NCBI RefSeq assembly: GCF_004010195.1
Contig: NC_057754.1
Span: forward strand, 9,301,215 to 9,365,214
DNA length: 64,000 bases
Direction of reading: 5' to 3'
From: Chiloscyllium plagiosum
Taxonomy: Eukaryota
In this document: piece after piece, positions 1 through 64,000 of the stretch
Position numbering within the stretch: the stretch's first letter is position 1
Layout: every line of letters starts with the position of its first letter
Made by a program: the position numbers and the translations under genes
The notes under the pieces: generated by a model
The model's database searches: none
What the model was told of the DNA's origin: nothing
The model's input: the letters and a program-made list of their open reading frames with translations, nothing else

Positions 1-19
1 CCAGCCCTATCTCAGTAGC

Positions 20-2050
20 TCTCTAAATTCATCACTTTCAAATGTACATTCGTTTTTGAAATCTCCGACGGAATCCACCTCCAGCACAGCCCCAGACTGC
101 ATTCTAAATCCTAAAAATTCTGAGTCAAGAACTTTCTCCTCCTTTCACCCCTAGCTCTCTTGCTGACAGTCCTGAAATTTTGTGACCATTAGTTACAGAC
201 ATAACAACGAGTGGAAACAGAATATCCTTCTTTATCCTGTCAAAATTGTTGATGATTTTGAAAAATCTCAAGGTCACTTATTAATCTTTTGTGTTCCATG
301 GAGAATATGCCCAATTTCTCTAATATTTCCTTGTATCTAAAATCCCTATTCCTGATATAATTCTAGTATATATTCTTTGAACTCTCTCCACATTCTTCAT
401 TTAATAAAGTGTCCAGAACTGGAAGTACCTGTGGTCTGATCGATGATGTGTAGAGGTGTAGCATCACTTCCTTGCTTTTATACTCTAGGCTTCTAATTAT
501 AAACCCAAGGATCATAAAAGCCGACTGAACAACCGTTTCCCCTCACCTGGCCGCTTTCAGAGAATTGTCCGTGTCCCTCTGCTCCTGCACTCTCCTTAAA
601 GTTGTATCAATGAGCCGGTATTGTATCTGTTTCTTCTACCAAAATGCATGGCCTCTTATTTATCTGCCAGATAGATCTCTGCCCATTTGGCCAATTTGTT
701 AATGTCCCTCTGAAGTTGCTCAGCATCAATCTCTCAATTCAGTATTCTCCCTGGCTTAGTAGCATCAACAAATTTAGAGATTTTGCCCTCAACACACATC
801 TCCGAATCATTTGTATAAATCAGAAAAAGCAAGGGTCCCAAACCATTCCGTGGGGAGCACTACTTTCAATTCATCTCCAACTGAGAAATGCCCATCCATA
901 ATTACCCTCTGTTTTCTAACTTTTAGCCAACTTCTAAACCACACTGCCAAGGATCCATCAACCCCAAACATTTCTAATTGCTAGCCAACTCAACTTGTGG
1001 CACCATATCGAATGCTTTCTGAAAGTCCAAACATACTACAACCATAGCACTGCCCTTATCCACCAAAGAAAATTGTAAGACATGACCTGCACTTGATAAA
1101 GCCATGTTGGCTGTCTAATATTAAATTATTTTTCTTTAAATGCATATTTACCTTATTCTGTATTGCGGCCTCCATCAGTTTTCTCACTATTGATGTCAAG
1201 CTGATAGGTCTGTAATTTACTGGGTTATTCTTTGCTCCTTTCTTAAACAGCAGTGTCACATTTGCAATCCTTTAGTCCCTGGGCCTTATCCTTGTTCAGA
1301 GGGACCTAGAAAATTTCTGTCAGTGGTTCTGTGATTTGCTCTGTTACTTCTCTCAGCGATTTAGGATGCATCCCATTTGGGCCTGGCATCTTCTCTATTT
1401 GGAGTGCTGCCAATCTTTTTAGTACCTCTTCCTAATCTATGACTATAATGATCAGTTTCCCAACATTCATATTTTGTCTTGGCCATTGTCAACATTTTTG
1501 AATTTGCTAAAGACAAAAGGAAAATATTCATTTAGTACCTCTGCAATACCCTTTGATTCAGTAAGTAGTTTACCCTGCTTATTCCTTATGGGCCCCATTC
1601 TATCCTTCACTAATTTTTTTACTATTAATATATTTGAAGAACATTTTACTATTTGGTTTAGCACAGTCTGCCATCTTTTCCTCATGCTTCCCCTTAGCTT
1701 CCGTTATTCCAGCCTTACCATCTCTCTTGCTTTTATCAGTCTACTGTGTATTATATGCCTCCTTTCTCTTCCTTATTTTCTCATTAATATCCTTATTAAT
1801 GGTACTCTAGCTTAGAATACCCTGTACTTATTTCTCATGGATATGTACCTAGCTTGCACCCTCTTTTGAAATTCTCCCTATTTTTCGTCCATTGTTTTAT
1901 CACCCAAAATGCATTTACAATCAATGTGCTCCAGTTCAACTTTAGGATCCCTCAAATCTACCCTGTTCCAGTCTGGAATCTTAATCATTCACTGATTTTC
2001 GTTGTTTTCCAACTTAATGTTGAACCTTTACTATGATTGCTATTCCCCAA
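20..2050 (-). mobile_element. Decayed CR1-clade LINE ORF2 fragment (RT region to 3' end)
   Basis: ORF fragments LFKKGAKNNPVNYRPISLTSIVRKLME and SQHGFIKCRSCLT are typical of CR1 ORF2; many stops and frameshifts. Confidence 0.85.
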
Positions 2051-2059
2051 ATACAAATA

Positions 2060-3182
2060 TAGAATGTTACAGCACAGTACAGGCCCTTCGGCCCTCGATG
2101 TTGCACCAATCTGTGAAAATAATCTGATGCCCATCTAACCTTCGCCGTTCCATTATTGTCTATATGTATGTCCAATGCCCATATAAATGCCCTCAACATC
2201 AGCAATTCTACTACTGTTGCAGGCAGGCCGTTCCACCCCTCTACTACTGAGTAAAGAAACTACTTCTAATACCTGTCCTGAATCTATCACCCCTCAATTT
2301 AAAGCTTATGTCCCTCATGTTAACCTTCACCACCCAAGGAAAAAGGCTCTCACTATCCACCCTATCTAACCCTCTGATTATCTTATATGTGTCGAGTAAG
2401 TCACCTCTCAACCTTCTTCTCTCCAATGAAAATAGCCTCAGTTCCTTCAGCCTTTCCTCGTAAGACCTTCCTTCCATTACAGGCAAAATCTCCTCTGAAT
2501 CCTTTCCATAGCTTCCACATCCTTCCTGTAATGCGGTGACCAGAACTGCATGCAATACCTCAGATGTGGCCTTACCAGTGTCTTAAACAGCTGAAGCATA
2601 ACCTGGTGGCTCCTAAACTCAATCCCCCTACCAATAAACACCAACACACCATATGCCTTCTTAACAACTCGATCGATCTGAGTGGCAACTTTCAGAGATT
2701 TATGTATCAGAGATTTATGTTCATCTGCACTGCCGAGAACTTTACCATTAGCCCAGTACTCTGCATTCCTTTTATTTCTTCCGAAGTGAACTACCTTACA
2801 CCTTTCCGCATTAAACTCCATTTGCCACTTATCAGCCCAGCTCTGTATTTAATCTATGTCCCTCTGTAACCCATAACAACCTTCAGCACTATCCACAACT
2901 TAGTGTCATCTGCAAAGTTACTAATCCATCCTTCTATGCCCATGTCCAGATCATTTATAAAAATGACAAACCGGTGGCCCCAAAACCGATCCTTGTGGCA
3001 CACCACTGGTAACAGCTCCAGGATGAACATTTCCCATCAACCACCACCCTCTGTCTTCTTTCAGTGAGCCAATTTCTGATCCAAACCGCTAAATCACCTT
3101 CAATCCCAAAACTCCTTATTTTGTGCAATAGCCTACCGTGTGGAATCGTATCAAATGCCTCACTGAAGTCCATATACATCAC
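2060..3182 (-). mobile_element. CR1/HER1-type LINE, 5'-truncated, probably nested in the older CR1
   Basis: MDFSEAFDTIPHGRLL, MEFNAERCKVVHFGR and LFSLERRRLRGDL motifs; 3' tail GGGCCGAAGGGCCTGT on the minus strand near 2075-2095. Confidence 0.9.
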
Positions 3183-3391
3183 ACAGAACAACACATAGAA
3201 TCACTACAGTGTGGAAACAGGTCACTTGGCCCAACCAGTCCACACTACCCCTCTGAAGCACACCCCACCCAGACTCTACTCCTCCCTCCCCCTCCAAACC
3301 CTGCATTTCCCATGGTTAATCCATCTAACCTATACGTACCTGGACACTATGGACAATTTAGCATGTACCCAATCCACCTCACCTGGACTAT

Positions 3392-3890
3392 AAGGCATAG
3401 AAGCAGAAATTAGGCCATTCAGCCCATTGAGTCTGCTCTGCCATTCAATCATGGCTGATAAGTTTCTCAACCCCATTCTCTCACTTTCTTCCCATAACCC
3501 TTGATCCTCTTGATACTTAATAACCTATCTATCTTAGTCTTAAATATACTGATTGACCTGGCCTCCACAGTCTTCTGTGACAATGAATTTCATAGATTCC
3601 CCACTCACTGCCTGAAGTTTCTCCTTATCTCTGTTCTAAAAGGTCTTCCTTTTACTCTAAGGCTGTGCCCTCTGGTCCTAGTCTCTCCTATGAATGGAAA
3701 CATCTTCTCAACATCTACTCTGTCCAGGCCATTCAGTATTCTGTCTCAATTAGATACCCTTTCATCCTTCTAAATTCCATCAATTTATAAACCCAGAGTC
3801 CTCAAATGTACCTCATATGTTAAGCTTTCCATTCCTCGGACCATTCTTGTGAACCTCTTCTGAACACGCTCCAGGGCCAGTGCATCCTTC
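3392..3890 (-). mobile_element. CR1 LINE 3' fragment
   Basis: 3' end (AGGCCATTCAGCCCATTGAG on +) resembles the CR1 copy at 19610-20230. Confidence 0.75.
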
Positions 3891-3894
3891 CTTC

Positions 3895-4190
3895 CATAAT
3901 AAATATTCGGCAAGATCATCTTTCCTGTTTCTCATTTCAACCATATAGATTCTAATTCAGGAACTGTGTGTTGTTCAAGAGCAAAAGTACTACCTTTGAC
4001 TAAGACTGCTGCACCTCCTCCCTTTTTATCCACACTGTTTCTCCTCAAAGCCTTACAACTTGGGATGTGAAGGATCCAATCCTTTTCTGGCTTGAGCCAC
4101 ATTTCTGCCAATGCTAATACGTCATATCCCATCAGAGCGACTTCTGCTTCCAGTTCCCCAATTTTGTTCACTACATGCATTTACATGCCT
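3895..4190 (-). mobile_element. CR1 apurinic endonuclease domain fragment
   Basis: NKIGELE...YDVLALAEMWL...KKGGGAAVLVK...ESIW matches the CR1 endonuclease N-terminus. Confidence 0.8.
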
Positions 4191-5299
4191 ATAATTTAAC
4201 CTTGCCCTATCTCTCGTTCATTGGAAGGTGACCAGTTTTTTTTTGGCTATTGTCAACACTTAAGCCTTCCCTCACTTCCTTTTCCATTTCTCTTTTGCCC
4301 CCTCTGGCAATTCATAAACTAGGCCCATTAGTCAATCCACCCTCGTTGTCTGACAAGTCTATATCCACTCCCTTTACAATATTTACTCTCTCAGCCAAGA
4401 AATTAGTTCCTTTTCTGCTCAGATGAAGTGTATCTCTTCTGAACAGCTTTCTCCTTTCCCAAAAGTGGCCTCAATATCTCAAAAATCTAAATCCTTCCCA
4501 TCTACACTAATTTAAGCGTTTAACTCCATGGTTTGCCTTTGTCCAATTTTTGAATGCTTGTCAAATAACAGGAGATGACTGATGCAGTCCTAGAGAGAAA
4601 ACAAGCACATAGTAATAGTCTGTGGATTGTAGAAGCGTGAGAGACTTTCCAAAGAGGGTAAAAAAGGTAATGTTAAATTGAACTAGGTCCAGAATCATCT
4701 GGAAAATATCAACATGCAGATGAATGGAGAGCTGGAGAATCTTTACATTTCATGTATGAATTTTTGTTTGAGCCATCTGTACTTATGACGTCAAATATTT
4801 ACCATTGTGAGAGATGATCTTCAGATGAGTAGGTGAATTATGTCAATAGTTGTCACATTTTACCAGAACAGTTTTGGCATTTATTGTTAAGGCAGTTCAA
4901 GCATTTGTGCTGCTGATTATCATCATTTTAGTTGCTTTTTCTGTGGTGTGCAATCAAGATATTGGGGAAACAAGCTCATGGCTCAGAAATAGCTGAGTTA
5001 GATTAGTTTTGAGAAATTTGATGCAAGATGTTTAATTAATATTTCAATTAATTTTAACACTTGAATTTCAAAATAATGGCATATGATTTCTGTTTGTGAA
5101 CTGTTTCTTTAAAATAAAAAGCTAGGTCATACATTCCTTCGGGTGACCTAATCCAGAGAGCAGGAAGGCCCTAGAGTCTAAATTTGACATTTTTTTATTG
5201 AATTAGCTTTGTTGTCACGTGCAATCGAACAAGAGCATGAAAGATGGTTTGCAGTGTCGTTGCTTACAGCGCCATCTTATATACAAGATACCTAGATAC

Positions 5300-5595
5300 A
5301 GATTAGATTCACAACAATGTGGAAACAGGCCCTTCGGCCCAACAAGTCCACACCAACCCTCCAAAGAGCAACCCATTTCCCTGACTAATACATCTAACAC
5401 TAGGCAATTTAGCATGGCCAATTCACCTGACCTGTACATCTTTGGACTGTGGGAGGAAACCAGAGCACCCGGAGGAAACCCATGCAGACACAGGGAGAAT
5501 GTGCAAACTGAACACAGACCGTTGCCCGACGCTGGAATTGAACCCGGGTCCCTGGTGCTGTGAGGCAGCAGTGCTAATCACCAAGCCCACCCCTT
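5300..5595 (-). mobile_element. HE1-like tRNA-derived SINE
   Basis: Minus-strand B box GGTTCAATTCC, conserved body, CR1-like tail and (AATCT)n. Confidence 0.85.
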
Positions 5596-6949
5596 AAGTA
5601 TTTGATTAAGTATTAAGATATTTAAGTATTTGGTATAGAATTGAAAGAATAATAAATAAAAGTCCAGCACAAGAATAACATTTTTGAAGTACTCGAGTTA
5701 CAATCCTTTTCACCCAAGTCTGTGCCGGCACCTAGCCTCCAGATCGCAACAGGGCTTGCCTCCCCACTGCCTGTAGTCTGGGTTTCGCCTTCCCATGACG
5801 GCTTCTGGTCTGGGACTCGCCTTCTTGCCCCGGCCTGCGTTCTGGGACTCTGGCCTCCCACGCCAGATTCCCATCTGGGACTCTCCTCCTGCACCAACCT
5901 CCGATTGGAGCTGCCTCCTCCATTCCTCTCCAAGTAAATCAAAAGTTTGAAAAAAAAAATCCAGAAATGAGAATAAGAACAGGTGGAGCAGAGGAGCTCT
6001 GGCTGGAGTATCCTACGCCAGGAAAATATTGTTTATAACTGGCTGACCGTCGAAGGCCATTAGTTTGTTTTTGGTTCAGAATATTCAAAGATTGATTTTG
6101 TTTTCCTTCAAAAACTCAGAGACTGAAAGCTTTTAGAGCAGTTCAGAGGAGACCTGACTGAGGTCAGAAGGGCGTTTCACCTCTCTACTAGAAAGGGAAT
6201 TCTTTAGGGAGGTTTAGGAAATGAATTAGAAAACTTTGGTATGTTTCAACAGGAATGTTTGATTAGTAATCTGCAGGTTATTTGAAGCAGAGAAGGCCTG
6301 AGCTGTCAGTTTCATGAGTAATGTATAAAGACCCCATGGTTCACTAGACAGAAATTGGGGAGAACCAGTTAAATCGAACTTAAAAATTTGGAATAAAGAT
6401 GTAATATCTGGATTTTAATTGCGGTGAAGCAATGGTGTTGGAAAATAGGTTGAAACATTTTGAGATTTTTTTAATCTGTTCTAAAAGCTTGGTTTGTATT
6501 TTTCTGCTTGCGTCTTTTGTGTAATAAACTTATGTTTTGTTGTTAAAGAAGCTGTGCAGCCTCATGTGACTTGTTTCAGTGACTAACCACCAGTAAAATA
6601 AAATGAAAAGAAAAACTAACCAGTTTCATTTTGAAATCTGACTTGTCCAGACATAGCACCAATTGGGATCATAAAAATCAAGAGGATAGCCCCAGAGCAG
6701 AGGTCGTCGTGGGGAGCGAGTCCCGGAGGAAACTTACCTTGGAGCAGCTGACAGGAGGTGTGGAGCGGACTGGAAGCTTGGAGTGGGCACAGTTATTGGA
6801 CTGGGGTCTGGTGCGGGTGGTCAGATCTAAGATAGTGCCATAAGAGACGACGTTGTAAAACTTTTTGCTGTACTCTTATACTTCCGTACTTGAGTACATG
6901 TGACAATAAAGGATATTCTAATTCTCTAACTTGGCTGTCCCACAGAAGA

Positions 6950-7972
6950 CAGAGCAATGTGGTGAAAGTGTGTTTTTTCAGGCTGGAAGTCCGTGACTAG
7001 TGGTGTTCTGCAGAGATCCGTTCTGGGACCTCTGTTTATGATACATATATAAATGACTGATGAAAATGTAGATGGGTGGGTTAGTAAGTTCGCAGATGAT
7101 ACAGTTGTGGATATTGTAGAAAGTTGTCAAAGGTTACAGTGGGATATAGATCAGTTGCAGATATGGATGGAGAAATGGCAGATGGAGTTTAATCTGGATA
7201 AGGGTGAGGTACTGAACTTTGGGTGATTGATTGAATGTTAAAATATACAGTTCCTGGAAGGACCCTGAACAGCATTGATGTACAGAGGAATCTTGGGGGT
7301 CAAGTCCATAGCTCCCTGAAAGTGGCCATGCTTGGATGGTAAAGAAGTCTATGCTAGCCTTTATTGGTCAGGGAATTGAGTACAGGAGTCAGGATGTCAT
7401 GTTGCAGCTTTATAAAGCTTTGGTTAGGCCAAGGTTGCATTCAATTCTGGTTGCCACATAATAGAAAGGATAGGAAGGCTTTGGAGAGGGTGCAGAAGTG
7501 TTTTACCAGGATGCTGTCTGGATTAGAGAGAATGATCTATAATAAGAAGCTAGAAAAACTCATTATTTTATCTGGATCAGCAGAGGTTGTGGGGAGAGTT
7601 GATAAAAGTCTATAAAATTATGAGATGCATAGATAGGGTTGATGGTCAGAATATTTTTTCCCAGAATTGAAATGTCTAATAGTAGGGGGTACGCATTTTA
7701 GGGGGTGGGGGTTAGGAGTTCAAAGGAGAGAGTTTTTTTTTTTACAGAGAGTAATAGGAGTCTGAGAACATACTACTAGAGGTGGTGGTGGTGGAGGCAG
7801 ATACAATAGGGCATTTAAGTGATTTTCAGATAAGCACATGAATATGCAAGGAATGGAGGTGTACGGACCAAGGGCAGGCAGAAAGCATTAATTTAATTTG
7901 GTGTCATGTTCGGCACAACATTGTGGGCCGAAGGGCCAGTTTCTGTGTTGTACAGCTGTTTGTTCTATGTTC
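6950..7972 (+). mobile_element. Decayed CR1 LINE 3' part
   Basis: AAGTTCGCAGATGAT (KFADD), ATGGAGTTTAAT, QFWLPH...LERVQKCFTRML; tail GGGCCGAAGGGCC. Confidence 0.85.
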
Positions 7973-8460
7973 TCAGTGTGGATAATCTGTTTAAAAAAAA
8001 CCAATTATGTTATGAAATCTTAAGAAATTATAAGGAAAAGTTCACTTCCCCTTTTCACTTATGAAAAATATTTCTTGTGACAAATCTAAAAGAGTGTAAA
8101 CCTGCTACCTCTGGCAAGGACATGTCTTGTCCAGACTCTGCCACAAGACAAATTTGATAGTGTGTGGGAGTATCATGATCCATGTAAAAACCAACAGTAT
8201 CTGAGTGCAGTTTAATCAGGATAATTCTGCAAACAATCAGCCATGAAAGGACTTTATGAACTTCCAATGGAAATAGGAGAGAGAATCTTGAATACCTGTC
8301 CCTTGCAGGTTGAAAGGGAGAAGGTACGAATCTCAGATGCTCTTCTAAACTGGAATGAAGGCAAATATTAGAATTTGAAGACAAAGCTAGCTAAAATAAA
8401 CTTGGACACTTGATTAATGTAGATGCAACAACAGACTTTTAAGGAATTATTTAAAAAATG

Positions 8461-8640
8461 TTAAAATCACCCAACACCTGGTTATAGTCCAGCAGGTTTA
8501 TTTGAAAGTACAAGCTTTGGAGTGCTGCTCTGTCATGAGCTAGGTCCAAAGGTTCCAAATAAACCTGATGGTCTATAATATGGTGTTGTGAGATTTTTAA
8601 CTTGGTTCACCCCAGTCCAACATCGGCACCGCCACGTCAT
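8461..8640. mobile_element. Short fold-back element, Penelope pLTR-derived family A
   Basis: Imperfect inverted arms AAAATCACCCAACACCTGGTTATAGTCC / GGTCTATAATATGGTGTTGTGAGATTTT; same family at 23320, 34228 and 59938. Confidence 0.7.
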
Positions 8641-8855
8641 ATTTAAAAACACTCAGCAAAGATTTATCCCATTTACAAAGTCTAAGTTTGGGAGAAGATT
8701 TGTAGCTCGGGTGCTCGTTGTTGTGGTTCTGTTCGCCGAGCTGGGAATTTGTCTTGCAAACGTTTCGTCCCCTGTCTACGTGACATCCTCAGTGCTTGGG
8801 AGCCTCCTGTGAAGCGCTTCTGCGATGTTTCCTCCGGCATTTATAGTGGCCTGTC

Positions 8856-9071
8856 NNNNNNNNNNNNNNNNNNNNNNNNNNNNNNNNNNNNNNNNNNNNN
8901 NNNNNNNNNNNNNNNNNNNNNNNNNNNNNNNNNNNNNNNNNNNNNNNNNNNNNNNNNNNNNNNNNNNNNNNNNNNNNNNNNNNNNNNNNNNNNNNNNNNN
9001 NNNNNNNNNNNNNNNNNNNNNNNNNNNNNNNNNNNNNNNNNNNNNNNNNNNNNNNNNNNNNNNNNNNNNNN
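8856..9071. other. Assembly gap (run of N)
   Basis: N characters in the sequence. Confidence 1.
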
Positions 9072-9420
9072 ACAAAACACTACATAGGACAAACAGGAAG
9101 ACAGCTAACGATCCGTATCCATGAACACCAACTAGCCACGAAATGACACGACCAGCTATCCTTAGTAGCCACACACGCAGATGACAAGCAACATGACTGG
9201 GACAACACTACCATTATAGGGCAAGCCAAACAGAGAACAGCCAGGGAATTCCTAGAGGCATGGCACTCATTCACAGACTCTATCAACAAACACATCGACC
9301 TGGACCCAATATGCCGGCCACTACAGCGGACAGCTGGAACTGACAACCAGAAGCGGCAGAGACAGGCCACTATAAATGCCGGAGGAAACATCACAGAAGC
9401 GCTTCACAGGAGGCTCCTAA

Positions 9421-9460
9421 GCACTGAGGATGTCACCTAGACAGGGGACGAAACGTTTGC
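9421..9460 (+). ncRNA. Minimal hammerhead ribozyme motif in a Penelope pLTR (mirror copy on - at ~8756-8795)
   Basis: GCA-CTGAGGA-(T GTCACCT AGAC AGGGGAC)-GAAA-CG-TT-TGC: CUGANGA and GAAA core, stem II, short stem I GCA/TGC. Confidence 0.65.
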
Positions 9461-9972
9461 AAGACAAATTCCCAGCTCGGCGAACAGAACCACAACAAAG
9501 TCTCTGTAACTTAATTAAGGGTAGTATCAAATTAAAACTCTGCAAGAGGTAAAGAGTAAATAATGCTCGTGTTGGTCCTCTGTAAAACGAGAATGGGAAG
9601 TTTGTTCATGGAGAACAAGAAAATAGCAGAGGTTTTGAACAAGTATTTTCTGACTCTTTACTTTGAGAATTGAAAATCATGAAATTAATGTGTGGGAGCA
9701 ATCTAAAACAGTCAGTCATCAGGAAAAAGGCACTAGGAGACTATTAGACCAAAAGGTAGACAAATCCCCAGCAGTAGATGGCCTACAGCCTAACATCTTA
9801 AAGGAAGTTGCAGCAGATAGTGGATGTCTTGGTTATCATTGTCCAATGTTCCAGTTTGGAAAATAGCCATTATAATGCCTTTATTCAAGAAGAGGGCAGC
9901 AGAAAGCAGGAAACAATAGGACACTTGGCCTAGTGACTGTCTTTGGGAAATCACCAGAATTTATTACTAAGG

Positions 9973-10180
9973 AACAAAAACTAATTGCTGGAGAAACTCA
10001 GCAGATCTGATAGCATCTGTGAGACAAGGCAGAGTTAACAGTTTTAGTGACCCTTAAGAATGGAAGGGTCACTGGACTAGAAACATTAGCTCGGCTTTCT
10101 CTCTACAGACATTGCCTGACTTGCTGAGTTTCTTCAGCAGTTTGTTTTTTGTTTCAGAATTCCAGCATCTGCAGCTCTTT
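9973..10180. mobile_element. Short fold-back element, Penelope pLTR-derived family C
   Basis: Arms TGCTGGAGAAACTCAGCAG / TTGCTGAGTTTCTTCAGCAG around a degenerate GAAGGGTCACTGGACTAGAAAC core. Confidence 0.65.
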
Positions 10181-12389
10181 AAACTATACTAATCCTATTT
10201 TCTAGCTTTTAGCCCTGGAGGCTAATGGCAATGCAAATTTGTATCTAAAATAAATGCAATGCATTTTCAAAAAGAATTTGATACAAAGTGCTGCATTAAA
10301 GTTACTGGACCAGAAGATATGGCATAATAATAAACATATTCCTGCGACTAAATGTTTGACTGGCTAACAGGAAGCAGAGCTTAGGAATAAATTGATCTAT
10401 TTCAGGTAGGTAAACCTTAACTATAGACTGGAAGATGTACATTTGATGGGAGCACAGCTCACAGTAGTGTACAGCCAGTGGGACATCTTTTTTACCTTTG
10501 TAAATACTTCACATCTGTTGATTTTTGAGATTGGGGGTGGAGGAGGTGCAACTTTGGCGATGGTAAAACTAAACGCTTTCAAGATCCTATCGTACAGAAC
10601 ATGGATTTCATTGGCCCAGGCTATTTGGAGTTCACAATGTGGCCGACCAAATGTTTATTTGCACCAAACAGCTGTTAACAAGCCTCTCCTTCTATATTAA
10701 TGGCAACTTCAAGAAAGTTGTGAGTTAACATCTGCCTTAAAATGGTGGATTCAATATGAAGTTACTGTTTTAAGCTGTTATGTCAAAGTCACACATGAAC
10801 AATATATTTGTACATAGATGTGTACATTTCCTCCCATTGTGCGCATCAACTTAATATAACCCAGCAGCAAAGCCTTTTGTGCTTAAAAATAATTTATTTC
10901 ACACACTTGCTCTGAAGGTAAGTAATGAGCAAACTATACAATCCACGTATACATATGCACAAATATGAATTGAAGTGAATCAGTTGCTTGATTCAGGTCT
11001 AGTATTTTGAATTAAGTGTAGTGTTTCTGAAGTGAACGTCTGAAAACTTCAAGATTGCGTCAGCAGCTATGATGGCTTCCAACATCAGATTGCATGAAGT
11101 TGTTTTCACAGGTAAGCTTAACAGTTGGCACTGCATGTGGGGCCATGGCTGTCCGGTTAATTACAATAAGTCCAATCACTGGGTTTGATCGTTTTCTCTC
11201 TGGCCCTGATCCAAGCTGTTTCTCTGAAGAAGTTTCAAGACCTCCCACCTCATGATTTTCAAGGACTTTCTTTTATTCATTCATGGGAGGTGGGCTTTGC
11301 TGGCTTTGAATTCTGGTCCCACGTCACTAACTGAGTCTTTGGTTTAATTGCCCAGTGATTAGATCACCTCGCCTCAGTACAGGCAGCTTTTCCTGTCTTT
11401 TCAATACCTTTGGGAGGCAACCTAGATCATGTTCCCAAATTAAGCATGTGGTAATGCCATTATTGTTTTGAATTCTTTTTGACTGTCCAGTGTTCAAAGA
11501 AGCCAAGGACTTTCACATCTTAGAAGTCCTTACAAATTAATGCCTTTTGTTTTGAAGGAAACCATCATGACAATGAGTTTTAAAATTTACCCACATGGAA
11601 ATGCTCACTGAATTTCAAAGTTCTTCATGCCGGTGAAGGCCTCTTTGTAATCCACTTGCAACCTTTCTGGAACTTTACAAACATTGCAGTTGCAAGAAGT
11701 TAGATGACCCTTTGCATCCAACAATGGTCTATGTTCAGTTTTGAAAGAGAACAGTTTTATTTTGCAAATTTTGTTACATAATAACAGCACACTAGCACCA
11801 CAGTTATTTTCAAACTGGGAACACTAGGTATTTAACTTTCAGTCAGCAACAGATCAGGGGTAGTTTATTTACTTAAGCGTAGTAGGGGTGTGGATCAGCC
11901 TGCCTGCAACAGTAGTAGACTTGCTGACGTTAAGGACATTTAAATGGGCATTGGACATACATATGGATAATAATGGAACAGTGTAGGTTAGATGGGCATC
12001 AGATTAGTTTCACAGGATGGCACAACATCAAGGGCTGAAGGGCCTGTACTGCGCTGTAACGTTCTGTGTTCTACATAAATCCCTGACTTGACAGCCTGTT
12101 TCCCCCGTTCACATTGTTCTTCTTGACTTTAAATACAGCTGTCAAGGTGCTTCTAAGAAAAGAGCAGCTGGAACATTTTTCTTAAACACCTCAGGATTAA
12201 TCAAGATGGGACTTTCTCATCTGTTTTTGCTGACAGCAAAGACTAAAATGACATTTGTCCCTCTCAGCATAGTGCTGAGGGACCACGTCCAGGCTTAAGT
12301 TGTGTTCCTGCTGTACAATCCTACCACCATATTAGCCTTAAACAATAGCTGCAGAAGACAGAATTCCAGAAATGTGTTCACACCAAATG

Positions 12390-13290
12390 TGTTCACTTTT
12401 GTTGATAATGATTTGACATTTATCCAGACACTGAACTCCAGCATAGTTACTGGGATTATCAATAGAAGTCAACTCAAAAGGTAAGAATGAACAGCACTAA
12501 TAACAGCAGAGTACAACCCCTGCAATCACTGAAGTATTGTGTTAGGATTGAAGATGACTGAGTAAATCTCTTCCCACACATGGAGTATATGAACAGCGTG
12601 TTGTTATGTTACTGTGTCAGCAGGTCCATTTTACTTTTACAACTCTGCTTATAGAACATTAACTATTTTTTTAAAAAAGAAGTGTGGTCAAGTGTTTGGA
12701 GGGTGGGATGACTGAGTGTACAGAACAGGTGGAAGTCCTCCCCTCAATGTGAACATGTTGCTGGATACTGATATCACACAATCCCCAAGTTCAGTCCTTT
12801 AGTGGGAGTAGCTGAACAGTCTCCTGTCACTGTGAATGCATTAATTACAAATCAGCTCCATGGAGAATTTTTAAACCCATCCTGCAATCCTGATGTTTAA
12901 AAGATTTTTTCAGTGTTAACTAACCGATGAGCCAACAGGTTAGTCGAATGAATGAATCCTCCTCCCACACATGAAGCAGGCTAAACACCCGCTGATCTGT
13001 ATGTCCTTGAACGTTATGATGTTATGTACTGCTTGCAAAACAAGACTTTTCACTGTACTTAGGTACGTGACAATAAATCAAATCAATTCAAATCAAAACA
13101 AAAGTCAAATCTCTCCCCAGTGTGAACTTGGTGCTGATGTAGGTTGGACAATCGCTGAACTTCTTCCCACGGTAGGAGCAGACAAATGGGTACATACCTG
13201 CAACATGAGACAATACAGGTTTCCAAACCCCTTCCATCCAGAGTGAACTGGCTGGTATGTCCGAAGACTGGATGGAGAAAGATTTGAGTT
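12390..13290 (-). pseudogene. Heavily decayed C2H2 zinc-finger array with family-type 3' UTR
   Basis: Minus strand has TGTGGGAAGAGATTTACTCAGTCATC (CGKRFTQS); ORF scraps RLSNLHQHQVHTGER and SSLRTYQPVHSG; 12400-12530 resembles the 3' UTRs of the intact genes. Interrupted by a Rex-like tail at ~12990-13100. Confidence 0.75.
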
Positions 13291-13563
13291 GCGAGACAAT
13301 TTCGGCCCTGTGAGTTCCTCACAATTGTTGGTGGAGGTGAGGATGGAGGTGACAGGGAGAGGGAGTGCCCTTCAAAAGGAACTAAAGAGATATTACAAAG
13401 ATTTGACACACTGTGGGTTTAACACAAAACCAAATGTGTTTGACTTTTATCTAGGATATTAATCCTTATAACTAGGCTGGAATTTGTTAACATCAATACA
13501 AATGGACTCCAATGAACATAGTTCAGTCTGGACATAATTAATTGCAAATTCTAAATACTGCAG

Positions 13564-14640
13564 TTATTCATGAACCCGCTGGTGTCTCAGCAGGGCAGTT
13601 GAATGAGTAAATGCCTTTCCACACTGGGAGCAGGTGAATGGCCTCTCCCCTGTGTGAATTCGCTGGTGTACAGTGAGGTTAGATGATCGCCGGAACCCAG
13701 CTCCACAGTGAGAACATCTGAATGGCTTCTCATCAGTGTGAACACGTTGATGGCGTGTCAAGTCCCTAGAACATTGAAAGCACTTCCCACAGTCTGTGCA
13801 TTTAAAAGGTCTGTTGCCAGTGTGGACTCGCTGGTGACTCAGCAAGTTGGATGCATCAGTGAATCCTTTCCCACACTCTGGGCAGATGTACGGTCGTTCC
13901 CCAGTGTGAACTCGCTGGTGTGTCAGCAAGTTAGATAACCGAGTGAACCTCTTCTCGCACTTGGAGCAGGTGAACGGCCTCTCACCGGTGTGAATGCGCT
14001 GGTGTGTCAGCAGGTAGGATGACCGCGTGAATGCCTTCCCACAATCTGAGCAAGTGAATGGTTTCTCCCCAGTGTGAACTCGCTGGTGTATCAGCAAGGT
14101 GGATGAATGAGTGAATCCCTTCCCACACTCCAAGCAGTTGAACGGTTTCTCCTTTGTGTGAACTCGCTGGTGTATCAGTAGGTCAGATGACTGAGTGAAT
14201 CCCCTCCCACATTCAGAGCAGGTGAATGGTCGTTCCCCAGTGTGAACTCGCTGGTGTCTCAACAGGGTAGATGACTGAGTGAATCCCTTCCCACACATGG
14301 AGCATGTGAATGGTCTCTCACCAGTATGAATTCGCTGGTGTAGAGTTAGTTCTGATGGCTGAGTGTATCCCTTTCCACACTCCGAGCAGGTGAACGGTCT
14401 CTCCCCAGTGTGAAGCTGTTGATGTCTCAGCAGGGTGGACGACTGAGTGAATCCCTTCCCACACTCTGAGCAGGTAAATGGTTTCTCTCCAGTGCGAGTT
14501 TGTCTGTGAATAATGAGTTCAGATGACTCCCTGAACTGAGTCCCATAGTTAGAGGACCTGAACGGTCTCTCGTCATTGTGAACAGATTGACGAGACATAA
14601 GTTCCCCAGACTTTTGTAGGAACTCCCAAAATCTGGACAT
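13564..14640 (-). CDS. Tandem C2H2 zinc-finger protein, 11 intact fingers, eroded N-terminus (ZNF-1)
   Basis: 358-aa ORF with 11 C-x2-C-x12-H-x3-H fingers and TGE(K/R)PF linkers. The first ~50 aa are broken fingers and the start codon is uncertain. Confidence 0.85.
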
Positions 14641-15020
14641 TTAAAAGATCTGTCTTCACTGAACTCACTGGTGATCCAGCAGAGAGGATGACTGAGTGAA
14701 CTGCTTCTCACGCTTGGAGCTGGCAAATAATTTCTCTCCAGAGTGACTGTACCTGTGCGATTCCAGCTCAGATAAGTAATTGAATTCCTTCTCACAGTTC
14801 CCAGTTTTCCATCACTTCTCAAATAAATTTGTGTCTTGACATTCCAGATGACTAGCTGAACACAAAACACATGTTTAGATTCCCCCACTGTGATTGGTGT
14901 TTTTTCCTTCCATGTTCAAAATCCAATGATATTCAGATTGTGATCATTTGAGAAAGTGTCAGATTCCACGGTGATGTTTGGTTTGGGTTTCCTGACTGAA
15001 CATCCTCCACTTCCAATACC
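14641..15020 (-). other. ZNF-1 exon-2 leader with decayed N-terminal fingers; splice acceptor at 15021-15022
   Basis: Minus strand TTTGAATCACTTTCACAG|GGTATTGGAAGTGGAGGATG, then EK*WKTGNCEKEFNYLSELESHRYSHSGEK...HQ*. Confidence 0.7.
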
Positions 15021-15164
15021 CTGTGAAAGTGATTCAAAATACAGAAGATGAAGTGACAGCGTCCTCACAAAGGCAGGCTTAGAAATTGACAGAATCTGTT
15101 CGTTCACATGAGGAGAAAGAACTAGGAGCAGGAGAAGGCAATTCAGTTCCTCGAGTGGCTTGCT

Positions 15165-15460
15165 AGACCATTTGAGAGGACAGTTCAGAGTCAACCACAT
15201 TGCTGAGGCTCTGGAGTTACATGTAGGCCAGACCAGGTGAGGAAGGCAGATTTCCTTCCCTAAAGGACATCAGTGAACCAGATGGGTTTTTCCGAAAATT
15301 GACAATGGATTTGTGGTCGACTCTTAATTCCAGATTTTTTTTAAATTGAATTAAAATTCTACCATCTGCAGTCGTGGGATTCAAACCCAAGTCCTCAGAA
15401 CATTATTTTGGGTTTCAGGATTAATAGTCAAGCAATAATACAACGAGGCCATCACCTTCC
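15165..15460 (-). mobile_element. Second tRNA-SINE family (SacSINE1/Deu-like, tentative)
   Basis: Reverse complement matches 58735-58830 plus 59148-59330 (TGTCCTTTAGG..GGAAATCTGCC...TGGCCTACATGT). Confidence 0.55.
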
Positions 15461-16167
15461 CACTACGTTTAAGTAATATCCTAATGCAGCTCCCTTTGTG
15501 GATGTTGGAATGATTGCTCCTGTAGCCACAAATCTTCTCAAAAATTGCAATCTGCCTCTGAACCATGACCTCACCATTGAACATCAGGCCATAGTCAACT
15601 ATGGTCACCAACCTCATTTCATCCAGTGATCTCCCGCCTCCACTGCCTCCAAACTGATAGTCCCCCAACCCCACACAGCTCGCTTCCACCTCCTTCCTAA
15701 AATCCATAAACAGGTGTGTCTGGGCAGACCCATTGTTTCTGCCTGCTCCTGCCCCACAGAATTCTTCCTACCTTGAGTTGGTCTTTTCTCCTCGGTCCAG
15801 TCCCTGCCCACCTACTCCTCTGACACTTTACACCAGTTTCCAGTTTGTGGGCTCTAGCCATCTCCTCTTTATCATTAACATGCAATCCCTTTACATGTCC
15901 ATCCCCCAGCAGAATGGTCTTAGGACTCTCCGCTTCTTCCTGGAACAAAGGCCTGAACCGTCCCCACTCACCACCAGCATCCTCCACCTAGCCAAGTTTG
16001 TCCACACCACGAACAATTTTTCCTTTAACTCCTCTCATTTTCGTCAGGTCAGAGTGATAGCCATGGGTACTTGCATGGGCTCCAGTTATACCTGTCTCTT
16101 TGCGGGGTACGTAGAATATTCCTTGTTCCATCCTATTCCTACCCCACCCACAGCTCTTTCACCAGTA

Positions 16168-16330
16168 CAGAGGAAACTCGATTATCCGAAGGCCACGGGT
16201 GGAGAGTATTTCGTTCGGTTAATCGGTTAATGCTGAATAACATAGTTTAGCCACGCATCAGGACCTTGCGATCTTGTTCAGATAATCCAAAATTCAGATC
16301 ATTGGAAGCTGGATAATTGAGGTTCCTCTG
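16168..16330. mobile_element. Tc1/mariner (Tigger-like) MITE
   Basis: Terminal inverted repeats CAGAGGAAACTCGATTATCC / GGATAATTGAGGTTCCTCTG, flanked by TA at 16166-16167 and 16331-16332. Confidence 0.85.
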
Positions 16331-16947
16331 TATGTCAATGATATCATCGGTGTTGCTTCCCTCTCTCGTCCGGAATTGGAAAAGTCTAAGAGTTCTGCTT
16401 CCAATTTCCACCCTGCTCTCACCTTCACCTGGTCCATCTCAGACTCCTTCCTTCCTCAACATCTCTCAATTTCTGGAGAAAAGCTGGCCACCAATATCCA
16501 TTATAAATCCACTGACTCGCACCATTACTGTGACTAAATATCTTCACACTCTACTTCCTGTAAAGACACGACTGCATTCTTCTAATTCCTCTAATCTCTT
16601 CTGTTGGTGCCAACTTCGACAAGGGAGCTTCTGAAATGACCACCATCTTCCTCAACTGAGGATTCCCCAGCACTGTTGTTGGCAGCGCCCTCAGTAGAGT
16701 CCAATTCATCTCCTGCACTTCCACCCTCACCCCCTCTCTTCTCTCCTGCAACAGCGATTGTTCTTCTTATCCTCATGTACCATCTCACCATCACACACAT
16801 ATAGAGGAACATTAGCTGCCATTTCTGCCACCTCCAGCAAGATGCTACCACCAGACGCATATTCCTCTCCCCTCTCGTCAGGCTTCTGCAGGGACCGTTC
16901 CATCTGGAACATTCTGGTTCATTCCTCCTTTTTTCCCAACAACCCCC

Positions 16948-17490
16948 TGTGGTGTAAAATTATGTCCCAATACATGTGTGAATCATAATGTAACACATGT
17001 ATTGGGCCAAGCAGTGGAATGTGGTGAAACGGTTAAAAATTATGTCCCAATACATGTGTGAATCTAACCGGAATGGAGGTGTTGCTTAGTCCCGTGTGAA
17101 TCTTATTACACACCTCCCCGTGTGAATCTTCTTATCTGTATGTAACCAGAATGGAATGTGTTTTTTAGCCTTGCTCTGCTGTTCACATGAATGTTTATAT
17201 CTGGAAAAGAGTATATCAGCTGGAAAAGTCTCCAGTTCGGTGAGTCTGCTCCGGGGTTACGTTTAACCGCCGAGCGTGGGTTGTTGGCAACCGCTCTACG
17301 AGAACTGACGGCTCCCAGTTCCGGTAACATGTAGAGTGAGTATAAGCCAGACCCGTTGTAAGTATGAGACCTGGTTGTGGCGACGCTGCGGGGAATAAAA
17401 TGCTCATATTCTAGCAGACTCGCCTCTTGGTCGTTTGTTCTGTGTCAGACTACTCTCCTACGAACCTGACCTTGAGAATTTTTTAAAACA
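16948..17490 (+). mobile_element. Solo LTR (543 bp)
   Basis: TG...CA ends, CCCCC on both flanks (16943-16947, 17491-17495), AATAAA at ~17394 and U3-like direct repeats; Penelope sequence resumes on both sides. Confidence 0.8.
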
Positions 17491-18569
17491 CCCCCACAGC
17501 CCCATGGCACTTTCCCCTGCAACTGCAGAAGATGTAACGCCTCTATGTTTACCTCCTCCCTCCTCAGTATCCAAGGGCCCAAATACACCTGACAGGTGAA
17601 ACAGTGCTTTACCTACACTTTACACAATCTAATCTACTGCATTCACTGCTCACAATGTGGTCTCTTTTACATTGGGTAAATGAAGTGTAGACTGGGTGAC
17701 CGCTTCACAAAAGACCTATGCTCTGCCCACAAAAAAAGACCCTGAGCTTCCAGTTGCCTGCCACTTCAACACACCACCCTGTTCGCTGGCCAACATTTCT
17801 GTCTCAAGATTGCTTCATTGCTCCAGCGAAGTTCAGGGCAAGCTGGATGAACAGCACATCATTTTCCACCTGGGAGTCTGCAGCCTTCTGGACTCAATAT
17901 AGAGTTCAATAAATTTAGGACTAGAGCTCTCCCATGTCCTGACCCTGACCCCTACACAGCAGGCCTTGTTATCACACTGTCTGCTATTACATACAGCCTG
18001 TCCATTAGTCACCAACACGATCTCCATTAACAGCTGTTCACCCTCCTAATCAGACTGTTATCCACTCCAATTGTTCTTCTCTCTCTTTGGGCTCTACCTC
18101 CACCTTTTGCTTACTCCTTACCTCCCTCCCCATCCAATCTTCTGCATATATACCGCCATTTTCCGAGCTAACATCAGTTCTGAGGAAGAGTCACTGGACC
18201 CCGAAACCCCTGATTTCTCTCTCTTGGTGCTGCTGGACTTGCTTCATTAGAGATAAATAAAACTGCAGATGCTGGAATCCAAAGTAAAAGAGCAAGAGGC
18301 TGGAAGCACACAGCAAGCCAGGCAACATCAGGAGATGGAGAAGTTGGCGTTTCGGGTATAACACTTCTTTTCCAACAGCTTCTGTTTTTGTGCCTTGGAG
18401 ACATGAGACAGGGCACAAGGAAGTGGGATCTGGAATGCAGGATTGGCCTTTTGTTTCTCATTGGGATGCTGGAACTCAAAAGGTAATATTACAGCTTGAT
18501 GGACAGGTAGTCTCCATCTTAAACCACTGTCAGGAACTTGCTCCCTGCCCTTTGGCAAACTGACCCAAT

Positions 18570-18950
18570 AAAATGGTGGCAACACCTACATGCTCGCCCC
18601 CAACCAAAGTGGCGGCCGCGCATGTGCACTGTCGCTCGCTGCCCCCGATAAACATGGCGGCCACTCGCCGGGGCCTAATGGCAAGGAGCCGCGACCGCGA
18701 TTTGTGCAAACGAGGGGCCGATACATTCATTTTCCGCGTTCGCCGCTGGCAGAATATCGTTACGAACCCTCTCGGTTCACTCGCTGAATCCATCGTTTCC
18801 TCTATCCCCCACCGCTCATTCTTACCCCGTGTGGATCTGTGAAGAAAACCGCCGCATCGGCGCCATTATTCGCTGCAGCGTATTCCGCAGAGGCTTCGGA
18901 ACTGCGACTGCGCACTGATCTCTGCATTGTGGAGAGGGGAATGCTGGGTC
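18570..18950 (-). promoter_or_regulatory. CpG-island promoter and non-coding exon 1 of ZNF-1
   Basis: High CpG density; YY1-type sites at 18570-18580 and 18651-18662; minus-strand donor GG|GTAAGA at 18825; homologous to 47700-47980. Confidence 0.75.
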
Positions 18951-19609
18951 ATGCATGTACAATCAAAGTAAATTGTAGCACACTCTCTGTAGGAAATGTG
19001 TAATGATAAAGATATGAAACAAGGCATACTAAAAAAAAAACTGTCTGCATGGACTTTCCATTAACCGCCAGAATGAAGGAAATTGGTGCAAAGTCGAGAG
19101 TTAGTAAAACAAAACTTTAAGACTCATTTTATAAACTCACAGGTATTGGAATGAATGAATCCACGCTCATTAGCAGAACATTGAAACAGTCTCTGATAGG
19201 AACACATTGAGTATTATGTACCAGCGGTAAAAGACAAGAAAGTGGAGTTGAGGATGATCAGTTCAGTCATGATTTTATTAAACGGCAGAATGGCTGACTT
19301 CTGCTTCTCCATTTGATGGTCTTCAGTGAATTCCTAAAACTCTCAACACTCCAGAAGAAAATATTCCTCCTTATCTCTCTCTCTCAAATTTCCCGTAATT
19401 TTAAAACAGACCCTGTTTTAGATTCTCCCACAAGAAGAAACCTCGTGTCCAATGACTTTTCATCTTTAATTTTAAATAAGGAGACCAATAAGGCATATCG
19501 TATTTCTGACTTTTATCTTATTACTTTTCTGTCAAGTCCCCCTCAAGAAACAATGGCATTCTATTAGCTTTCATAATTACTTCACTTGCTGTACCTACAT
19601 ACTGATTCC

Positions 19610-20230
19610 TATAAGACATAGGAGTGGAAGGAAAGCCATTTCAGCCCATCGAGTCTACCCAGCCATTCAATCATGGCTGATGGGTATTTCAACACCACTT
19701 ACCTGCACTCTCCCCATAGCTCTTAATTCGTTGTGAGATCAAGAATTTATCAATCTCTGCCTTGAAGACGTTTAACATCCCTGCCTCCACGGCAATGAAT
19801 TCCACAGGCCCACCACTCGCTGGCTGAAGAAATATCTCCTCATCTCCGTTCGAAATTGACCCCCTCTAATTCTAAGGCTGTGCCCACGGATCCTAGTATC
19901 CCCGCCTAACGGAATCAAATTCCCAGCCTTCTCCCTTTCTAAACCATGCATTATCTTGTATGTTTCTATTAGATCTCCCCTCAACCTTCTAAACTCTAAT
20001 GAATACAATCCCAGGATCCTCAGCCATTCATCGTATGTTAGGCCTACTATTCCGGGGATCATCTGTGTGAATCTCCACTGGACATGCTCCAGTGCCAGTA
20101 TGTCTTTCCTGAGGTGTGGGGCCCAGAATTAGACACCGTATTCTAAATGGGGCCTAGCAACAGCTTTACAAAGTCTCAGTAGCACATAGCTGCTTTTACA
20201 TTCCAACCCTCTTGAGTTAAATGACAACAT
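19610..20230 (-). mobile_element. CR1 LINE 3' fragment
   Basis: LGLYSLEFRRLRGDLIETYKIM...FFSQRVVGLWNSLP. Confidence 0.9.
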
Positions 20231-20844
20231 TATGACACAGAAACAGACAATCAAACCAAATCAGCCCTTCTACCTCTGTATTTGCAAAACAGTAAAACAA
20301 AAGCTTTCAAAGTCCCTCCAAATTCACCCCAAAAGTTTGTAACCAGATTTTCAAAAAAACCAACCTCAGAATCTGCAAATAATCAATTCTAATCACCAGG
20401 TCTATAGCTTAAACAAAACATTTTAGATTTAAACCTATGATTTTAAACCCAATAGCCTTTGTTTTCATCCCCATTCACACAAAACACAGACAGGCAAACA
20501 AACACAGTTAAAGGACAAATAAAAGAAAATAACAAAATTAGTCAATTACTTAAGTAGTTTTTAAGATGTATGGTTCCAGACATTGACCAGGATCACCTTT
20601 TCAGCTCACTGAAGATGTTGGTGATACTTATATCAATTTCTATTCACTGAACTTTCACGAGCTAATGATGAAAGCTGAGGCAGGAAGCTTTCAAATCTTT
20701 GTGCCATCACAGTCAGAAACATTCTCCCAGCAAGCACAGTCCAAACCCTTGTTCAAATTCTTGCCTCTCCCTGCCAGATTGACTGTCTTCCCCACAAGGT
20801 CCCAGTTACATTCAACATTTGCCATCTGCAGAAGCAGAAGCAGA

Positions 20845-21360
20845 GAATGATCAAGAAAGCCAATGGAATGCTGGTCTGGAGGACTGGAGTACAAAAATGC
20901 AAACTTTATGCTGCAATTATGCAAAAATCTGGTTAGATCCAACTTCAAATACTGTGAGCAGAATGGGACATTACACTTTAAGTAGGATATATTGGACTTG
21001 TAGGAAATACAGCATATGTTCACAAGAATGGTATCTGGACTTCAGGGATTATGAGGAGAGGTTATACAAACATGGCCTGTTTTCTTTAGAATTTAGAAGG
21101 CATTTGACAGGAAAAGGCAGGGTAAACTACTCCCCCTGGTTGGTGATTCTAGAACTAGAGGAATGAGAATTGGGGCCTGACCGTTCAAGAGAGCTCTTAG
21201 GAAGCATTTCTATACACAGAGGTGGCAGATCTTTGGAACTCCTCCACAAATGGATGCTGGATCAGTTGTTAATTTTTAACACTGAGACAGATAAATCTTT
21301 GTAAAGCGGAGGGATTAAAAGATATGGGCCACAGACAAGTATATGGACTTAGGACACAGA
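20845..21360 (+). mobile_element. Old CR1 LINE 3' fragment
   Basis: YEERLYKHGLFSLEFRR. Confidence 0.7.
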
Positions 21361-21479
21361 TTAATTGTTATGAAAATGGCAAAGTGACAGTGAGTGAGAT
21401 CATTCTTGTACTTTAAGGAAGATTCATGCAAAATGTGCACTGAACGTAAGGAATCTCCACCTTTGTATTTCGCACAGAA

Positions 21480-22360
21480 GTGACCAGTGGAGTGCTGGGT
21501 TCACTACTTTTCATCACTTATATAAATGATTTGGATGTGAGCATAAGAGGTATAGTTAGTAAGTTTGCAGATGACACCAAAATTGGAGGTGTAGTGGATT
21601 GCAAAGAAGGTTACCTCAGATTACAACAGGATCTGGACCAGATGGGCCAATGGGCTGAGAAGTAGCAGATGGAGTTTAATTCAGATAAATGCGAGGTGCT
21701 GCATTTTGGGAAAGCAAATCTTAGCAGGACTTATACATTTGATGGTAAGGTCCTAGGGAGTTTTACTGAACAAAGAGACCTTGGATTGCAGGTTCATAGC
21801 TCCTTGAAAGTGGAGTCGCAGGTAGATAGGATAGTGAACAAGGCGTTTGGTATGCTTTCCTTTATTGGTCAGAGTACTGAGTACAGGAGTTGGGACATCA
21901 TGTTGCTGCTGTACAGGACATTGGTTAGGCCACTGTTGGAATATTGCATGCAATTCTGGTCTTCGTCCTATCGGAAAGACGTTGTGAAACTTGAAAGGGT
22001 TCAGAAAAGATTCACAAGGATGTTGCCAGGGTTGGAGGATTTGAGCTATAATGAGAGATTGAATACTGTTTTCCCTGGAGCATCAGGGGCTGAGGGGTGA
22101 CCTTATAGAGATTTATAAAATCATGAGGGGCATAGATAGGATTAAATAGACAAGGTTTTTTCCCTGGGGTGGGGGAGTCCAGAACTACAGGGCATAGGTT
22201 TAGGGTGAGAGGAGAACGATATAAAAGAGACCTAAGGGGCAACTTTTTCACACAGAGGGTGGTACGTGTATGAAATGAGCTGCCAGAGGAAGTGGTGGAG
22301 GCTGGTACAATTGTAACATTTAAAAGGCATCTGGATGGGTATATGAAGGGTTTGGAGAGA
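21480..22360 (+). mobile_element. CR1 LINE RT C-terminal fragment
   Basis: YINDLD...SKFADDTKIGG; MEFNSDKCEVLHFG...LVRPLLEYCMQFW. Confidence 0.92.
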
Positions 22361-22557
22361 AATAGAAAAAAATGTCTGAGTTTTTTTTAACCCAGTGGAA
22401 GTGGCCAGGTCACTGATTTGTGTAATTCAATAGTTAACAATTATTTGACACTTATGGCAAATTGTTGTTGCATAACTAGATAAGACACAGGAACAGAAGG
22501 AGGCCACTCAGCCCATTTGAGTATGCTCCACCAAAGAGATTATGGTCGCTCTCATAA

Positions 22558-22651
22558 CCTGAAGAAGGGGCTCATGCCCGAAAAGTCGACTCTCCTGCTC
22601 CCTGGATGCTGCCTGACCTGCTGCGCTTTTCCAGCAACACATTTTCAGCTC
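22558..22651 (+). mobile_element. Short Penelope pLTR-derived element, family B (hammerhead-like core)
   Basis: CTGAAGAAGGGGCTCATGCCCGAAAAGTC followed by the family body GGATGCTGCCTGACCTGCTG. Confidence 0.7.
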
Positions 22652-22931
22652 GTAACCATCAACTCCACTTTCCTTTCACCCTCGAATCGCTTACCAGATT
22701 TAAAAATTGTCTCTCTCAGCCTTGAATAAACTTAGTGACCGAGCCTCAATACCCCCTTGTAATTGAAAATTCCACGGCAGCAATGAAAAGGTTTCTGGAT
22801 CTTCCAGAATTTGGGTAAGCGTCTGAGGGTCAGACCTTCCTCGGATTTGCAACTCGAAGCGCCCTCCGCCCCGACCTGTCCTCACTCCGAGATGGCGGTC
22901 AGTTGCCCGGGTAACCGGCGTGGGCGGAATA

Positions 22932-23261
22932 CCCACCCCCTCGTTCACTCCGATTGGTTGGAGGGACCATTCTTTCCGGATCAGTGCTCCAGCCCCGCCT
23001 CCTCATTCACGCCGATTAGTTGGAGGACTATCCGCTCCATCTTAGTCCTCCAGCCCCGCCTCCTCGTTCACTCCCGATTGGTTGGAGGACCATGCCCGCC
23101 AGCTCGGGCCTCCAGCCCCGCCTCCTCATTCACTCCTATTGGTTGAGGTTGGAGGACCATCCCCTCCAGCTGATTCCTCCTGCCCTACATCCCCCTCATT
23201 CACTCTGATTGGTTGGAGGAAGCCCCGCCCCCTCATTCATACCGCTTGTATGGAGGACTAG
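22932..23261 (+). repeat. Array of six ~45-bp repeats with 16-bp variable spacers (period ~61-67 bp)
   Basis: Consensus CTCCAGCCCCGCCTCCTCATTCACTCCGATTGGTTGGAGGACCAT at 22932 (partial), 22987, 23048, 23110, 23177 and 23221 (degenerate). Confidence 0.9.
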
Positions 23262-23319
23262 TCGGCTCATGCTTGGTCTTCCAGTTCTCAGTCATTAATC
23301 GTCCGGGCTCCATTGTTGA

Positions 23320-23452
23320 GATTTGGAGGTGCCAGTGTTGGACTGGGGTGTACAAAGTTAAAAATCACACAACACCAGGTTATAGTCCAATAGGTTTAAT
23401 TGGAAGCTCCGAAAGCTAGTGCTTCCAATTAAACCTGTTGAACTATAACTTG
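23320..23452. mobile_element. Short fold-back element, family A, inside the CpG island
   Basis: CCAGGTTATAGTCCAATAGGTTTAATTGGAAGC / GCTTCCAATTAAACCTGTTGAACTATAACTTGG inverted arms. Confidence 0.75.
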
Positions 23453-24659
23453 GCCCCATTGTCAAATTGCAACACGCGCGGTTGCCGGTGCTGGACCTGG
23501 ATGGAGATGGTGAGTTGCAATCTCGGGGTCCACTCTCAAAACACACAACTAGAAAGTCCTGATCCCGTGTCTGCACCTAGAGGCCGCCGGGATTTAGATT
23601 GGGGGTCCATCATTGTTTAGGGCAAAAAAGCCCTATTAATGACCCGAAAGGAGGGCGACAAATAAGAGTTTTAGGGAAATCAAATGTAAAACAAAGAACT
23701 GCGCACGCTAGAGCTCTGAAACAAAATCAGAATTTGCTGGAGAATTCGAGAAGGAGCAAATTACTGCAGATGTAACCTGTACTGAAAAAAACAACTTCTG
23801 GAGATCACAGCGCGTCAGACAGCAGCCATGAAGAGAGAACAAGCTAGCGTTTTGAGTCCAGATGACTCTGCATCATAGCTGAAGTGAAGCGTGGAGATGG
23901 AAGCATTTATGCTACAGTTGAAGGACGACTTTGGAAGGTGTGCCGGTGGTAAGTGAGAGTGCTGGTGGAGAAAATACGTGGATAGTTCAGATTAAGTGAT
24001 CGGAATATGAGAAGGGCAAACACTTTGTTGAACACTGATCGCTTAACCTGAACTATCAACAATTTTTCTCCACCGGCAGTGGTTATACTAACCACTGCCA
24101 CCTCCCACCCTCCGACTCACTTGAGCTGACCCCTCCAGACTTCACTTGAGCTCTGTTGAAGAGTCATCTGGCCTTGGAAAGTTGACTTGCTCTCTTTCTT
24201 ATTAGATGCTGTCTGGCCCACTGTGACCTTCAGCATTTGTTGTTTTCAGTTAACATTTTGAATCCTTTATTTTATATGGTGCCTTTCTCAGAATGAACCA
24301 TCTCCGTGCACTTCACTGGAAAGTTGCAGGACAAACTTTGACACTGAGACTCAAAGAGATATTAGGACAGGTGACCAGAAGGTGGATCAAAAGGCACGTT
24401 TTCAGGAGTATTTTAAAATAGAGAAATTGAGGTAGAAAGGTGGAGGGATGTCATTCCAGAGCATCTGGCTGACGAATAAAGACACAACCATCAATTGTGA
24501 AGTAACTAAAACTGGGAATACTCCAGAAATCCACATTAGGGAAGCACAGGTACCTCAGAAGGTTGTGGGATTGGAGAAGATGACAGAGATAGGGAAGGCT
24601 GAGACCACAGGATGTCAAAACACAAGTAGAATAGCCATCCAATGGAGTCTGCTCTGCAT

Positions 24660-25012
24660 TTCAATGAGATCATAACTCATCTGATGATTCTCAATACTGT
24701 CTTTTCCCCATAATCCACAATTCCCTTATTGATTAAAAATCTATCTATCTCAGCATTGGATACATTTAATGACCCAGCCTTAACAGTCCTCTGTGGCAAA
24801 GAATTCCACATATTCTTTTCCCTCAAATAAAAGAAATTCCAACTTGTTTCTGTTAGAAATAGGTAACCCTTATACTGAGATGATGCCCCTGGTTCTAGAC
24901 TCAACCACAGGGGAAATACCTTTTCCATATCAATCCTGTAAAGCCCCTAAGAATTTTATATGTTTCAATAAAATCTCTTCTTATTTTTCTGAAGTCCAAT
25001 AAGTACAGGCCC
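24660..25012 (-). mobile_element. CR1 LINE 3' fragment
   Basis: MWNSLPQRTVKAGSLNVSNAEIDRFL. Confidence 0.75.
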
Positions 25013-25139
25013 AAAATAAAATATTGCTGGAGAAACTCAGCAGGTCAGGCAGCATCTGTGAGAGGAAGCAGGGTCAGTGTTTTGAGTCCAACATACACAA
25101 CCTCTCCTCATTAAATAACTACACACAGACAACACATAC

Positions 25140-25320
25140 TCTATGTTGTGTGAACTTCTCGATGGAGTCATAGTCATAGTTTTTAAATAATGGAGTGAAT
25201 TGATCCTTACAACAGAGGCGGTGAATAGATCATCCACTGTGACTTGCTGATGCAAAAGCAGGTTGAATGACTGAGTGAATATCTTCCATCATATAGGGCA
25301 GATGAACTGACTCTTCTTGG
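25140..25320 (-). pseudogene. Small relic of about two C2H2 fingers
   Basis: Minus strand TTCATCTGCCCTATATGATGGAAGATATTCACTCAGTCATTCAACCTGCTTTTGCATCAGCAAGTCACAGTGG reads approximately FICPI*WKIFTQSFNLLLHQQV. Confidence 0.65.
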
Positions 25321-25367
25321 TCTGATAATTTTCCACCTTGGATGGGTTACAAAATCCCTATACTTTT

Positions 25368-25389
25368 GTGTGTGTGTGTGTGTGTGTGT
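25368..25389 (+). repeat. (GT)n microsatellite
   Basis: GTGTGT run. Confidence 0.9.
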
Positions 25390-25465
25390 TAGTTACAGTT
25401 CCTTTTGTTGAAGGTCAGGTTAATGACATGGTTAATTAACGGAAGATTCTGGGCTTTTAAAGTAC

Positions 25466-25588
25466 GGGTAGTAGAAAGTGAGGGTTGCAGATGCCCTTCC
25501 TGATGAAGGGTTTATGCTCGAAATGTTGATTCTCCTGCTCCTTGGATGTTGCCTGACCTTCTGTGCTTTTCCAGCACTATACTCTCGA
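25466..25588 (+). mobile_element. Short family B element with 12-bp TSD
   Basis: CTTTTAAAGTAC at 25454-25465 and 25589-25600; core CTGATGAAGGGTTTATGCTCGAAATGTT. Confidence 0.8.
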
Positions 25589-25837
25589 CTTTTAAAGTAC
25601 AGATGTGGACTAGAGAAATTAAAGAAATTATGAACAATCTGCATAAACATTGATTTGGCCTGAATTTTAATATTTTGCTGAATCACCACTTTTTAAGAGG
25701 AGACAAAGGCATTCCTAAGAATTGTTCCACTACTAAGGAACTTCAGTTATGTGGATATATTGGAGATACCAGGACTTTACTCCATGAAGATAGGAAAGTT
25801 AAGAGAAGATTCAGTACAGGTGTTCATAATCATGAGA

Positions 25838-26187
25838 TCATAGAATCCCTACAGTGTGGAAACAGGCTGTTTGGCCAAACAAGTCCACACTGACCCTCTG
25901 AAGAGCAACCTACCTAGACCCATTCCCCTACCCTATTACTCTACATTTCCCATGACTAATGCACCTCACCTCCACATCCCTGAACACTATGGGCAATTTA
26001 GCATGGGCAGTTCACCTAATCTGCACATCTTTGGACCGTGGGAGTGAACTGGAGCACCCAGAGGAAACCCACACCGACACGAGGAGAATGTGCAAACTCT
26101 ACACAGACAGTTGCTCGAAGCTGGAATCAAACCTGGGTCCCTGGTGCTGTGAGGCAGCAGTGCTAACCACTCAACCACCGTGCTGCC
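25838..26187 (-). mobile_element. HE1-like SINE
   Basis: tRNA head (GTGGTTAGCACTGCTGCCTCACAGC on -), body and CR1-like tail. Confidence 0.85.
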
Positions 26188-29100
26188 CAAGGTTGGGACA
26201 ATGAAAATAGAGAGAAAGTGTTCTTGCTGGTGGAAGTGTTGAGAACCAGAGGAGACCAGTTTAAAATAATTGACAAAAGAAATGATGCTGATATGAGAAG
26301 AAAAAATTGCTTCACTGAGATCTGCACAGCACTGCCTGAGAATATGGTGGAGGCAGATTCACTTGAGGCTTCTAAAAGAGAATTGAACAATTATCTGAAG
26401 AGAACAGAAGTAGAGGGCCAAATTAGAAAAATGGGCCTAGGTGTATTGCTATTGCAGAGAGCTAACATAGACACAGTAAGTCAAATGCCTCCCTCTGTGC
26501 TGTAACCAGACCCAGGAAAAGAAATTATGGGTATTGGTTCTTCACATGCTTCTGGGCCTCAATAACCCCAATAACTCGTGTCGGTGTGGGTTTCCTCTGG
26601 TTTCCAGAATTGGAAACCATAGTACACTGGAGATACAATGGTTTCAACCCATTTCATGTGGACTTAGCAAAACACCTTGCCTACTGTCTTCTATTATTCA
26701 TAAAGCCCAATGAAAACTCAGATTTAATGTTGATTTACTTCACAACTTTGTCAGACATGTATGCACAATATGGTTGTTCATATTTTGCAACCAGCTTTGC
26801 TTCATTGAGCCTGGCCCTCTCTCTATGTATATCCAGCCTGCAATATTCAAAAGGCTTGGCCAACAGAAAATATTGCACTGGAAACAAAAATGCTGGAAAT
26901 CACAGCAGGTCAGGCAGCATCCATGGAGAGAGACCAAGCTAATGTTTCAAGTCAAGAAGACTCTACATCGGACCACTTTGCCTTGAGCAATAAATATATT
27001 CTTATTTTATGTTAAACTGACCACATTCACAAATGCCTAGCATTGTGTAGATAGTCAACAGCGAAATATGACAGGTATTGGAAATCTGAAATAGAAACAG
27101 AAAATTCTAGAAATTCCCACCAGGCCAAGAATCAATGTTTCAGATCTACAATGTGCACAGCTTAAGATTAAAGAGTCACTGACCTTTGCATAGATACTGT
27201 TCGATGTATTGAGCAATTTAACACTTCCTATTTCTATTGAAGCAAAAATAACCCATTTTGTCAGCCCTCTAAAAAGCAATCAGATTTATTGATAGCTTAC
27301 CATTTCCCTGCAGTAAGAAACCCAGCATCACTTGCGTGAAATCTGCTTTGGCACAACATTAAGCATGAATGTCAAAATAAGTTAAGGTATGAAGCAATTT
27401 GCTGAGCAACAAAAAAGTCTCAAAGCAATACTTTTTTTGAATGAAATTCAATAAATATATCCATTAAGAAATGGCCAAAGTGTAGAGTTAGCTTTAAAAA
27501 AAACCCTTAATATGTAATGGTAGGGGGAGACAAACTGGGCTCCAAACCCCCAGAGAATGGGATGGGGCTGGAAAGCTAAGGAGTTGGATCTAACTAATGC
27601 TGACTTCTCATTTGGCTCCACTGGTGCACACTCCAAGCTGTGTGGTGTTCATTAAAAAAGTGGACATTAGAAATGAGATGTCTTTCAGCCTGTGTTTTCC
27701 TTCTCTCCGAGTTTGATGTGTGATTAGGTTTTTGTGGAAGGAGGAGGATGAAAGGCAGAGCTTGCTTGTTGTGTCCACATGTGTGTACAGCCCAATGTCT
27801 CTGTGTGTAAGTATGTGTCTTGTGGGCATTCAGTTCAGTACCAGTACAGATTGTATATATACACAGACACACTCTGTCTCTATCTCTCTTTCTTTCATGC
27901 CCTCTCACATACATTCTCGTTCACTCTCTTTTGGGCATTCCCTTGCGCACAGTCATATTTACTTGCATGCATGCATACACACTCTCATTCACGCATTTAC
28001 TCTTCTGCCTCTCCATTACCAGACAGGAGATTGATTTGGGAAGGACTTAGCCAGGTCCACATAAATTAAGTGAAAACTTATTTTTCATTTTAGTTTTATT
28101 TCAGTTTGAAGTATTATTCATATGGTTAATTCAAATTAAAATGAAATGAATTCGAACTGGAAATGTAGAGGCGAAAAGCATTCGATGGGATATGCTTTTA
28201 GTCAATATTGAGAAATATTAAGGTTGGAGCAGGAGAGAAATAATAAAACAATGGTTCAATGATAATGGTCCATTAGTATAGCCTGTCATATTTGAACAAA
28301 GCTAGAGCAATGCTAAAATCATTGCAATAAATCAGAGGGAATTGTATAGGTAGGAAATAAAATTAAAAACTCTTGAAACTTATCTGCAATTTCAGTGCTC
28401 TGCATTGCGGTGAAATAATTATCAACACCCAAGAACGTGCTCTGAAAACAACAAGTAGTGCCTTCAGTGGGCCAGCGCATGCATGAAAGGTCAGGATCAT
28501 GGCCAGGGGTGGACTACGTCATTTGGTATGCACCCTGACTGTGAAAACAATGGTCACATGGACTTGAGCTCTCACTCCAGCATAACAGGACCTCAAGCAC
28601 TAGAATTTTGTCACTGAGCAGGGTGCTGCCACACTCTTGTTTGAAAGCATATTGAGGTATGAGGCAACCACTGCAGACATGATCTTTGGTGATCAGAACC
28701 ATATGTATGCCCTCTCCTGATTGGAAACACTCAATAATACAACATCATGGGTCTGTAGTTCACTAATGCAGGAGAGGCTGTTTTGTTCCTTATTGATATT
28801 ATGAACTTATGCCCCAGTGCAAGTTTGGGTGATTGAGCTGAGAATACAGAATCAGTAAGTGGTGAAGAATCAAAGATTCGCCAGGGAATGGATTAATAAC
28901 TCGGGGTGCTGCACAAATCTCAAGTGTAACCCCAATTAGATTGATTAAATTGTAAGCAAATATACCGCTCACTTCTTTGTTTTAGTTTCATTAAATACCG
29001 ATTGTCAATGTGGCGCTTCTCAGAAGTTTTCTCACCGCTGTCTGCTCATGTTAACATGATCTCCTATCAGACGAATGTGTTTCTATATTTCACAAAGTTT

Positions 29101-29199
29101 ATAAACATCTCAGCTATCCGTCATGTCCAGTTGGTCTACCCAGAATGCCCCACGTTGCAGAGAGCGATTGTCAATTATCGGGAGGGTGCAGATTAATGG

Positions 29200-29630
29200 C
29201 GTTTTGTTTACCCAGACCGCCCTGCGCTGCAGAAAGCCCCCTATCAGTGACTATGGTAGCCCAGTGCGCAAAGTAGAAGCAGTCTGTGCTCTGAGCATGC
29301 TCAGTGTCAGTCATGGAGACAGCATGAGGAGGAGCGGACGCTCGGGTGTCACGACGAGATTGAGGAAGGGTAAGGGTGGAAACCGCGGCACTGAGGCCTG
29401 GTAACATTATCAATTCCTGGAGGAGGCCCCCTGAGGCTCCGAATAGGAATCGCTAGGCGTGTTTGCTCAGCGGGCGGGCTCTCTGACCGCCATCTTGTGA
29501 GTGGGTGTCAGGGATCCGGGGCACGATCTCCCGAAGTGGTCCCGGGTTACCTAGGCAACTGTTAGCCCGCCATCTTGGTGAAGGAATGACCCTGGCAACC
29601 GGCGGCCATTTTGTTGAGGATGTCAGGTCT
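29200..29630 (+). promoter_or_regulatory. CpG-island promoter, exon 1 and intron 1 of ZNF-2
   Basis: CTGAGCATGCTCAG palindrome; donors G|GTAAGG (29370) or G|GTAACA (29401); YY1-type sites 29487, 29567, 29603; X-box GTTACCTAGGCAAC 29546-29559; acceptor TATTTACAG| at 29701. Confidence 0.75.
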
Positions 29631-30097
29631 TTGGGGAAATAATGAATGGGAATCGTTAGATATGTCTTTTCTGATTTTTTTTTTCAATCCTGTATTTACA
29701 GGCTGGAAAATGTAATCGAACACCACATCAAGATGTCACCGTCACCCCATTCAGCAGGACCTGAAAACGATTGGATTTTGAATATGAAAGGAGAAATGTC
29801 TGATGCTTTGCATGTGGGGAAATATTTCGTACCTGAGGATGATTTGGCAAAACACTGAAACTATCACACACCCCAGAATGAGAATGTTCTGGTGCAAAGG
29901 CTGTGAAAAGAGCTTTAACCAGTTAACGTGGTCTGACTGAATGTTCCAGGGCACTGACTATGGAGAGAGCTTTAATGAATCACACAGCCTGAAAAAAAAT
30001 CACAACATTCACAGTGTGGAGAAAATATCAGTGTTGTGTCCTTAAAAAAAGCTTAAACTGATCGTTCAATCTGGGGAGACGCAAGAACACTCAGAGC

Positions 30098-31399
30098 ATG
30101 GAGAAACGATGGAAATGTGAGGACTGCGGTAAAGGATTTGATTATCCATCTCTGCTGGAAATTCATCGACGCAGTCACACAGGTGAGAGACCATTCATCT
30201 GTTCTGTGTGTGGGAAGGGATTTACTAAATCATCCAGCCTCATGTACCACCAGCGAATTCACACTCAGGAGAAGCCATTCAGCTGCACTTACTGTGGAAA
30301 AAAATTCAGGCAGTCATGCAACCTCACTGCACACCAGCGAATTCATACTGAGGAAAGGCCATTCAGCTGCACTCACTGTGGAAAAAAGTTCAGGCAGTCT
30401 TCAAATCTCACTGCACACCAACTAATTCACACGGGCGAGAAGTCATTCATTTGCTCTGTGTGTGGGAAGGGATTCGCTCAGTCATCAGGACTTTGGTCCC
30501 ACCAGCGAATTCACACTGGGAATAAATTATTCAGTGACACATCCTGTACAAGGAAGTTGAAGTCTTCAACTGGCCTCACGTCACAAGATGATCCTAGAGA
30601 GAAGCCATTTATCTGCTCTGTGTGTGGAAAGGGATTTAGTCAGTCAGGTAGCCTCCTGCTACATCAGCGAATTCACACTGAGGAGAGGCCATTCAGCTGC
30701 ACTCAGTGTGGGAAGAGGTTTAAGCATTCAAACACTCTCACTGCACACCAGCGAATTCATACTGGGGAGAAGCCATTCACTTGCTCCAAATGTGGAAAGG
30801 GATTTGCTCAGTCATCCAACCTGGTAGTGCACCAACGAATTCACGCTGAAGAAAAGCCATTAAACTGCACTCACTGTGGAAAGAGTTTCAGGTCTTCATC
30901 CAATCTCATTGCACATCAGCGCACTCATACAGGGGAGAGAAGGTTCATCTGTTCTGTGTGTGGGAAGGGATTCACTCAGTCAGCCAGCCTCATGTTACAC
31001 CAGCGAATTCACAGTGGGGAAATGCCGTTCAGCTGCACTCAGTGTGGAAAGCAGTTCAGACATTCATCCACCCTCAGTGCACACCAACGAGTTCATACTG
31101 GGGAGAAGCCATTCATTTGCTCCATATGTGGGAAAGGATTCACACATTCATCTGGCCTTTGGTCTCACAAGCGAGTTCACACTGGGGAGAGGCAATTCAG
31201 CTGCATTGCGTGTGGAAAAAGATTCAGGTCTGCATCTGATTTGAATGTACACAAGCGAGTTCACACTGGGGAGAGGCCATTCACCTGTTCTACTTGTGGG
31301 AAGGGATTTACTCTGTCATCCAATCTGCTGACACATCAGAGAATTCATAAGCGTCAACAGAGTTTGAATTCAGCTGTTAATCACGTTCAAGATTTATAG
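30098..31399 (+). CDS. Tandem C2H2 zinc-finger protein, 14 fingers plus 1 degenerate (ZNF-2)
   Basis: 433-aa ORF starting [30 protein letters not shown] in good context (AGCATGG); no effector domain visible. Confidence 0.92.
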   Translation: MEKRWKCEDCGKGFDYPSLLEIHRRSHTGERPFICSVCGKGFTKSSSLMYHQRIHTQEKPFSCTYCGKKFRQSCNLTAHQRIHTEERPFSCTHCGKKFRQSSNLTAHQLIHTGEKSFICSVCGKGFAQSSGLWSHQRIHTGNKLFSDTSCTRKLKSSTGLTSQDDPREKPFICSVCGKGFSQSGSLLLHQRIHTEERPFSCTQCGKRFKHSNTLTAHQRIHTGEKPFTCSKCGKGFAQSSNLVVHQRIHAEEKPLNCTHCGKSFRSSSNLIAHQRTHTGERRFICSVCGKGFTQSASLMLHQRIHSGEMPFSCTQCGKQFRHSSTLSAHQRVHTGEKPFICSICGKGFTHSSGLWSHKRVHTGERQFSCIACGKRFRSASDLNVHKRVHTGERPFTCSTCGKGFTLSSNLLTHQRIHKRQQSLNSAVNHVQDL

Positions 31400-32469
31400 T
31401 TGAAATAGTTTTTGATAATGTCTCTGTTGATGTTAACAATCCTGATAAGTGTATCTTTGGGGCTGCAGTGTCCCTTTTGATTATCAACTTTTACTTTAAA
31501 CTTATATTGATCTTTGGTGCAAACTCTCCAACACAGTGTCTGAGAAGTGCCACTGATGAACATTTCCAGTTAGACAGTGTTGACTAATACTTGGTGACAG
31601 TTCTTACAGGCTTGCACAGAGCAGCATTTTGAAATTATATCGTTTCATGTACCTTGACAACTTAGTGAGACATTTTACAGAAAAATGAAAGCTTTATCGA
31701 TCAAGATCATTAGGGATGAAACTTGCGAGTTTCTCAATTCAATCATTTTTGACACAGCAGCAGCAGCAGTAGCAGCAATGTTTGGTAAAAGTAGGACCCA
31801 TAACAAAGAATGGTCTGTGTCCTGTTCGGTAGACGTGACTTTTCATTGAAGCAAAAAGCAGAACTGACCTGATGCACAACATCAACCCGATATGCTACAA
31901 CGTTCACCTGAAAGTCGCCAAAATGACTGTGTGAAGTCTGGAGAGCTGCTGTGCAAAGAACATGTCAAGGAATCCAAACTGCCTGTGACAGTGGAAATCC
32001 ACATGCTGCATTTGGGGTCAAGTGGAGCTACAAGGTTGCCTCCCTGAAATCGGTAGTTACTTAAATTCTTACCGACAGATGTAAGTATCCCAGTGGATTG
32101 TACGCAACTTTGAGTTGTACCCCTCTGAGATTGCACATTTTCCAGTTTTGTTTGGCATTTTCAGCAGCTTCCTGTCATCATTGACAAGGAACACTCGTCG
32201 CTTGATTTAGAAACAGCCCTTGATTACACAGCAAGCAGAGGATGTAACCATAGCTGAATTGCTTAAGCACGAAAGTCTGATCTATTTCTGCACATTCACA
32301 ACCACCTATTCTCTGGGAAAGTGGCAACACCGCGAAAAACCCTGTCTATTCAAGATGGAGGGAAGCTGATAACATGAAACGTGTAGGCCACTTAACATGA
32401 TCTCTGTCATGGGGAAGCCATTAGAAGCAATCATTAAAGAAACTACAGTTTTGCACTTGGGGTCATAAA

Positions 32470-32768
32470 ATCCAGCGTGGAAGCAGGCCATTTGACCCAT
32501 TCAGGCTCACCAATTCACCAAAGAGTATCCCACCCAGACACCATTTTGCATGGTTAATCCACCTAGCCTGCATACTTTGGGCAATTTAGCGTGGCCAATC
32601 CACCTAATGTGCACATCTTTGGACTGTGGGAGGCAACTGGAGCACCCGGAGGAAACGCAGAAAGACACAGAGAGAATGTGCAAACTGCACATAGACATTA
32701 ATCTGAGGGCGGAATTGAACCCGGTTCCCTGACGCTGTGAGGCTGCAGTGCTAGCCACCGTGCCACCA
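32470..32768 (-). mobile_element. HE1-like SINE inserted in a CR1 relic
   Basis: tRNA head and body on the minus strand; flanks continue a degenerate CR1 RT (~32300-33110). Confidence 0.8.
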
Positions 32769-33110
32769 CTTAGAAAGCAAAAATCAGGAAGACTCAGCAG
32801 ACTTCATGAAAAGGAAATCATGTTTGATTAATTTATTGGAGTTTTTGAAGGAGTAATTACCATGCCGTCGATAGAAGGGTATGTGTCCATGTACTTAGAT
32901 TTCAAGAAGGTATTTGGTGACACTCTATATTGACGGTTATAGCAGAAAGTAAAAGCTTGTGGACGTGACACATTAACATGGATGTAAGATTGTCTTCTGC
33001 CAGCCAGCCACAGTATAAATAAATAGATTTTTTTTCCCAATTAGCAGCATGTGATGAATAAATTTCTGTAGGGGTCTGTGCTGGGTACTCAACATTTTGC
33101 AACTTAGATT

Positions 33111-33649
33111 TGTGATGATGTTGTCACTTTAAGAGATTATTTTGTCCTGATGTTGTTTTTGAAGAGAGGTTGTAGGGCAGAGGAGCTGAGCCACTTGAAC
33201 AAACAGCTTGAGTGTTCTTGAGTTGTTTTTTAATAATCTGAATAGGTGTGGCCAGCTCTCTCAGATTAGGATTTTTGGGTTTTAGTTTTTCATTAGCATC
33301 TGAAGCTGCTGGAAACTTCAGTGAATGTCTCCTGGCTGCTATTGTCTGAATTTTCTCTTGACATTTTACCTTCCTGAATTGGAGAGAATCTGTGTCTGAA
33401 TTTTCTTTTTTTTTTGCCAAGGGGTATGTTTATGGGATGTTACAACATTGGAACAGTTAATTAGTAATGTTACTGTATCTATTATTCTGTTAATTTTTCC
33501 AAAAGAGTTAAGTTATTCTAAATTCCTTTTACTTTGGTTTAAATAAATTGCATCTGCTCTTCACATTGGCCTTTGAAAATAAGAAAAGTTTAGGGTCTAG
33601 GCTACATTCTTAAAATATTTTGAGGGGGGGTCTGGCCTTGTCCGTAACA
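33111..33649 (+). mobile_element. Possible solo LTR
   Basis: TG...TCCGTAACA ends, AATAAA at ~33542, interrupts CR1 sequence; no clear TSD. Confidence 0.45.
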
Positions 33650-34870
33650 AATCAATGAGGTAGCTGGGAAAAGTGAAGGAATGGTAGTTATATCGCAGAC
33701 AACACCAAGATAGTTGGAAAGTGTGTTGTGTAAAAGACCTAAGGAAATTACGGATGGAAATAGCTAGGTTGAGTCATAGAGTTGTACAGCATGGAAACAG
33801 ACCCTTCAGTCCAACTCGTCCATACTGACCAGATATCCTCAGTAATCTAGTCCCATTTACCATCATGTGGCCATTATCCCTCTAAACCCTTCCTATTCAT
33901 GTACCAATCCAGATGCCTTTTAAATGTTGTAATTGTACCAGCTTTCTCCACCTCCTCTGGCAGCTCATTCCATACACACACTACCCTCTGAGTGAAAAAG
34001 TTGCCCCTTAGGTCCATTTTAAAGCATTTCCCCTCTCATCTTAAACCACTGCCCTCTAGTTTTGAACTCCCGTACCCTGGCAGGTGGAGTACAATGTGGA
34101 AAAATGCCATGTTGTTCACTTTGGCAGGAAGAATTAAAAGGCAGAGTATTACTTAAATGGAGAAAACTGTAGAATTCTGAGGTGCAGAGGGCTTTAGGTG
34201 TTCTGGACCATGAGTCACCAATAGTTCGTTAAAAATCACACAACACCAGATTATAGTCCAACAGGTTTACTTGGAAGTACTAGCTTTCGGAGTGCTGCTC
34301 CTTCATCATGCTACAGTTATACAGGGCTTTTGTGATACAACATCTTGAATACCATGTGTAGTTTTGGTTTCCTTATTTGAGGAAGGGTCTGAATGTCTTC
34401 GAGGTGATTCAAAGGATCTTTACTAGATTGATCCTTGGAATGAGCAGCTTGTCTTATGTTAGAAGGTTGGACAGCCTTTATGGCTTGTTTCCACTGGAGT
34501 TTAGACGAGTGAAATGTTATTTCATTTAAGTGTAAAAGGTCTTAATGAGATGGACGTGGAAAGGATGTTTTCTCTTGTGGGTCAGTCCAGAACTAAGATT
34601 TTAAAATTAAAACATTGCCTTTTCAGGACTGAGATGAGATTTTCTTTTAGTCTCTGAAGGTTGCACAACTTTGGCACTCTCCCCTCAGAATGCGATGGAG
34701 ACCAGGTTATTGGTTATTTTCAAGCTGGAAGTGGATAGATTCTTGTTAGGCAGGGATCATGGTATCGAGGGTTAATGGGAATGTGGATTTGAAACATAGA
34801 CCGATCAGGCCAATCTCAACGAATGGTAGAGCAGGCCCAGGTGCCCATATAGTCAACTACTGCTTCTGTT
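33650..34870. mobile_element. Patchwork of CR1 fragments with a family A element at 34228-34312
   Basis: CR1 (+) GAGTACAATGTGGAAAAATG...CACTTTGG; inverted CR1 tail at 33775-34080. Confidence 0.7.
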
Positions 34871-35237
34871 TTGTATGTTTATGTGAAAAGTCTTTTCATA
34901 TCTATAGGATGTGGGTATGCAAAAGTTATTGCATCATAGAAAAGAATGGTGTTGGAGAGGAATTGCAACAGCAGGGCAGCTCTCACCGTAGGTCCTTCAC
35001 TGGGCTCGCATTTCAAAAACTCCAGTCACTTGTGGAGTGACTTCATCCAGAAACACAATGTGGTTTCAGTGTGGGCAAGTTAACAGTGGATAGGACCTTC
35101 TCTGTACACCAGCTACAAGAGAAATTTACAATTTGGCGCTTACATCTAGAATGCTACCAGCTTCTGTGCTGAATAAAGTGAAATATAATTATAGAGTGAA
35201 AACAAAACTTTAGGAGTGGATTCCAAAATACATGTTA

Positions 35238-35835
35238 ATTGGGGTGGCACAGTGGCTCAGTGGTTAGCACTGCTGCCTCACAGTGCCAGGGACCCAGGTT
35301 CGATTCTTGCCTCGGGCGACTGTCTGTGCGGAGTTTGCACGTTTTCCCCGTGTCTGTGTGGGTTTCCTCCAGGTCCTCCGTTTTACTCCCACAATTCAAA
35401 GATGTGCAGGTCAGGTGAATTGTTTGTGCTAAATTGTCCATGGCGCTCAGTGATGTGTAGGTTAGGTGCATTAGATTAGATTAGATTCCCTACAGTGTGG
35501 AAACAGGCTCTTCGGTCCAATAAGTCCACACCGACCCTCCGAAGAGCAACCCACCCAGACCCATTCCCCTAACTAATTCACCTAACACTATGGGCAACTT
35601 AGCATGGCTAATTCACCAAACCTGCACATCTTTGGACTGTGGGAGGAAACCGGAGCGCCTGGAGGAAACCCATGCAGACACGGGGGGGGGGAATGTGCAA
35701 ACTCCACACAGTTGCCCGAGGTCTGGGATAAATGTAGAGTAGTTGGGGAATGGGTCTGGTTGCGTTACTCTTTGGAGGTGGGTAGGGGCCTGTTGGGCTG
35801 AAGGGCCTGTTTCCATGCTGTAGGAATTCTATGAT
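35238..35835. mobile_element. Nested HE1-like SINEs (a - copy at ~35470-35722 inside a + copy)
   Basis: Head GGTGGCACAGTGGCTCAGTGG at 35242; opposite-strand tail and body from ~35475; the + tail resumes at ~35725. Confidence 0.8.
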
Positions 35836-36187
35836 TCAAAGGCACCGAGATGTTTGATTCCAGAAGTTATGCTTTAGCTTAAAGTGTCATCTGTATCTCT
35901 CAAACTGGAAAACTCCAGGCTGTCCAACTCTTTCTTTTTAGCTCTGGGGAGGCCAAAGCTTTTGTGTCCCTGGGAAAGTGAGCTTTCTTAATTTCATTCT
36001 TTTTGACAGACATTTGGAAAATTCCCTGAAGCAAAACCAAAAGAGAAAAAAGTGCAAAACAAAGTATTAAATAGAATTGGTAAAATAAATGATTAACATG
36101 TATGTTGGTTCTTCTTTGGTCTGAAAGTGAGGCTAGGTCACACAATTGTCTGCTTTTATGAAAGTTTAATTGCATACAAGCAGAATA

Positions 36188-36910
36188 GTTGAATTGAATT
36201 GAATTTATTGTCACCTGTACCGAGACACAGTGAAAAGCTTTGTCTTGCGAGCAATCCAGGCAGATCGCAGAGTTAAGTTGCATAGATAAGCAAATAATAG
36301 GTAACAGCGGCAAAACCAAAAACACAGGTACAGGGGAATGTTAAGAGTTTGTGAGTCCATTCAGTATTCTAACAACAGTAGGATAGAAACTGTTACAAAA
36401 CCGGCTGGTGCGTGTGTTCAGGCTTCTGTACCTTCTCCCCAATGGTAGAGGTTGTAGAAAAACATTGCCAGGCTGGGATGGATCTTTGAGAATGCTGGCG
36501 GCCTTTCCTTGACAACGTGCCTGGTAGATGGATTCTATAGATGGGAGGTTGGCCTTTGTGATTTTCCGGGCCAAGTTCTCTGTAACTGTCTCCGATCTCA
36601 CCAGGTAGTGATACATCCAGACAGAATGCTCTCGATGGCGAACCTATAAAAGTTGGCGAGGGTATTCGCCGTCATGTCAAATTTCCTCAGCTGCCTGAGG
36701 AAGAGGAGACGTTGTTGGGCCTTTGTAACCAATGCATCCATATGAAGAGTCCAAGAAAGCCTGTTGTGAACGACCACGCCCAGGAGCTTGACACTCTCCA
36801 CTCATTCCACCTTTGTGCTGTTAATGTGTGGGGGGGGGGCATGAGTAACATCCTGCCTGGAAGTCAGGAGTGAGTTCCTTGGTTTGGCCGGCATTGAGAG
36901 CTAGGTTGTT
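36188..36910 (-). mobile_element. Rex1/Babar-type non-LTR retrotransposon 3' fragment
   Basis: VKLLGV...LSWTLH...KAQQRLLFLRQLRKF...IESILSGCITTW; FCNSFYPTVVRILN; (AATTC)n tail. Confidence 0.75.
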
Positions 36911-37194
36911 CCCCTCAAAGGTGGTGATGATTTGAACTAAATACATGAAATAAAATTAAAATGTAGTACAATAGTATGAGTAAAATAAAATGAAGGTTCA
37001 CTTTTACATTTCATTTTCACTTTTACATCAACCTCCCTCGATGAAAAAGTTAAAAAGGGTGGAGTTTGGTGCAAACTTTAATATCAAGGCTGAAACTTAC
37101 CGTTGGGAATCAAACATTTTGAAACATTTTGCAATTCTGCATGCATTTTGTAACTCATACTTGGAGTTATTCTTATTCAGTTAATTTTTTTTAA

Positions 37195-37510
37195 GATTTG
37201 ATTACTTACAGTGTGGAAACAGGCCCTTCGGCCCAACAAGTCCACACCGACCCGCCGAAGCGCAACCCACCCAGACCCATTCCCCTACATTTACCCCTTC
37301 CCCTAACACTACGGGCAATTTAGCATGGCTAATTCACCTAACCTGCACATTTTTGGACTGTGGGAGGAAACCGGAGCACCCAGAGGAAACCCATGCAGAC
37401 ACGGGGAGAATGTGCAAACTCCACACAGAGAGTCGCCTGAGGCGGGAATTGAACCCGGGTCTCTGGCACTGTGAGGCAGCAGTGTTAACTGCTGTGCTGC
37501 TGTGCCACCC
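37195..37510 (-). mobile_element. HE1-like SINE, young subfamily
   Basis: Close match to 39815-40130. Confidence 0.9.
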
Positions 37511-37904
37511 ATAATATAATGGTTCACTGCCCCATCACAGACACCGACAGTATTTTAGATTAAATTATCAGCTATAGACTTCTCTTGTAGATGATATGAG
37601 AAGATCAATCCCACTATTGATCTGTTAGCTGTTTTAAAATTTGGCTTTATTTGATTTGTTATTTTTCTTGCCAAAGTGTTGAGAACAGGAGACACGAGTG
37701 TTATTTCCAAAATGATTGCAAGTCCTGTCTCTGATCTACAAACACCACATTACATCCATATTAGATCTGCCATTAAAGTTCCTTCAGCACTCCTAAATGA
37801 GAAGGAATGAGTTAATGGCATATTCCACTTATATAAGATGGAGAATATTATGCCAACAAGTGGGAATTGGAATGATTCAGTTTGAGTATACTTTGATGGG
37901 ACAG

Positions 37905-39035
37905 ATCAATGTGAAAAGGTTACTCATGGTAGGCGGATGGAGAAGGTGAAGTTGCCCAGGATGTACTAGCTAGATGGATAGAGAACTGGCTGGGCAGCAG
38001 GAGACAGAGAGTAGTGATGGAAGGGAGTTCCTCAAAATGGAGAACTATGACCATTGGTGTTCACAGGGATCCGTGTTGTTTGTGATATACATAAGCGATC
38101 TGGAGAAAGGCATAGGTGGTCTGATTAGCAGGTTTGCAGATGATTGGTGGAGTAGCAGATAGTAGCAGTCAGAGAATGCAGCTGAAGAAAGAAAGATTGA
38201 AGAGTTGGGCACAGAAATGTCTGAGTTCAATCAGGGCAAATGCAAGGTGTTGCATTTTGGAAGATCCAATTCAAGAGTGAACTATACGATAAATGGAAAA
38301 GTCCTGGGGAAAATTGATGTACAGAGAGATCTGGCTGTTCAGGACCATTGTACCCTGAAGGTGGCAACGCAGGTCAATATGGTCAAGAAGGTATCCAGCA
38401 TGCTTTCCTTCATTGGACGGGGTATTGAGTACAAGAGTTGGCAGGTCATTTAACAGTTGAATAGGACATTAGTTCGACCACATTTGCAATACTGTGTACA
38501 GTTCTGGTCGCCACATTACCAAAAGGATTTGGATGCTTTGGAAATGGTGCAGGGGGGTTCACCAGGATGTTGCTTGGTATGGAGGGTGCTAGTTTTGAAG
38601 AGAGATTGAGTAGATTAGGATTATTTTCTTTAGAAAGACAGAGGTTGAGGGGGTGACCTGATTGAGGTTTACAGAATCATGAGAGGTATAGACAGGGTGG
38701 TTAGTAAGAAGTTTTTTCCCAGAGTGTGGGACTCAGTCACTAGGAATCATGAGTTCATGGTGAGACAGGAAAATGTTGAGAGAGATATATGTGGAAAGTT
38801 CTTTACACAGAGGGTGGTTGGTACCTGGAACACGTTGTCAGCGGAGGTGATAGAGGTGGGCACGACAGCGTCATTTAAAATGTATCTAGACAGATACATG
38901 GATGGGTAGGGAGTAGAGGGATACAGATCCTTAGAAAATAGGCAACAGGTTTAGATAGAGGATCTGGATCAGCGTGGGCTTGGAGGGCCGAAGGGCCTGT
39001 GCCTTGACTGTAATTTTCTATTTTCTTCGTTCTTT
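37905..39035 (+). mobile_element. CR1 LINE RT and 3' fragment
   Basis: YISDLE...SRFADD; EFNQGKCKVLHFGR; FFTQRVVGTWNTL; tail GGGCCGAAGGGCCTG. Confidence 0.88.
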
Positions 39036-39814
39036 GATATCGTTGTCTGTTCTCAGAAAAGTTAGGAAAGCATTGATCTGATGAGTAAATTGATATCTAT
39101 TTTTGTATCCTGGCCTCCCAACTTGTTGGGAAAACCAAATTTAATTGGCCACTATTCAAGACATCAGATCCATACAGGAGGAGATTAGCACATACCTCCA
39201 GACAGACACCCTCTTGATCTTTTGTTATGATCACCTGAAAAACCGAGAGTGACTTGTGTCAGATGCATAAATGGCATGATGTTGAGATGCCAATGTGAGC
39301 TTGCAGATAATTAACATGGGAAAATATGTGGTTGACCTGCAGGGAAAAATAGGTCCTAGACATGTTTAATATTGACGACAGAACAGCACTGATTGATTCA
39401 TATAGATCAAAGATTCAGATAACATTTTGAATCATCAAGGCATTGGCACATACTCCACAGGGAAACTGGCATTAAGCTGATCAGGAGTGAATTAAACACC
39501 CTCAATTCTGTTAGAACGAGTAAAATTAAAGAGGGACTTCAAATCTGGATTGTGAAAATTTCCAATGAGGCGGTTGCAGGTGAACAGGGAACTTGAGAAT
39601 CTTTAAGTTCCACATGTGAGCTTCGTTTAAACCGTTTATACTTATGACATGATCTAGAATTGTGTGAGATGATATGCAGGTACGGAGGATGAATCAAAAT
39701 TGGTAGTTATCAAACTGGAGTTGTCTTGACATTTATTCTTGGAATCTGTTACTGATTCTAACCATTCTGGTAAGTTATCTGCAGTATGTGATCTGGAACT
39801 TAGGAAAAACTTTT

Positions 39815-40130
39815 GGGCGGCACGGTGGCACAGTGGTTAGCACTGCTGCCTCACAGCGCCGGAGACCTGGGTTCAATTCCCGCCTCAGGCGACTGACTGT
39901 GTGGAGTTTGCACGTTCTCCCCGTGTCTGTGTGGGTTTTCTCCGGGTGCTCCGGTTTCCTTTCACAGTCCAAAGATGTCCAGGTCAGGTGAATTGGCCAT
40001 GCTAAATTGCCCGTAGTGTTAGGTAAGGGGTAAATGTAGGGGTATGGGTGGGTTGCGCTTCGGCGGGTCGGTGTGGACTTGTTGGGCCGAAGGGCCTGTT
40101 TCCACACTGTAATGTAATCTAATCTAATCT
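39815..40130 (+). mobile_element. HE1-like SINE, young subfamily
   Basis: A box TGGCACAGTGG, B box GGTTCAATTCC, CpGs retained, (AATCT)n tail. Confidence 0.92.
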
Positions 40131-40947
40131 AAAAAACAAGCTCATAGTTTAGAAACAGCTGGGTTAGTCAGAAATCAGTTGCAAGAAGTCAATAAGGATA
40201 TTCCAAGTTTTGAAGACATGACATACCCGTTTTGAAACATTAACTGTTTCTCTTTCCACAGATGCTGTCAGCCTGCTGAGGTTTTCCAGCATTCTGTGTT
40301 TGTTTCAGTATCCACAGTATTTTGTTTTAAAAGGATATTTCCTTTTCCATGTTGAGGGATTTGTAAGAAGTTGCTATCTAATACAGAAGCAGAATCTGAA
40401 AAAATCAATTGAATATTACAGGAATAGCTCCCTCTGTCACTTGTGAAGAAGGTTTCTTGCATTGACAAACTTTGATGGTGTACATATGTTATCTTCCAAG
40501 GAAGTGTCCCTCACTCACACCCTGCCGTAAGACAAATTTTATAGGGTGAGGGATCTAGCATAAGTTAAACAGGATGTCCCAGTAAACAATGAGACAGGGT
40601 GCTCCATTTTCCTCCCACAGTCCAAAAAGCGTGCGGGTTAGGTGAATTGGCCATGCTAAATTCCCTGTAGTGTTAGGTGAAGGGATAAATGTAGGGGAAT
40701 AGGTCTGGGTGGGTCACTCTTCGGAGGGTCGGCGTGGACTTGTTGGGCCGAAGGGCCCGTTTCCACGCTGTAAGTAATCTAATCTTATCTTTGTAATCTA
40801 AAATGACTCCATGGACTTCTGAGGGGAAAAGGAGGGATTTGCTCTTGTGAATGATTGACAGAAGGCTCCCAAAAATAAACTAAATCAACAGGAAAGAGGG
40901 AAAATTTGCACAGGAAAGGACCTTGCACTGGAGATCAGCTTTGTCCT

Positions 40948-41248
40948 TGGCACAGTGGTTAGCACTGCTGCCTCACAGGGCCAGAGACCCGGGTTCAATT
41001 CCTGCCTCAGGCAACTGTCTGTGTGGAGTTTGCACATTCTCCCTGTGTCTGCGTGGGTTTCCTCCCACAGTCCAAAGATGTGCAAGTTAGGTGAACAGGC
41101 CATGCTAAATTACCCGTAGTGTTAGGTGAAGGGGTAAATGTAGGGGAATGGATCTGGGTGGGTTGCTCTTCGGAGGGTCGGTGTGGACTGGTTGGGCTGA
41201 AGGGCCTGTTTCCACACTATAGGGAATCTAATCTAATCTAATCTAATC
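40948..41248 (+). mobile_element. HE1-like SINE (a truncated copy also at ~40600-40785)
   Basis: Same head, body and tail. Confidence 0.88.
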
Positions 41249-41679
41249 TTCTATACATCGAAAGCAGATCATTCCAAGGTGGCCACCACTTCCAGCCACA
41301 GAGATCAGCATCCACCTGATCCGAGATCAGGAGACTATTCTGGTGAGACTGCTGCTTCCAGTCCCAGGGATCACTGCCCTCTTACTTGTTCCCATACATT
41401 TGTCGAATCTGGGATCAATAAACCATTCTTACCCATTGTGGGTCTTTTCTGCTTGCTAATAAACTGCTTTAAAATCACCAATGATTCTTACCCTTTTCTT
41501 TAGGTAATCTGTGACTCCCAGACTGAAGTTTTACATTTGCACAGTCGTGGAGAGGTATCAGTGAACTTAATCTATTGTATAATTTAAGGTGTTTGTTTAC
41601 AGCATTAAAGAATTGCGACAATGCCGAAGAAGGTCATTTGATCTATTATGAATACACTGGCTTTTTGAGCTTTCAACTT

Positions 41680-42290
41680 GTTCCAGGATTTTGACCCAGC
41701 GACACTGAAGGAACAGTAGCATGATTTCAGCTTAGGTTGGTGGGAACGGGAACTTGCAAGTGGTGGTGTTGCTGTCCTTCAAACAGTAAGTCGCTGCGGT
41801 TTCGAAAGTGCCGCCTCAGGACACTTAGTGAATTTCTGCAGTGCATTCTGTAGATGGTAGACATTGCTGCTAGTCAGTGTCAATGATGGAGGGATTGAAT
41901 GATCGGAGACGTGGCACCACACAAGGGAGATTGCTTTGATCTGGATGGTGTCAATTTTCTTGAGTACTGCTGGAGCTGCACTCATCCAGGAAGGGGAGGG
42001 GGGAGGGGGTGGTATTCCATCACACTTCTGATTTGTGCTTGTAGATGGTAGACACACATTTGGAAGTCAGGAAGTGAGTTATTCACTGCAGGATTGCTGG
42101 CCTTTGACCTGCTCCTGTAGCCACAGTATTCATATTGAGAGTCCTGTTCAGTTTCTGGTTAAAATGTAGATACTTAGTAATGGTAATACCATTGAATGTG
42201 GTTAGAATCTTATTGGTAATGATTATTGCCTGACACTTTTATGGCACAAATATCATGTGCCACCTGTCTGCCACCATGGCTGCAGTAATT
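41680..42290 (-). mobile_element. Old non-LTR retrotransposon 3' fragment (clade uncertain)
   Basis: SWMSAAPAVLKKIDTIQIKAISLV resembles a LINE RT C-terminus. Confidence 0.5.
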
Positions 42291-42799
42291 GTCCTTATTG
42301 TAGTTAGAGAAAGTTCTGACGGGATGGCATAGGTTAATAAGCTATCAGTCTCGGGAACAGAAAACTGACTTGAAAGGCTTGTTGTAAGCAATATGAGGAC
42401 ATATGTAGGAATAGAATCGGGAGGACGAATACTATAGTGTATAAGGTTGATGTGGGGAATGCTGTTCTGATAAACAACACTCCTACAGGCTAAATCCTCT
42501 CCTAGCAGCACAGGACAGAAGCAAAGTGGAAGCGATGTTTCAAGAAGACATCACCAAGCCAAGTCAGAGCGTGTGGAGTTCGCCAGTCATGTTGGTTCCG
42601 AAGCCTGGTGAAAAGATGGCTTCATTTCTTTTCTCTCTTCTAAATCTTAATGGCATTATTGTGAGATAACAGGCATTATCTATTATTCCTAGGTATTTAA
42701 TGTGAAGTTATACCTTTCGTACTGATTCTGCATACATATATAACATTGGATCGTGCTGGTCTTAGCTACACATTTTTTATTAAACCCATGGTAATGCAT

Positions 42800-43490
42800 C
42801 TGCAATAACATTTTTATGACCTGCAACATATACAATTCGTAAATTAAAAGTCTGTAACATAAGACCACAACAAAATAGTTTCATACTTCTGTCTTTAAAT
42901 TGTTCCAAAAAAGGTGAGAGTGTTATGGTCTCTGAAACCCTCTCTGTCTATGTTCTGTACTCGCCAACTTTAAGGGCATTTAAATGGTCCTTGGGGATAA
43001 ACCTATAGATGATAATGGAATAGTGTAGGTCAGTTGGGCTTCAGATTGGATTCATAGGTCGGCGCAACATTGAGGGCCGAAGGGCCTGTTCTGCGCTGTA
43101 ATGTTCTCTGAAACATTGTTCGTAACAAACAAATGGTATAAGGCCAGTACCAAACTCAATAACTTTCTTTTCAATGGTGGAGCATTTTCTCTGGTGGATG
43201 TTGAGTTTCTTTGAAAAATAACCAAGTGGCCTTTCAATTCTGTCATCATCCTCCTGCATCAATACAGCTCCAATCTTTACATCGCTGGCGTCAATCACGA
43301 CTTTAAAGGGGTTTAGGAAACTTGGTGTGGCTAAAACCGGTGCAGAAGTTAACACTTTAAATTCTCAAATGCCTCCTGGCATTGTTCTGTCCACCGAAAG
43401 TTTGTGTTCTTCTTTCGCAAATCTGTCAGCGGTGCCACCACGCTACTTAAGTTTGGTAGAAAACTTCTGGTAGAACCCACTCAATTCCAA
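42800..43490 (-). mobile_element. Ty3/Gypsy pol fragment (RT end and RNase H), interrupted by a CR1 tail at ~42960-43110
   Basis: LTSAPVLATP..PFKVVIDASDVKIGAVLMQ...PLGYFSKKLN..STIEK, continuing DHNTLTFL...HKNVIADAL. Confidence 0.85.
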
Positions 43491-43724
43491 AAACAAAAGT
43501 TAATTTGTTCATTGTTGGAGTTAGATAAATAAATTGTTACTTGTTAATTATAGAGTGGGTGAAAGGATTCCATTTCATTTAACCACTCATTTACAACAGA
43601 TTAGGGGTAAGAGGTAGGTTATACCACATTTCACACTTGTTTCATTAGATTATGAGGCAAAGCAATCTTTTCTGGGTGTTTCAATTTTATTTATCAGAGG
43701 TCTATCGACTGCTGCTTTGCAATA

Positions 43725-44192
43725 GTTGTACCGGAGAGGGTGCAGAGAAGCTTCACCAGGATGTAACCTGAGATGAAAAGTCTCTGTTACGAGGAGAGAC
43801 AAGATAGACTGTGTTTCTTTTCCTTGAACAGAGGAAGCTGAAGGGGGCATCCAATTGAGACACACAAAATTACAAGAGGCATAGACAGAATAGATTGTGA
43901 GAATGTTTGCCCCATGGCAGATGTGTCTAAGATCAGAAAGCATATTTTTAAGGTGAGGAGCAAGTGGTTTAAAGGAGATCTGAGGGAAAACAATCACGCA
44001 CAGGTTGATAGAACTATGGAACATGCTACCTGAGAGGGTGGTGGAGGCAGGTACTTCCACAACATTTAATAAGCATCTGGATAAATACATAAAATGCCAG
44101 GACTGTGGACCAATTGCAGGTAAATGGGATTAGTCTATTTTGGTTTTTGTTGGTGGGCTGAAGGGCCTGTTTCTATGTAGTATGACTCAATG
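43725..44192 (+). mobile_element. CR1 LINE 3' fragment
   Basis: GAGAGGGTGCAGAGAAGCTTCACCAGGATG...tail GGGCTGAAGGGCCTGT. Confidence 0.8.
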
Positions 44193-44221
44193 TTTCCAGG
44201 CAGCGCATTCCAGACTCCAAT

Positions 44222-45700
44222 TGAGTCATAGAGATGTATAGAAATGGAAACAGAACCTGTGGTCCAACTTGTCCATGCTGACCAGATATCCTAACCTAAT
44301 CTAGTCCCATTTGCCAGCACATAGCCCATATCCCACTAAACTCTTCCTATTCATATATGCATCCAGAGACCTTTTAAATGCTCTAATTGTACCAGCCTCC
44401 ATTACTTCAACACCGACACAATATTCCAAGTATGGTTTCACCAGGATGTTGTATAGCTGCAGCAAAACCTCATGGCTTTTAAACTCGATCCCCCTGTTAA
44501 TGCAAGCCAAACACCATATGCTTTTCTAACAACCCTATCCACTTGGGTGGCAACTTTGAGGGATCTATGTACTTGAACACCAAGATCCCTCTGTTCCTCC
44601 ACACTGCCAAGAATCCTGTTTTTAATCCTATATTCAGCATTCAAGTTCGACCTTCCAAAAATGCTTCACTTTGCATTTATCCAGGTTGAACTCTATCTGC
44701 CATTTCTCAGCCCAGCTCTGCATCCTGTCTATGTTGTGCTGCAGCCTACAATAGCCCTCGATATTATCAACAGCACCTCCAGCCTTTGTGTCGTGGACAA
44801 ATTTACTAACTCACCCCTCAACCTTCTCATCCAAGTCATTTATAAAAACTACAAAGAGCAGAGGCCCAAGAACAGAGCCCTGCAGGACACCACTCACCAC
44901 TGACCTCCGGGCAGAATACTTTCCATCTACAACCACTCTTTGACTTCTGTCAGCCAACCAATTCTGAATCCAGACAGCCAAATCTCCCTGTGTCCCATAC
45001 CTCCTGACTTTATGAATGAGCTTACCATTGGGAACCTTATCAAATGCCTTGCAGAAGTCCATATACACCACATCCACTGCTCGACCTTCATCGACCTGTC
45101 TCGTCACTCCTGAAAGAACTCAATAAGATTTGTGAGGCATAACCTACCCCTCACAAAGCCATGCTGACTGCCTTTAATCATGCTATGCTTTTCCAAATAG
45201 TCATAAATCCTATCCCTCAGAATTCTTTCCAAAACCTTGTTGACCACAGACGTAGGACTGACTGCTCTGTAATTGCCAGGGATTTCCCTATTCCCCTTCT
45301 TGAAAAGAGGAACAACATTCATCTCCCTCCAATCCTCCGGTACAACTCCCTGGGAGAGTGAGGAAGCAAAGGTCTTTGTCAGCGGCTTAGCAACCTCCTT
45401 TCTCGCTTCTCGGAGCAACCTAGGATAAATCTGGTCTGGCCTGGGGGCTTATCAATCTTAATCTTTGCCAAATTTTCAAGCACATCAACTTCATCAATCT
45501 TGATCTGTTCAAGCCTGTTTCCCAGCTCCTCAAAGTTCTATTCACAACAAGGTCCCTTTCCTTCGTGAAAACTGAAGCAAAAAGCTCATTTAGGGCTTCC
45601 CGTATCTGCTCAGACTCCACGCACAAGTTCCCTACACTATCCCTGATCGGCCCTACCTTCTCCCTAATCATTCTCTTATTCCTCAGATATGAGTCTTGCC
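44222..45700 (-). mobile_element. CR1 LINE ORF2 fragment
   Basis: [67 protein letters not shown]. Confidence 0.93.
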
Positions 45701-45784
45701 AAGCATTTTTCGTGTCCCCTCCTGGCTCTCCTCAGTCCATTTCTGAGCTCCTTTCTAGTATGCCTCTAAATAATTAAAATCGAT

Positions 45785-46740
45785 TAACAATAGAAATTTC
45801 TGGAAAAGCTCAGCCAGAACTGTGGAGAGAAATTAGAGTTAACGTTTTGAGTCTGGTGACCCTTCCTCTGAGCTGATTAAAACTGATTGTAGCTAAGAAA
45901 ACGTTGTTTTTTTATGCAGAAGGAAGGGTAGGGGGAAGAGGAATAAACAATAGACAGAGATAGAGCCCAAAGTAAAGGAAGATCAGTTGGACAGATAAGT
46001 GAGTGGATAATCATCACTCTAGGAGAATGAATAATTACAAATTAGGACAATTAGTGGCTAACAGTAGACTATGTGTGGTAGCAGACCATATTGGCGAGAC
46101 AGGACACCAACTTACGGAATGTTTCAGAGATTATTTCCAGGACAAATGCACCAATCAACCTCACCGCCCTCTTACTGAACACTTAACTCACACTACTACT
46201 CTGCCAAGAACATGCAAGTCCTGGGCCTTCTCCACTGCCAAATTCAAGCTGCCTGACACCTGGAAGAAGAACACGTCATCTTCCACCTTGGGACCCTCCA
46301 ACCACATGGGATCAATGTCGATTTCACCAGTTTCCTCATTTCCCCTCTCCCCACCTTATCCCAGAGCCAACCCTCCACTCAGCACTGCCCTCTTGAACTG
46401 TCCTACCTGTCCATCTTATTTTCCACCTATCTGCTCCTTCCTTCACTCCAACCTGCCACCATCACCCATACCTTCATCTACCTATCAAATTCCTAGCTAC
46501 CTTAACCTCAGCCCCAACCCCTCCCATTTATCTCTCAGCTCCCTCCCCACATTCCTGATGAAGAGCTTATGCTTGAAACGTTGACTCTCCTCCTCCTCAG
46601 ATGCTACCTAACCGGCTGCTCTTTTCCAATGCCACACCTTTTGACTCTGACATGTGATAACAAGGCCTGATGTGTGGGGTGGGGGTAAGGATATGGGAGA
46701 AGGTGCCTCAAACCCTAAATTGTTTTGACTCAATATTGAT
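45785..46740. mobile_element. Penelope 3' fragment (-) with a second Penelope fragment (+; ~46088-46650) nested inside
   Basis: IGETGHQLTECFRD (GIY-YIG); pLTR core CTGATGAAGAGCTTATGCTTGAAACGTT at ~46555; 46650-46740 resembles the reverse complement of 17890-17975. Confidence 0.7.
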
Positions 46741-47383
46741 ATCTAGTCCCATTTGTCAGCATTTGGCCCATATCCCTCTAAACTCTTCCTATTAATATAC
46801 CCATCCAGATGCCTTTTTAAAATGTTGTAATTGTACCAGACTTCATCACTTCCTCTGGCAGCTAATTCCATATACGCACCACCCTCTACCTGAAACTCAG
46901 CAGTACTTGTGGAGAGCGAGCAGACTCCATTGCGTTGAAACCACCTTCCCCTTCGTCCCTCTGTCATGTTCACGTTGATTTGCTGTCAGCACAGCCGACC
47001 CATTTTCTGCTATTCACACTGTCTTTTAACACCTATTCTGCATTTAACTACAATCACTTACCTTTGTTTGTGGGCATCTTCACCACTTGTCCTGCTTGTT
47101 CCTCCTATCCGTTTGTTAAAAACCTAAAAACCATTTTTCAGCGCCTTTCAGTTCCGAAGTTATATTGGACTTGAAAGTTAACTCTGTTTCGTTGTCCGCA
47201 GATGCTACCAGACCCGAGTTTCTCCAGCTCTTTCTGTTTTTAATACTTGCCGTGCCTGCCCTGTCATTCCTTTAAGACAGCCCTTGAATTGTTTGTAACG
47301 CGCACGTTACACCGTGTTCCCACATTTCAGTAATTGAAACGTTACGCAATATGCTGAACCACTTAACAGACACTCCAATTTTT

Positions 47384-47533
47384 AGGAGAAAGTAAGGACT
47401 TCAAATGCTGGCGATCAGAGTCAAAAAGTGTGGCGCTGGAAAAGCACAGCGGGTCAGGCAGCATCCGATGAGCAGGAGAGACGACGTTTCGAGCATAAGC
47501 TCTTCATCAGGAATTTCTGATGAAGGGCTTATC
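47384..47533 (-). mobile_element. Family B element with an intact minimal hammerhead core (47483-47510)
   Basis: Minus strand CTGATGA-A-GAGC TTAT GCTC-GAAA-CG-TC; flanks CTCCAATTTTTA / CTCCACTTTTTA look like a TSD. Confidence 0.75.
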
Positions 47534-47579
47534 CTCCACTTTTTATGCTGATAAAATGTTTACTTTCTAATTTTATGAT

Positions 47580-48260
47580 TCGATTCTCCGCCTCCTGTTC
47601 CTACTCGATAACTAAAAAAACAATTAAATAACGGCAAAAAAAACAGAACCGCCAATGGCGAAGGTAGTACCCAGCAGCCTCCGCGGTGGTGAATACGCTG
47701 TATTCACACAATGGAAAAGCGGTGCGCAGTCGCAGCACCTAAGCATGCGCAGAATGGGCATTAGCGGTAGTTCTTTGTTTCTCGGATCCGCAAACGGTAA
47801 GAATACGGCGGGGTGGAAGGAGCGATGAATCCAGTGGGCAGTCGCGCATGATTCGTAAATGTGTTTTGTAAGTCTCCATCTAACCCCGATAAGGAATTTC
47901 TTTCCCCCTTTCCTGGTGTGCATCGAAATGGGCCGCAGCTACCAGCGTAGGTCCCCGGTTGCCGGCCGCCATCTTTATTAGGGGCATTGAGGGCTGGGCG
48001 CACCCTCACCGCCATCTTTGTAGGGGGAGGGGCGATGTTCTCAATGACTGGGGAGCATCAGCTCAGAACAGTAGCTCAGACTGGCTTAGTTGCCTGTCAA
48101 GCTGACGAAGTGTCTGATTGGTGAGGCAGCGCTGCGGTACACAAGGAAGGGAAAGGACGCAAATCCTGCACCCCAGTTCGCTCTAGCCATGGTAGGTCCT
48201 GCTCCATGTATCCAAAGATCCGCAACTCACATGAACAGCGACGGCGTGTAAACCTCTTCC
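47580..48260 (+). promoter_or_regulatory. CpG-island promoter and non-coding exon 1 of ZNF-3
   Basis: CCAAT at 47652; NRF1-like GCATGCGCA at ~47743; donor CG|GTAAGA at 47797; YY1-type CCGCCATCTT at 47966 and 48009. Confidence 0.78.
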
Positions 48261-48264
48261 GCAG

Positions 48265-48456
48265 GGTATTTGCAGAGGATTTGAAGACAGGAAACTCAAA
48301 CCGCCCAGCACATCGAAATTAAGTGGCACTGTATTCATCACAACCTGGGTATTATCCACCTTTGAGTGTAAACATCTACTTCCTAGTCGTTAGCGCTCAC
48401 ACCATCAAACCTCTTCCTCACGCCCCTCTGTGGAGTTCTGTCCTATTTATGATCAG
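48265..48456 (+). other. Candidate extra 5' UTR exon, a duplicate of the family leader
   Basis: CTCTTCCGCAG|GGTATTTGCAGAGGATTTGAAGACAGGAAACTCAAACC; possible donor CAG|GTAATG at 48457. Confidence 0.55.
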
Positions 48457-48638
48457 GTAATGGGAAGAACATTCCTCATTTGCTTTACATTGAACAACCA
48501 AAGTTGGACACACCCTTCAAATGTCCCGTCCCCCTCAAATCTTCTTTTCTCCAACCTGACAAGATCTTGCCAATAACATTCTTCATCCCTTGAACCATGA
48601 ACATTGGTGGTGATGGTGTGAGCCTGTTATTGAAAACT

Positions 48639-48826
48639 CATAAACAAAAACACATGTTCCTGGAAACGCTCAGCAGGTTTGGCAGCATCTGTGAAGTGAA
48701 ATCAGAGTTCAGGTTTCGGGTCCAGATACCCTTCCTCAGAATGTTAACTCTAATTTCACTTCACAGATACTGAGCTTTTCCAGCAACTTCTGTTTTTGTT
48801 TCTGATTTACAGCATCCGCAGTTCTT
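48639..48826. mobile_element. Family C fold-back element with 12-bp TSD
   Basis: TTATTGAAAACT at 48627-48638 and 48827-48838; inverted arms ATCTGTGAAGTGAAAT / ATTTCACTTCACAGAT. Confidence 0.8.
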
Positions 48827-49497
48827 TTATTGAAAACTAACGTTAGGGTGAAATATTTTGCCTGATTGTGAATAGTGTAATTAAGTCTCATGCAGATACC
48901 AGGGAGAGTCAGTGGTCAGGGAGTGGAGTTCATAGTGGGGACTGAAAACAATGGCTTAATTCTTTCCAATATTTCTGTTCCTACTGTACTGGATATCACA
49001 CAGATCTGTACAATGTGTAACATTGTGATAAATTTAGTGATGATAGAGTTAACATAAACCTTCTGCCTTCGTCCTTCTAGGAGGTTGAGAGTTTGGCTTA
49101 TAAAAGCCCTCTTATTCATCTTCTGCTTTTCCCAATTATCTCTGACTCTTTCTGTCTCCACCCATTGATGCAAAAGTCTTCTGTGAGTCCAGACCAAGTG
49201 ACAGGGTTTCTTGCTGGAAGGACATTCGTGAATCAATGATTTTCTTATGATAGTTGTCCTAACCTTTATGTATTACATTTTCTAGTTGTGGTTTCAGAAA
49301 CTACCATATTTAATCAGCTCAATTTAACAATTTGTTTTGTGGGCTTCTCTCTTATTATCTTTTTCCTGTTTTCAATCAATTTCACAGGATATCAGAAGAG
49401 GATAATTTGCAATTAGGAAATTCAAACTGACCATCACAATGGGATTTGATAAGAGTCTTCTATTTTCTGGTAACCTGAAAATCAATGCATTTTGAAC

Positions 49498-50535
49498 ATG
49501 GAAGGAAAAAGCATCATTTGCACTAGGGAGAAACTGTACATGTGTTCTGTATGTGGACGAGACTTCAGCCGATCATCTGGTTTATCCAGACACAAGTGCA
49601 GTCAGACTGGGGAGAACCCGTGGAAATGTGAGGACTGTGGGAAGGGATTCAATTACCCATCTGACCTGGAGACACATCAGCGCAGTCACACTGGGGAGAA
49701 ACCGTTCACCTGTCCTCAGTGTGGGAAGGCCTTCACACAGTCATCCACCCTCCTCAAACATCAGCGTGATCACAATGGCTACAGGCCATTCACCTGTCCT
49801 GAGTGTGGGAAGGGATTCACTCAGTTTTCCAACTTCTTGGGTCATCAGAGAACTCACACTGGGGAGAGGCCATTCACCTGCGCAGAGTGTGGGAAGGGAT
49901 TCACTCAGTCATCCCACCTGATGGCACATCAGCGAGTTCACACTGGGAACAGACCTTTCACCTGCTCCGAATGTGGGAAGGGAAGCTCTCAGTTATCAGA
50001 TCTGCTGAAACACCAGCGGGTTCACACTGGTGAGAGACCATTCACTTGCTCTGAGTGTGGAAAGGGATTCACTCAGTCATCGCACTTGCTGAAACACCAG
50101 CGAGTTCACAGTGATGAAAGACCATTTGAATGCCTGCATTGTGGGAAGCGTTTTAAAAGTTCTGTGGAGCTGGTGTCTCATCAACGGGTTCACAGTGACG
50201 AGAGACCTTTTAAATGCCGAGACTGTGGGAAGTGCTTTAAAACTTCTGGGGAACTGGTAACCCATCAACGCGTTCACACTGACGAGAGACCGTTCAGATG
50301 CTCTCACTGTGGGACTGGGTTCAGGAAATCATCTCAACTCACTGTACACCAGCGAATTCACACTGGGGAGAGGCCGCTCAGCTGCTCCAACTGTGGGAAG
50401 AGATTTAATCATTTGTCCAATCTACTAAAACACAAGCGTATTCACACTGGGGAAAAGCCATTCACTTGTTCTGAATGTGGGAAAAGATTCACTCAGTCTT
50501 CCCATCTATTGAGGCATAAGCGAGTTCACAAGTAA
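49498..50535 (+). CDS. Tandem C2H2 zinc-finger protein, 11 fingers plus an atypical N-terminal finger (ZNF-3)
   Basis: The ORF track starts at TTG 49492; the first ATG (AACATGG) is at 49498. Acceptor TTCACAG| at 49387; AATAAA at 50642-50647. Confidence 0.92.
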
Positions 50536-51177
50536 CTACCGTGATTGGGTTTGGCTGTTAGTCACATCTGAACCATGTTAATTGGGGTATATTTCTGTGG
50601 ATGTTTAACAGTTCCAGCTGTTCGTGTTCTGGATAAAGTGAAATAAATTAATTTTGTGTGAAACATATAACTGTTTTGTCTTTTTAATATCTCTGATACT
50701 AGTCATTTATTGTTGAAGGACTCTCCCTCTCCCCCTACATCCTCACTTCCACCAACAAGAGCTTCTTTGTTACCAAGGATGAGAGAATCTGATCAGCTGC
50801 CTTTGTCCCTTCCCTCCCCTCCCCTCCACGAGCACTGGGTCAAACTCTCTCTAAAGTTCCTTTTCATCCAAGTCCTGATCTTGCATCTTTCTTTAGTTTC
50901 TGTCTGTCTCCTGTCTTGACGAGTCCTGTTCATGAGACCAGTTGGTCTTATTCCCACTAAACTGCCACCATCAGGTTTTCCATGTTTACAGATAATTTTC
51001 ATTGTCCTGTCTGTATTATTTCTGTCCTCTCTCCTTTGGATCCAATGTCATCAACTGTCCTCAGAAATATAAACCTGAAACCTACCTTCACTGTCCCATC
51101 TCCAACCTTCCCTTCCTTTCCTTGGACTTGCTAGTCCCCAAGGATCTATCTTTGGCCTCTCCTATTTCTCCCTTGTG

Positions 51178-51478
51178 TGCAGCACAGTGGCTCAGTGGTT
51201 AGCACTGCTGCTTCACAGCACCAGGGACCTGCGTTCAATTCCGGCCTCGGGTGACTTTCTCCCCGTGTCTGCGTGGGTTTCCTCTGGGTGTTTCAGTTTC
51301 CTCCCACAATCCAAAGATGTGCAGGTCAGGGGAATTGGCCATGCTAAATTGTCTATATAGTGTTAGGTGCCTTAGTTAGGGGTAAATTTAGGGGAATGGG
51401 TGGGTTACTCTTTGGAGGCTCGGTGTGGACTTGTTGGACCAAATGGCCTGTTTCCACACTGTAGGGAATCTAATCTAA
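51178..51478 (+). mobile_element. HE1-like SINE
   Basis: tRNA head, body and tail. Confidence 0.85.
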
Positions 51479-51859
51479 TGTCTACAAGCCGGCATCAACC
51501 AAAAGCTTTACAGTTTTCACGTGAAGATCAAAACCACCTGGCTCTACCCCTCTCAATTCCTCTACTGTTATTAAATTATCAGACAGTTCATCCCACATCT
51601 GCTACCAATGAGCAGAAATTTCCTCTGACTGAAAATCAGGAAGACCAAGCCATTGTCTTTGGTTGCCACTGCAAATTCTATTCCCCAACTACTGAATCCA
51701 TCCCTTTCCCTTGGGACTGTTTGAGTCTGGACAACATTTAGTACCGGTGCCATGTTTGAGCCCACAATGTACTGTATTCCTGTACTTTAATACATATGAG
51801 TATAAAACCTAATTCTAATTTAAGATGAGTTTCTGAACATTTGTCCGCTTCATCATTAA

Positions 51860-53010
51860 CACCATAAGAAATAGGAAAGAAGCAGGCCATTCAGCACATT
51901 GAGATTTACCAGAACGTTGCTGAAAATGGAGGGTTTGAGTTATAAGTATAGGTTAGGACCTTTTTCACTGGAGCATAGGAGATTGAGGGGTGACTATAGA
52001 GGTTTATAAAATCACAAGGGGTATAGGTAAGGTGGATAGCTGGTGTCTTTTTTCCCTAGGATGTGGCATTTCAAAACTAGGGGGCATATCTTTAAGGTGA
52101 GATGACAAGCTTTAGAGAAGACATGGGCAATTTTTTTTATATACAGAGAGTGGTTCGCATGTGGAATGAACTTGCAAAGAAAGTGGTGGATGCGGGTACA
52201 GCTAGAATATTTAAAAGATATCTGAATAAGTACAGGAATAAGAAATGTTTGGAGGGATATGAGTCAAGTGCCGGCAGGTGGGACTAGTTTAGTTTGGGAT
52301 TATGATTGGCATGAACTGGTTGGACCGAAGAGTCTGTTTCCATGCTGTATGATTCTGAGTCTGCTCTGCTATTCAATTAGATCACATCTGATCAGATAAT
52401 CCTCAACTCCACTTTCCTGTCTTTACCCCATAAGCTTTGATTTCCTTATTGATTTAAAAACTGCCTATCTCAGCCTTAATGAGTGAGCCTGTATAGCCCA
52501 CTGCAGTAAAATATTCTACAAACTCATGAGTCTGAGAGAAAAACCTCCTCATCTCTGTTTTAAACAGCTGACTTATTCAGAGATTATGTCCTCTGATCTT
52601 AGACTGTCCAATAAGGGGAAAAATCCTTTCCACAACTACCCTGTGAAGTCCCCTGAGGTTTCAGTTACATCCCCTCGTCAATTCCAATGAGTACACACCC
52701 CACCTCCTCAACTCTCCACATGAGATAGTCACTCCATGCCCAGTGCACCTTCTCCAGACTGCTTTCAATGCCAGTATACCTTTCTTTAAATAAAATGCCC
52801 AAACTGTTCACAGTATTCCATCTGTGGTCTGACTATTGCCTTATATAGTTTTTGCAAAACCTCCCCTTCACTCCATTCTCTTTGCAATAAAGGCCAACTT
52901 TCCATTTGCCTTCCCTATTACCTGCTGAAGGTTTTGTGATTTATGGCTTGAGGATTCTCAAATCGCTCTTTGCCGCAGGTTCCTGCAGTCTTTTTCCATT
53001 TAAATACTTA
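51860..53010. mobile_element. CR1 3' fragments (+ 51905-52357 nested in a - copy)
   Basis: QRVVRMWNELAKKVVDAG on +; CR1 3' end on - at 51860-51900 and 52357-53010. Confidence 0.75.
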
Positions 53011-53059
53011 ACACATTTTGATCTCCATATTATATATTATACCTCCATTAGGGGACAGA

Positions 53060-53430
53060 CAGGTGTTTATGTGGCTGTAAGTGTGACTCCAGGATGGTAT
53101 GTTGCCTGGTTCCAGGGTCTCAGAGCAGCTACTGAGCATTCTTTTAGGAGAGGATAAACAGTCAGAGGTCATGATCCATGTTGGTACCAATGAGTTGGGT
53201 AGGAAGGGGGAGTACAGCAATAGGAGGATAAGGAAGATGAATGCATGGCCAGAAGGATGGCACAGGAGGGTGCATTTTAGATTCCTGGGACACTGGGACT
53301 GGCTTTTGGGGGTGATGGCAGCTGCACAAGTCAGACGGGTTGCAGCTAAACAAACATAAGACTGAGTTACTTGCAGGGCATTTTAGAAAGCACTATCTGG
53401 AAGGCTTTAAAGTAATTTGGTAGAGGTGAG
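53060..53430 (+). mobile_element. CR1 ORF1 (SGNH esterase-like) fragment
   Basis: LPGSRV...ILLGEDKQSEVMIHVGTNELGRK...FRFLGHWD. Confidence 0.75.
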
Positions 53431-53877
53431 GGAACTAAGGGAGATTAGAAGAGAAGACAAGAGTTCACAAAATACTTAAGAGAAGAAACTGGCACTAGAA
53501 TTGATAGTAGCAAGTGACTGTACATGTACATGAATAACATGCAAGGGTATGGAGATAAAGCAGGAGATTGGCACTAGCTAACTGTGCTCATTTAACGATG
53601 CAGATACAATGTGTCAGATGGCCTCCATCTGTGCCAAAACACTTCTGTGATAATGTTGCTTTTCTGCACCTGATTCCAGCTCATCTGCTGCTGAAACATC
53701 TCATTCATGTCCGTGTTACCTTTAAACTTAACGATTCCAACATATTCTCAACCAGCCTCTCACATTCACCCCACCCCAAAAATGTGAGATCATCCAAATC
53801 TCTGCTGCCCATTTTGCCTTCTAACATCAAATCCCATTCATCCATTATCCCCTGTGCTTGCTGATTTCTGGTCAAGT

Positions 53878-54157
53878 AGATTAGATTAGATTCCCTACAG
53901 TGTGGGGACAGGCCCATCGGCTCAACAAGTCCACACCAACCCTCTGAAGAGCAACCCACCCAGACCCATTTCCCTCTCACAAATGCACCTAACACCATGG
54001 GCAATTTAGCATGGCCGATTCACCTGACCTGCACATCTTTGGACTGTGGGAGGAAACCAGAGGAAACCCACGCAGACAGCCACCTGAGGCAGGAATTGAA
54101 CCTGGGTCCCGCGTGCTGTGAGGTAGCAGTACTAACCACTGAGCCATCATGCCGCCC
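53878..54157 (-). mobile_element. HE1-like SINE (a different tRNA-SINE follows at ~54185-54370, -)
   Basis: tRNA head, body and tail on the minus strand. Confidence 0.85.
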
Positions 54158-54439
54158 ATTTAAGGTAAGTCCCCATGGTTCTTCTGAACTATAGGGCTGC
54201 TCTCAGACACAGAGACAACTGGAGATGGTTTAGCTGGAGGGTCACCATGCCTCAGGCAAGGGAAAGAGTCCTTCAAGGTTTCTTCGGCCAGCACAGGAAT
54301 TGAACCCATGCTGTTGCCGTCACTCTGTATCACAAACCAGCCATTTAGCCAACTGAGTAACCAACCATTCCTTGATAAAGTCTCAGTTTATAATTTGCAT
54401 CCTTCTTTTCAAATCCTGCCTCCTCCCCAAATTGGTTTT

Positions 54440-54835
54440 GCATCTCCCCATCTCCATGATGCAGAGAGTAGAGGGGTTAATGCAGGTCAGGGTGTATATC
54501 CACTTCCTTAACCCTGTGAGGCAGGGGACAGCAGGGTCAACACAGCTCAACATGTATCTCTCAATGGCCTCGCTCCTTCCTTACACCGGGATGTTGGGAG
54601 TGAAGAGGTTAAAAAAAGCTCAGGCTGTTTCTTTCCATAGCCCCACTCTTTCCTATCACTTTGATGTGGGGAACAGAGAGCTTAAAACAGCTCAGACTTT
54701 ATTCCTACATTGCCTTGCCCCTTCCCATTCCTATGATGTAGGGAATGAGGGGTTAATAAAGTTTAGGCTGTGTCTCCCTATGGCCTTGCCATTCTCTATC
54801 CCTGTGATATGGGGATGAGGAGTTAATACAGCTTG
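54440..54835 (+). repeat. Degenerate ~70-bp minisatellite, about 6 copies
   Basis: Recurring ...TGATGT(G/A)GGGAATGAGGGGTTAATACAGCTCAGGCTGT... anchored near 54475, 54535, 54607, 54680, 54750 and 54820. Confidence 0.7.
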
Positions 54836-54894
54836 TTGTATTTATACAGCTTGCTCTTTATGTAATCGGAGGCTTGGACTGATGACAAGACAAC

Positions 54895-55460
54895 AATACA
54901 ATACAGCACAGAGACAGGCCCTTTGGCCACCAAACCTGTGCCAATTCCTATTCCTTATTTAGACCTGCTACTTATTACTCTTACGCAGTATCTATCCCTC
55001 TGTTAGCCTCACATTCATGCGTCTATCATGATACATCTTAAACTATGCTTATGTGCCTGCTTCCACCACCTCCACTGGCAATGCATTCCAGGCACCCACC
55101 ACCTTCCGGGTGAGAAGTTTTCCAAGCACTTCACCCCTAAGCTTTCCCCCCTCACCTTCAACCTGTGCCCTCTTGTAGTTGACCTTTTCATCCTGGGAAA
55201 AAGCCTTTGACTATCCACTCTATTTATGACTCTCATCCCTTTGTGGATCTCTGTAGGGATGCCCCTCAGCCTCCATCTTTCCAATCCGAGATAAATCCAA
55301 CTTCTCCTCATAACAAAAACCCTCCAGAGCAGGCAATATCATAGTAACCCTACTCTACACCCTCTCCAAAGCATCCATGTCCTTCTGGTAGTGTAGCAAC
55401 CAGAACTGTATGGAATATTCCAAATGTGGCCAAACTAACGTTTTGTACAGTTGATACATA
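54895..55460 (-). mobile_element. CR1 LINE 3' fragment
   Basis: LERWRLRG...RVDSQRLFP...TRGHRLKVRG. Confidence 0.85.
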
Positions 55461-55647
55461 ACCATGAATATATCAATGGTGTTGCCAGAGGTGAAGGACC
55501 TTGTGTGTCAGACTGTCAAATATTGTATGCTCTCTCACATGCTATTGAGGTCAATACACGCTGTGCTAAAATAAACTGGACCTGAAGCTTGAGAAGTAAA
55601 GGTTTTAGATTGTAGTCATTAAGGTTAAATTGGAGTAGGGAAGTAAT

Positions 55648-55990
55648 TGGTGGCACGGTGGCTCAGTGGTTAGCACTGCTGTCTCACAGTGCCAGGGTCC
55701 CAGGTTCAGTTTCACCCTGGGTGACTGTGTGGAGTTTGCACATTTTCCCATTGCCCATGATGGGTTTCCTCTGGGTGCTTCAGTTTCCTCCCACAGTCCA
55801 CAGTGCCGGGTGGGTGGATTGGCTAAGCTAAATTGCCCATAGTGCCCAGGAATGTGCAGGCTAGGTGGATTAGCCATAGGAAATGCAGGTTTACAGAGAT
55901 GGGGTGGGTCTGGGTGGGATACTCTTTGAAGGGGTGGTGTGGATGCAATGGGTCAAGTGGCCTATTTCCACACTGCAGGGATCCTATAAG
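55648..55990 (+). mobile_element. HE1-like SINE (older)
   Basis: GGTGGCACGGTGGCTCAGTGGTTAGCACTGCTG head. Confidence 0.82.
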
Positions 55991-57302
55991 AAAGAAATAA
56001 ATCATTGAGCTGAAACTGAAAATTAGAACAGCATTGCATTATGCTAGAATGCAACTGATAGTTGGGAACATCCTGAACACTTTTGGAAAGTTTATATATT
56101 CGCAACTTTTGGTGCACTCTTCAACAATCCCCAGATTCCATTATAACCAGCCTGCTTTCTCTCTGACTCTCAGTCATTTCCTGTAATATTTCAATGTCTC
56201 TGTGTGCTCCTGGTCTCACTTGGAACCTCTTCACCTGTGTTGAACTCAGACTGTTATTTCTCCACCACTGCGATCCCATTCCTAAAACAGCTTGTAAAAT
56301 TTAAGATCTAGGAGCCTCAAGATCCCCAAGAAGAGGGATTGATCTCATGAATGATTTAAAAGTGGTTTATTAAGAATCACCAGTTTAATGTGAGAGGCGA
56401 AACATGACCTGTCACAGATGAGGATGGTTTTACCAGTCCTGGAGGACAAACCGACAGATGGTGCAGAAAGACTGCTGCTCTATGTAGCTGATGGCAGTGT
56501 CTCCTGTGAGCCAGAATGTATGTGTTGAGTTAAAGCCAGTTTGGATAATTTTGAAAGATTTTTCTCGAGAATGTGTTTATGCCTTTACACAGTCCTAAGT
56601 TCCAACTCTATAAGGGTTGGAAATGTCTCGTTTCAGGGCGTGTACTGGAGTCACGTCCTGGACAGACAGAACAAGCCTGCCCTGCATATGTCAGACAGCA
56701 AACTGCTATGGAAGCTTCCTTCACAAGACAATGACCGAGCATGTAATTACCAATACATTTCTAAAAATGTTATCACGGTATTAAAGTTATTAAAATATTC
56801 TCACAGAATATTACTGGAACTAAATTTGTCTCCACTTTCATGTGGAGAGGGTTTCTCTATCCGGTGTAAGAGTGAACATTTGGAGATTCTCAATTCTCCA
56901 ATTCCCATTCACTTTCTTTCTGGTGGATAATGGGAGGAGACCAACGGTTGAAATGTGCAAGTTGGTTAGAATTGTCAGCAAGGATTTGTAGCACATTCTA
57001 ATTCTATTTGGCAGAATCTCTCAGACACATTGTGAAGTTCATGGTGAAATCAATTTAGGATTAAAAGTTCAGAATACTGTTGTGATATAATTTCTGCTGA
57101 GTGTCCCTGAGGTTGGGGGAATGATCACAAACAACAGTTTTTAAAGGGACACTGCAGCATCCGCAAGGCATAGATCCTGAATATTGAACTCCAGTCCAGT
57201 TAGAGGGCTGGTTAACATCAGCAGAAACAAACACCAGTGGTCAGAATGAACGTCCAGGATGTATTGAACAGTAACAATAACAGCAGAAACCAATACATTC
57301 AG

Positions 57303-58478
57303 TCACTTGTGACCTTGCTGGTGTCTCAGCAGGTGGGATGACTGAGTAAATGCCTTTCCACACTTGCAGGTGAATGGCCTCTCTCCAGTGTGAATTCGCT
57401 GGTGTGTCTGCAGGTGGGATAACTGAATAAATCCCTTCTCACACTCAGAGCAAGTGAATGGTCTCTCCCCAGTATGAACCCGCTGGTGCGTCAACAGGTA
57501 AGATAACCGAGTGAATACCTTCCCACAGTCAGAGCAGGTGAACGGTCTTGCCCCAGTGTGAACGCGCTTGTGCACACTGAGGTAGGAAGAAGACCTGAAC
57601 CTCTTTCCACAGGAAGTGCAGCTGAACGGCCTCTCCTCAGTGTGAATTTGTTGGTGTTTTAGCACATCAGAGGTTTGTGAAAATCCTTTCCCACATACAG
57701 GGCAAGTGAATGGTCTCTCCCCAGTGTGAACATGCTGGTGTGTCAGTAGTTGGGATGATCGAGTGAATCCCTTTCCACACTTGGAGCAAGTGAATGGTCT
57801 CTCTCGAGTGTGAACCCACTGATGTTTTTGCAGACTGATTGACCGAGTAAATCTCTTGCCACATGAGGAGCAGGTAAATTGTCTCTTTCCAGTATGAACT
57901 CGCTGGTGTCTCAGCAATTGGGAAAACTGAGTGAATCTCTTGTCACATTCTGAGCAGGTGAATGGTTTCTCCTTTGTGTGGACTCTCTGATGTGTCAGTA
58001 GGATGGAGGACTGCGTGAATCCTTTACCACACTCAGAGCAGGTGAACGGTCTCTCACCAGTATGAGTGCGTTGATGGATCAGCAAATTGTGGGACTGAGT
58101 GAACGCTTTCCCACACTCAGAGCAGGTAAATGATTTCTCTCCAGTGTGAACATGCTGGTGTCTCAGCAAATTTGATGAACGAGCAAACTGTTTCCCACAA
58201 ACAGAACAGGTGAATGGCCTCTCCCCAGTGTGAACACGTTGGTGTGCAGTGAGGTTGGCTGACTGCCTGAAACGCTTTCCACAGGAACTGCAGCTGAATG
58301 GCTTCTCCTCAGTGTGAATAAGCATGTGTTTCTGAAGACTAGATAATACTGTGAAACCTTTCCCACATGTAGAACAGCTAAATAGCCTCTCTCCAGTGTG
58401 ACTGCGCCGATGAATTTCCAGCTGGGATGGGTAATTGAATCCCTTCCCACAGTCGCCACATTTCCACGGTTTTTCCAT
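57303..58478 (-). CDS. Tandem C2H2 zinc-finger protein, 14 fingers, the last with C-x-C spacing (ZNF-4)
   Basis: 391-aa ORF starting [27 protein letters not shown]; acceptor CTCTTTCCCCACTCCATAG-like at 58587-58588. Confidence 0.92.
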   Translation of the reverse strand: MEKPWKCGDCGKGFNYPSQLEIHRRSHTGERLFSCSTCGKGFTVLSSLQKHMLIHTEEKPFSCSSCGKRFRQSANLTAHQRVHTGERPFTCSVCGKQFARSSNLLRHQHVHTGEKSFTCSECGKAFTQSHNLLIHQRTHTGERPFTCSECGKGFTQSSILLTHQRVHTKEKPFTCSECDKRFTQFSQLLRHQRVHTGKRQFTCSSCGKRFTRSISLQKHQWVHTRERPFTCSKCGKGFTRSSQLLTHQHVHTGERPFTCPVCGKGFSQTSDVLKHQQIHTEERPFSCTSCGKRFRSSSYLSVHKRVHTGARPFTCSDCGKVFTRLSYLLTHQRVHTGERPFTCSECEKGFIQLSHLQTHQRIHTGERPFTCKCGKAFTQSSHLLRHQQGHK

Positions 58479-58832
58479 GGGGTCCTCGGGTCTCTCCCTA
58501 GTGGATGATTGATGTAAGCCTCATCCAAACACAGAACTCATGTAGACATTAGGTTTCCTTCCATATGTAAATCCTCTCCCAAGACTCTATGGAGTGGGGA
58601 AGAGAAAGGAGATTACAAAGTCATCTGTCGGTGCAGAATGGATATTCCAAACAGACAATCGCAGTTCCTCTGCATCATTGGTTTCCTCTTGTACTCCCAA
58701 ATCTGGAAGAATTGCCTTCAAAGGAAGCAAAGGCGTTGTTGTAATGTCACTGAGCAAGCTAATGTTCTGGAAACATGGGTTCAATTCCCACTAGAGCAGG
58801 CAGTGAAATTTTGATTCAATACCAAAATCCGT

Positions 58833-59147
58833 GGGCGGCACGGTGGCACAGTGGTTAGCACTGCTGCCTCACAGCACCAGAGACCCAGGTTCAAGACCCA
58901 CCTCAGGCAACTGACTGTGTGGAGTTTGCACGTTCTCCCCGTGTCTGCGTGGGTTTCCTCCGGGTGCTCCGGTTTCCTCCCACAGTCCAAAGATGTGCAA
59001 GTCAGGTGAATTGGCCATGCTAAATTGCCCGTAGTGTTAGGTAAGGGGTAACTGTAGGGGTATGGGTGGGTTGCGCTTCGGCGGGTCGGTGTGGACTTGT
59101 TGGGCCGAAGGGCCTGTTTCCACACTGTAATGTAATCTAATCTAATC
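58833..59147 (+). mobile_element. HE1-like SINE, young subfamily, nested in a second SINE (58735-59330) in ZNF-4 intron 1
   Basis: Nearly identical to 39815-40130. Confidence 0.92.
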
Positions 59148-59469
59148 AAGCTGGCCTAACCTCTGTCAACTGTTGTAAAATCACATCGGATGCACTAATG
59201 TCCTTTAGGAAGGGAAATCTGCCATCTTTTCCCAATCTGGCCTACATGTGACTCCAGACCCACAAAGTGGGTGGTTTCACCACCTTATGGACACTGAGGG
59301 ATGGACAACTAAACACAGGCCTGACCAGAGATAACCACATCCAATTAACTCAGGAAAAACTCTCTCAAACAAATAAACTGTCGGACAATTCTTCTCAATT
59401 TAACAAACTTGAGCAACTACAGACAAATCAGATTTGTTTCTGGAACCTAATTATTCCTCTCCTTCCAGC

Positions 59470-59770
59470 TCCTGTCAAGATGGTGGCCGCGCCTGCGCCC
59501 TCTGGATTAACGCCTCAGACAACTTCTGCACATGCGCTAGCGCCAGGGTGACTGACGGCGGAGTCAGACCAATAGGAAAAGGGGACTGGGCGGGACGGGT
59601 GTCAATAGGGTCCTCCAACCAATCAGAGCGCAGGCTGCGAATGGAGCATGCGTATTGTGCGAGTGCTGGAGACGGATCGGAGCGCTCGGTGTGGGCTGTG
59701 GAAACTCCCGGAGCCCCTTTTTTATGCTGACCCCTCGGAAACTCGTTATTGCAGGTCAGCGATGGATTGA
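59470..59770. promoter_or_regulatory. CpG-island promoter of ZNF-4, probably bidirectional
   Basis: YY1-like CAAGATGGTGGCC 59476-59488; CCAAT at 59569 and 59619; GC box GGGCGGG 59588; NRF1-like GCACATGCGC and GAGCATGCG. Confidence 0.72.
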
Positions 59771-59937
59771 CACACAGCAAACCTCAACTGAGAGGAATGT
59801 TTGTTTCACCTGGTCTCTCTGTCAACTCCTTTTAAAGGAAATTCAGTGGCAGGCGTTCACACGGAACAGGTCCTGTGAGCCTGCTTTGCTAATCAACATA
59901 ACAAGGGGTGATCTTCTATTTCAGTGATGTGGAGAAG

Positions 59938-60105
59938 GTTAAAAAAATCACACAACACCCAGGTTACTGTCCAACAGGGTTGTTTAGAAGAACTAAATTA
60001 AATTCTGTGTCTTATGATCCTGCTCCACAGCTCCCTGATGGAGGAGCTGCATTCCGAAAGCTAGTGCTTCCAAATTAAACCTGTTGGACTATATTGTGTG
60101 ATTTT
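59938..60105. mobile_element. Family A fold-back element with hammerhead-like core
   Basis: CTGATGG-AGGAGCTGCATTCC-GAAA-GC-TA at 60035-60063; inverted arms. Confidence 0.7.
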
Positions 60106-60309
60106 CTCTTTTCAATATCATAGAGTCATACTGTTTGGAAGCAGACCCTTTGGTCCAACTCGTCCATGCTGACCAAGTTTCCCAAACGAAATTAGTCCCA
60201 CTTGCCTGTGTTCGGCCCGTATCTCTCTAAACCTTTCCTATTCGTGTAATTGTCTGAATATCTTATAAATTTGTAACTGTATCTGTCACTACCGTTTCTC
60301 CTGCTTTTT

Positions 60310-61392
60310 CCCCATAGGAGGAGGTGTGGCTCAGGTACAGGCAGCTAGGATCAAGGGAATCCCTGGAGCTACCTGGGGAATACAGGAGTTTATTGAAGAA
60401 TGAAATCAGGAGGGCAAAAAAAGGGGCACGAGATAGCCTGAGCTGAGAAGATTAGGGTGAATCCAAATAGGTTCTTCAAGGAAAAATAATAACGAGAAAG
60501 AGAATAGGCCCCCTCAATGACAGATGTATGTGGAACCACAGGCAATATTCTAAATGAATATGTCTTCTCTGTGTTTATCAGGGAGAAAGACATGAAGACT
60601 TGGGGAAGTTACAGGTGATATTTTGAGGACAGTCCATTTCACAGTAGTGGTGGTGTTTGATGTATTGGAATGTATAAAGATGGATAAATCTCGTGGTCCT
60701 GACCAAATATATCTAAGAACACTGCAAGAGAAGAAATTGCAGGGTCCCTGACTGATATTTTTGCATAATCGTTAGCCACAGGTGAGATCCTGGAAGGTTG
60801 GAGGGCAGCAAATGTTGTGCCCTTATTCAAGAAGGGCTGCAAAGAAACACCTAGGAACTACAGACCAGGAAGCCTAACATCTGTGATAGGTACATTACTT
60901 GAGAAGATTCTGAGAGATAAGATATCCAAGCATTGGGTAAGATGGGGTTTTGTGCATGGGGGATCATGCCTCACACATTTGTTTGAGTTCTTTGATGAAG
61001 TGACCCAGAAGTTTGACGTGGGCAGGGCGGTAAACATAGTCTATATGGAGAAAGTGAGGACTGCAGATGCTGGAGATGAGAATCGAGAGTGTAGTGCTGG
61101 AAAAGCATGGCTTCCTGATGAAGGGCTTATGCCTGAAACATCGATTCTCCTGCTCCTCGGATGCTGCCTGACTATATGGACTTCAGTAAGGCTTTTGATG
61201 AGGTTCTTACAGATAGGCTGCTCTGGAAGGTTACATTGCTTGGAATCCAGGGGAAGCTGGCAAATTGGATACACAATTAGCTTGATGGTTGGAAGCAGTG
61301 GGTAACAGTGGAAGGATGCTTGTTGGACTAGGGGCCTGTGAATAGTGGAGTGCCTCAGGAGTCAGTGATGCTCCATTACTATTTGTTATCTA
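60310..61392 (+). mobile_element. CR1 ORF2 fragment with a family B element (61050-61171) inserted
   Basis: PLFKKGCKETPRNYRPGSLTSV...SCLTHLFEFF; the insertion splits VYMDFSK and is flanked by CTATATGGA (61041-61049, 61172-61180). Confidence 0.85.
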
Positions 61393-61399
61393 CAATTGC

Positions 61400-62595
61400 A
61401 GTAAGGTACCCCTACTTCTGAACTCAAATCCTCTTGCAATAAACCAAAGCCAATAAACCATTTGCCCTCATAACTGCTTGCTGCACCTGCCTATCTACTT
61501 TCATTGACTGGTGCATAAGGGCACGCAGGTCCCTATATAGATTACATTTCCTGATATTTCACCATTAAATAGTACTCTTACTTTCTGTTTTCACACTAAA
61601 ATATATAAATTTACATTTAACCACTTTATACTGCATTTGTCAGGTTATTTCCCACTCACTCAACTTGTCTAAATCACCTTGAAGCCTCTTTACATTCTCC
61701 TCACAATGCACAATTCTGCCTAGTTCTGTATCGTCAGCAGACTTAGAAATGTTGACTTTGCTTTTCTCATCCGGGTCAATTATAAACATTATAAATAGCT
61801 GGGGCCCAAGCACGGATTCTTGTTGTATACCATTAGGCACTTGGAAAAAGACTCACTTATGCCCATGCTGTGTTTCCTGTCTTAACCAACTCTCAACCAT
61901 TGCCATTATATTACTGCTATCCCATATGTACTAATTTGTCCAGTAAGAGATCTTATCAAAAGCCTTCTATCCACTTGTTCTTCCTTATATATTCTTCTCA
62001 TTAAATCCTCAAAAATCTCCATTAGATTTCTTAAACATGATTAGCCTTTCATAAACCCATGCTGGCTTTGCACAATCTTGTTAATGCTTTCCAACTGTTT
62101 TGTTGTCACACTTGTTTATAATAGACTCTTAACATTTTCCCCACTGGTATTACGTTAATTGGTCTGTAATTCTCCATGTTCTTTCTCTCTCCCTTTTTAA
62201 ATAGTGGGGTTACATTTTCTGCCTTCCAATTTGTGGGAAATGCTCCAGAGTCTATAGAATTTTGGGAGTTAACTGCCCAAACATCCATTATTTCCAGTGC
62301 CACTTCCCTTAGTACTCTGGGATGTATATATAATGCCCTGGTAATTTGACAGCCCCATTAATGTCCCGAGCACTATTTTCTTTGTAATGCTGATTTCCTT
62401 CAACTCTTCTCCCTCACTAGACCCTTGGTTCCCTAATATTTATGGGAGGTTATTTGTGCCCTCTTTTGTGAACACAGAATCAAAGTATGCGTTCAATTCT
62501 TCAGCCATTTCTTTGTGGTTCATTATAATTTCATCTGCTTCTGGTTGTAAAGGACTTGCATTTGTCTTTACTAACATTTTTCTCTTCACATATTT
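61400..62595 (-). mobile_element. CR1 ORF2 fragment
   Basis: PTNWKAENVTPLFKKG..NYRPI; SVLGPQLF...SKSADDTELG. Confidence 0.85.
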
Positions 62596-62603
62596 ATATT
62601 TAG

Positions 62604-62765
62604 AGAGAGTAACCTCAAACCACACATCACGTTAAGATCTGATAGAGTCACTCCATTCACCAGGACCTGAATATCATGGCCTTTGACCAAGGAAGTAAAA
62701 AGGTTTATCTGTTGTGCTATGGGAAAAGATTTGAGATCAGTGTAACTAGAAATGCCCCAGAAAAT
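62604..62765 (+). other. Orphan copy of the ZNF family leader exon
   Basis: AACCTCAAACCACACATCACGTTAAGATCTGATAGAGTCACTCCATTCACCAGGACCTGAATATC aligns with 29715-29770, 49415-49480 and the ZNF-1 leader. Confidence 0.7.
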
Positions 62766-63279
62766 TCAAAATCTTGCCCAATCCATGCCTGGACAAATGT
62801 AATAACTATTTTTTTAAAAAATGGTGGAAGTACTCAGTAGGTCAGGTAGCACCTGTAGATGAAAAACAACATTAATATTTTAGGTCAACATGACCCTTTG
62901 TCAGAACAGAAAACCTATGTTCACTTTTTAGCACCATATTTCAGGAAGGATATACTGTACTGGCTCTTGGGTCAGAGCACTGAGATAGACTCCATATATC
63001 ATTGGGGTTTGAGAAAAAAAATGATTCATGGACATTATAGCACAGAATGAGGGCATTCTGCCCTTGAAGTCTCCATAGCACAATCCAGGCTGTCACATTC
63101 CACTCAATTCACAATGCCCTGCAAGGTTATTTCCTTGGGTATGGATACAATGTACTTGATAAATCATTGACCACTTTCTGAGACCACCTCTCTCTTAGGC
63201 AGTGAGTTCTGGGTACTTCCACTTGTTGCATAACAAACATCCTCTCATCCTCCCTGCATCCTTTCCCAAAAGCCTTGTA

Positions 63280-63627
63280 GGGTGACACGGTGGCTCAGTG
63301 GTTAGCACTGCTGCCTCACAGCGTCAGGGACCTGGGTTCAATTCCAGCCTCAAGTGACTATCTGTATGGAGTTTGCATGTTCTTATGTGTCTGTATGAGT
63401 TTCCTCTGGGTGCTCTGGTTTTCTCTCACAATCCAAAGATGTGCAGGTTAGGTGAATTGGCCAGGCTAAATTGCCCAGTGTTGAGGGATGTGTAGGTTAG
63501 GTGTATTAGTCAGGTAAATGTAGAGTAATAGTGTAGGAGAATGGGTCTGGATGGGTTACTCTTTGGAGGGTTGTTGTAGATCTTTTTGGCCAAATGGCCT
63601 GTTCCCACACTGTAGGGATTCTATGAT
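63280..63627 (+). mobile_element. HE1-like SINE
   Basis: tRNA head with B box GGTTCAATTCC, body and tail. Confidence 0.85.
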
Positions 63628-64000
63628 CTGTCTTCCATAACCCTTGGCCCATCACAGAACGAACATAATATTTTGTCTACCTCAAATAAATCTGTCAAAA
63701 TCTTGCAGATCTAAAGTGTGCGGACTGAACTGGGCTCTGGGTGTGTTCTAAACAGAGCTTTATAAAAGGTCTGCACTTTTTTCCCTGCTTTTGTTCTCAA
63801 CATCTTTATTTGTGACAAAATGTCCTGCTACTTTCAAAAATCTGCACACGTCAAACTCCCAGTCCCTGTGTCTTTGCACTCTTTATCTCTCTGCGTTTTA
63901 TATATATATATTTTTAACAACATTTTAAGTTTTTAAAAACCAAAACACCTGCAGATGCTGTAAATCTAAAATGAAAACAGAAATTGCTGGAAAAGCTCAG

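What the first reader, a model, noticed from the sequence alone, without database searches (positions are those of the whole stretch)
12390..62765. Cluster of effector-less (KRAB-less) tandem zinc-finger genes built on one modular cassette: a candidate shark counterpart of the KRAB-ZFP system
Seen: four genes with 11-14 fingers in a single coding exon. The start ATG leads almost directly into fingers, and the inferred exon 1 is short with no recognisable domain. The genes share promoter motifs, a leader, a first finger and a 3' UTR, while base-contacting residues vary. Relics show turnover, all within dense transposon DNA. Established: tetrapod KRAB-ZFPs and cyprinid FiNZ-ZNFs form similar clusters linked to transposon repression, but both carry an N-terminal accessory domain. 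Inference: this is an independent chondrichthyan expansion that works without a classical effector domain, or with a finger acting as one.
Basis: partly seen in the sequence, partly recalled or inferred. Interest (0 to 1): 0.8.

Follow-up and report, generated by a model that had tools for sequence, protein, structure and literature searches.

The report
Fingers-only zinc-finger gene cluster of sharks
Four related genes here encode only strings of zinc fingers, with no silencing domain in their reading frames, and belong to a shark-and-ray family that papers have so far only counted; they likely read DNA with fast-changing fingers and may help control jumping genes, but that role is untested.

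Summary
Real. Four tandem C2H2 ORFs (11-14 fingers; Pfam finds only finger families) and several relics share a spliced-leader sequence. In all four, in-frame stops lie between the inferred acceptor and the ATG (7, 8, 4, 1), so no effector exon can join in frame there. No RNA evidence was obtained. A leader profile finds 35 genuine relatives; all 26 named ones are sharks, skates or rays (12 genera). Contact codons -1/+3/+6 show dN/dS about 0.8-1.2, against 0.03 for structural codons; positive selection is not shown. Corrections: gene A has lost the shared first finger yet keeps 11 intact ones; promoter and 3' UTR sharing is pairwise; position +2 is mostly Ser. In many relatives the leader is an in-frame acidic peptide, and two ray genes carry a PxVxL motif upstream, so 'effector-less' holds for these four genes, not necessarily for the family. 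The expansion is already counted (Wells 2023 supplement: 475-3586 ORFs per genome) and catshark clusters are noted (Mayeur 2024); my searches found no description of the architecture. Transposon repression is a plausible, untested analogy. One scan note on another genome reports similar shared stops.

The parts
13564..14640 (-). Gene A ORF, 358 aa from the first ATG: decayed N-terminal relic sequence, then 11 intact C2H2 fingers (about 14478-13570)
14480..15020 (-). Gene A leader (inferred acceptor at 15021) and dead finger 0, first finger and following fingers; the family-type ATG at about 14912 now opens only a short ORF
18500..18950 (-). Gene A CpG-island promoter and inferred exon 1 (candidate donor at 18825), homologous to gene C's
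12390..13275 (-). Dead fingers and a second 3'-UTR-like copy downstream of gene A
22850..23300 (.). Orphan CpG-island promoter with a 62-nt x 4.6 CCAAT/GC-box repeat; B-like on the - strand, D-like on the + strand
25234..25306 (-). Isolated dead finger
   Evidence: E 3e-10
29150..29650 (+). Gene B CpG-island promoter with YY1-like and RFX-like motifs (motif names recalled)
29702..30097 (+). Gene B leader plus dead upstream fingers (inferred 5' UTR; 12 upstream ATGs, 8 in-frame stops)
30098..31399 (+). Gene B ORF, 433 aa, 14 intact fingers
47650..48150 (+). Gene C CpG-island promoter and inferred exon 1 (candidate donor at 47797)
48266..48350 (+). Extra leader copy with its own acceptor inside gene C's inferred intron
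49389..49497 (+). Gene C leader (109 nt, 4 in-frame stops, no AG between the last stop and the ATG)
49498..50535 (+). Gene C ORF, 345 aa, degenerate finger 0 plus 11 intact fingers
57303..58478 (-). Gene D ORF, 391 aa, 13 intact fingers plus a variant last finger
58479..58586 (-). Gene D shortened leader and dead finger 0 (1 in-frame stop)
59400..59750 (-). Gene D CpG-island promoter
62560..62765 (+). Relic E: B-type leader and dead finger start, no array

Best explanation
These are four members of a shark-and-ray family of tandem C2H2 genes whose reading frames hold only fingers; they likely arose by DNA-level duplication of one cassette, are predicted to bind DNA through fast-changing helix positions -1, +3 and +6, and most likely act on repeats or transposons without a KRAB-type domain. 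Shown: a fingers-only frame, blocked upstream by stops; strong constraint on the finger scaffold with near-neutral change at contact codons; relics; family range. Inferred: the cassette is CpG promoter, short exon 1, intron, then one large exon (leader, degenerate finger 0, conserved first finger, variable array). Inferred: the 5' end erodes, so dead fingers become 5' UTR and the start codon moves downstream (A, B, D). Inferred mechanism: occupancy of target DNA, plus a cofactor contact through the conserved atypical first finger where it is kept. I put about 0.8 on fingers-only proteins, about 0.45 on transposons as the main targets, and about 0.25 on a finger serving as the effector.
For: In-frame stops between the inferred acceptor and ATG: A 7, B 8, C 4, D 1; in C no AG follows the last stop. 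Pfam shows only finger-type families for the four ORFs and for 10 shark relatives. Database models that start directly at the two family ATGs exist in Pristiophorus and Cetorhinus (P0100, P0123). Upstream parts of relatives are unrelated to each other except for read-through of the same non-coding DNA and one ray pair. On 24 disjoint finger pairs: dN/dS 0.03-0.04 at structural codons, 0.31-0.42 at other codons, 0.84 [0.56-1.29] to 1.16 [0.78-1.78] at -1/+3/+6. 46 distinct four-residue signatures among 49 fingers. Relic copies keep acceptor-side sequence, which fits DNA duplication rather than retrocopying. 26 of 26 named leader hits are elasmobranchs. First finger in relatives: Pro at +1 in 17 of 20 and Glu at +5 in 15 of 20, against Pro in 2 of 100 other fingers. 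Gene A has four frameshifting gaps and a stop in its first 433 nt (read by eye) and none in its 11 remaining fingers. Published: ZNF and retroelement counts correlate across animals independently of accessory domains (PMC10547256); KRAB families are among those missing from cartilaginous fishes (PMC8455134).
Against: No transcript evidence, so exons, start sites and expression are inferred. Weak AG sites remain between the last stop and the ATG in B (4) and D (5), one with 67% pyrimidines. The leader is in frame with downstream fingers in 16 of 35 relatives, including all three named ray proteins (ascertained by an in-frame profile). Gene A's candidate exon-1 ATG would splice in frame into the leader before a stop (read), hinting at a formerly coding N-terminus. 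The dN/dS intervals at contact codons include 1, and +5 is about as free. Gene A lacks the first finger. Nothing here ties any finger to a transposon. A and B leaders have 6 and 12 upstream ATGs, which could mean poor translation.
Confidence: 0.55

Rival explanations
1. The family does have an N-terminal accessory module (the acidic leader peptide and, in rays, an upstream PxVxL-type HP1-binding motif). The four genes here are derived forms that lost it and may act as competitors of, or partners to, full-length members.
For: Leader in frame with fingers in 16 of 35 relatives. Skate P0153 and devil-ray P0172 share a 29-aa upstream segment (69% identity, E 4e-5) that holds PxVxL. FiNZ is likewise a short acidic peptide (PMC10547256). 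Gene A's exon-1 ATG is in phase with the leader frame.
Against: In 13 of 35 hits the ORF ends before any intact finger, and in 6 the leader is read partly in another frame. PxVxL lies upstream in only 2 of 36 proteins examined and has no counterpart in the window. The Atlas gave no hit above 0.78 for that segment. All relatives are automated gene models.
Confidence: 0.2
2. The proteins are fingers-only but serve other ends than transposon control: ordinary lineage-specific transcription factors, RNA binders, or binders of satellites and other repeats that limit ectopic recombination.
For: No positive-selection signal. Wells et al. themselves propose genome stabilisation and note that dipteran ZAD-ZNFs do not track transposons. 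The promoters are CpG islands with housekeeping-type motifs (motif meaning recalled).
Against: Rapid turnover, 475-3586 ORFs per genome in retroelement-rich cartilaginous fishes, and freed contact codons match the transposon-linked families.
Confidence: 0.17
3. Largely dispensable copies: a duplication-prone region throws off ZNF paralogues that decay, and the four ORFs are recent or barely functional.
For: Many relics in 64 kb. Relatives from distant sharks end at the same stops in dead upstream fingers (P0141, P0146, P0148). Many upstream ATGs.
Against: The paralogues are old (about 65-72% DNA identity; pS 0.34-0.40 between best-matched fingers), yet structural codons show dN/dS 0.03-0.04 and the ORFs stay open over 345-433 codons.
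Confidence: 0.08

Closest known systems
Cyprinid FiNZ-ZNFs (Wells et al. 2023, PMC10547256)
   Same: Clustered, lineage-specific, in a lineage said to lack KRAB-ZFPs; all fingers in one large exon; variable base-contacting residues.
   Different: FZNFs have a conserved 28-aa acidic FiNZ domain on an upstream coding exon, with positive selection and transposon de-repression shown. Here no upstream exon can join in frame at the shared acceptor, selection above 1 is not shown, and function is untested.
Sarcopterygian KRAB-ZFPs with TRIM28
   Same: Kruppel-type arrays with TGEKP-type linkers, tandem clusters, birth-and-death turnover, a last exon that opens with a spacer and degenerate fingers (last point recalled).
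   Different: No KRAB domain; KRAB-ZFPs are dated to sarcopterygians (PMC10380595).
Shark ZNF ORFs counted by Wells et al. 2023 (Supplemental Data) and the catshark chr 13 and 17 ZNF clusters (Mayeur et al. 2024, PMC11979771)
   Same: Very likely the same expansion: hundreds to thousands of ORFs with five or more fingers, in clusters of recent duplicates with high nucleotide diversity.
   Different: Those papers give counts or a single sentence. Neither passage describes the cassette, the missing effector or the 5' erosion. That my family makes up most of those counts is inferred.
Uncharacterised tandem ZNF expansions of octopus, sea urchin and rice weevil (Wells et al. 2023)
   Same: Large, poorly characterised C2H2 repertoires outside the KRAB system, predicted in aggregate to match transposon sequence.
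   Different: Unrelated origin; they do not share the leader or first finger, since the leader profile found only elasmobranchs among named hits.

Membership tests
KRAB-ZFP | N-terminal KRAB domain | tested here: not met
   No KRAB among the Pfam families shown for the four ORFs or 10 relatives; in-frame stops upstream of each ATG
KRAB-ZFP | Tandem Kruppel-type C2H2 array in one exon | tested here: met
KRAB-ZFP | Repression through TRIM28 | not testable with these tools
   needs biochemistry; no genome held
FiNZ-ZNF | 28-aa acidic FiNZ domain on an upstream coding exon | tested here: not met
   No in-frame upstream exon is possible at the shared acceptor; no cyprinid among 26 named leader hits. 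No FiNZ profile was searched directly
SCAN-, BTB- or SET-ZNF | Accessory domain in frame with the fingers | tested here: not met
Lineage-specific tandem ZNF family evolving by birth and death | Clustered paralogues plus relics | tested here: met
   four ORFs and several relics in 64 kb
Lineage-specific tandem ZNF family evolving by birth and death | Restricted to one lineage and expanded | tested here: met
   26 of 26 named leader hits are elasmobranchs; published counts 475-3586; the family's own copy number per genome was not counted
Transposon-targeting ZNF system | Positive selection at contact residues | tested here: inconclusive
   dN/dS 0.84-1.16 with intervals spanning 1, on 24 finger pairs
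Transposon-targeting ZNF system | Binds and silences transposons | not testable with these tools
   needs ChIP, SELEX or knockdown
Effector-less transcript | Spliced mRNA lacks an upstream coding exon | tested here: inconclusive
   DNA anatomy supports it; no read evidence was obtained

The most novel reading that the evidence does not exclude
Sharks and rays run a third, independently built vertebrate transposon-silencing zinc-finger system that needs neither KRAB nor FiNZ. The conserved atypical first finger (Tyr-Pro-Ser-x-Leu-Glu helix, kept from skates to sharks) is itself the co-repressor handle, having replaced an ancestral acidic or HP1-binding N-terminus that rays still carry, while 5' fingers are recycled into uORF-rich leaders that tune dosage.
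Probability: 0.15. Interest if true: 0.8.

Novelty: new member of a known kind. Interest (0 to 1): 0.42.

Why it matters
Cartilaginous fishes have retroelement-rich genomes and hundreds to thousands of tandem ZNF ORFs but no KRAB-ZFP family, and Wells et al. list how non-KRAB ZNFs silence as an open question. The leader and first finger give markers to census the family, and they define three testable effector candidates: the first finger, the leader peptide and the ray PxVxL segment. A positive result would show how vertebrates handled transposons outside the KRAB/TRIM28 lineage. As it stands this is a well-supported description of an under-described family, not a shown system.

Tried and rejected
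Whole genome not held, so no copy count, synteny or repeat baseline. Run search: no RNA holder listed; no reads were laid, so there is no evidence either way on splicing or expression. Full-length protein search returned generic ZNFs, only 3 of 120 from sharks; not informative. Exact look-up of the four ORFs: not in the collection (the second gene A variant was one codon short of its Met). Nearest-neighbour pN/pS (1.27 at -1/+3/+6) rejected as biased, because pairs were picked on non-contact columns; replaced by disjoint pairs on all columns. A tree-based per-site test could not be run. The erosion p-value (0.001) assumed six lesions; by eye there are five (about 0.003 by hand) and the boundary was chosen after the fact, so it is only suggestive. 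Seven of 42 leader hits (P0151, P0154, P0159, P0167, P0168, P0169, P0173) were dropped as unrelated repetitive proteins. Atlas: generic ZNF clusters for P0172, nothing above 0.78 for the ray segment. Pfam found no family in 10 flanking ORFs; LINE-like remnants show only as tblastn matches, and repeat class names are recalled. Rfam: no hits. Retrocopy origin rejected because acceptor-side sequence travels with the relics. Stop-codon read-through of the shared leader stops was considered and not supported: frames also shift, and one relative has Trp there (P0147). No structure or complex prediction was run, as no specific partner is claimed.
Full report
Observation. Six-frame scans find four long C2H2 ORFs: A (-, 14640-13564), B (+, 30098-31399), C (+, 49498-50535) and D (-, 58478-57303). 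They hold 11, 14, 11 and 13 canonical fingers, plus a degenerate finger 0 in C and a variant last finger in D. Pfam shows only finger-type families among the best 25 listed per protein. A nucleotide finger profile finds dead fingers 5' of A and B, 3' of A and at 25.2 kb, well above a reversed-sequence control. A leader of about 110 nt behind a pyrimidine-rich AG recurs in A, B, C, in C's intron and in relic E; 9 of 10 pairs beat 200 shuffles. Sharing of promoters (3 of 15 pairs) and 3' UTRs (4 of 10 pairs) is pairwise, not universal. Gene A has lost the shared first finger. About 30% of the flanking DNA is repeated within the window, with no genome baseline.

Is there an effector exon? Between the inferred acceptor and the start ATG there are 7 (A), 8 (B), 4 (C) and 1 (D) in-frame stops. 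C has no AG between its last stop and the ATG. B and D have 4 and 5 AGs in mostly poor contexts. A KRAB- or FiNZ-like exon therefore cannot join in frame at the shared acceptor. This is DNA anatomy; I obtained no read evidence.

Family range. The N-terminal 66 aa of C found 16 proteins among 17 candidates, 10 of them shark models in six genera; the other six look like generic ZNFs. A profile of the leader, read as peptide, found 42 representatives among 1.84 billion. Seven unrelated repetitive proteins were dropped. Of the remaining 35, 26 are named and all are sharks, skates or rays in 12 genera; 3 have no name and 6 were not looked up. No chimaera, bony fish or tetrapod appeared, though the search is thin. 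Sorted by hand: the leader runs in frame into fingers in 16, the ORF ends before any intact finger in 13, and the leader is partly read in another frame in 6. The profile favours in-frame cases. Three models end at the same stop in a dead upstream finger, two of them from Pristiophorus and Heterodontus, so dead 5' fingers are an old inherited trait. Upstream segments are unrelated to one another apart from translated non-coding DNA, some of which matches gene A's promoter region, and one skate-devil ray pair sharing 29 aa with a PxVxL motif. PxVxL as an HP1-binding motif is established (listing and abstract of PMC12526061); its function here is untested and the window has no counterpart.

Selection. 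Of 49 fingers, 46 have distinct -1/+2/+3/+6 signatures; +2 is Ser in 38. On 24 disjoint pairs, dN/dS is 0.03-0.04 at zinc ligands and core, 0.31-0.42 elsewhere, and 0.84 [0.56-1.29] or 1.16 [0.78-1.78] at -1/+3/+6, depending on the transition weight. The scaffold is maintained and the reading residues are free, as in KRAB-ZFPs and FZNFs, but positive selection is not shown and +5 is about as free. The first finger differs: among 20 copies in 24 relatives, Pro at +1 in 17, Glu at +5 in 15 and Tyr at -1 in 13, against Pro in 2 of 100 other fingers. That makes it a candidate non-reading, protein-contact finger. Gene A, however, carries four frameshifting gaps and a stop across its first 433 nt, including this finger, while its remaining 11 fingers are intact. 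If A is functional, the first finger is optional.

How it most likely works. A duplicating cassette gives fingers-only proteins of 345-433 aa (shown as ORFs; translation inferred). New DNA specificities arise by finger duplication and change at -1/+3/+6 (variation shown, binding inferred). With no obligatory N-terminal domain the 5' end can erode, and dead fingers become uORF-rich leader: A and B have 6 and 12 upstream ATGs. The most likely targets are repeats or transposons, by analogy with the animal-wide correlation that is independent of accessory domains (PMC10547256 Discussion). Repression would come from occupancy and, where kept, a cofactor contact through the first finger (inference). 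Rivals: a family-level accessory peptide that these four genes lost (0.2), non-transposon roles (0.17), near-neutral decay (0.08).

What is in print. Wells et al. 2023 (seen: passages, Results parts 1-2 of 3, Discussion, supplement rows; supplement files 3-5 not searched) never mention sharks in the main text. Their table lists ORFs with five or more fingers: Callorhinchus 475, Chiloscyllium 703 and 1106, Rhincodon 1165, Amblyraja 1223, Carcharodon 1851, Scyliorhinus 1179 and 3586. Their code output lists shark chromosomes among ZNF-rich ones. Mayeur et al. 2024 (one passage) note catshark clusters of recently duplicated zinc-finger genes on chromosomes 13 and 17, in regions of high diversity. 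The whale shark paper (passages) reports KRAB families among those lacking in cartilaginous fishes. Carotti 2023 and 2024 (passages) date KRAB-ZFPs to sarcopterygians and propose TRIM33 with KRAB-like or FiNZ domains in ray-finned fish. A DUF3669 preprint (passages) finds that domain absent from most sharks. Ishibashi 2024 (abstract and outline) shows tandem fingers stall ribosomes, which may bear on dosage. Nine full-text searches returned no listing that describes this family's architecture; subscription journals and bioRxiv supplements are not covered.

Verdict. It fails membership of KRAB-ZFP and FiNZ-ZNF but is built and evolves like them. It is a new, so far only counted, member of a known kind: the lineage-specific tandem ZNF family. 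The fingers-only claim is well supported for these four genes and open for the family; the transposon role is untested. Interest 0.42.

Noticed in passing
window 22850-23300: Orphan CpG-island promoter with a 62-nt unit repeated 4.6 times (CCAAT plus GC box); similar to B's promoter on the minus strand and D's on the plus strand, with no adjacent array. It may be an upstream promoter of gene A or the remnant of a lost gene.
   Followed up: partly
P0153 (Rhinoraja) residues 19-47 and P0172 (Mobula) residues 14-41: Two ray family members share an upstream segment with a PxVxL motif ahead of the in-frame leader; a candidate direct HP1-binding effector, with no counterpart in the window.
   Followed up: partly
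window 18866-18826 joined to 15020-14934 (-): Gene A's candidate exon-1 ATG would splice in frame into the leader's peptide frame and stop about 28 codons later; in gene C the matching ATG is out of phase. Possibly a trace of a formerly coding N-terminus.
   Followed up: partly
window 13800-13654 (-) and 50131-50361 (+): A and C share an internal block of atypical fingers with acidic linkers; similar fingers occur in Scyliorhinus, Heterodontus and Pristiophorus models. A second conserved module besides the first finger.
   Followed up: partly
P0029 (Pristiophorus): A gene model fuses a histone H2A domain to a family member, probably an annotation artefact of neighbouring histone and ZNF clusters; catshark chromosome 13 carries both.
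   Followed up: no
window 26575-26661 (+): ARAGORN calls a tRNA-Trp; Rfam finds nothing at its threshold, so likely spurious or repeat-derived.
   Followed up: no
window 8718-9498: A 138-nt inverted repeat at 98% identity lies on either side of a run of N; possibly an assembly artefact.
   Followed up: no

Follow-up and report, generated by a model that had tools for sequence, protein, structure and literature searches.

A diverged tandem array of GC-box/CCAAT units in a CpG-rich island of a shark zinc-finger gene cluster

The zinc-finger cluster and its CpG islands

The window, i.e., the whole 64-kb stretch of DNA that was analyzed, holds four long C2H2 zinc-finger open reading frames (ORFs), here called ZNF1 to ZNF4, among copies of LINE, SINE and MITE elements. 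The array that is the subject of this work lies in a CpG island between the divergent ZNF1 and ZNF2. The genes and the surroundings of the array are:

13564-14640, minus strand: ZNF1, C2H2 zinc-finger ORF, the nearest gene left of the array, with its own island at 18400-19050
22700-23700, no strand assigned: CpG-rich island with the array, interrupted by a MITE at 23320-23453
23320-23453, no strand assigned: MITE-like palindromic insertion, high-copy, bordering the array and outside it, with 33-nt arms that are 91% complementary
30062-31399, plus strand: ZNF2, C2H2 zinc-finger ORF right of the array, with its own island at 29100-29700
49474-50535, plus strand: ZNF3, C2H2 zinc-finger ORF, with an island at 47580-48450
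57303-58520, minus strand: ZNF4, C2H2 zinc-finger ORF, with an island at 59400-59900

The window as a whole is CpG-poor, with an observed/expected CpG ratio (o/e) of 0.33. A density of at least 17 CpG per 300 bp is reached by six regions: each of the four ZNF ORFs has one on its 5' side, the region at 22700-23200 contains the array, and the sixth (17201-17500) sits between ZNF1 and the ZNF1 island. The o/e is 0.93 in the left flank of the array and 0.70 in the right flank, and 300-bp windows over 22701-23200 present values of 0.66-0.85 with a GC content of 0.54-0.61. The array's island therefore exceeds the thresholds of a CpG-island promoter (o/e > 0.6, GC > 50%, > 200 bp), while the array alone has an o/e of 0.55. 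Judging from its sequence, this island is a fifth one of the same make as the four ZNF-promoter islands. Leftward of it, no intact gene follows directly; LINE fragments and ZNF1's own island are found there.

Several other elements were recorded in the window. A nested inverted-repeat element at 23781-24250, with arms of 58, 63 and 42 nt, is multi-copy in all the sequencing runs compared below. A decayed zinc-finger remnant at 25208-25357 (minus strand), between the array and ZNF2, has a tblastn E-value of 0.02 and a blastn match of 76% over 75 bp to ZNF2, and may be the trace of a lost ZNF gene. The 5' part of the ZNF1 coding exon (14640-15040, minus strand) is similar to that of ZNF3, and its first fingers are decayed and separated from the intact ORF by a stop. 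In the ZNF3 island, the stretch 48256-48302 resembles the beginning of the ZNF1 coding exon (14980-15029), with 76% similarity, and is possibly an extra exon copy. A tRNA-Trp called by ARAGORN at 26575-26661 has no Rfam match at gathering score, overlaps a weak SINE-family match and is probably spurious. An assembly gap of 216 N is located at 8856-9071, far from the array.

Anatomy of the array

Tandem Repeats Finder (TRF) reports a 62-bp period with 4.6 copies and 76% matches at 22932-23220. Six anchors are present, with the first three spacings at 61-62 bp and the remaining ones at 70 and 37 bp, and the array is made up of four full units, one truncated unit and one decayed unit. None of the units is assigned a strand:

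22932-22993: unit 1, with a CACCC-type box, an intact CCAAT (minus strand, 22953), a spacer at 22971-22986 and a weak stem
22994-23054: unit 2, with a GC box, a broken CCAAT, a spacer at 23032-23047 and a perfect 10-bp stem at 23021-23052
23055-23116: unit 3, with a GC box, an intact CCAAT (23077) and a spacer at 23094-23109
23117-23186: unit 4, with a GC box, an intact CCAAT (23138) followed by a 6-bp insertion, and a spacer at 23161-23176
23187-23223: unit 5, 37 bp, with a decayed GC box and an intact CCAAT (23208), and without spacer and right arm
23224-23284: unit 6, with a perfect GC box, a decayed CCAAT, a 17-nt spacer at 23262-23278 and a partial stem

A first-pass annotation, made from the letters of the sequence, had described six GC-box/CCAAT modules separated by four different 16-bp spacers. 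The six anchors stand, but the modules are not uniformly intact: CCAAT is intact in four of six units (broken in units 2 and 6), a canonical GC box is found in four of six (unit 1 carries the CACCC variant and the box of unit 5 is decayed), and the two occur together in units 3 and 4 only. The distance from GC box to CCAAT is 18-19 bp. The four spacers are exact, letter for letter, at the positions given above; unit 6 and its 17-nt fifth spacer run beyond 23261, where that annotation ended. Head-to-tail units within the 10-100 bp range that share descent over the whole unit, as in a minisatellite, are what the array consists of. It is real, and it is an old minisatellite of about 62 bp.

The period of 61-62 bp had also been read as close to six helical turns. 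With 10.5 bp per turn, the angles of the intact CCAAT boxes are 0, 291, 223 and 103 degrees, and the phase resultant is 0.24-0.55 for 10.4-10.6 bp per turn; one in three of the periods between 40 and 90 bp is as near a whole number of turns as that of the array. A helically phased array of transcription-factor sites is thus not supported, given the uneven spacings (61-62, 70 and 37 bp) and the scattered CCAAT angles.

Spacers and the rest of the unit

The spacers present a mean pairwise identity of 56%, versus 29% when shuffled, and none of 100,000 shuffles reaches 56%. Hence, they are homologous rather than different, i.e., diverged copies of one sequence, and the CRISPR-like wording "repeat-spacer" misleads, given the spacers share descent. 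Spacers unrelated to one another and acquired from elsewhere were not found, and CRISPR-like acquisition is ruled out.

That the repeats are better conserved than the spacers, as the same annotation had it, is borne out. Outside the spacers, identity is 89%, and 35 of 45 columns are invariant, versus four of 16 in the spacer (Fisher p = 0.0005). A permutation allowing any 16-column window, which is a post-hoc test, yields p = 0.008 and 0.002. The Jukes-Cantor (JC) distance is 0.66 for the spacers and 0.12 for the rest, and the rate of change of the spacer is about four times that of the rest of the unit. Four of the spacers have a length of 16 and the fifth of 17. Of the 15 spacer changes, nine are transversions, and there is no C>T excess; deamination in the loop or CpG decay is therefore not supported as the explanation for the divergence. 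Inversion of spacers by template switching is likewise ruled out, with two to five of 16 positions matching between inverted spacers. Conservation as high as that of the motifs is also found in the linker and in the inverted arms, neither of which matches a recognized motif. This contrast between spacer and rest is the well-founded and somewhat uncommon aspect of the array, and constraint on the motif-bearing part of the unit is a plausible reading of it.

The inverted repeat and its folding

Each full unit contains an imperfect inverted 12-mer, one copy of which is fused to the CCAAT box and the other to the GC box. Since the inverted repeat is inherited with the unit, it counts once. The end of each repeat had been said to be complementary to the start of the next. 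This holds in part: Watson-Crick pairing is found at 46 of the 65 arm positions of five units, but unit 2 alone has a near-perfect stem and unit 5 has none. The perfect stem of unit 2, which the first-pass annotation had singled out, is indeed present and is one of five perfect stems of at least 10 bp with a loop of at most 25 in the 64 kb. A perfect stem of at least 8 bp is found in 0.5-4% of shuffled units. Allowing at most one mismatch, the 12-mer has 12 matches in the window against 1.3 expected, six of them in the array. Four of the 12-mer's matches are perfect: three belong to the array, and the ZNF4 promoter has the remaining one, which there too is fused to a CCAAT box.

The suggestion that the array is a structured RNA or a cruciform element fared poorly. 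Folded as DNA, the hairpin of unit 2 has z = -4.7, while the other four of five hairpins have z above -2; folding the whole array as RNA yields z = -2.0 on the plus strand and +0.5 on the minus strand. The covariation score of the stems, 0.115, is below the mean of 0.148 obtained on shuffling (460 of 500 shuffles score as high), and one pair only presents a two-sided change. No Rfam match was found in the window. The array thus presents neither covarying pairs nor, in most units, folding beyond that of shuffled sequences, at the low power that five sequences provide. Loops of 12-14 nt with stems of 6-10 bp are, moreover, poor cruciform substrates. The best reading is that the inverted repeat is incidental.

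Promoter motifs and likeness to ZNF promoters

The motif scans used consensus words, not weight matrices. In these scans, NF-Y, Sp, YY1 and RFX consensus sites are present in the array's island and TATA is absent; the only AATAAA is inside a flanking repeat. Two modules are shared with ZNF promoters of the cluster:

22868-22917, plus strand: YY1 and RFX (X-box) module, which resembles the ZNF2 promoter on the opposite strand (29475-29578)
59609-59628, minus strand: the CCAAT-plus-12-mer module, present once, in the CpG island 5' of ZNF4

The local alignment of the left flank with the ZNF2 promoter has z = 5.6, which none of 200 shuffles matched, and both share a YY1 site followed by an X-box. 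Sites of the RFX pattern occur at two places in the window only (22902 and 29546), and both of them, together with eight of the 12 YY1-pattern matches in the window, fall in the five islands. The array itself resembles the ZNF4 promoter (z = 5.4), and unit 5 is identical to 59611-59628 around CCAAT at 18 of 18 positions (E = 0.002). The remaining 22 of 24 island comparisons are not significant at p < 0.02. A 50-bp stretch with 76% identity, in the same orientation relative to the gene, is common to the ZNF1 (18882-18931) and ZNF3 (47707-47755) promoters.

Given the CpG richness of the island, its matches to the YY1 and RFX patterns and its homology to two ZNF promoters, the setting appears to be of promoter type, and the predicted cluster of NF-Y and Sp sites that had been proposed is upheld at that level. 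In human promoters, the pairing of NF-Y with Sp1 is well established (PMC2715254).

Words for YY1 lie antisense to the gene in all four ZNF promoters (18400-19050, 29100-29700, 47580-48450 and 59400-59900), in three of them 117-169 bp after a GTAAG donor-like site. As far as sequence can tell, this layout is a promoter plan common to the cluster. Given YY1 is antisense in all four neighboring ZNF promoters, leftward firing is predicted for the array's island, with the array, by analogy, at or near the start region. The direction is uncertain, since donor-like sites exist on both strands (plus strand at 22815 and 23510; minus strand at 23242, 22885 and 22694) and the orientation of the CCAAT module relative to YY1 is inverted compared with the ZNF4 promoter.

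Comparison with reads of other species

Of 24 sequencing runs that were listed, four (X9, X15, X18 and X21) were compared with 22740-24450. In run X15 (organism C), whose RNA origin is only guessed, a single contig of 557 nt spans 22740-23038 without gaps and with four differences: two in 192 bases of the left flank, two in 23 spacer sites, and none in 84 other bases of the array. The difference between spacer and the rest of the array has a one-sided p = 0.045, resting on two changes, and organism C agrees weakly with a fast spacer and a slow rest. In the left flank, the change 22889 G>A completes a YY1 consensus. The two differences in the array are both in spacer 1 (22983 and 22986), and both convert stem mismatches to pairs. 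At 22986, organism C carries the letter that most of the other units have, and unit 1 of the window is therefore read as the one that lost pairing; two pairs were probably lost from it in the window's lineage. Contigs of lower depth in X15 extend to about 23260, and none lies over 23494-23667, a coverage pattern that fits, weakly, leftward transcription from the array.

Run X9 (organism B) is DNA-like and presents 39 changes in 773 right-flank bases, i.e., a divergence of about 5%. Unit-like contigs cover all six bins of the array, with summed depths, which are not copy numbers, of 20-33 over units 1-2 and 75-176 over units 3-6, compared with 19-26 for single-copy flank contigs and 6e5-1e7 for the MITE at 23320-23453. 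These depths point to a small number of additional unit-like copies and speak against an abundant transposon. On the unique parts, the depth was zero with X21, consisting of raw single-cell polyA reads of which about 2% were read, and with X18, no control promoter having been compared.

Interpretation and alternative explanations

We favor, with moderate confidence, the reading that the array arose by tandem amplification of a GC-box/CCAAT segment from a ZNF-type promoter, that about 45 bp of the unit are constrained while 16 bp drift, and that the result is a redundant, unphased NF-Y/Sp cluster. The mechanism that we infer, including factor binding, selection, promoter activity, direction and target, would be as follows. 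A piece of about 61 bp from a CpG-island promoter of the ZNF family, with GC box, CCAAT and the imperfect 12-bp inverted repeat, would have been tandemly duplicated to about six units, which later decayed through point changes and indels. Purifying selection for binding by NF-Y and Sp/KLF would act on the approximately 45 bp carrying the sites and leave the 16 bp that separate the arms to drift freely. The redundant unphased site cluster would hold the island open and aid TATA-less initiation, most likely leftward (minus strand), for an upstream alternative promoter of ZNF1 or for an orphan promoter yielding a non-coding RNA.

An unlikely but tangible alternative is that the array is a neutral by-product of slippage at an open germline promoter, with the inverted arms homogenized by template switching or conversion and the loop mutating faster. 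The fast part does nearly coincide with the loop that the inverted arms enclose, the segment missing from unit 5 is precisely the 24 bp that begin within the left arm and run to the right arm, and broken sites are tolerated in three of six units. In unit 2, the two arms carry matching changes, which template switching gives without selection (PMC5453318), and mutational duplication of sites at germline-open chromatin is known (PMC8559717). However, the GC box, linker and CCAAT are outside the arms and yet equally conserved, the spacers are not mutual inversions, no C>T excess is found, and both organism C differences are at the 3' arm edge, which is where homogenization is expected. Quite doubtful, in our judgment, is a reading in which the inverted 12-mer, whose two copies per unit stand 14 bp apart, serves as a dyad for a specific dimeric or zinc-finger factor that the cluster may encode, the 16-bp spacer setting the dyad geometry beside NF-Y and Sp. 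The excess of the 12-mer in the window, its perfect CCAAT-fused copy in the ZNF4 promoter, and a spacer length held despite sequence drift would fit such a site. Nevertheless, the copies in the array, being of common descent, amount to a single event, only one half is found in the ZNF4 promoter, the arms are broken at one to three positions in most units, and, indels being rare anyway, constant length over four copies is a weak argument. We give similarly little credence to an extension of this idea, in which the array is a cluster-level control element, the 12-mer with CCAAT and GC box binds a novel zinc-finger factor that the cluster may encode, and the geneless island is an autoregulatory hub or enhancer for the ZNF genes around it, the spacer being fixed in length and free in sequence. 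Should the 0.66 changes per spacer site be the outcome of neutral drift in a lineage that evolves slowly, the array would date back very far.

An array of RNA hairpins or DNA cruciforms under structural selection is very unlikely. Although stems of at least 8 bp are infrequent in shuffled units, the plus-strand fold and the unit 2 hairpin fall below shuffled sequences, and both organism C array differences turn mismatches into pairs, the covariation score is lower than that of shuffled stems with a two-sided change at one pair, four of five hairpins are unexceptional, the transcript predicted from the minus strand has a positive z, Rfam has no match, and unit 1 of the window has probably lost two pairs; for cruciforms, the loops and stems are poor substrates in general. 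Equally slight is the probability of a mobile origin, with the units as U3-like enhancer repeats from a solo LTR of low copy number or from another mobile element, as in human LTR12, whose U3 has 5-17 tandem repeats of about 41 nt with a conserved CCAAT (PMC11853044). The depth of organism B over units 3-6 relative to its flank leaves room for more unit-like copies. Against this, a second copy was not found in the 64-kb window, the depth of the array is four to five orders below that of the adjacent MITE, TATA was not found and the sole AATAAA is in a flanking repeat, and both flanking modules match host ZNF promoters.

If the reading we favor is true, the array would show cleanly how a natural promoter acquires a cluster of NF-Y/Sp sites through tandem duplication, its spacer serving as an internal neutral control, and would offer a first view of a shared promoter plan of shark ZNF clusters (YY1 antisense after the first donor, RFX, NF-Y). 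Such an example is of use to specialists and alters no principle; it would carry greater weight if the inverted 12-mer proved to be the binding site of a cluster-encoded protein.

Comparison with known systems

Phased CCAAT arrays exist in cell-cycle promoters such as that of cyclin B2 (about 32-33 bp), GC-box repeats of 21 bp exist in SV40, and enhancers of 60/81 bp exist in Xenopus rDNA. All of these consist of repeated activator sites or promoter pieces, as does the array, which differs from them in its lack of phase and its several broken sites.

A metagenome scan with a 25-base pattern of the unit yielded no matches. With an 18-base pattern, 42 loci were obtained, none of them similar to the window at E 1e-5 and none past 34 bp; these were judged to be chance matches. 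In the literature as far as searched, no description of the array or of shark ZNF-promoter repeats was found, nor in the available part of PMC13047888. The array is undescribed to that extent, and the way in which its sites would have multiplied is a known one.

The degenerate tandem repeat with YY1 sites at the Peg3-DMR (PMC4196374) also lies by a CpG-island promoter and keeps a transcription-factor motif in each unit, whereas the YY1 site of the array is single and outside the repeat, its repeated sites are of NF-Y and Sp/KLF type, and it has no known imprinting context. With the U3 of LTR12/ERV9 (PMC11853044), the array shares tandem repeats of tens of bp, an NF-Y CCAAT with a G-rich partner, and diverged subtypes; it differs in that no LTR ends, TATA or high copy number were found, the partner is a GC box and not GATA, and the flanks are like ZNF promoters. 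The composite DECA-CCAAT element of TALE, NF-Y and Sp2, in which DECA is 11 bp from CCAAT (10.64898/2026.02.16.706105), is similar in placing a CCAAT box beside a fixed neighboring sequence. As a candidate it was rejected, since no DECA-like word was seen by eye 11 bp from CCAAT, the nearest look-alike being 1 bp away.

Homotypic clusters of transcription-factor sites arise by local duplication in promoters (PMC3188502; PMC8559717). As in those clusters, neighboring sites of the array were tandemly duplicated from one sequence in a CpG-rich, promoter-like region and then diverged. The array differs in a unit of 61-62 bp with two types of site and an inverted repeat, the cases cited there being mostly of 5-50 bp.

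Follow-up and report, generated by a model that had tools for sequence, protein, structure and literature searches.

The 64,000-nucleotide stretch of DNA analysed here (the window) carries four tandem C2H2 zinc-finger genes, ZNF-1, ZNF-2, ZNF-3, and ZNF-4, with 11, 14, 11, and 13 intact fingers, respectively, and a CpG-rich stretch upstream of each. The locus raises the question of why one finger at the front of the array has been kept alike between genes, and whether it is, as the earlier note proposed, a protein-interaction finger that stands in for KRAB. In ZNF-2 (ORF 30098..31399, + strand; 433 amino acids with 14 intact fingers, one broken internal unit, and no effector domain) this signature finger occupies 30098..30181 and begins at the first Met of the ORF, with Trp at the first aromatic site and a helix that carries Tyr-1, Pro+1, Ser+2, Glu+5, and Arg+9. 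The four peptides on which the proposal was built are all present. Besides the ZNF-2 copy at 30098 (+), they lie in ZNF-3 from 49612 (+), within a signature finger that spans 49606..49689 with its linker (ORF 49498..50535, +; MEGK-type start, a degenerate pre-finger, and 11 intact fingers), in ZNF-4 from 58478 (−), where the finger (58398..58478) begins at a linker-derived Met (ORF 57303..58478, −; 13 intact fingers), and as a remnant in ZNF-1 (14743..14820, −). The ZNF-1 copy is decayed as had been described, with a stop in front, a Trp codon at 14811 (−), and loss of the first Cys and of the Pro, so that the helix entry reads YLS; it clusters with the intact three, and the surviving ORF (13564..14640, −) contains 11 intact fingers with the signature finger absent. 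Presence in all four genes, as originally claimed, is thus correct for intact copies in ZNF-2, ZNF-3, and ZNF-4 but not in ZNF-1, where the copy is dead.

The Trp, the YPS helix entry, and the acidic LE had been considered exclusive to this finger, which is true of the Trp and the Glu but not of the Pro. Judged by eye over the four arrays, Trp two residues before the first Cys together with helix Glu+5 occurs in three of the 49 intact fingers and neither mark is found in the other 46, but Pro+1 is also seen internally, with finger 2 of ZNF-1 reading QPS. When the hairpin is written as a degenerate DNA pattern, it matches the window at exactly the places of these three fingers and nowhere in 100 shuffles. 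The Trp replaces the usual Phe or Tyr of the first strand, at a core position. All three intact copies have the classical spacing C-x2-C-x12-H-x3-H with its aromatic/Phe/Leu core and score above the PF00096 cut-off (30.9–34.1 bits, with ZNF-2 at 30.9). Among fingers with both Pro+1 and Glu+5 (n = 43), Trp is found in 33, Cys in 5, and Tyr in 5, and because Trp is present in only 33 of the 43, the finger is better recognised by its helix pair. A batoid sub-type (P0106, P0078, and P0042) keeps Pro+1 and Glu+5 with Tyr or Cys in place of the Trp; in P0106 it is the second aromatic site that carries a Trp.

Searches with the finger returned 17 and 40 proteins, and a profile search at least 150 among the matches listed. 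The elasmobranch set used below was gathered by similarity to the finger itself and comprises 34 proteins, which represent 8 species of shark and 5 of batoid. All named proteins with the finger are from a shark, ray, or skate. When proteins were picked by Pro+1 and Glu+5 alone, two came from an electric ray and a skate and the third from a lungfish, where the motif lies in an internal finger. The matches listed include no holocephalan, which says nothing about absence from holocephalans. Within the elasmobranch set, the Pro+1/Glu+5 pair is found in 43 of 110 fingers at rank 1–2 compared with 1 of 306 at deeper ranks, and the sole deeper case (rank 3, P0032) belongs to a second module of pre-finger plus finger located behind a divergent Trp finger. 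The pair occurs once in 44 arrays, not at all in 13, and never twice. In 275 other proteins, some of them without a named source, it is seen in 2 of 4,340 fingers and in none of the 469 array-first fingers, and the Trp in 4. Eleven of 57 arrays have no intact copy, which by eye are partly broken copies and partly annotation fragments, and several database arrays carry a broken copy ahead of intact fingers. Some shark proteins annotated as ZNF850-, ZNF91-, or ZNF271-like (P0018, P0022, P0024, P0026, and P0053) contain between two and four arrays, every one of which opens with a signature finger; since these long proteins split into finger-headed units, they are most simply explained as, and probably are, fused gene models.

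The earlier note had suggested that conservation be compared finger by finger across paralogues, and in this comparison the signature finger does exceed its neighbors, within a set biased by its retrieval. To limit circularity the finger was defined by its Trp alone, and helices were scored in the 29 arrays where three or more fingers follow it; the bias remains under the Trp-only definition, and conservation is inflated because the homologues had been collected for their resemblance to this finger. Mean pairwise identity of the helix is 0.59 for the signature finger compared with 0.38, 0.37, and 0.42 for the next finger, the one after that, and the last finger, and at positions +1, +5, and +9 it is 0.89 compared with 0.40, 0.47, and 0.55. 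The Tyr-1 site reaches 0.63, compared with 0.17 in the other fingers. In contrast, identity at the base-contact position +3 is 0.16, no better than the 0.14–0.19 seen elsewhere, and the higher value for the base-contact set −1/2/3/6 as a whole (0.48 compared with 0.20–0.32) is owing to Tyr-1 and Ser+2. In a tree of the unselected fingers of the window, the four copies fall into one group (4/4, 98/91), while the last fingers and those that follow the signature finger do not (78 columns, rough support). A homologue tree (23 columns, one array per protein, with P0007, P0032, and P0049 left out) places 31 of 31 signature copies in one group (99/90) and six of six pre-fingers in another, whereas the following and last fingers scatter, with 18 and 19 changes.

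Such likeness could also arise if the genes had expanded recently or exchanged their 5′ ends by gene conversion, with no selection on the finger. The signature finger of ZNF-2, ZNF-3, and ZNF-4 has a dS of 0.69, below the 0.83–1.72 of other finger ranks and just 0.30 in one pair, as recent exchange would predict, but synonymous sites differ at 45% and nonsynonymous sites at 9%, indels abound in the flanking DNA, and the finger is common to the 8 shark and 5 batoid species. With a dN of 0.094, its dN/dS is 0.14, compared with 0.18–0.37 (dN 0.17–0.31) for other ranks, and for the helix 0.23 compared with 0.77 in other fingers, all from three genes and hence three non-independent pairs. These low ratios therefore indicate purifying selection and count against recent conversion, an explanation that is already largely refuted and to which we attach very little probability. 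The whole-finger ratio is only slightly below that of the other ranks. A family-defining and constrained finger is nevertheless real.

The finger had been described as occurring once per gene, at the front, while internal fingers duplicate freely. The single copy and the front position are correct, but the finger was not the first unit originally, as a degenerating finger precedes it; and duplications of internal fingers do exist (f2 and f10 of ZNF-2 have 88% DNA identity) but are old, with a dS of 1.24 within genes and 1.29 between them. In ZNF-3 the degenerate pre-finger (49522..49605, +; last His lost, PF00096 26.2 bits) directly precedes the signature finger in frame, and in ZNF-1, ZNF-2, and ZNF-4 the DNA in front of the finger aligns to this region but holds broken, decayed equivalents. 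Across 47 homologous copies, the 28 residues that precede the finger form an intact finger in 11 and a remnant in 16; in another 10 they are unrelated, and in the remaining 10 there are none. The Met of M-E-K occupies the Gly site of the T-G-E-K-P linker; Met is present at this site in 17 of 48 signature fingers compared with none of 368 other fingers and is the annotated start in seven, which suggests that the linker Met is used as a translation start.

The 5′ end of ZNF-2 illustrates this erosion. Contig 1 of run X1, which we can only guess to be RNA, splices 29369 to 29702 across a GT..AG intron of 332 nucleotides (29370..29701, +) that lies within the CpG island and contains three YY1-like motifs. 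The upstream exon (at least 29304..29369, +) has no frame into the ZNF ORF according to this contig and a scan for ATGs. The leader that follows (29702..30097, +) is decayed coding DNA with frameshifted finger remnants and an old MEGK-type start at 29784, 326 nucleotides before the Trp codon. Stretches of 36–38 nucleotides match the start of ZNF-1 or ZNF-3 at 82–83%, and the traces of finger units are weak (E 0.06–0.14). As spliced, the leader (29304–30097) is at least 462 nucleotides long and built of decayed coding DNA. The spliced form, from the one contig, has 15 ATGs before the Met at 30098, 13 of them in 29702..30097, and no frame that starts at any of these leads into the ZNF ORF; on this evidence (one contig, RNA guessed) there is therefore no upstream coding exon. 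The 15 upstream ATGs may greatly reduce translation of the main ORF. Raw reads matched in runs X16 and X17, neither on record as RNA, number 2 and 0. The ZNF-2 finger thus became N-terminal through erosion of the units that preceded it.

This history invites an explanation by position only. A founder finger at the array edge would escape unequal crossing-over, the start codon would lock it in place, and its residues would stabilise the terminal finger, with no partner involved. The pre-fingers likewise form a single clade, the linker Met marks many starts, tandem-repeat calls begin after the finger in ZNF-2 and ZNF-4, ZNF-1 manages without it, and the first repeat of the PRDM9 array is likewise aberrant (PMC3388066). 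Set against this, the 3′ edge has not been preserved, as the last fingers scatter and are less conserved; it is the truly 5′-most pre-finger that degenerates while the signature finger stays intact, often at rank 2; and Pro+1 and Glu+5 persist in sharks and batoids around an intervening +3 that is free. We regard the positional explanation as rather unlikely, but even a mere relic of position would be a useful annotation marker, for example for the fused ZNF850-like models.

A gene that seems to work without the finger is ZNF-1, which has lost it together with the next three units, leaving four consecutive ruined units at its 5′ end. All 77 canonical residues are kept in its 11 fingers, and when neutral decay was simulated at 5%, all 11 remained intact in 1 of 2,000 runs. 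As judged by comparison with neutral decay, the intact fingers argue that a gene without the signature finger stayed under selection, and ZNF-1 is likely a living gene rebuilt by 5′ erosion. Candidate new starts are seen at 14640 and 14598, both in weak context. The signature finger would be advantageous but not obligatory.

The fold gives no indication of an unusual module. The structure prediction proposed in the earlier note returns an ordinary finger in an ordinary array: AlphaFold2 predicts a plain ββα finger (pLDDT about 91) with no extra strand or added element, Foldseek returns ordinary DNA-bound finger arrays, and sequence and fold searches of the PDB find ordinary fingers only. A homodimer prediction for ZNF-3 residues 10–95 with zinc, run without an alignment, scored 0.01 and 0.00 against a mark of 0.32 and was counted neither way. 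In the other fingers of the family, position +1 is Ser in 249 of 355 and position +5 is Leu in 216 of 355, where the signature finger has Pro and Glu. An initial helical-wheel reading in which these residues face away from DNA was replaced: according to PMC11187957, bases are read from helix positions −1, 3, and 6, whereas +1 and +5 contact, and so face, the phosphate backbone. The same paper describes Pro+1 in working engineered fingers and an engineered nuclease that was improved by a Pro-to-Ser change at +1. Pro+1 is also present in the DNA-binding Zfp568 found in the PDB search. At position +3 of the signature finger, the residue may be E, K, Q, L, R, A, H, D, or V.

Could the finger nevertheless be a constant anchor on nucleic acid, through which all members read one short DNA (or RNA) feature via Tyr-1, Ser+2, and Ile/Thr+6, with Glu+5 tuning backbone affinity? 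This is possible because Tyr-1 and Ser+2 are conserved, the net charge is still positive (+1.8 compared with +2.1 to +2.6), Pro+1 occurs in DNA-binding fingers, and the seven-residue linker to the next finger is canonical (T 100%, G 95%, E 100%); Arg+8/+9 is kept as well, and the ordinary fold matches DNA-bound arrays. Yet +3 switches among acidic, basic, and hydrophobic residues, and the two phosphate-contact sites carry Pro and Glu, and we consider such an anchor doubtful. Pro and Glu at the phosphate-contact sites, together with a free +3, instead favor a role that does not read DNA and probably involves protein contact. Contact with DNA would accordingly be weak, and the reading that we prefer, which draws on sequence comparison, is that the finger may read little or no DNA sequence and be conserved for some other contact, probably with a protein shared by the family; we put its chances at about even.

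Under this preferred reading, the four genes would belong to a large family of tandem C2H2 genes that lack KRAB and are found in elasmobranchs. The ancestral gene would have had a MEGK-type start and at least one leading finger, followed by the signature finger and a variable DNA-reading array. The signature finger would fold normally, one per array, and be held by purifying selection on a fixed surface made up of Tyr-1, Pro+1, Glu+5, and Arg+9 on the helix and the Trp and an Asp on the hairpin. This surface would be offered to something common to all family members, most likely a protein partner, while the downstream fingers would vary and so bind different sites. Leading fingers would erode, and in many genes the linker Met would let translation begin right at the signature finger.

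A substitute for KRAB, as first proposed, is a narrower claim. KRAB profiles (118 seeds) find no match in the six frames of the window and none at 20 bits in 33 proteins of the elasmobranch set, PF01352 is absent among the best 25 families listed for the four ORFs, and SCAN profiles (6 seeds) likewise find none in the window or in the 33 proteins. As the same profiles find 172 and 35 of 276 other proteins, respectively, the gap is real. The ZNF-1 loss, the broken copies, the ordinary linker, and the conserved base-contact sites Tyr-1 and Ser+2 all speak against an obligatory KRAB-like role, and substitution for KRAB is improbable in our estimate. We are equally hesitant about the finger as an effector module or co-repressor dock of an elasmobranch family that silences transposons independently of KRAB and FiNZ, in a lineage without KRAB-ZNFs. 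Were this true, the family may number hundreds of genes per genome, and copies that lost the finger, such as ZNF-1, would be passive binders or competitors. TRIM33 has been proposed as a partner of KRAB-like and FiNZ domains in ray-finned fish (PMC11603059 and PMC10380595), and an enrichment for loss of KRAB families is reported in cartilaginous fishes (PMC8455134).

Tandem ZNF families that are specific to one lineage and share a constant N-terminus are a known kind, to which these genes belong. They resemble the KRAB-ZNF genes of tetrapods in that they lie in clusters, turn over fast, encode a tandem C2H2 array in a single exon, and join a constant N-terminus to DNA-contact residues that vary. 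Unlike KRAB-ZNF genes, which recruit TRIM28-type partners, they show no KRAB in the six frames of the window or in the 33 proteins, and their constant part is a finger inside the array exon. The FiNZ-ZNF genes of cyprinids are also lineage-specific and KRAB-less, with a short (28 amino acids) conserved N-terminal mark of unproven mechanism, but the FiNZ sequence is acidic, is not a finger, and has an upstream exon to itself (PMC10547256). The mark here is a zinc finger, and the upstream exon of ZNF-2 does not join the ORF (one contig). The mode of action of KRAB-less arrays is open even for FiNZ in that paper, which also gives 703–3,586 ZNF ORFs per genome for seven elasmobranchs. That an N-terminal C2H2 finger can serve for interaction has a precedent in the single dimerising finger of a fly family: the CGx-Phi fingers of Diptera similarly place one special N-terminal C2H2 ahead of a DNA-binding cluster with no classical effector domain, but theirs is isolated and has an extra β-strand (PMC12774644), whereas the shark finger is canonically linked with no extra strand predicted. 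The first repeat of PRDM9, likewise, stands at the front, is unlike the other fingers of its array, and lies outside homogenisation, but it is truncated (PMC3388066), whereas the shark finger keeps all zinc ligands and has a surface of its own that is conserved between paralogues. The plant BIRD-IDD finger gave a weak match (13.8–23.8 bits, cut-off 27) and was rejected as convergence. A finger as the constant part in elasmobranchs is apparently undescribed: no description of such a finger was found in the literature searched, where subscription papers were largely missing and some supplementary ZNF sets of PMC10547256 were not covered. With this 28-residue mark the family could be counted and dated, and the finger is small and mutable enough to act as bait in a partner search.

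A metagenome pattern scan found two loci, both unrelated and zinc-ribbon-like, Rfam gave no matches, and only generic C2H2 clusters came from the ESM Atlas. ZNF-4 residues 58–391, searched to obtain an unbiased shark sample, had one elasmobranch protein among the 120 matches listed, which served only as background, and a representative search ranked by finger number had few among 150 listed.

Several other features of the window were noted. The broken finger of ZNF-2 (30520–30610, +) leaves the frame open and coincides with a cluster of differences in a contig of run X2. Decayed finger-unit DNA lies 3′ of the ZNF-1 stop (12538–13275, −; best E 2.7e-08), as either a lost 3′ extension of ZNF-1 or a fifth, dead gene, and an isolated decayed unit is found far from all arrays (25242–25317, −; E 3.2e-11). 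GCCAT(C/T)TT motifs, which we take to be YY1-like, occur in the CpG islands of three of the four genes (29488–29612, 47967–48018, and 18154), and a presumably ZNF143-like motif is located at 29139. A CpG-rich stretch at 22501–23250 has no ZNF ORF and contains a 62-bp tandem repeat of 4.6 copies (22932–23220) that has 16–18 nucleotides in common with the ZNF-4 upstream island.
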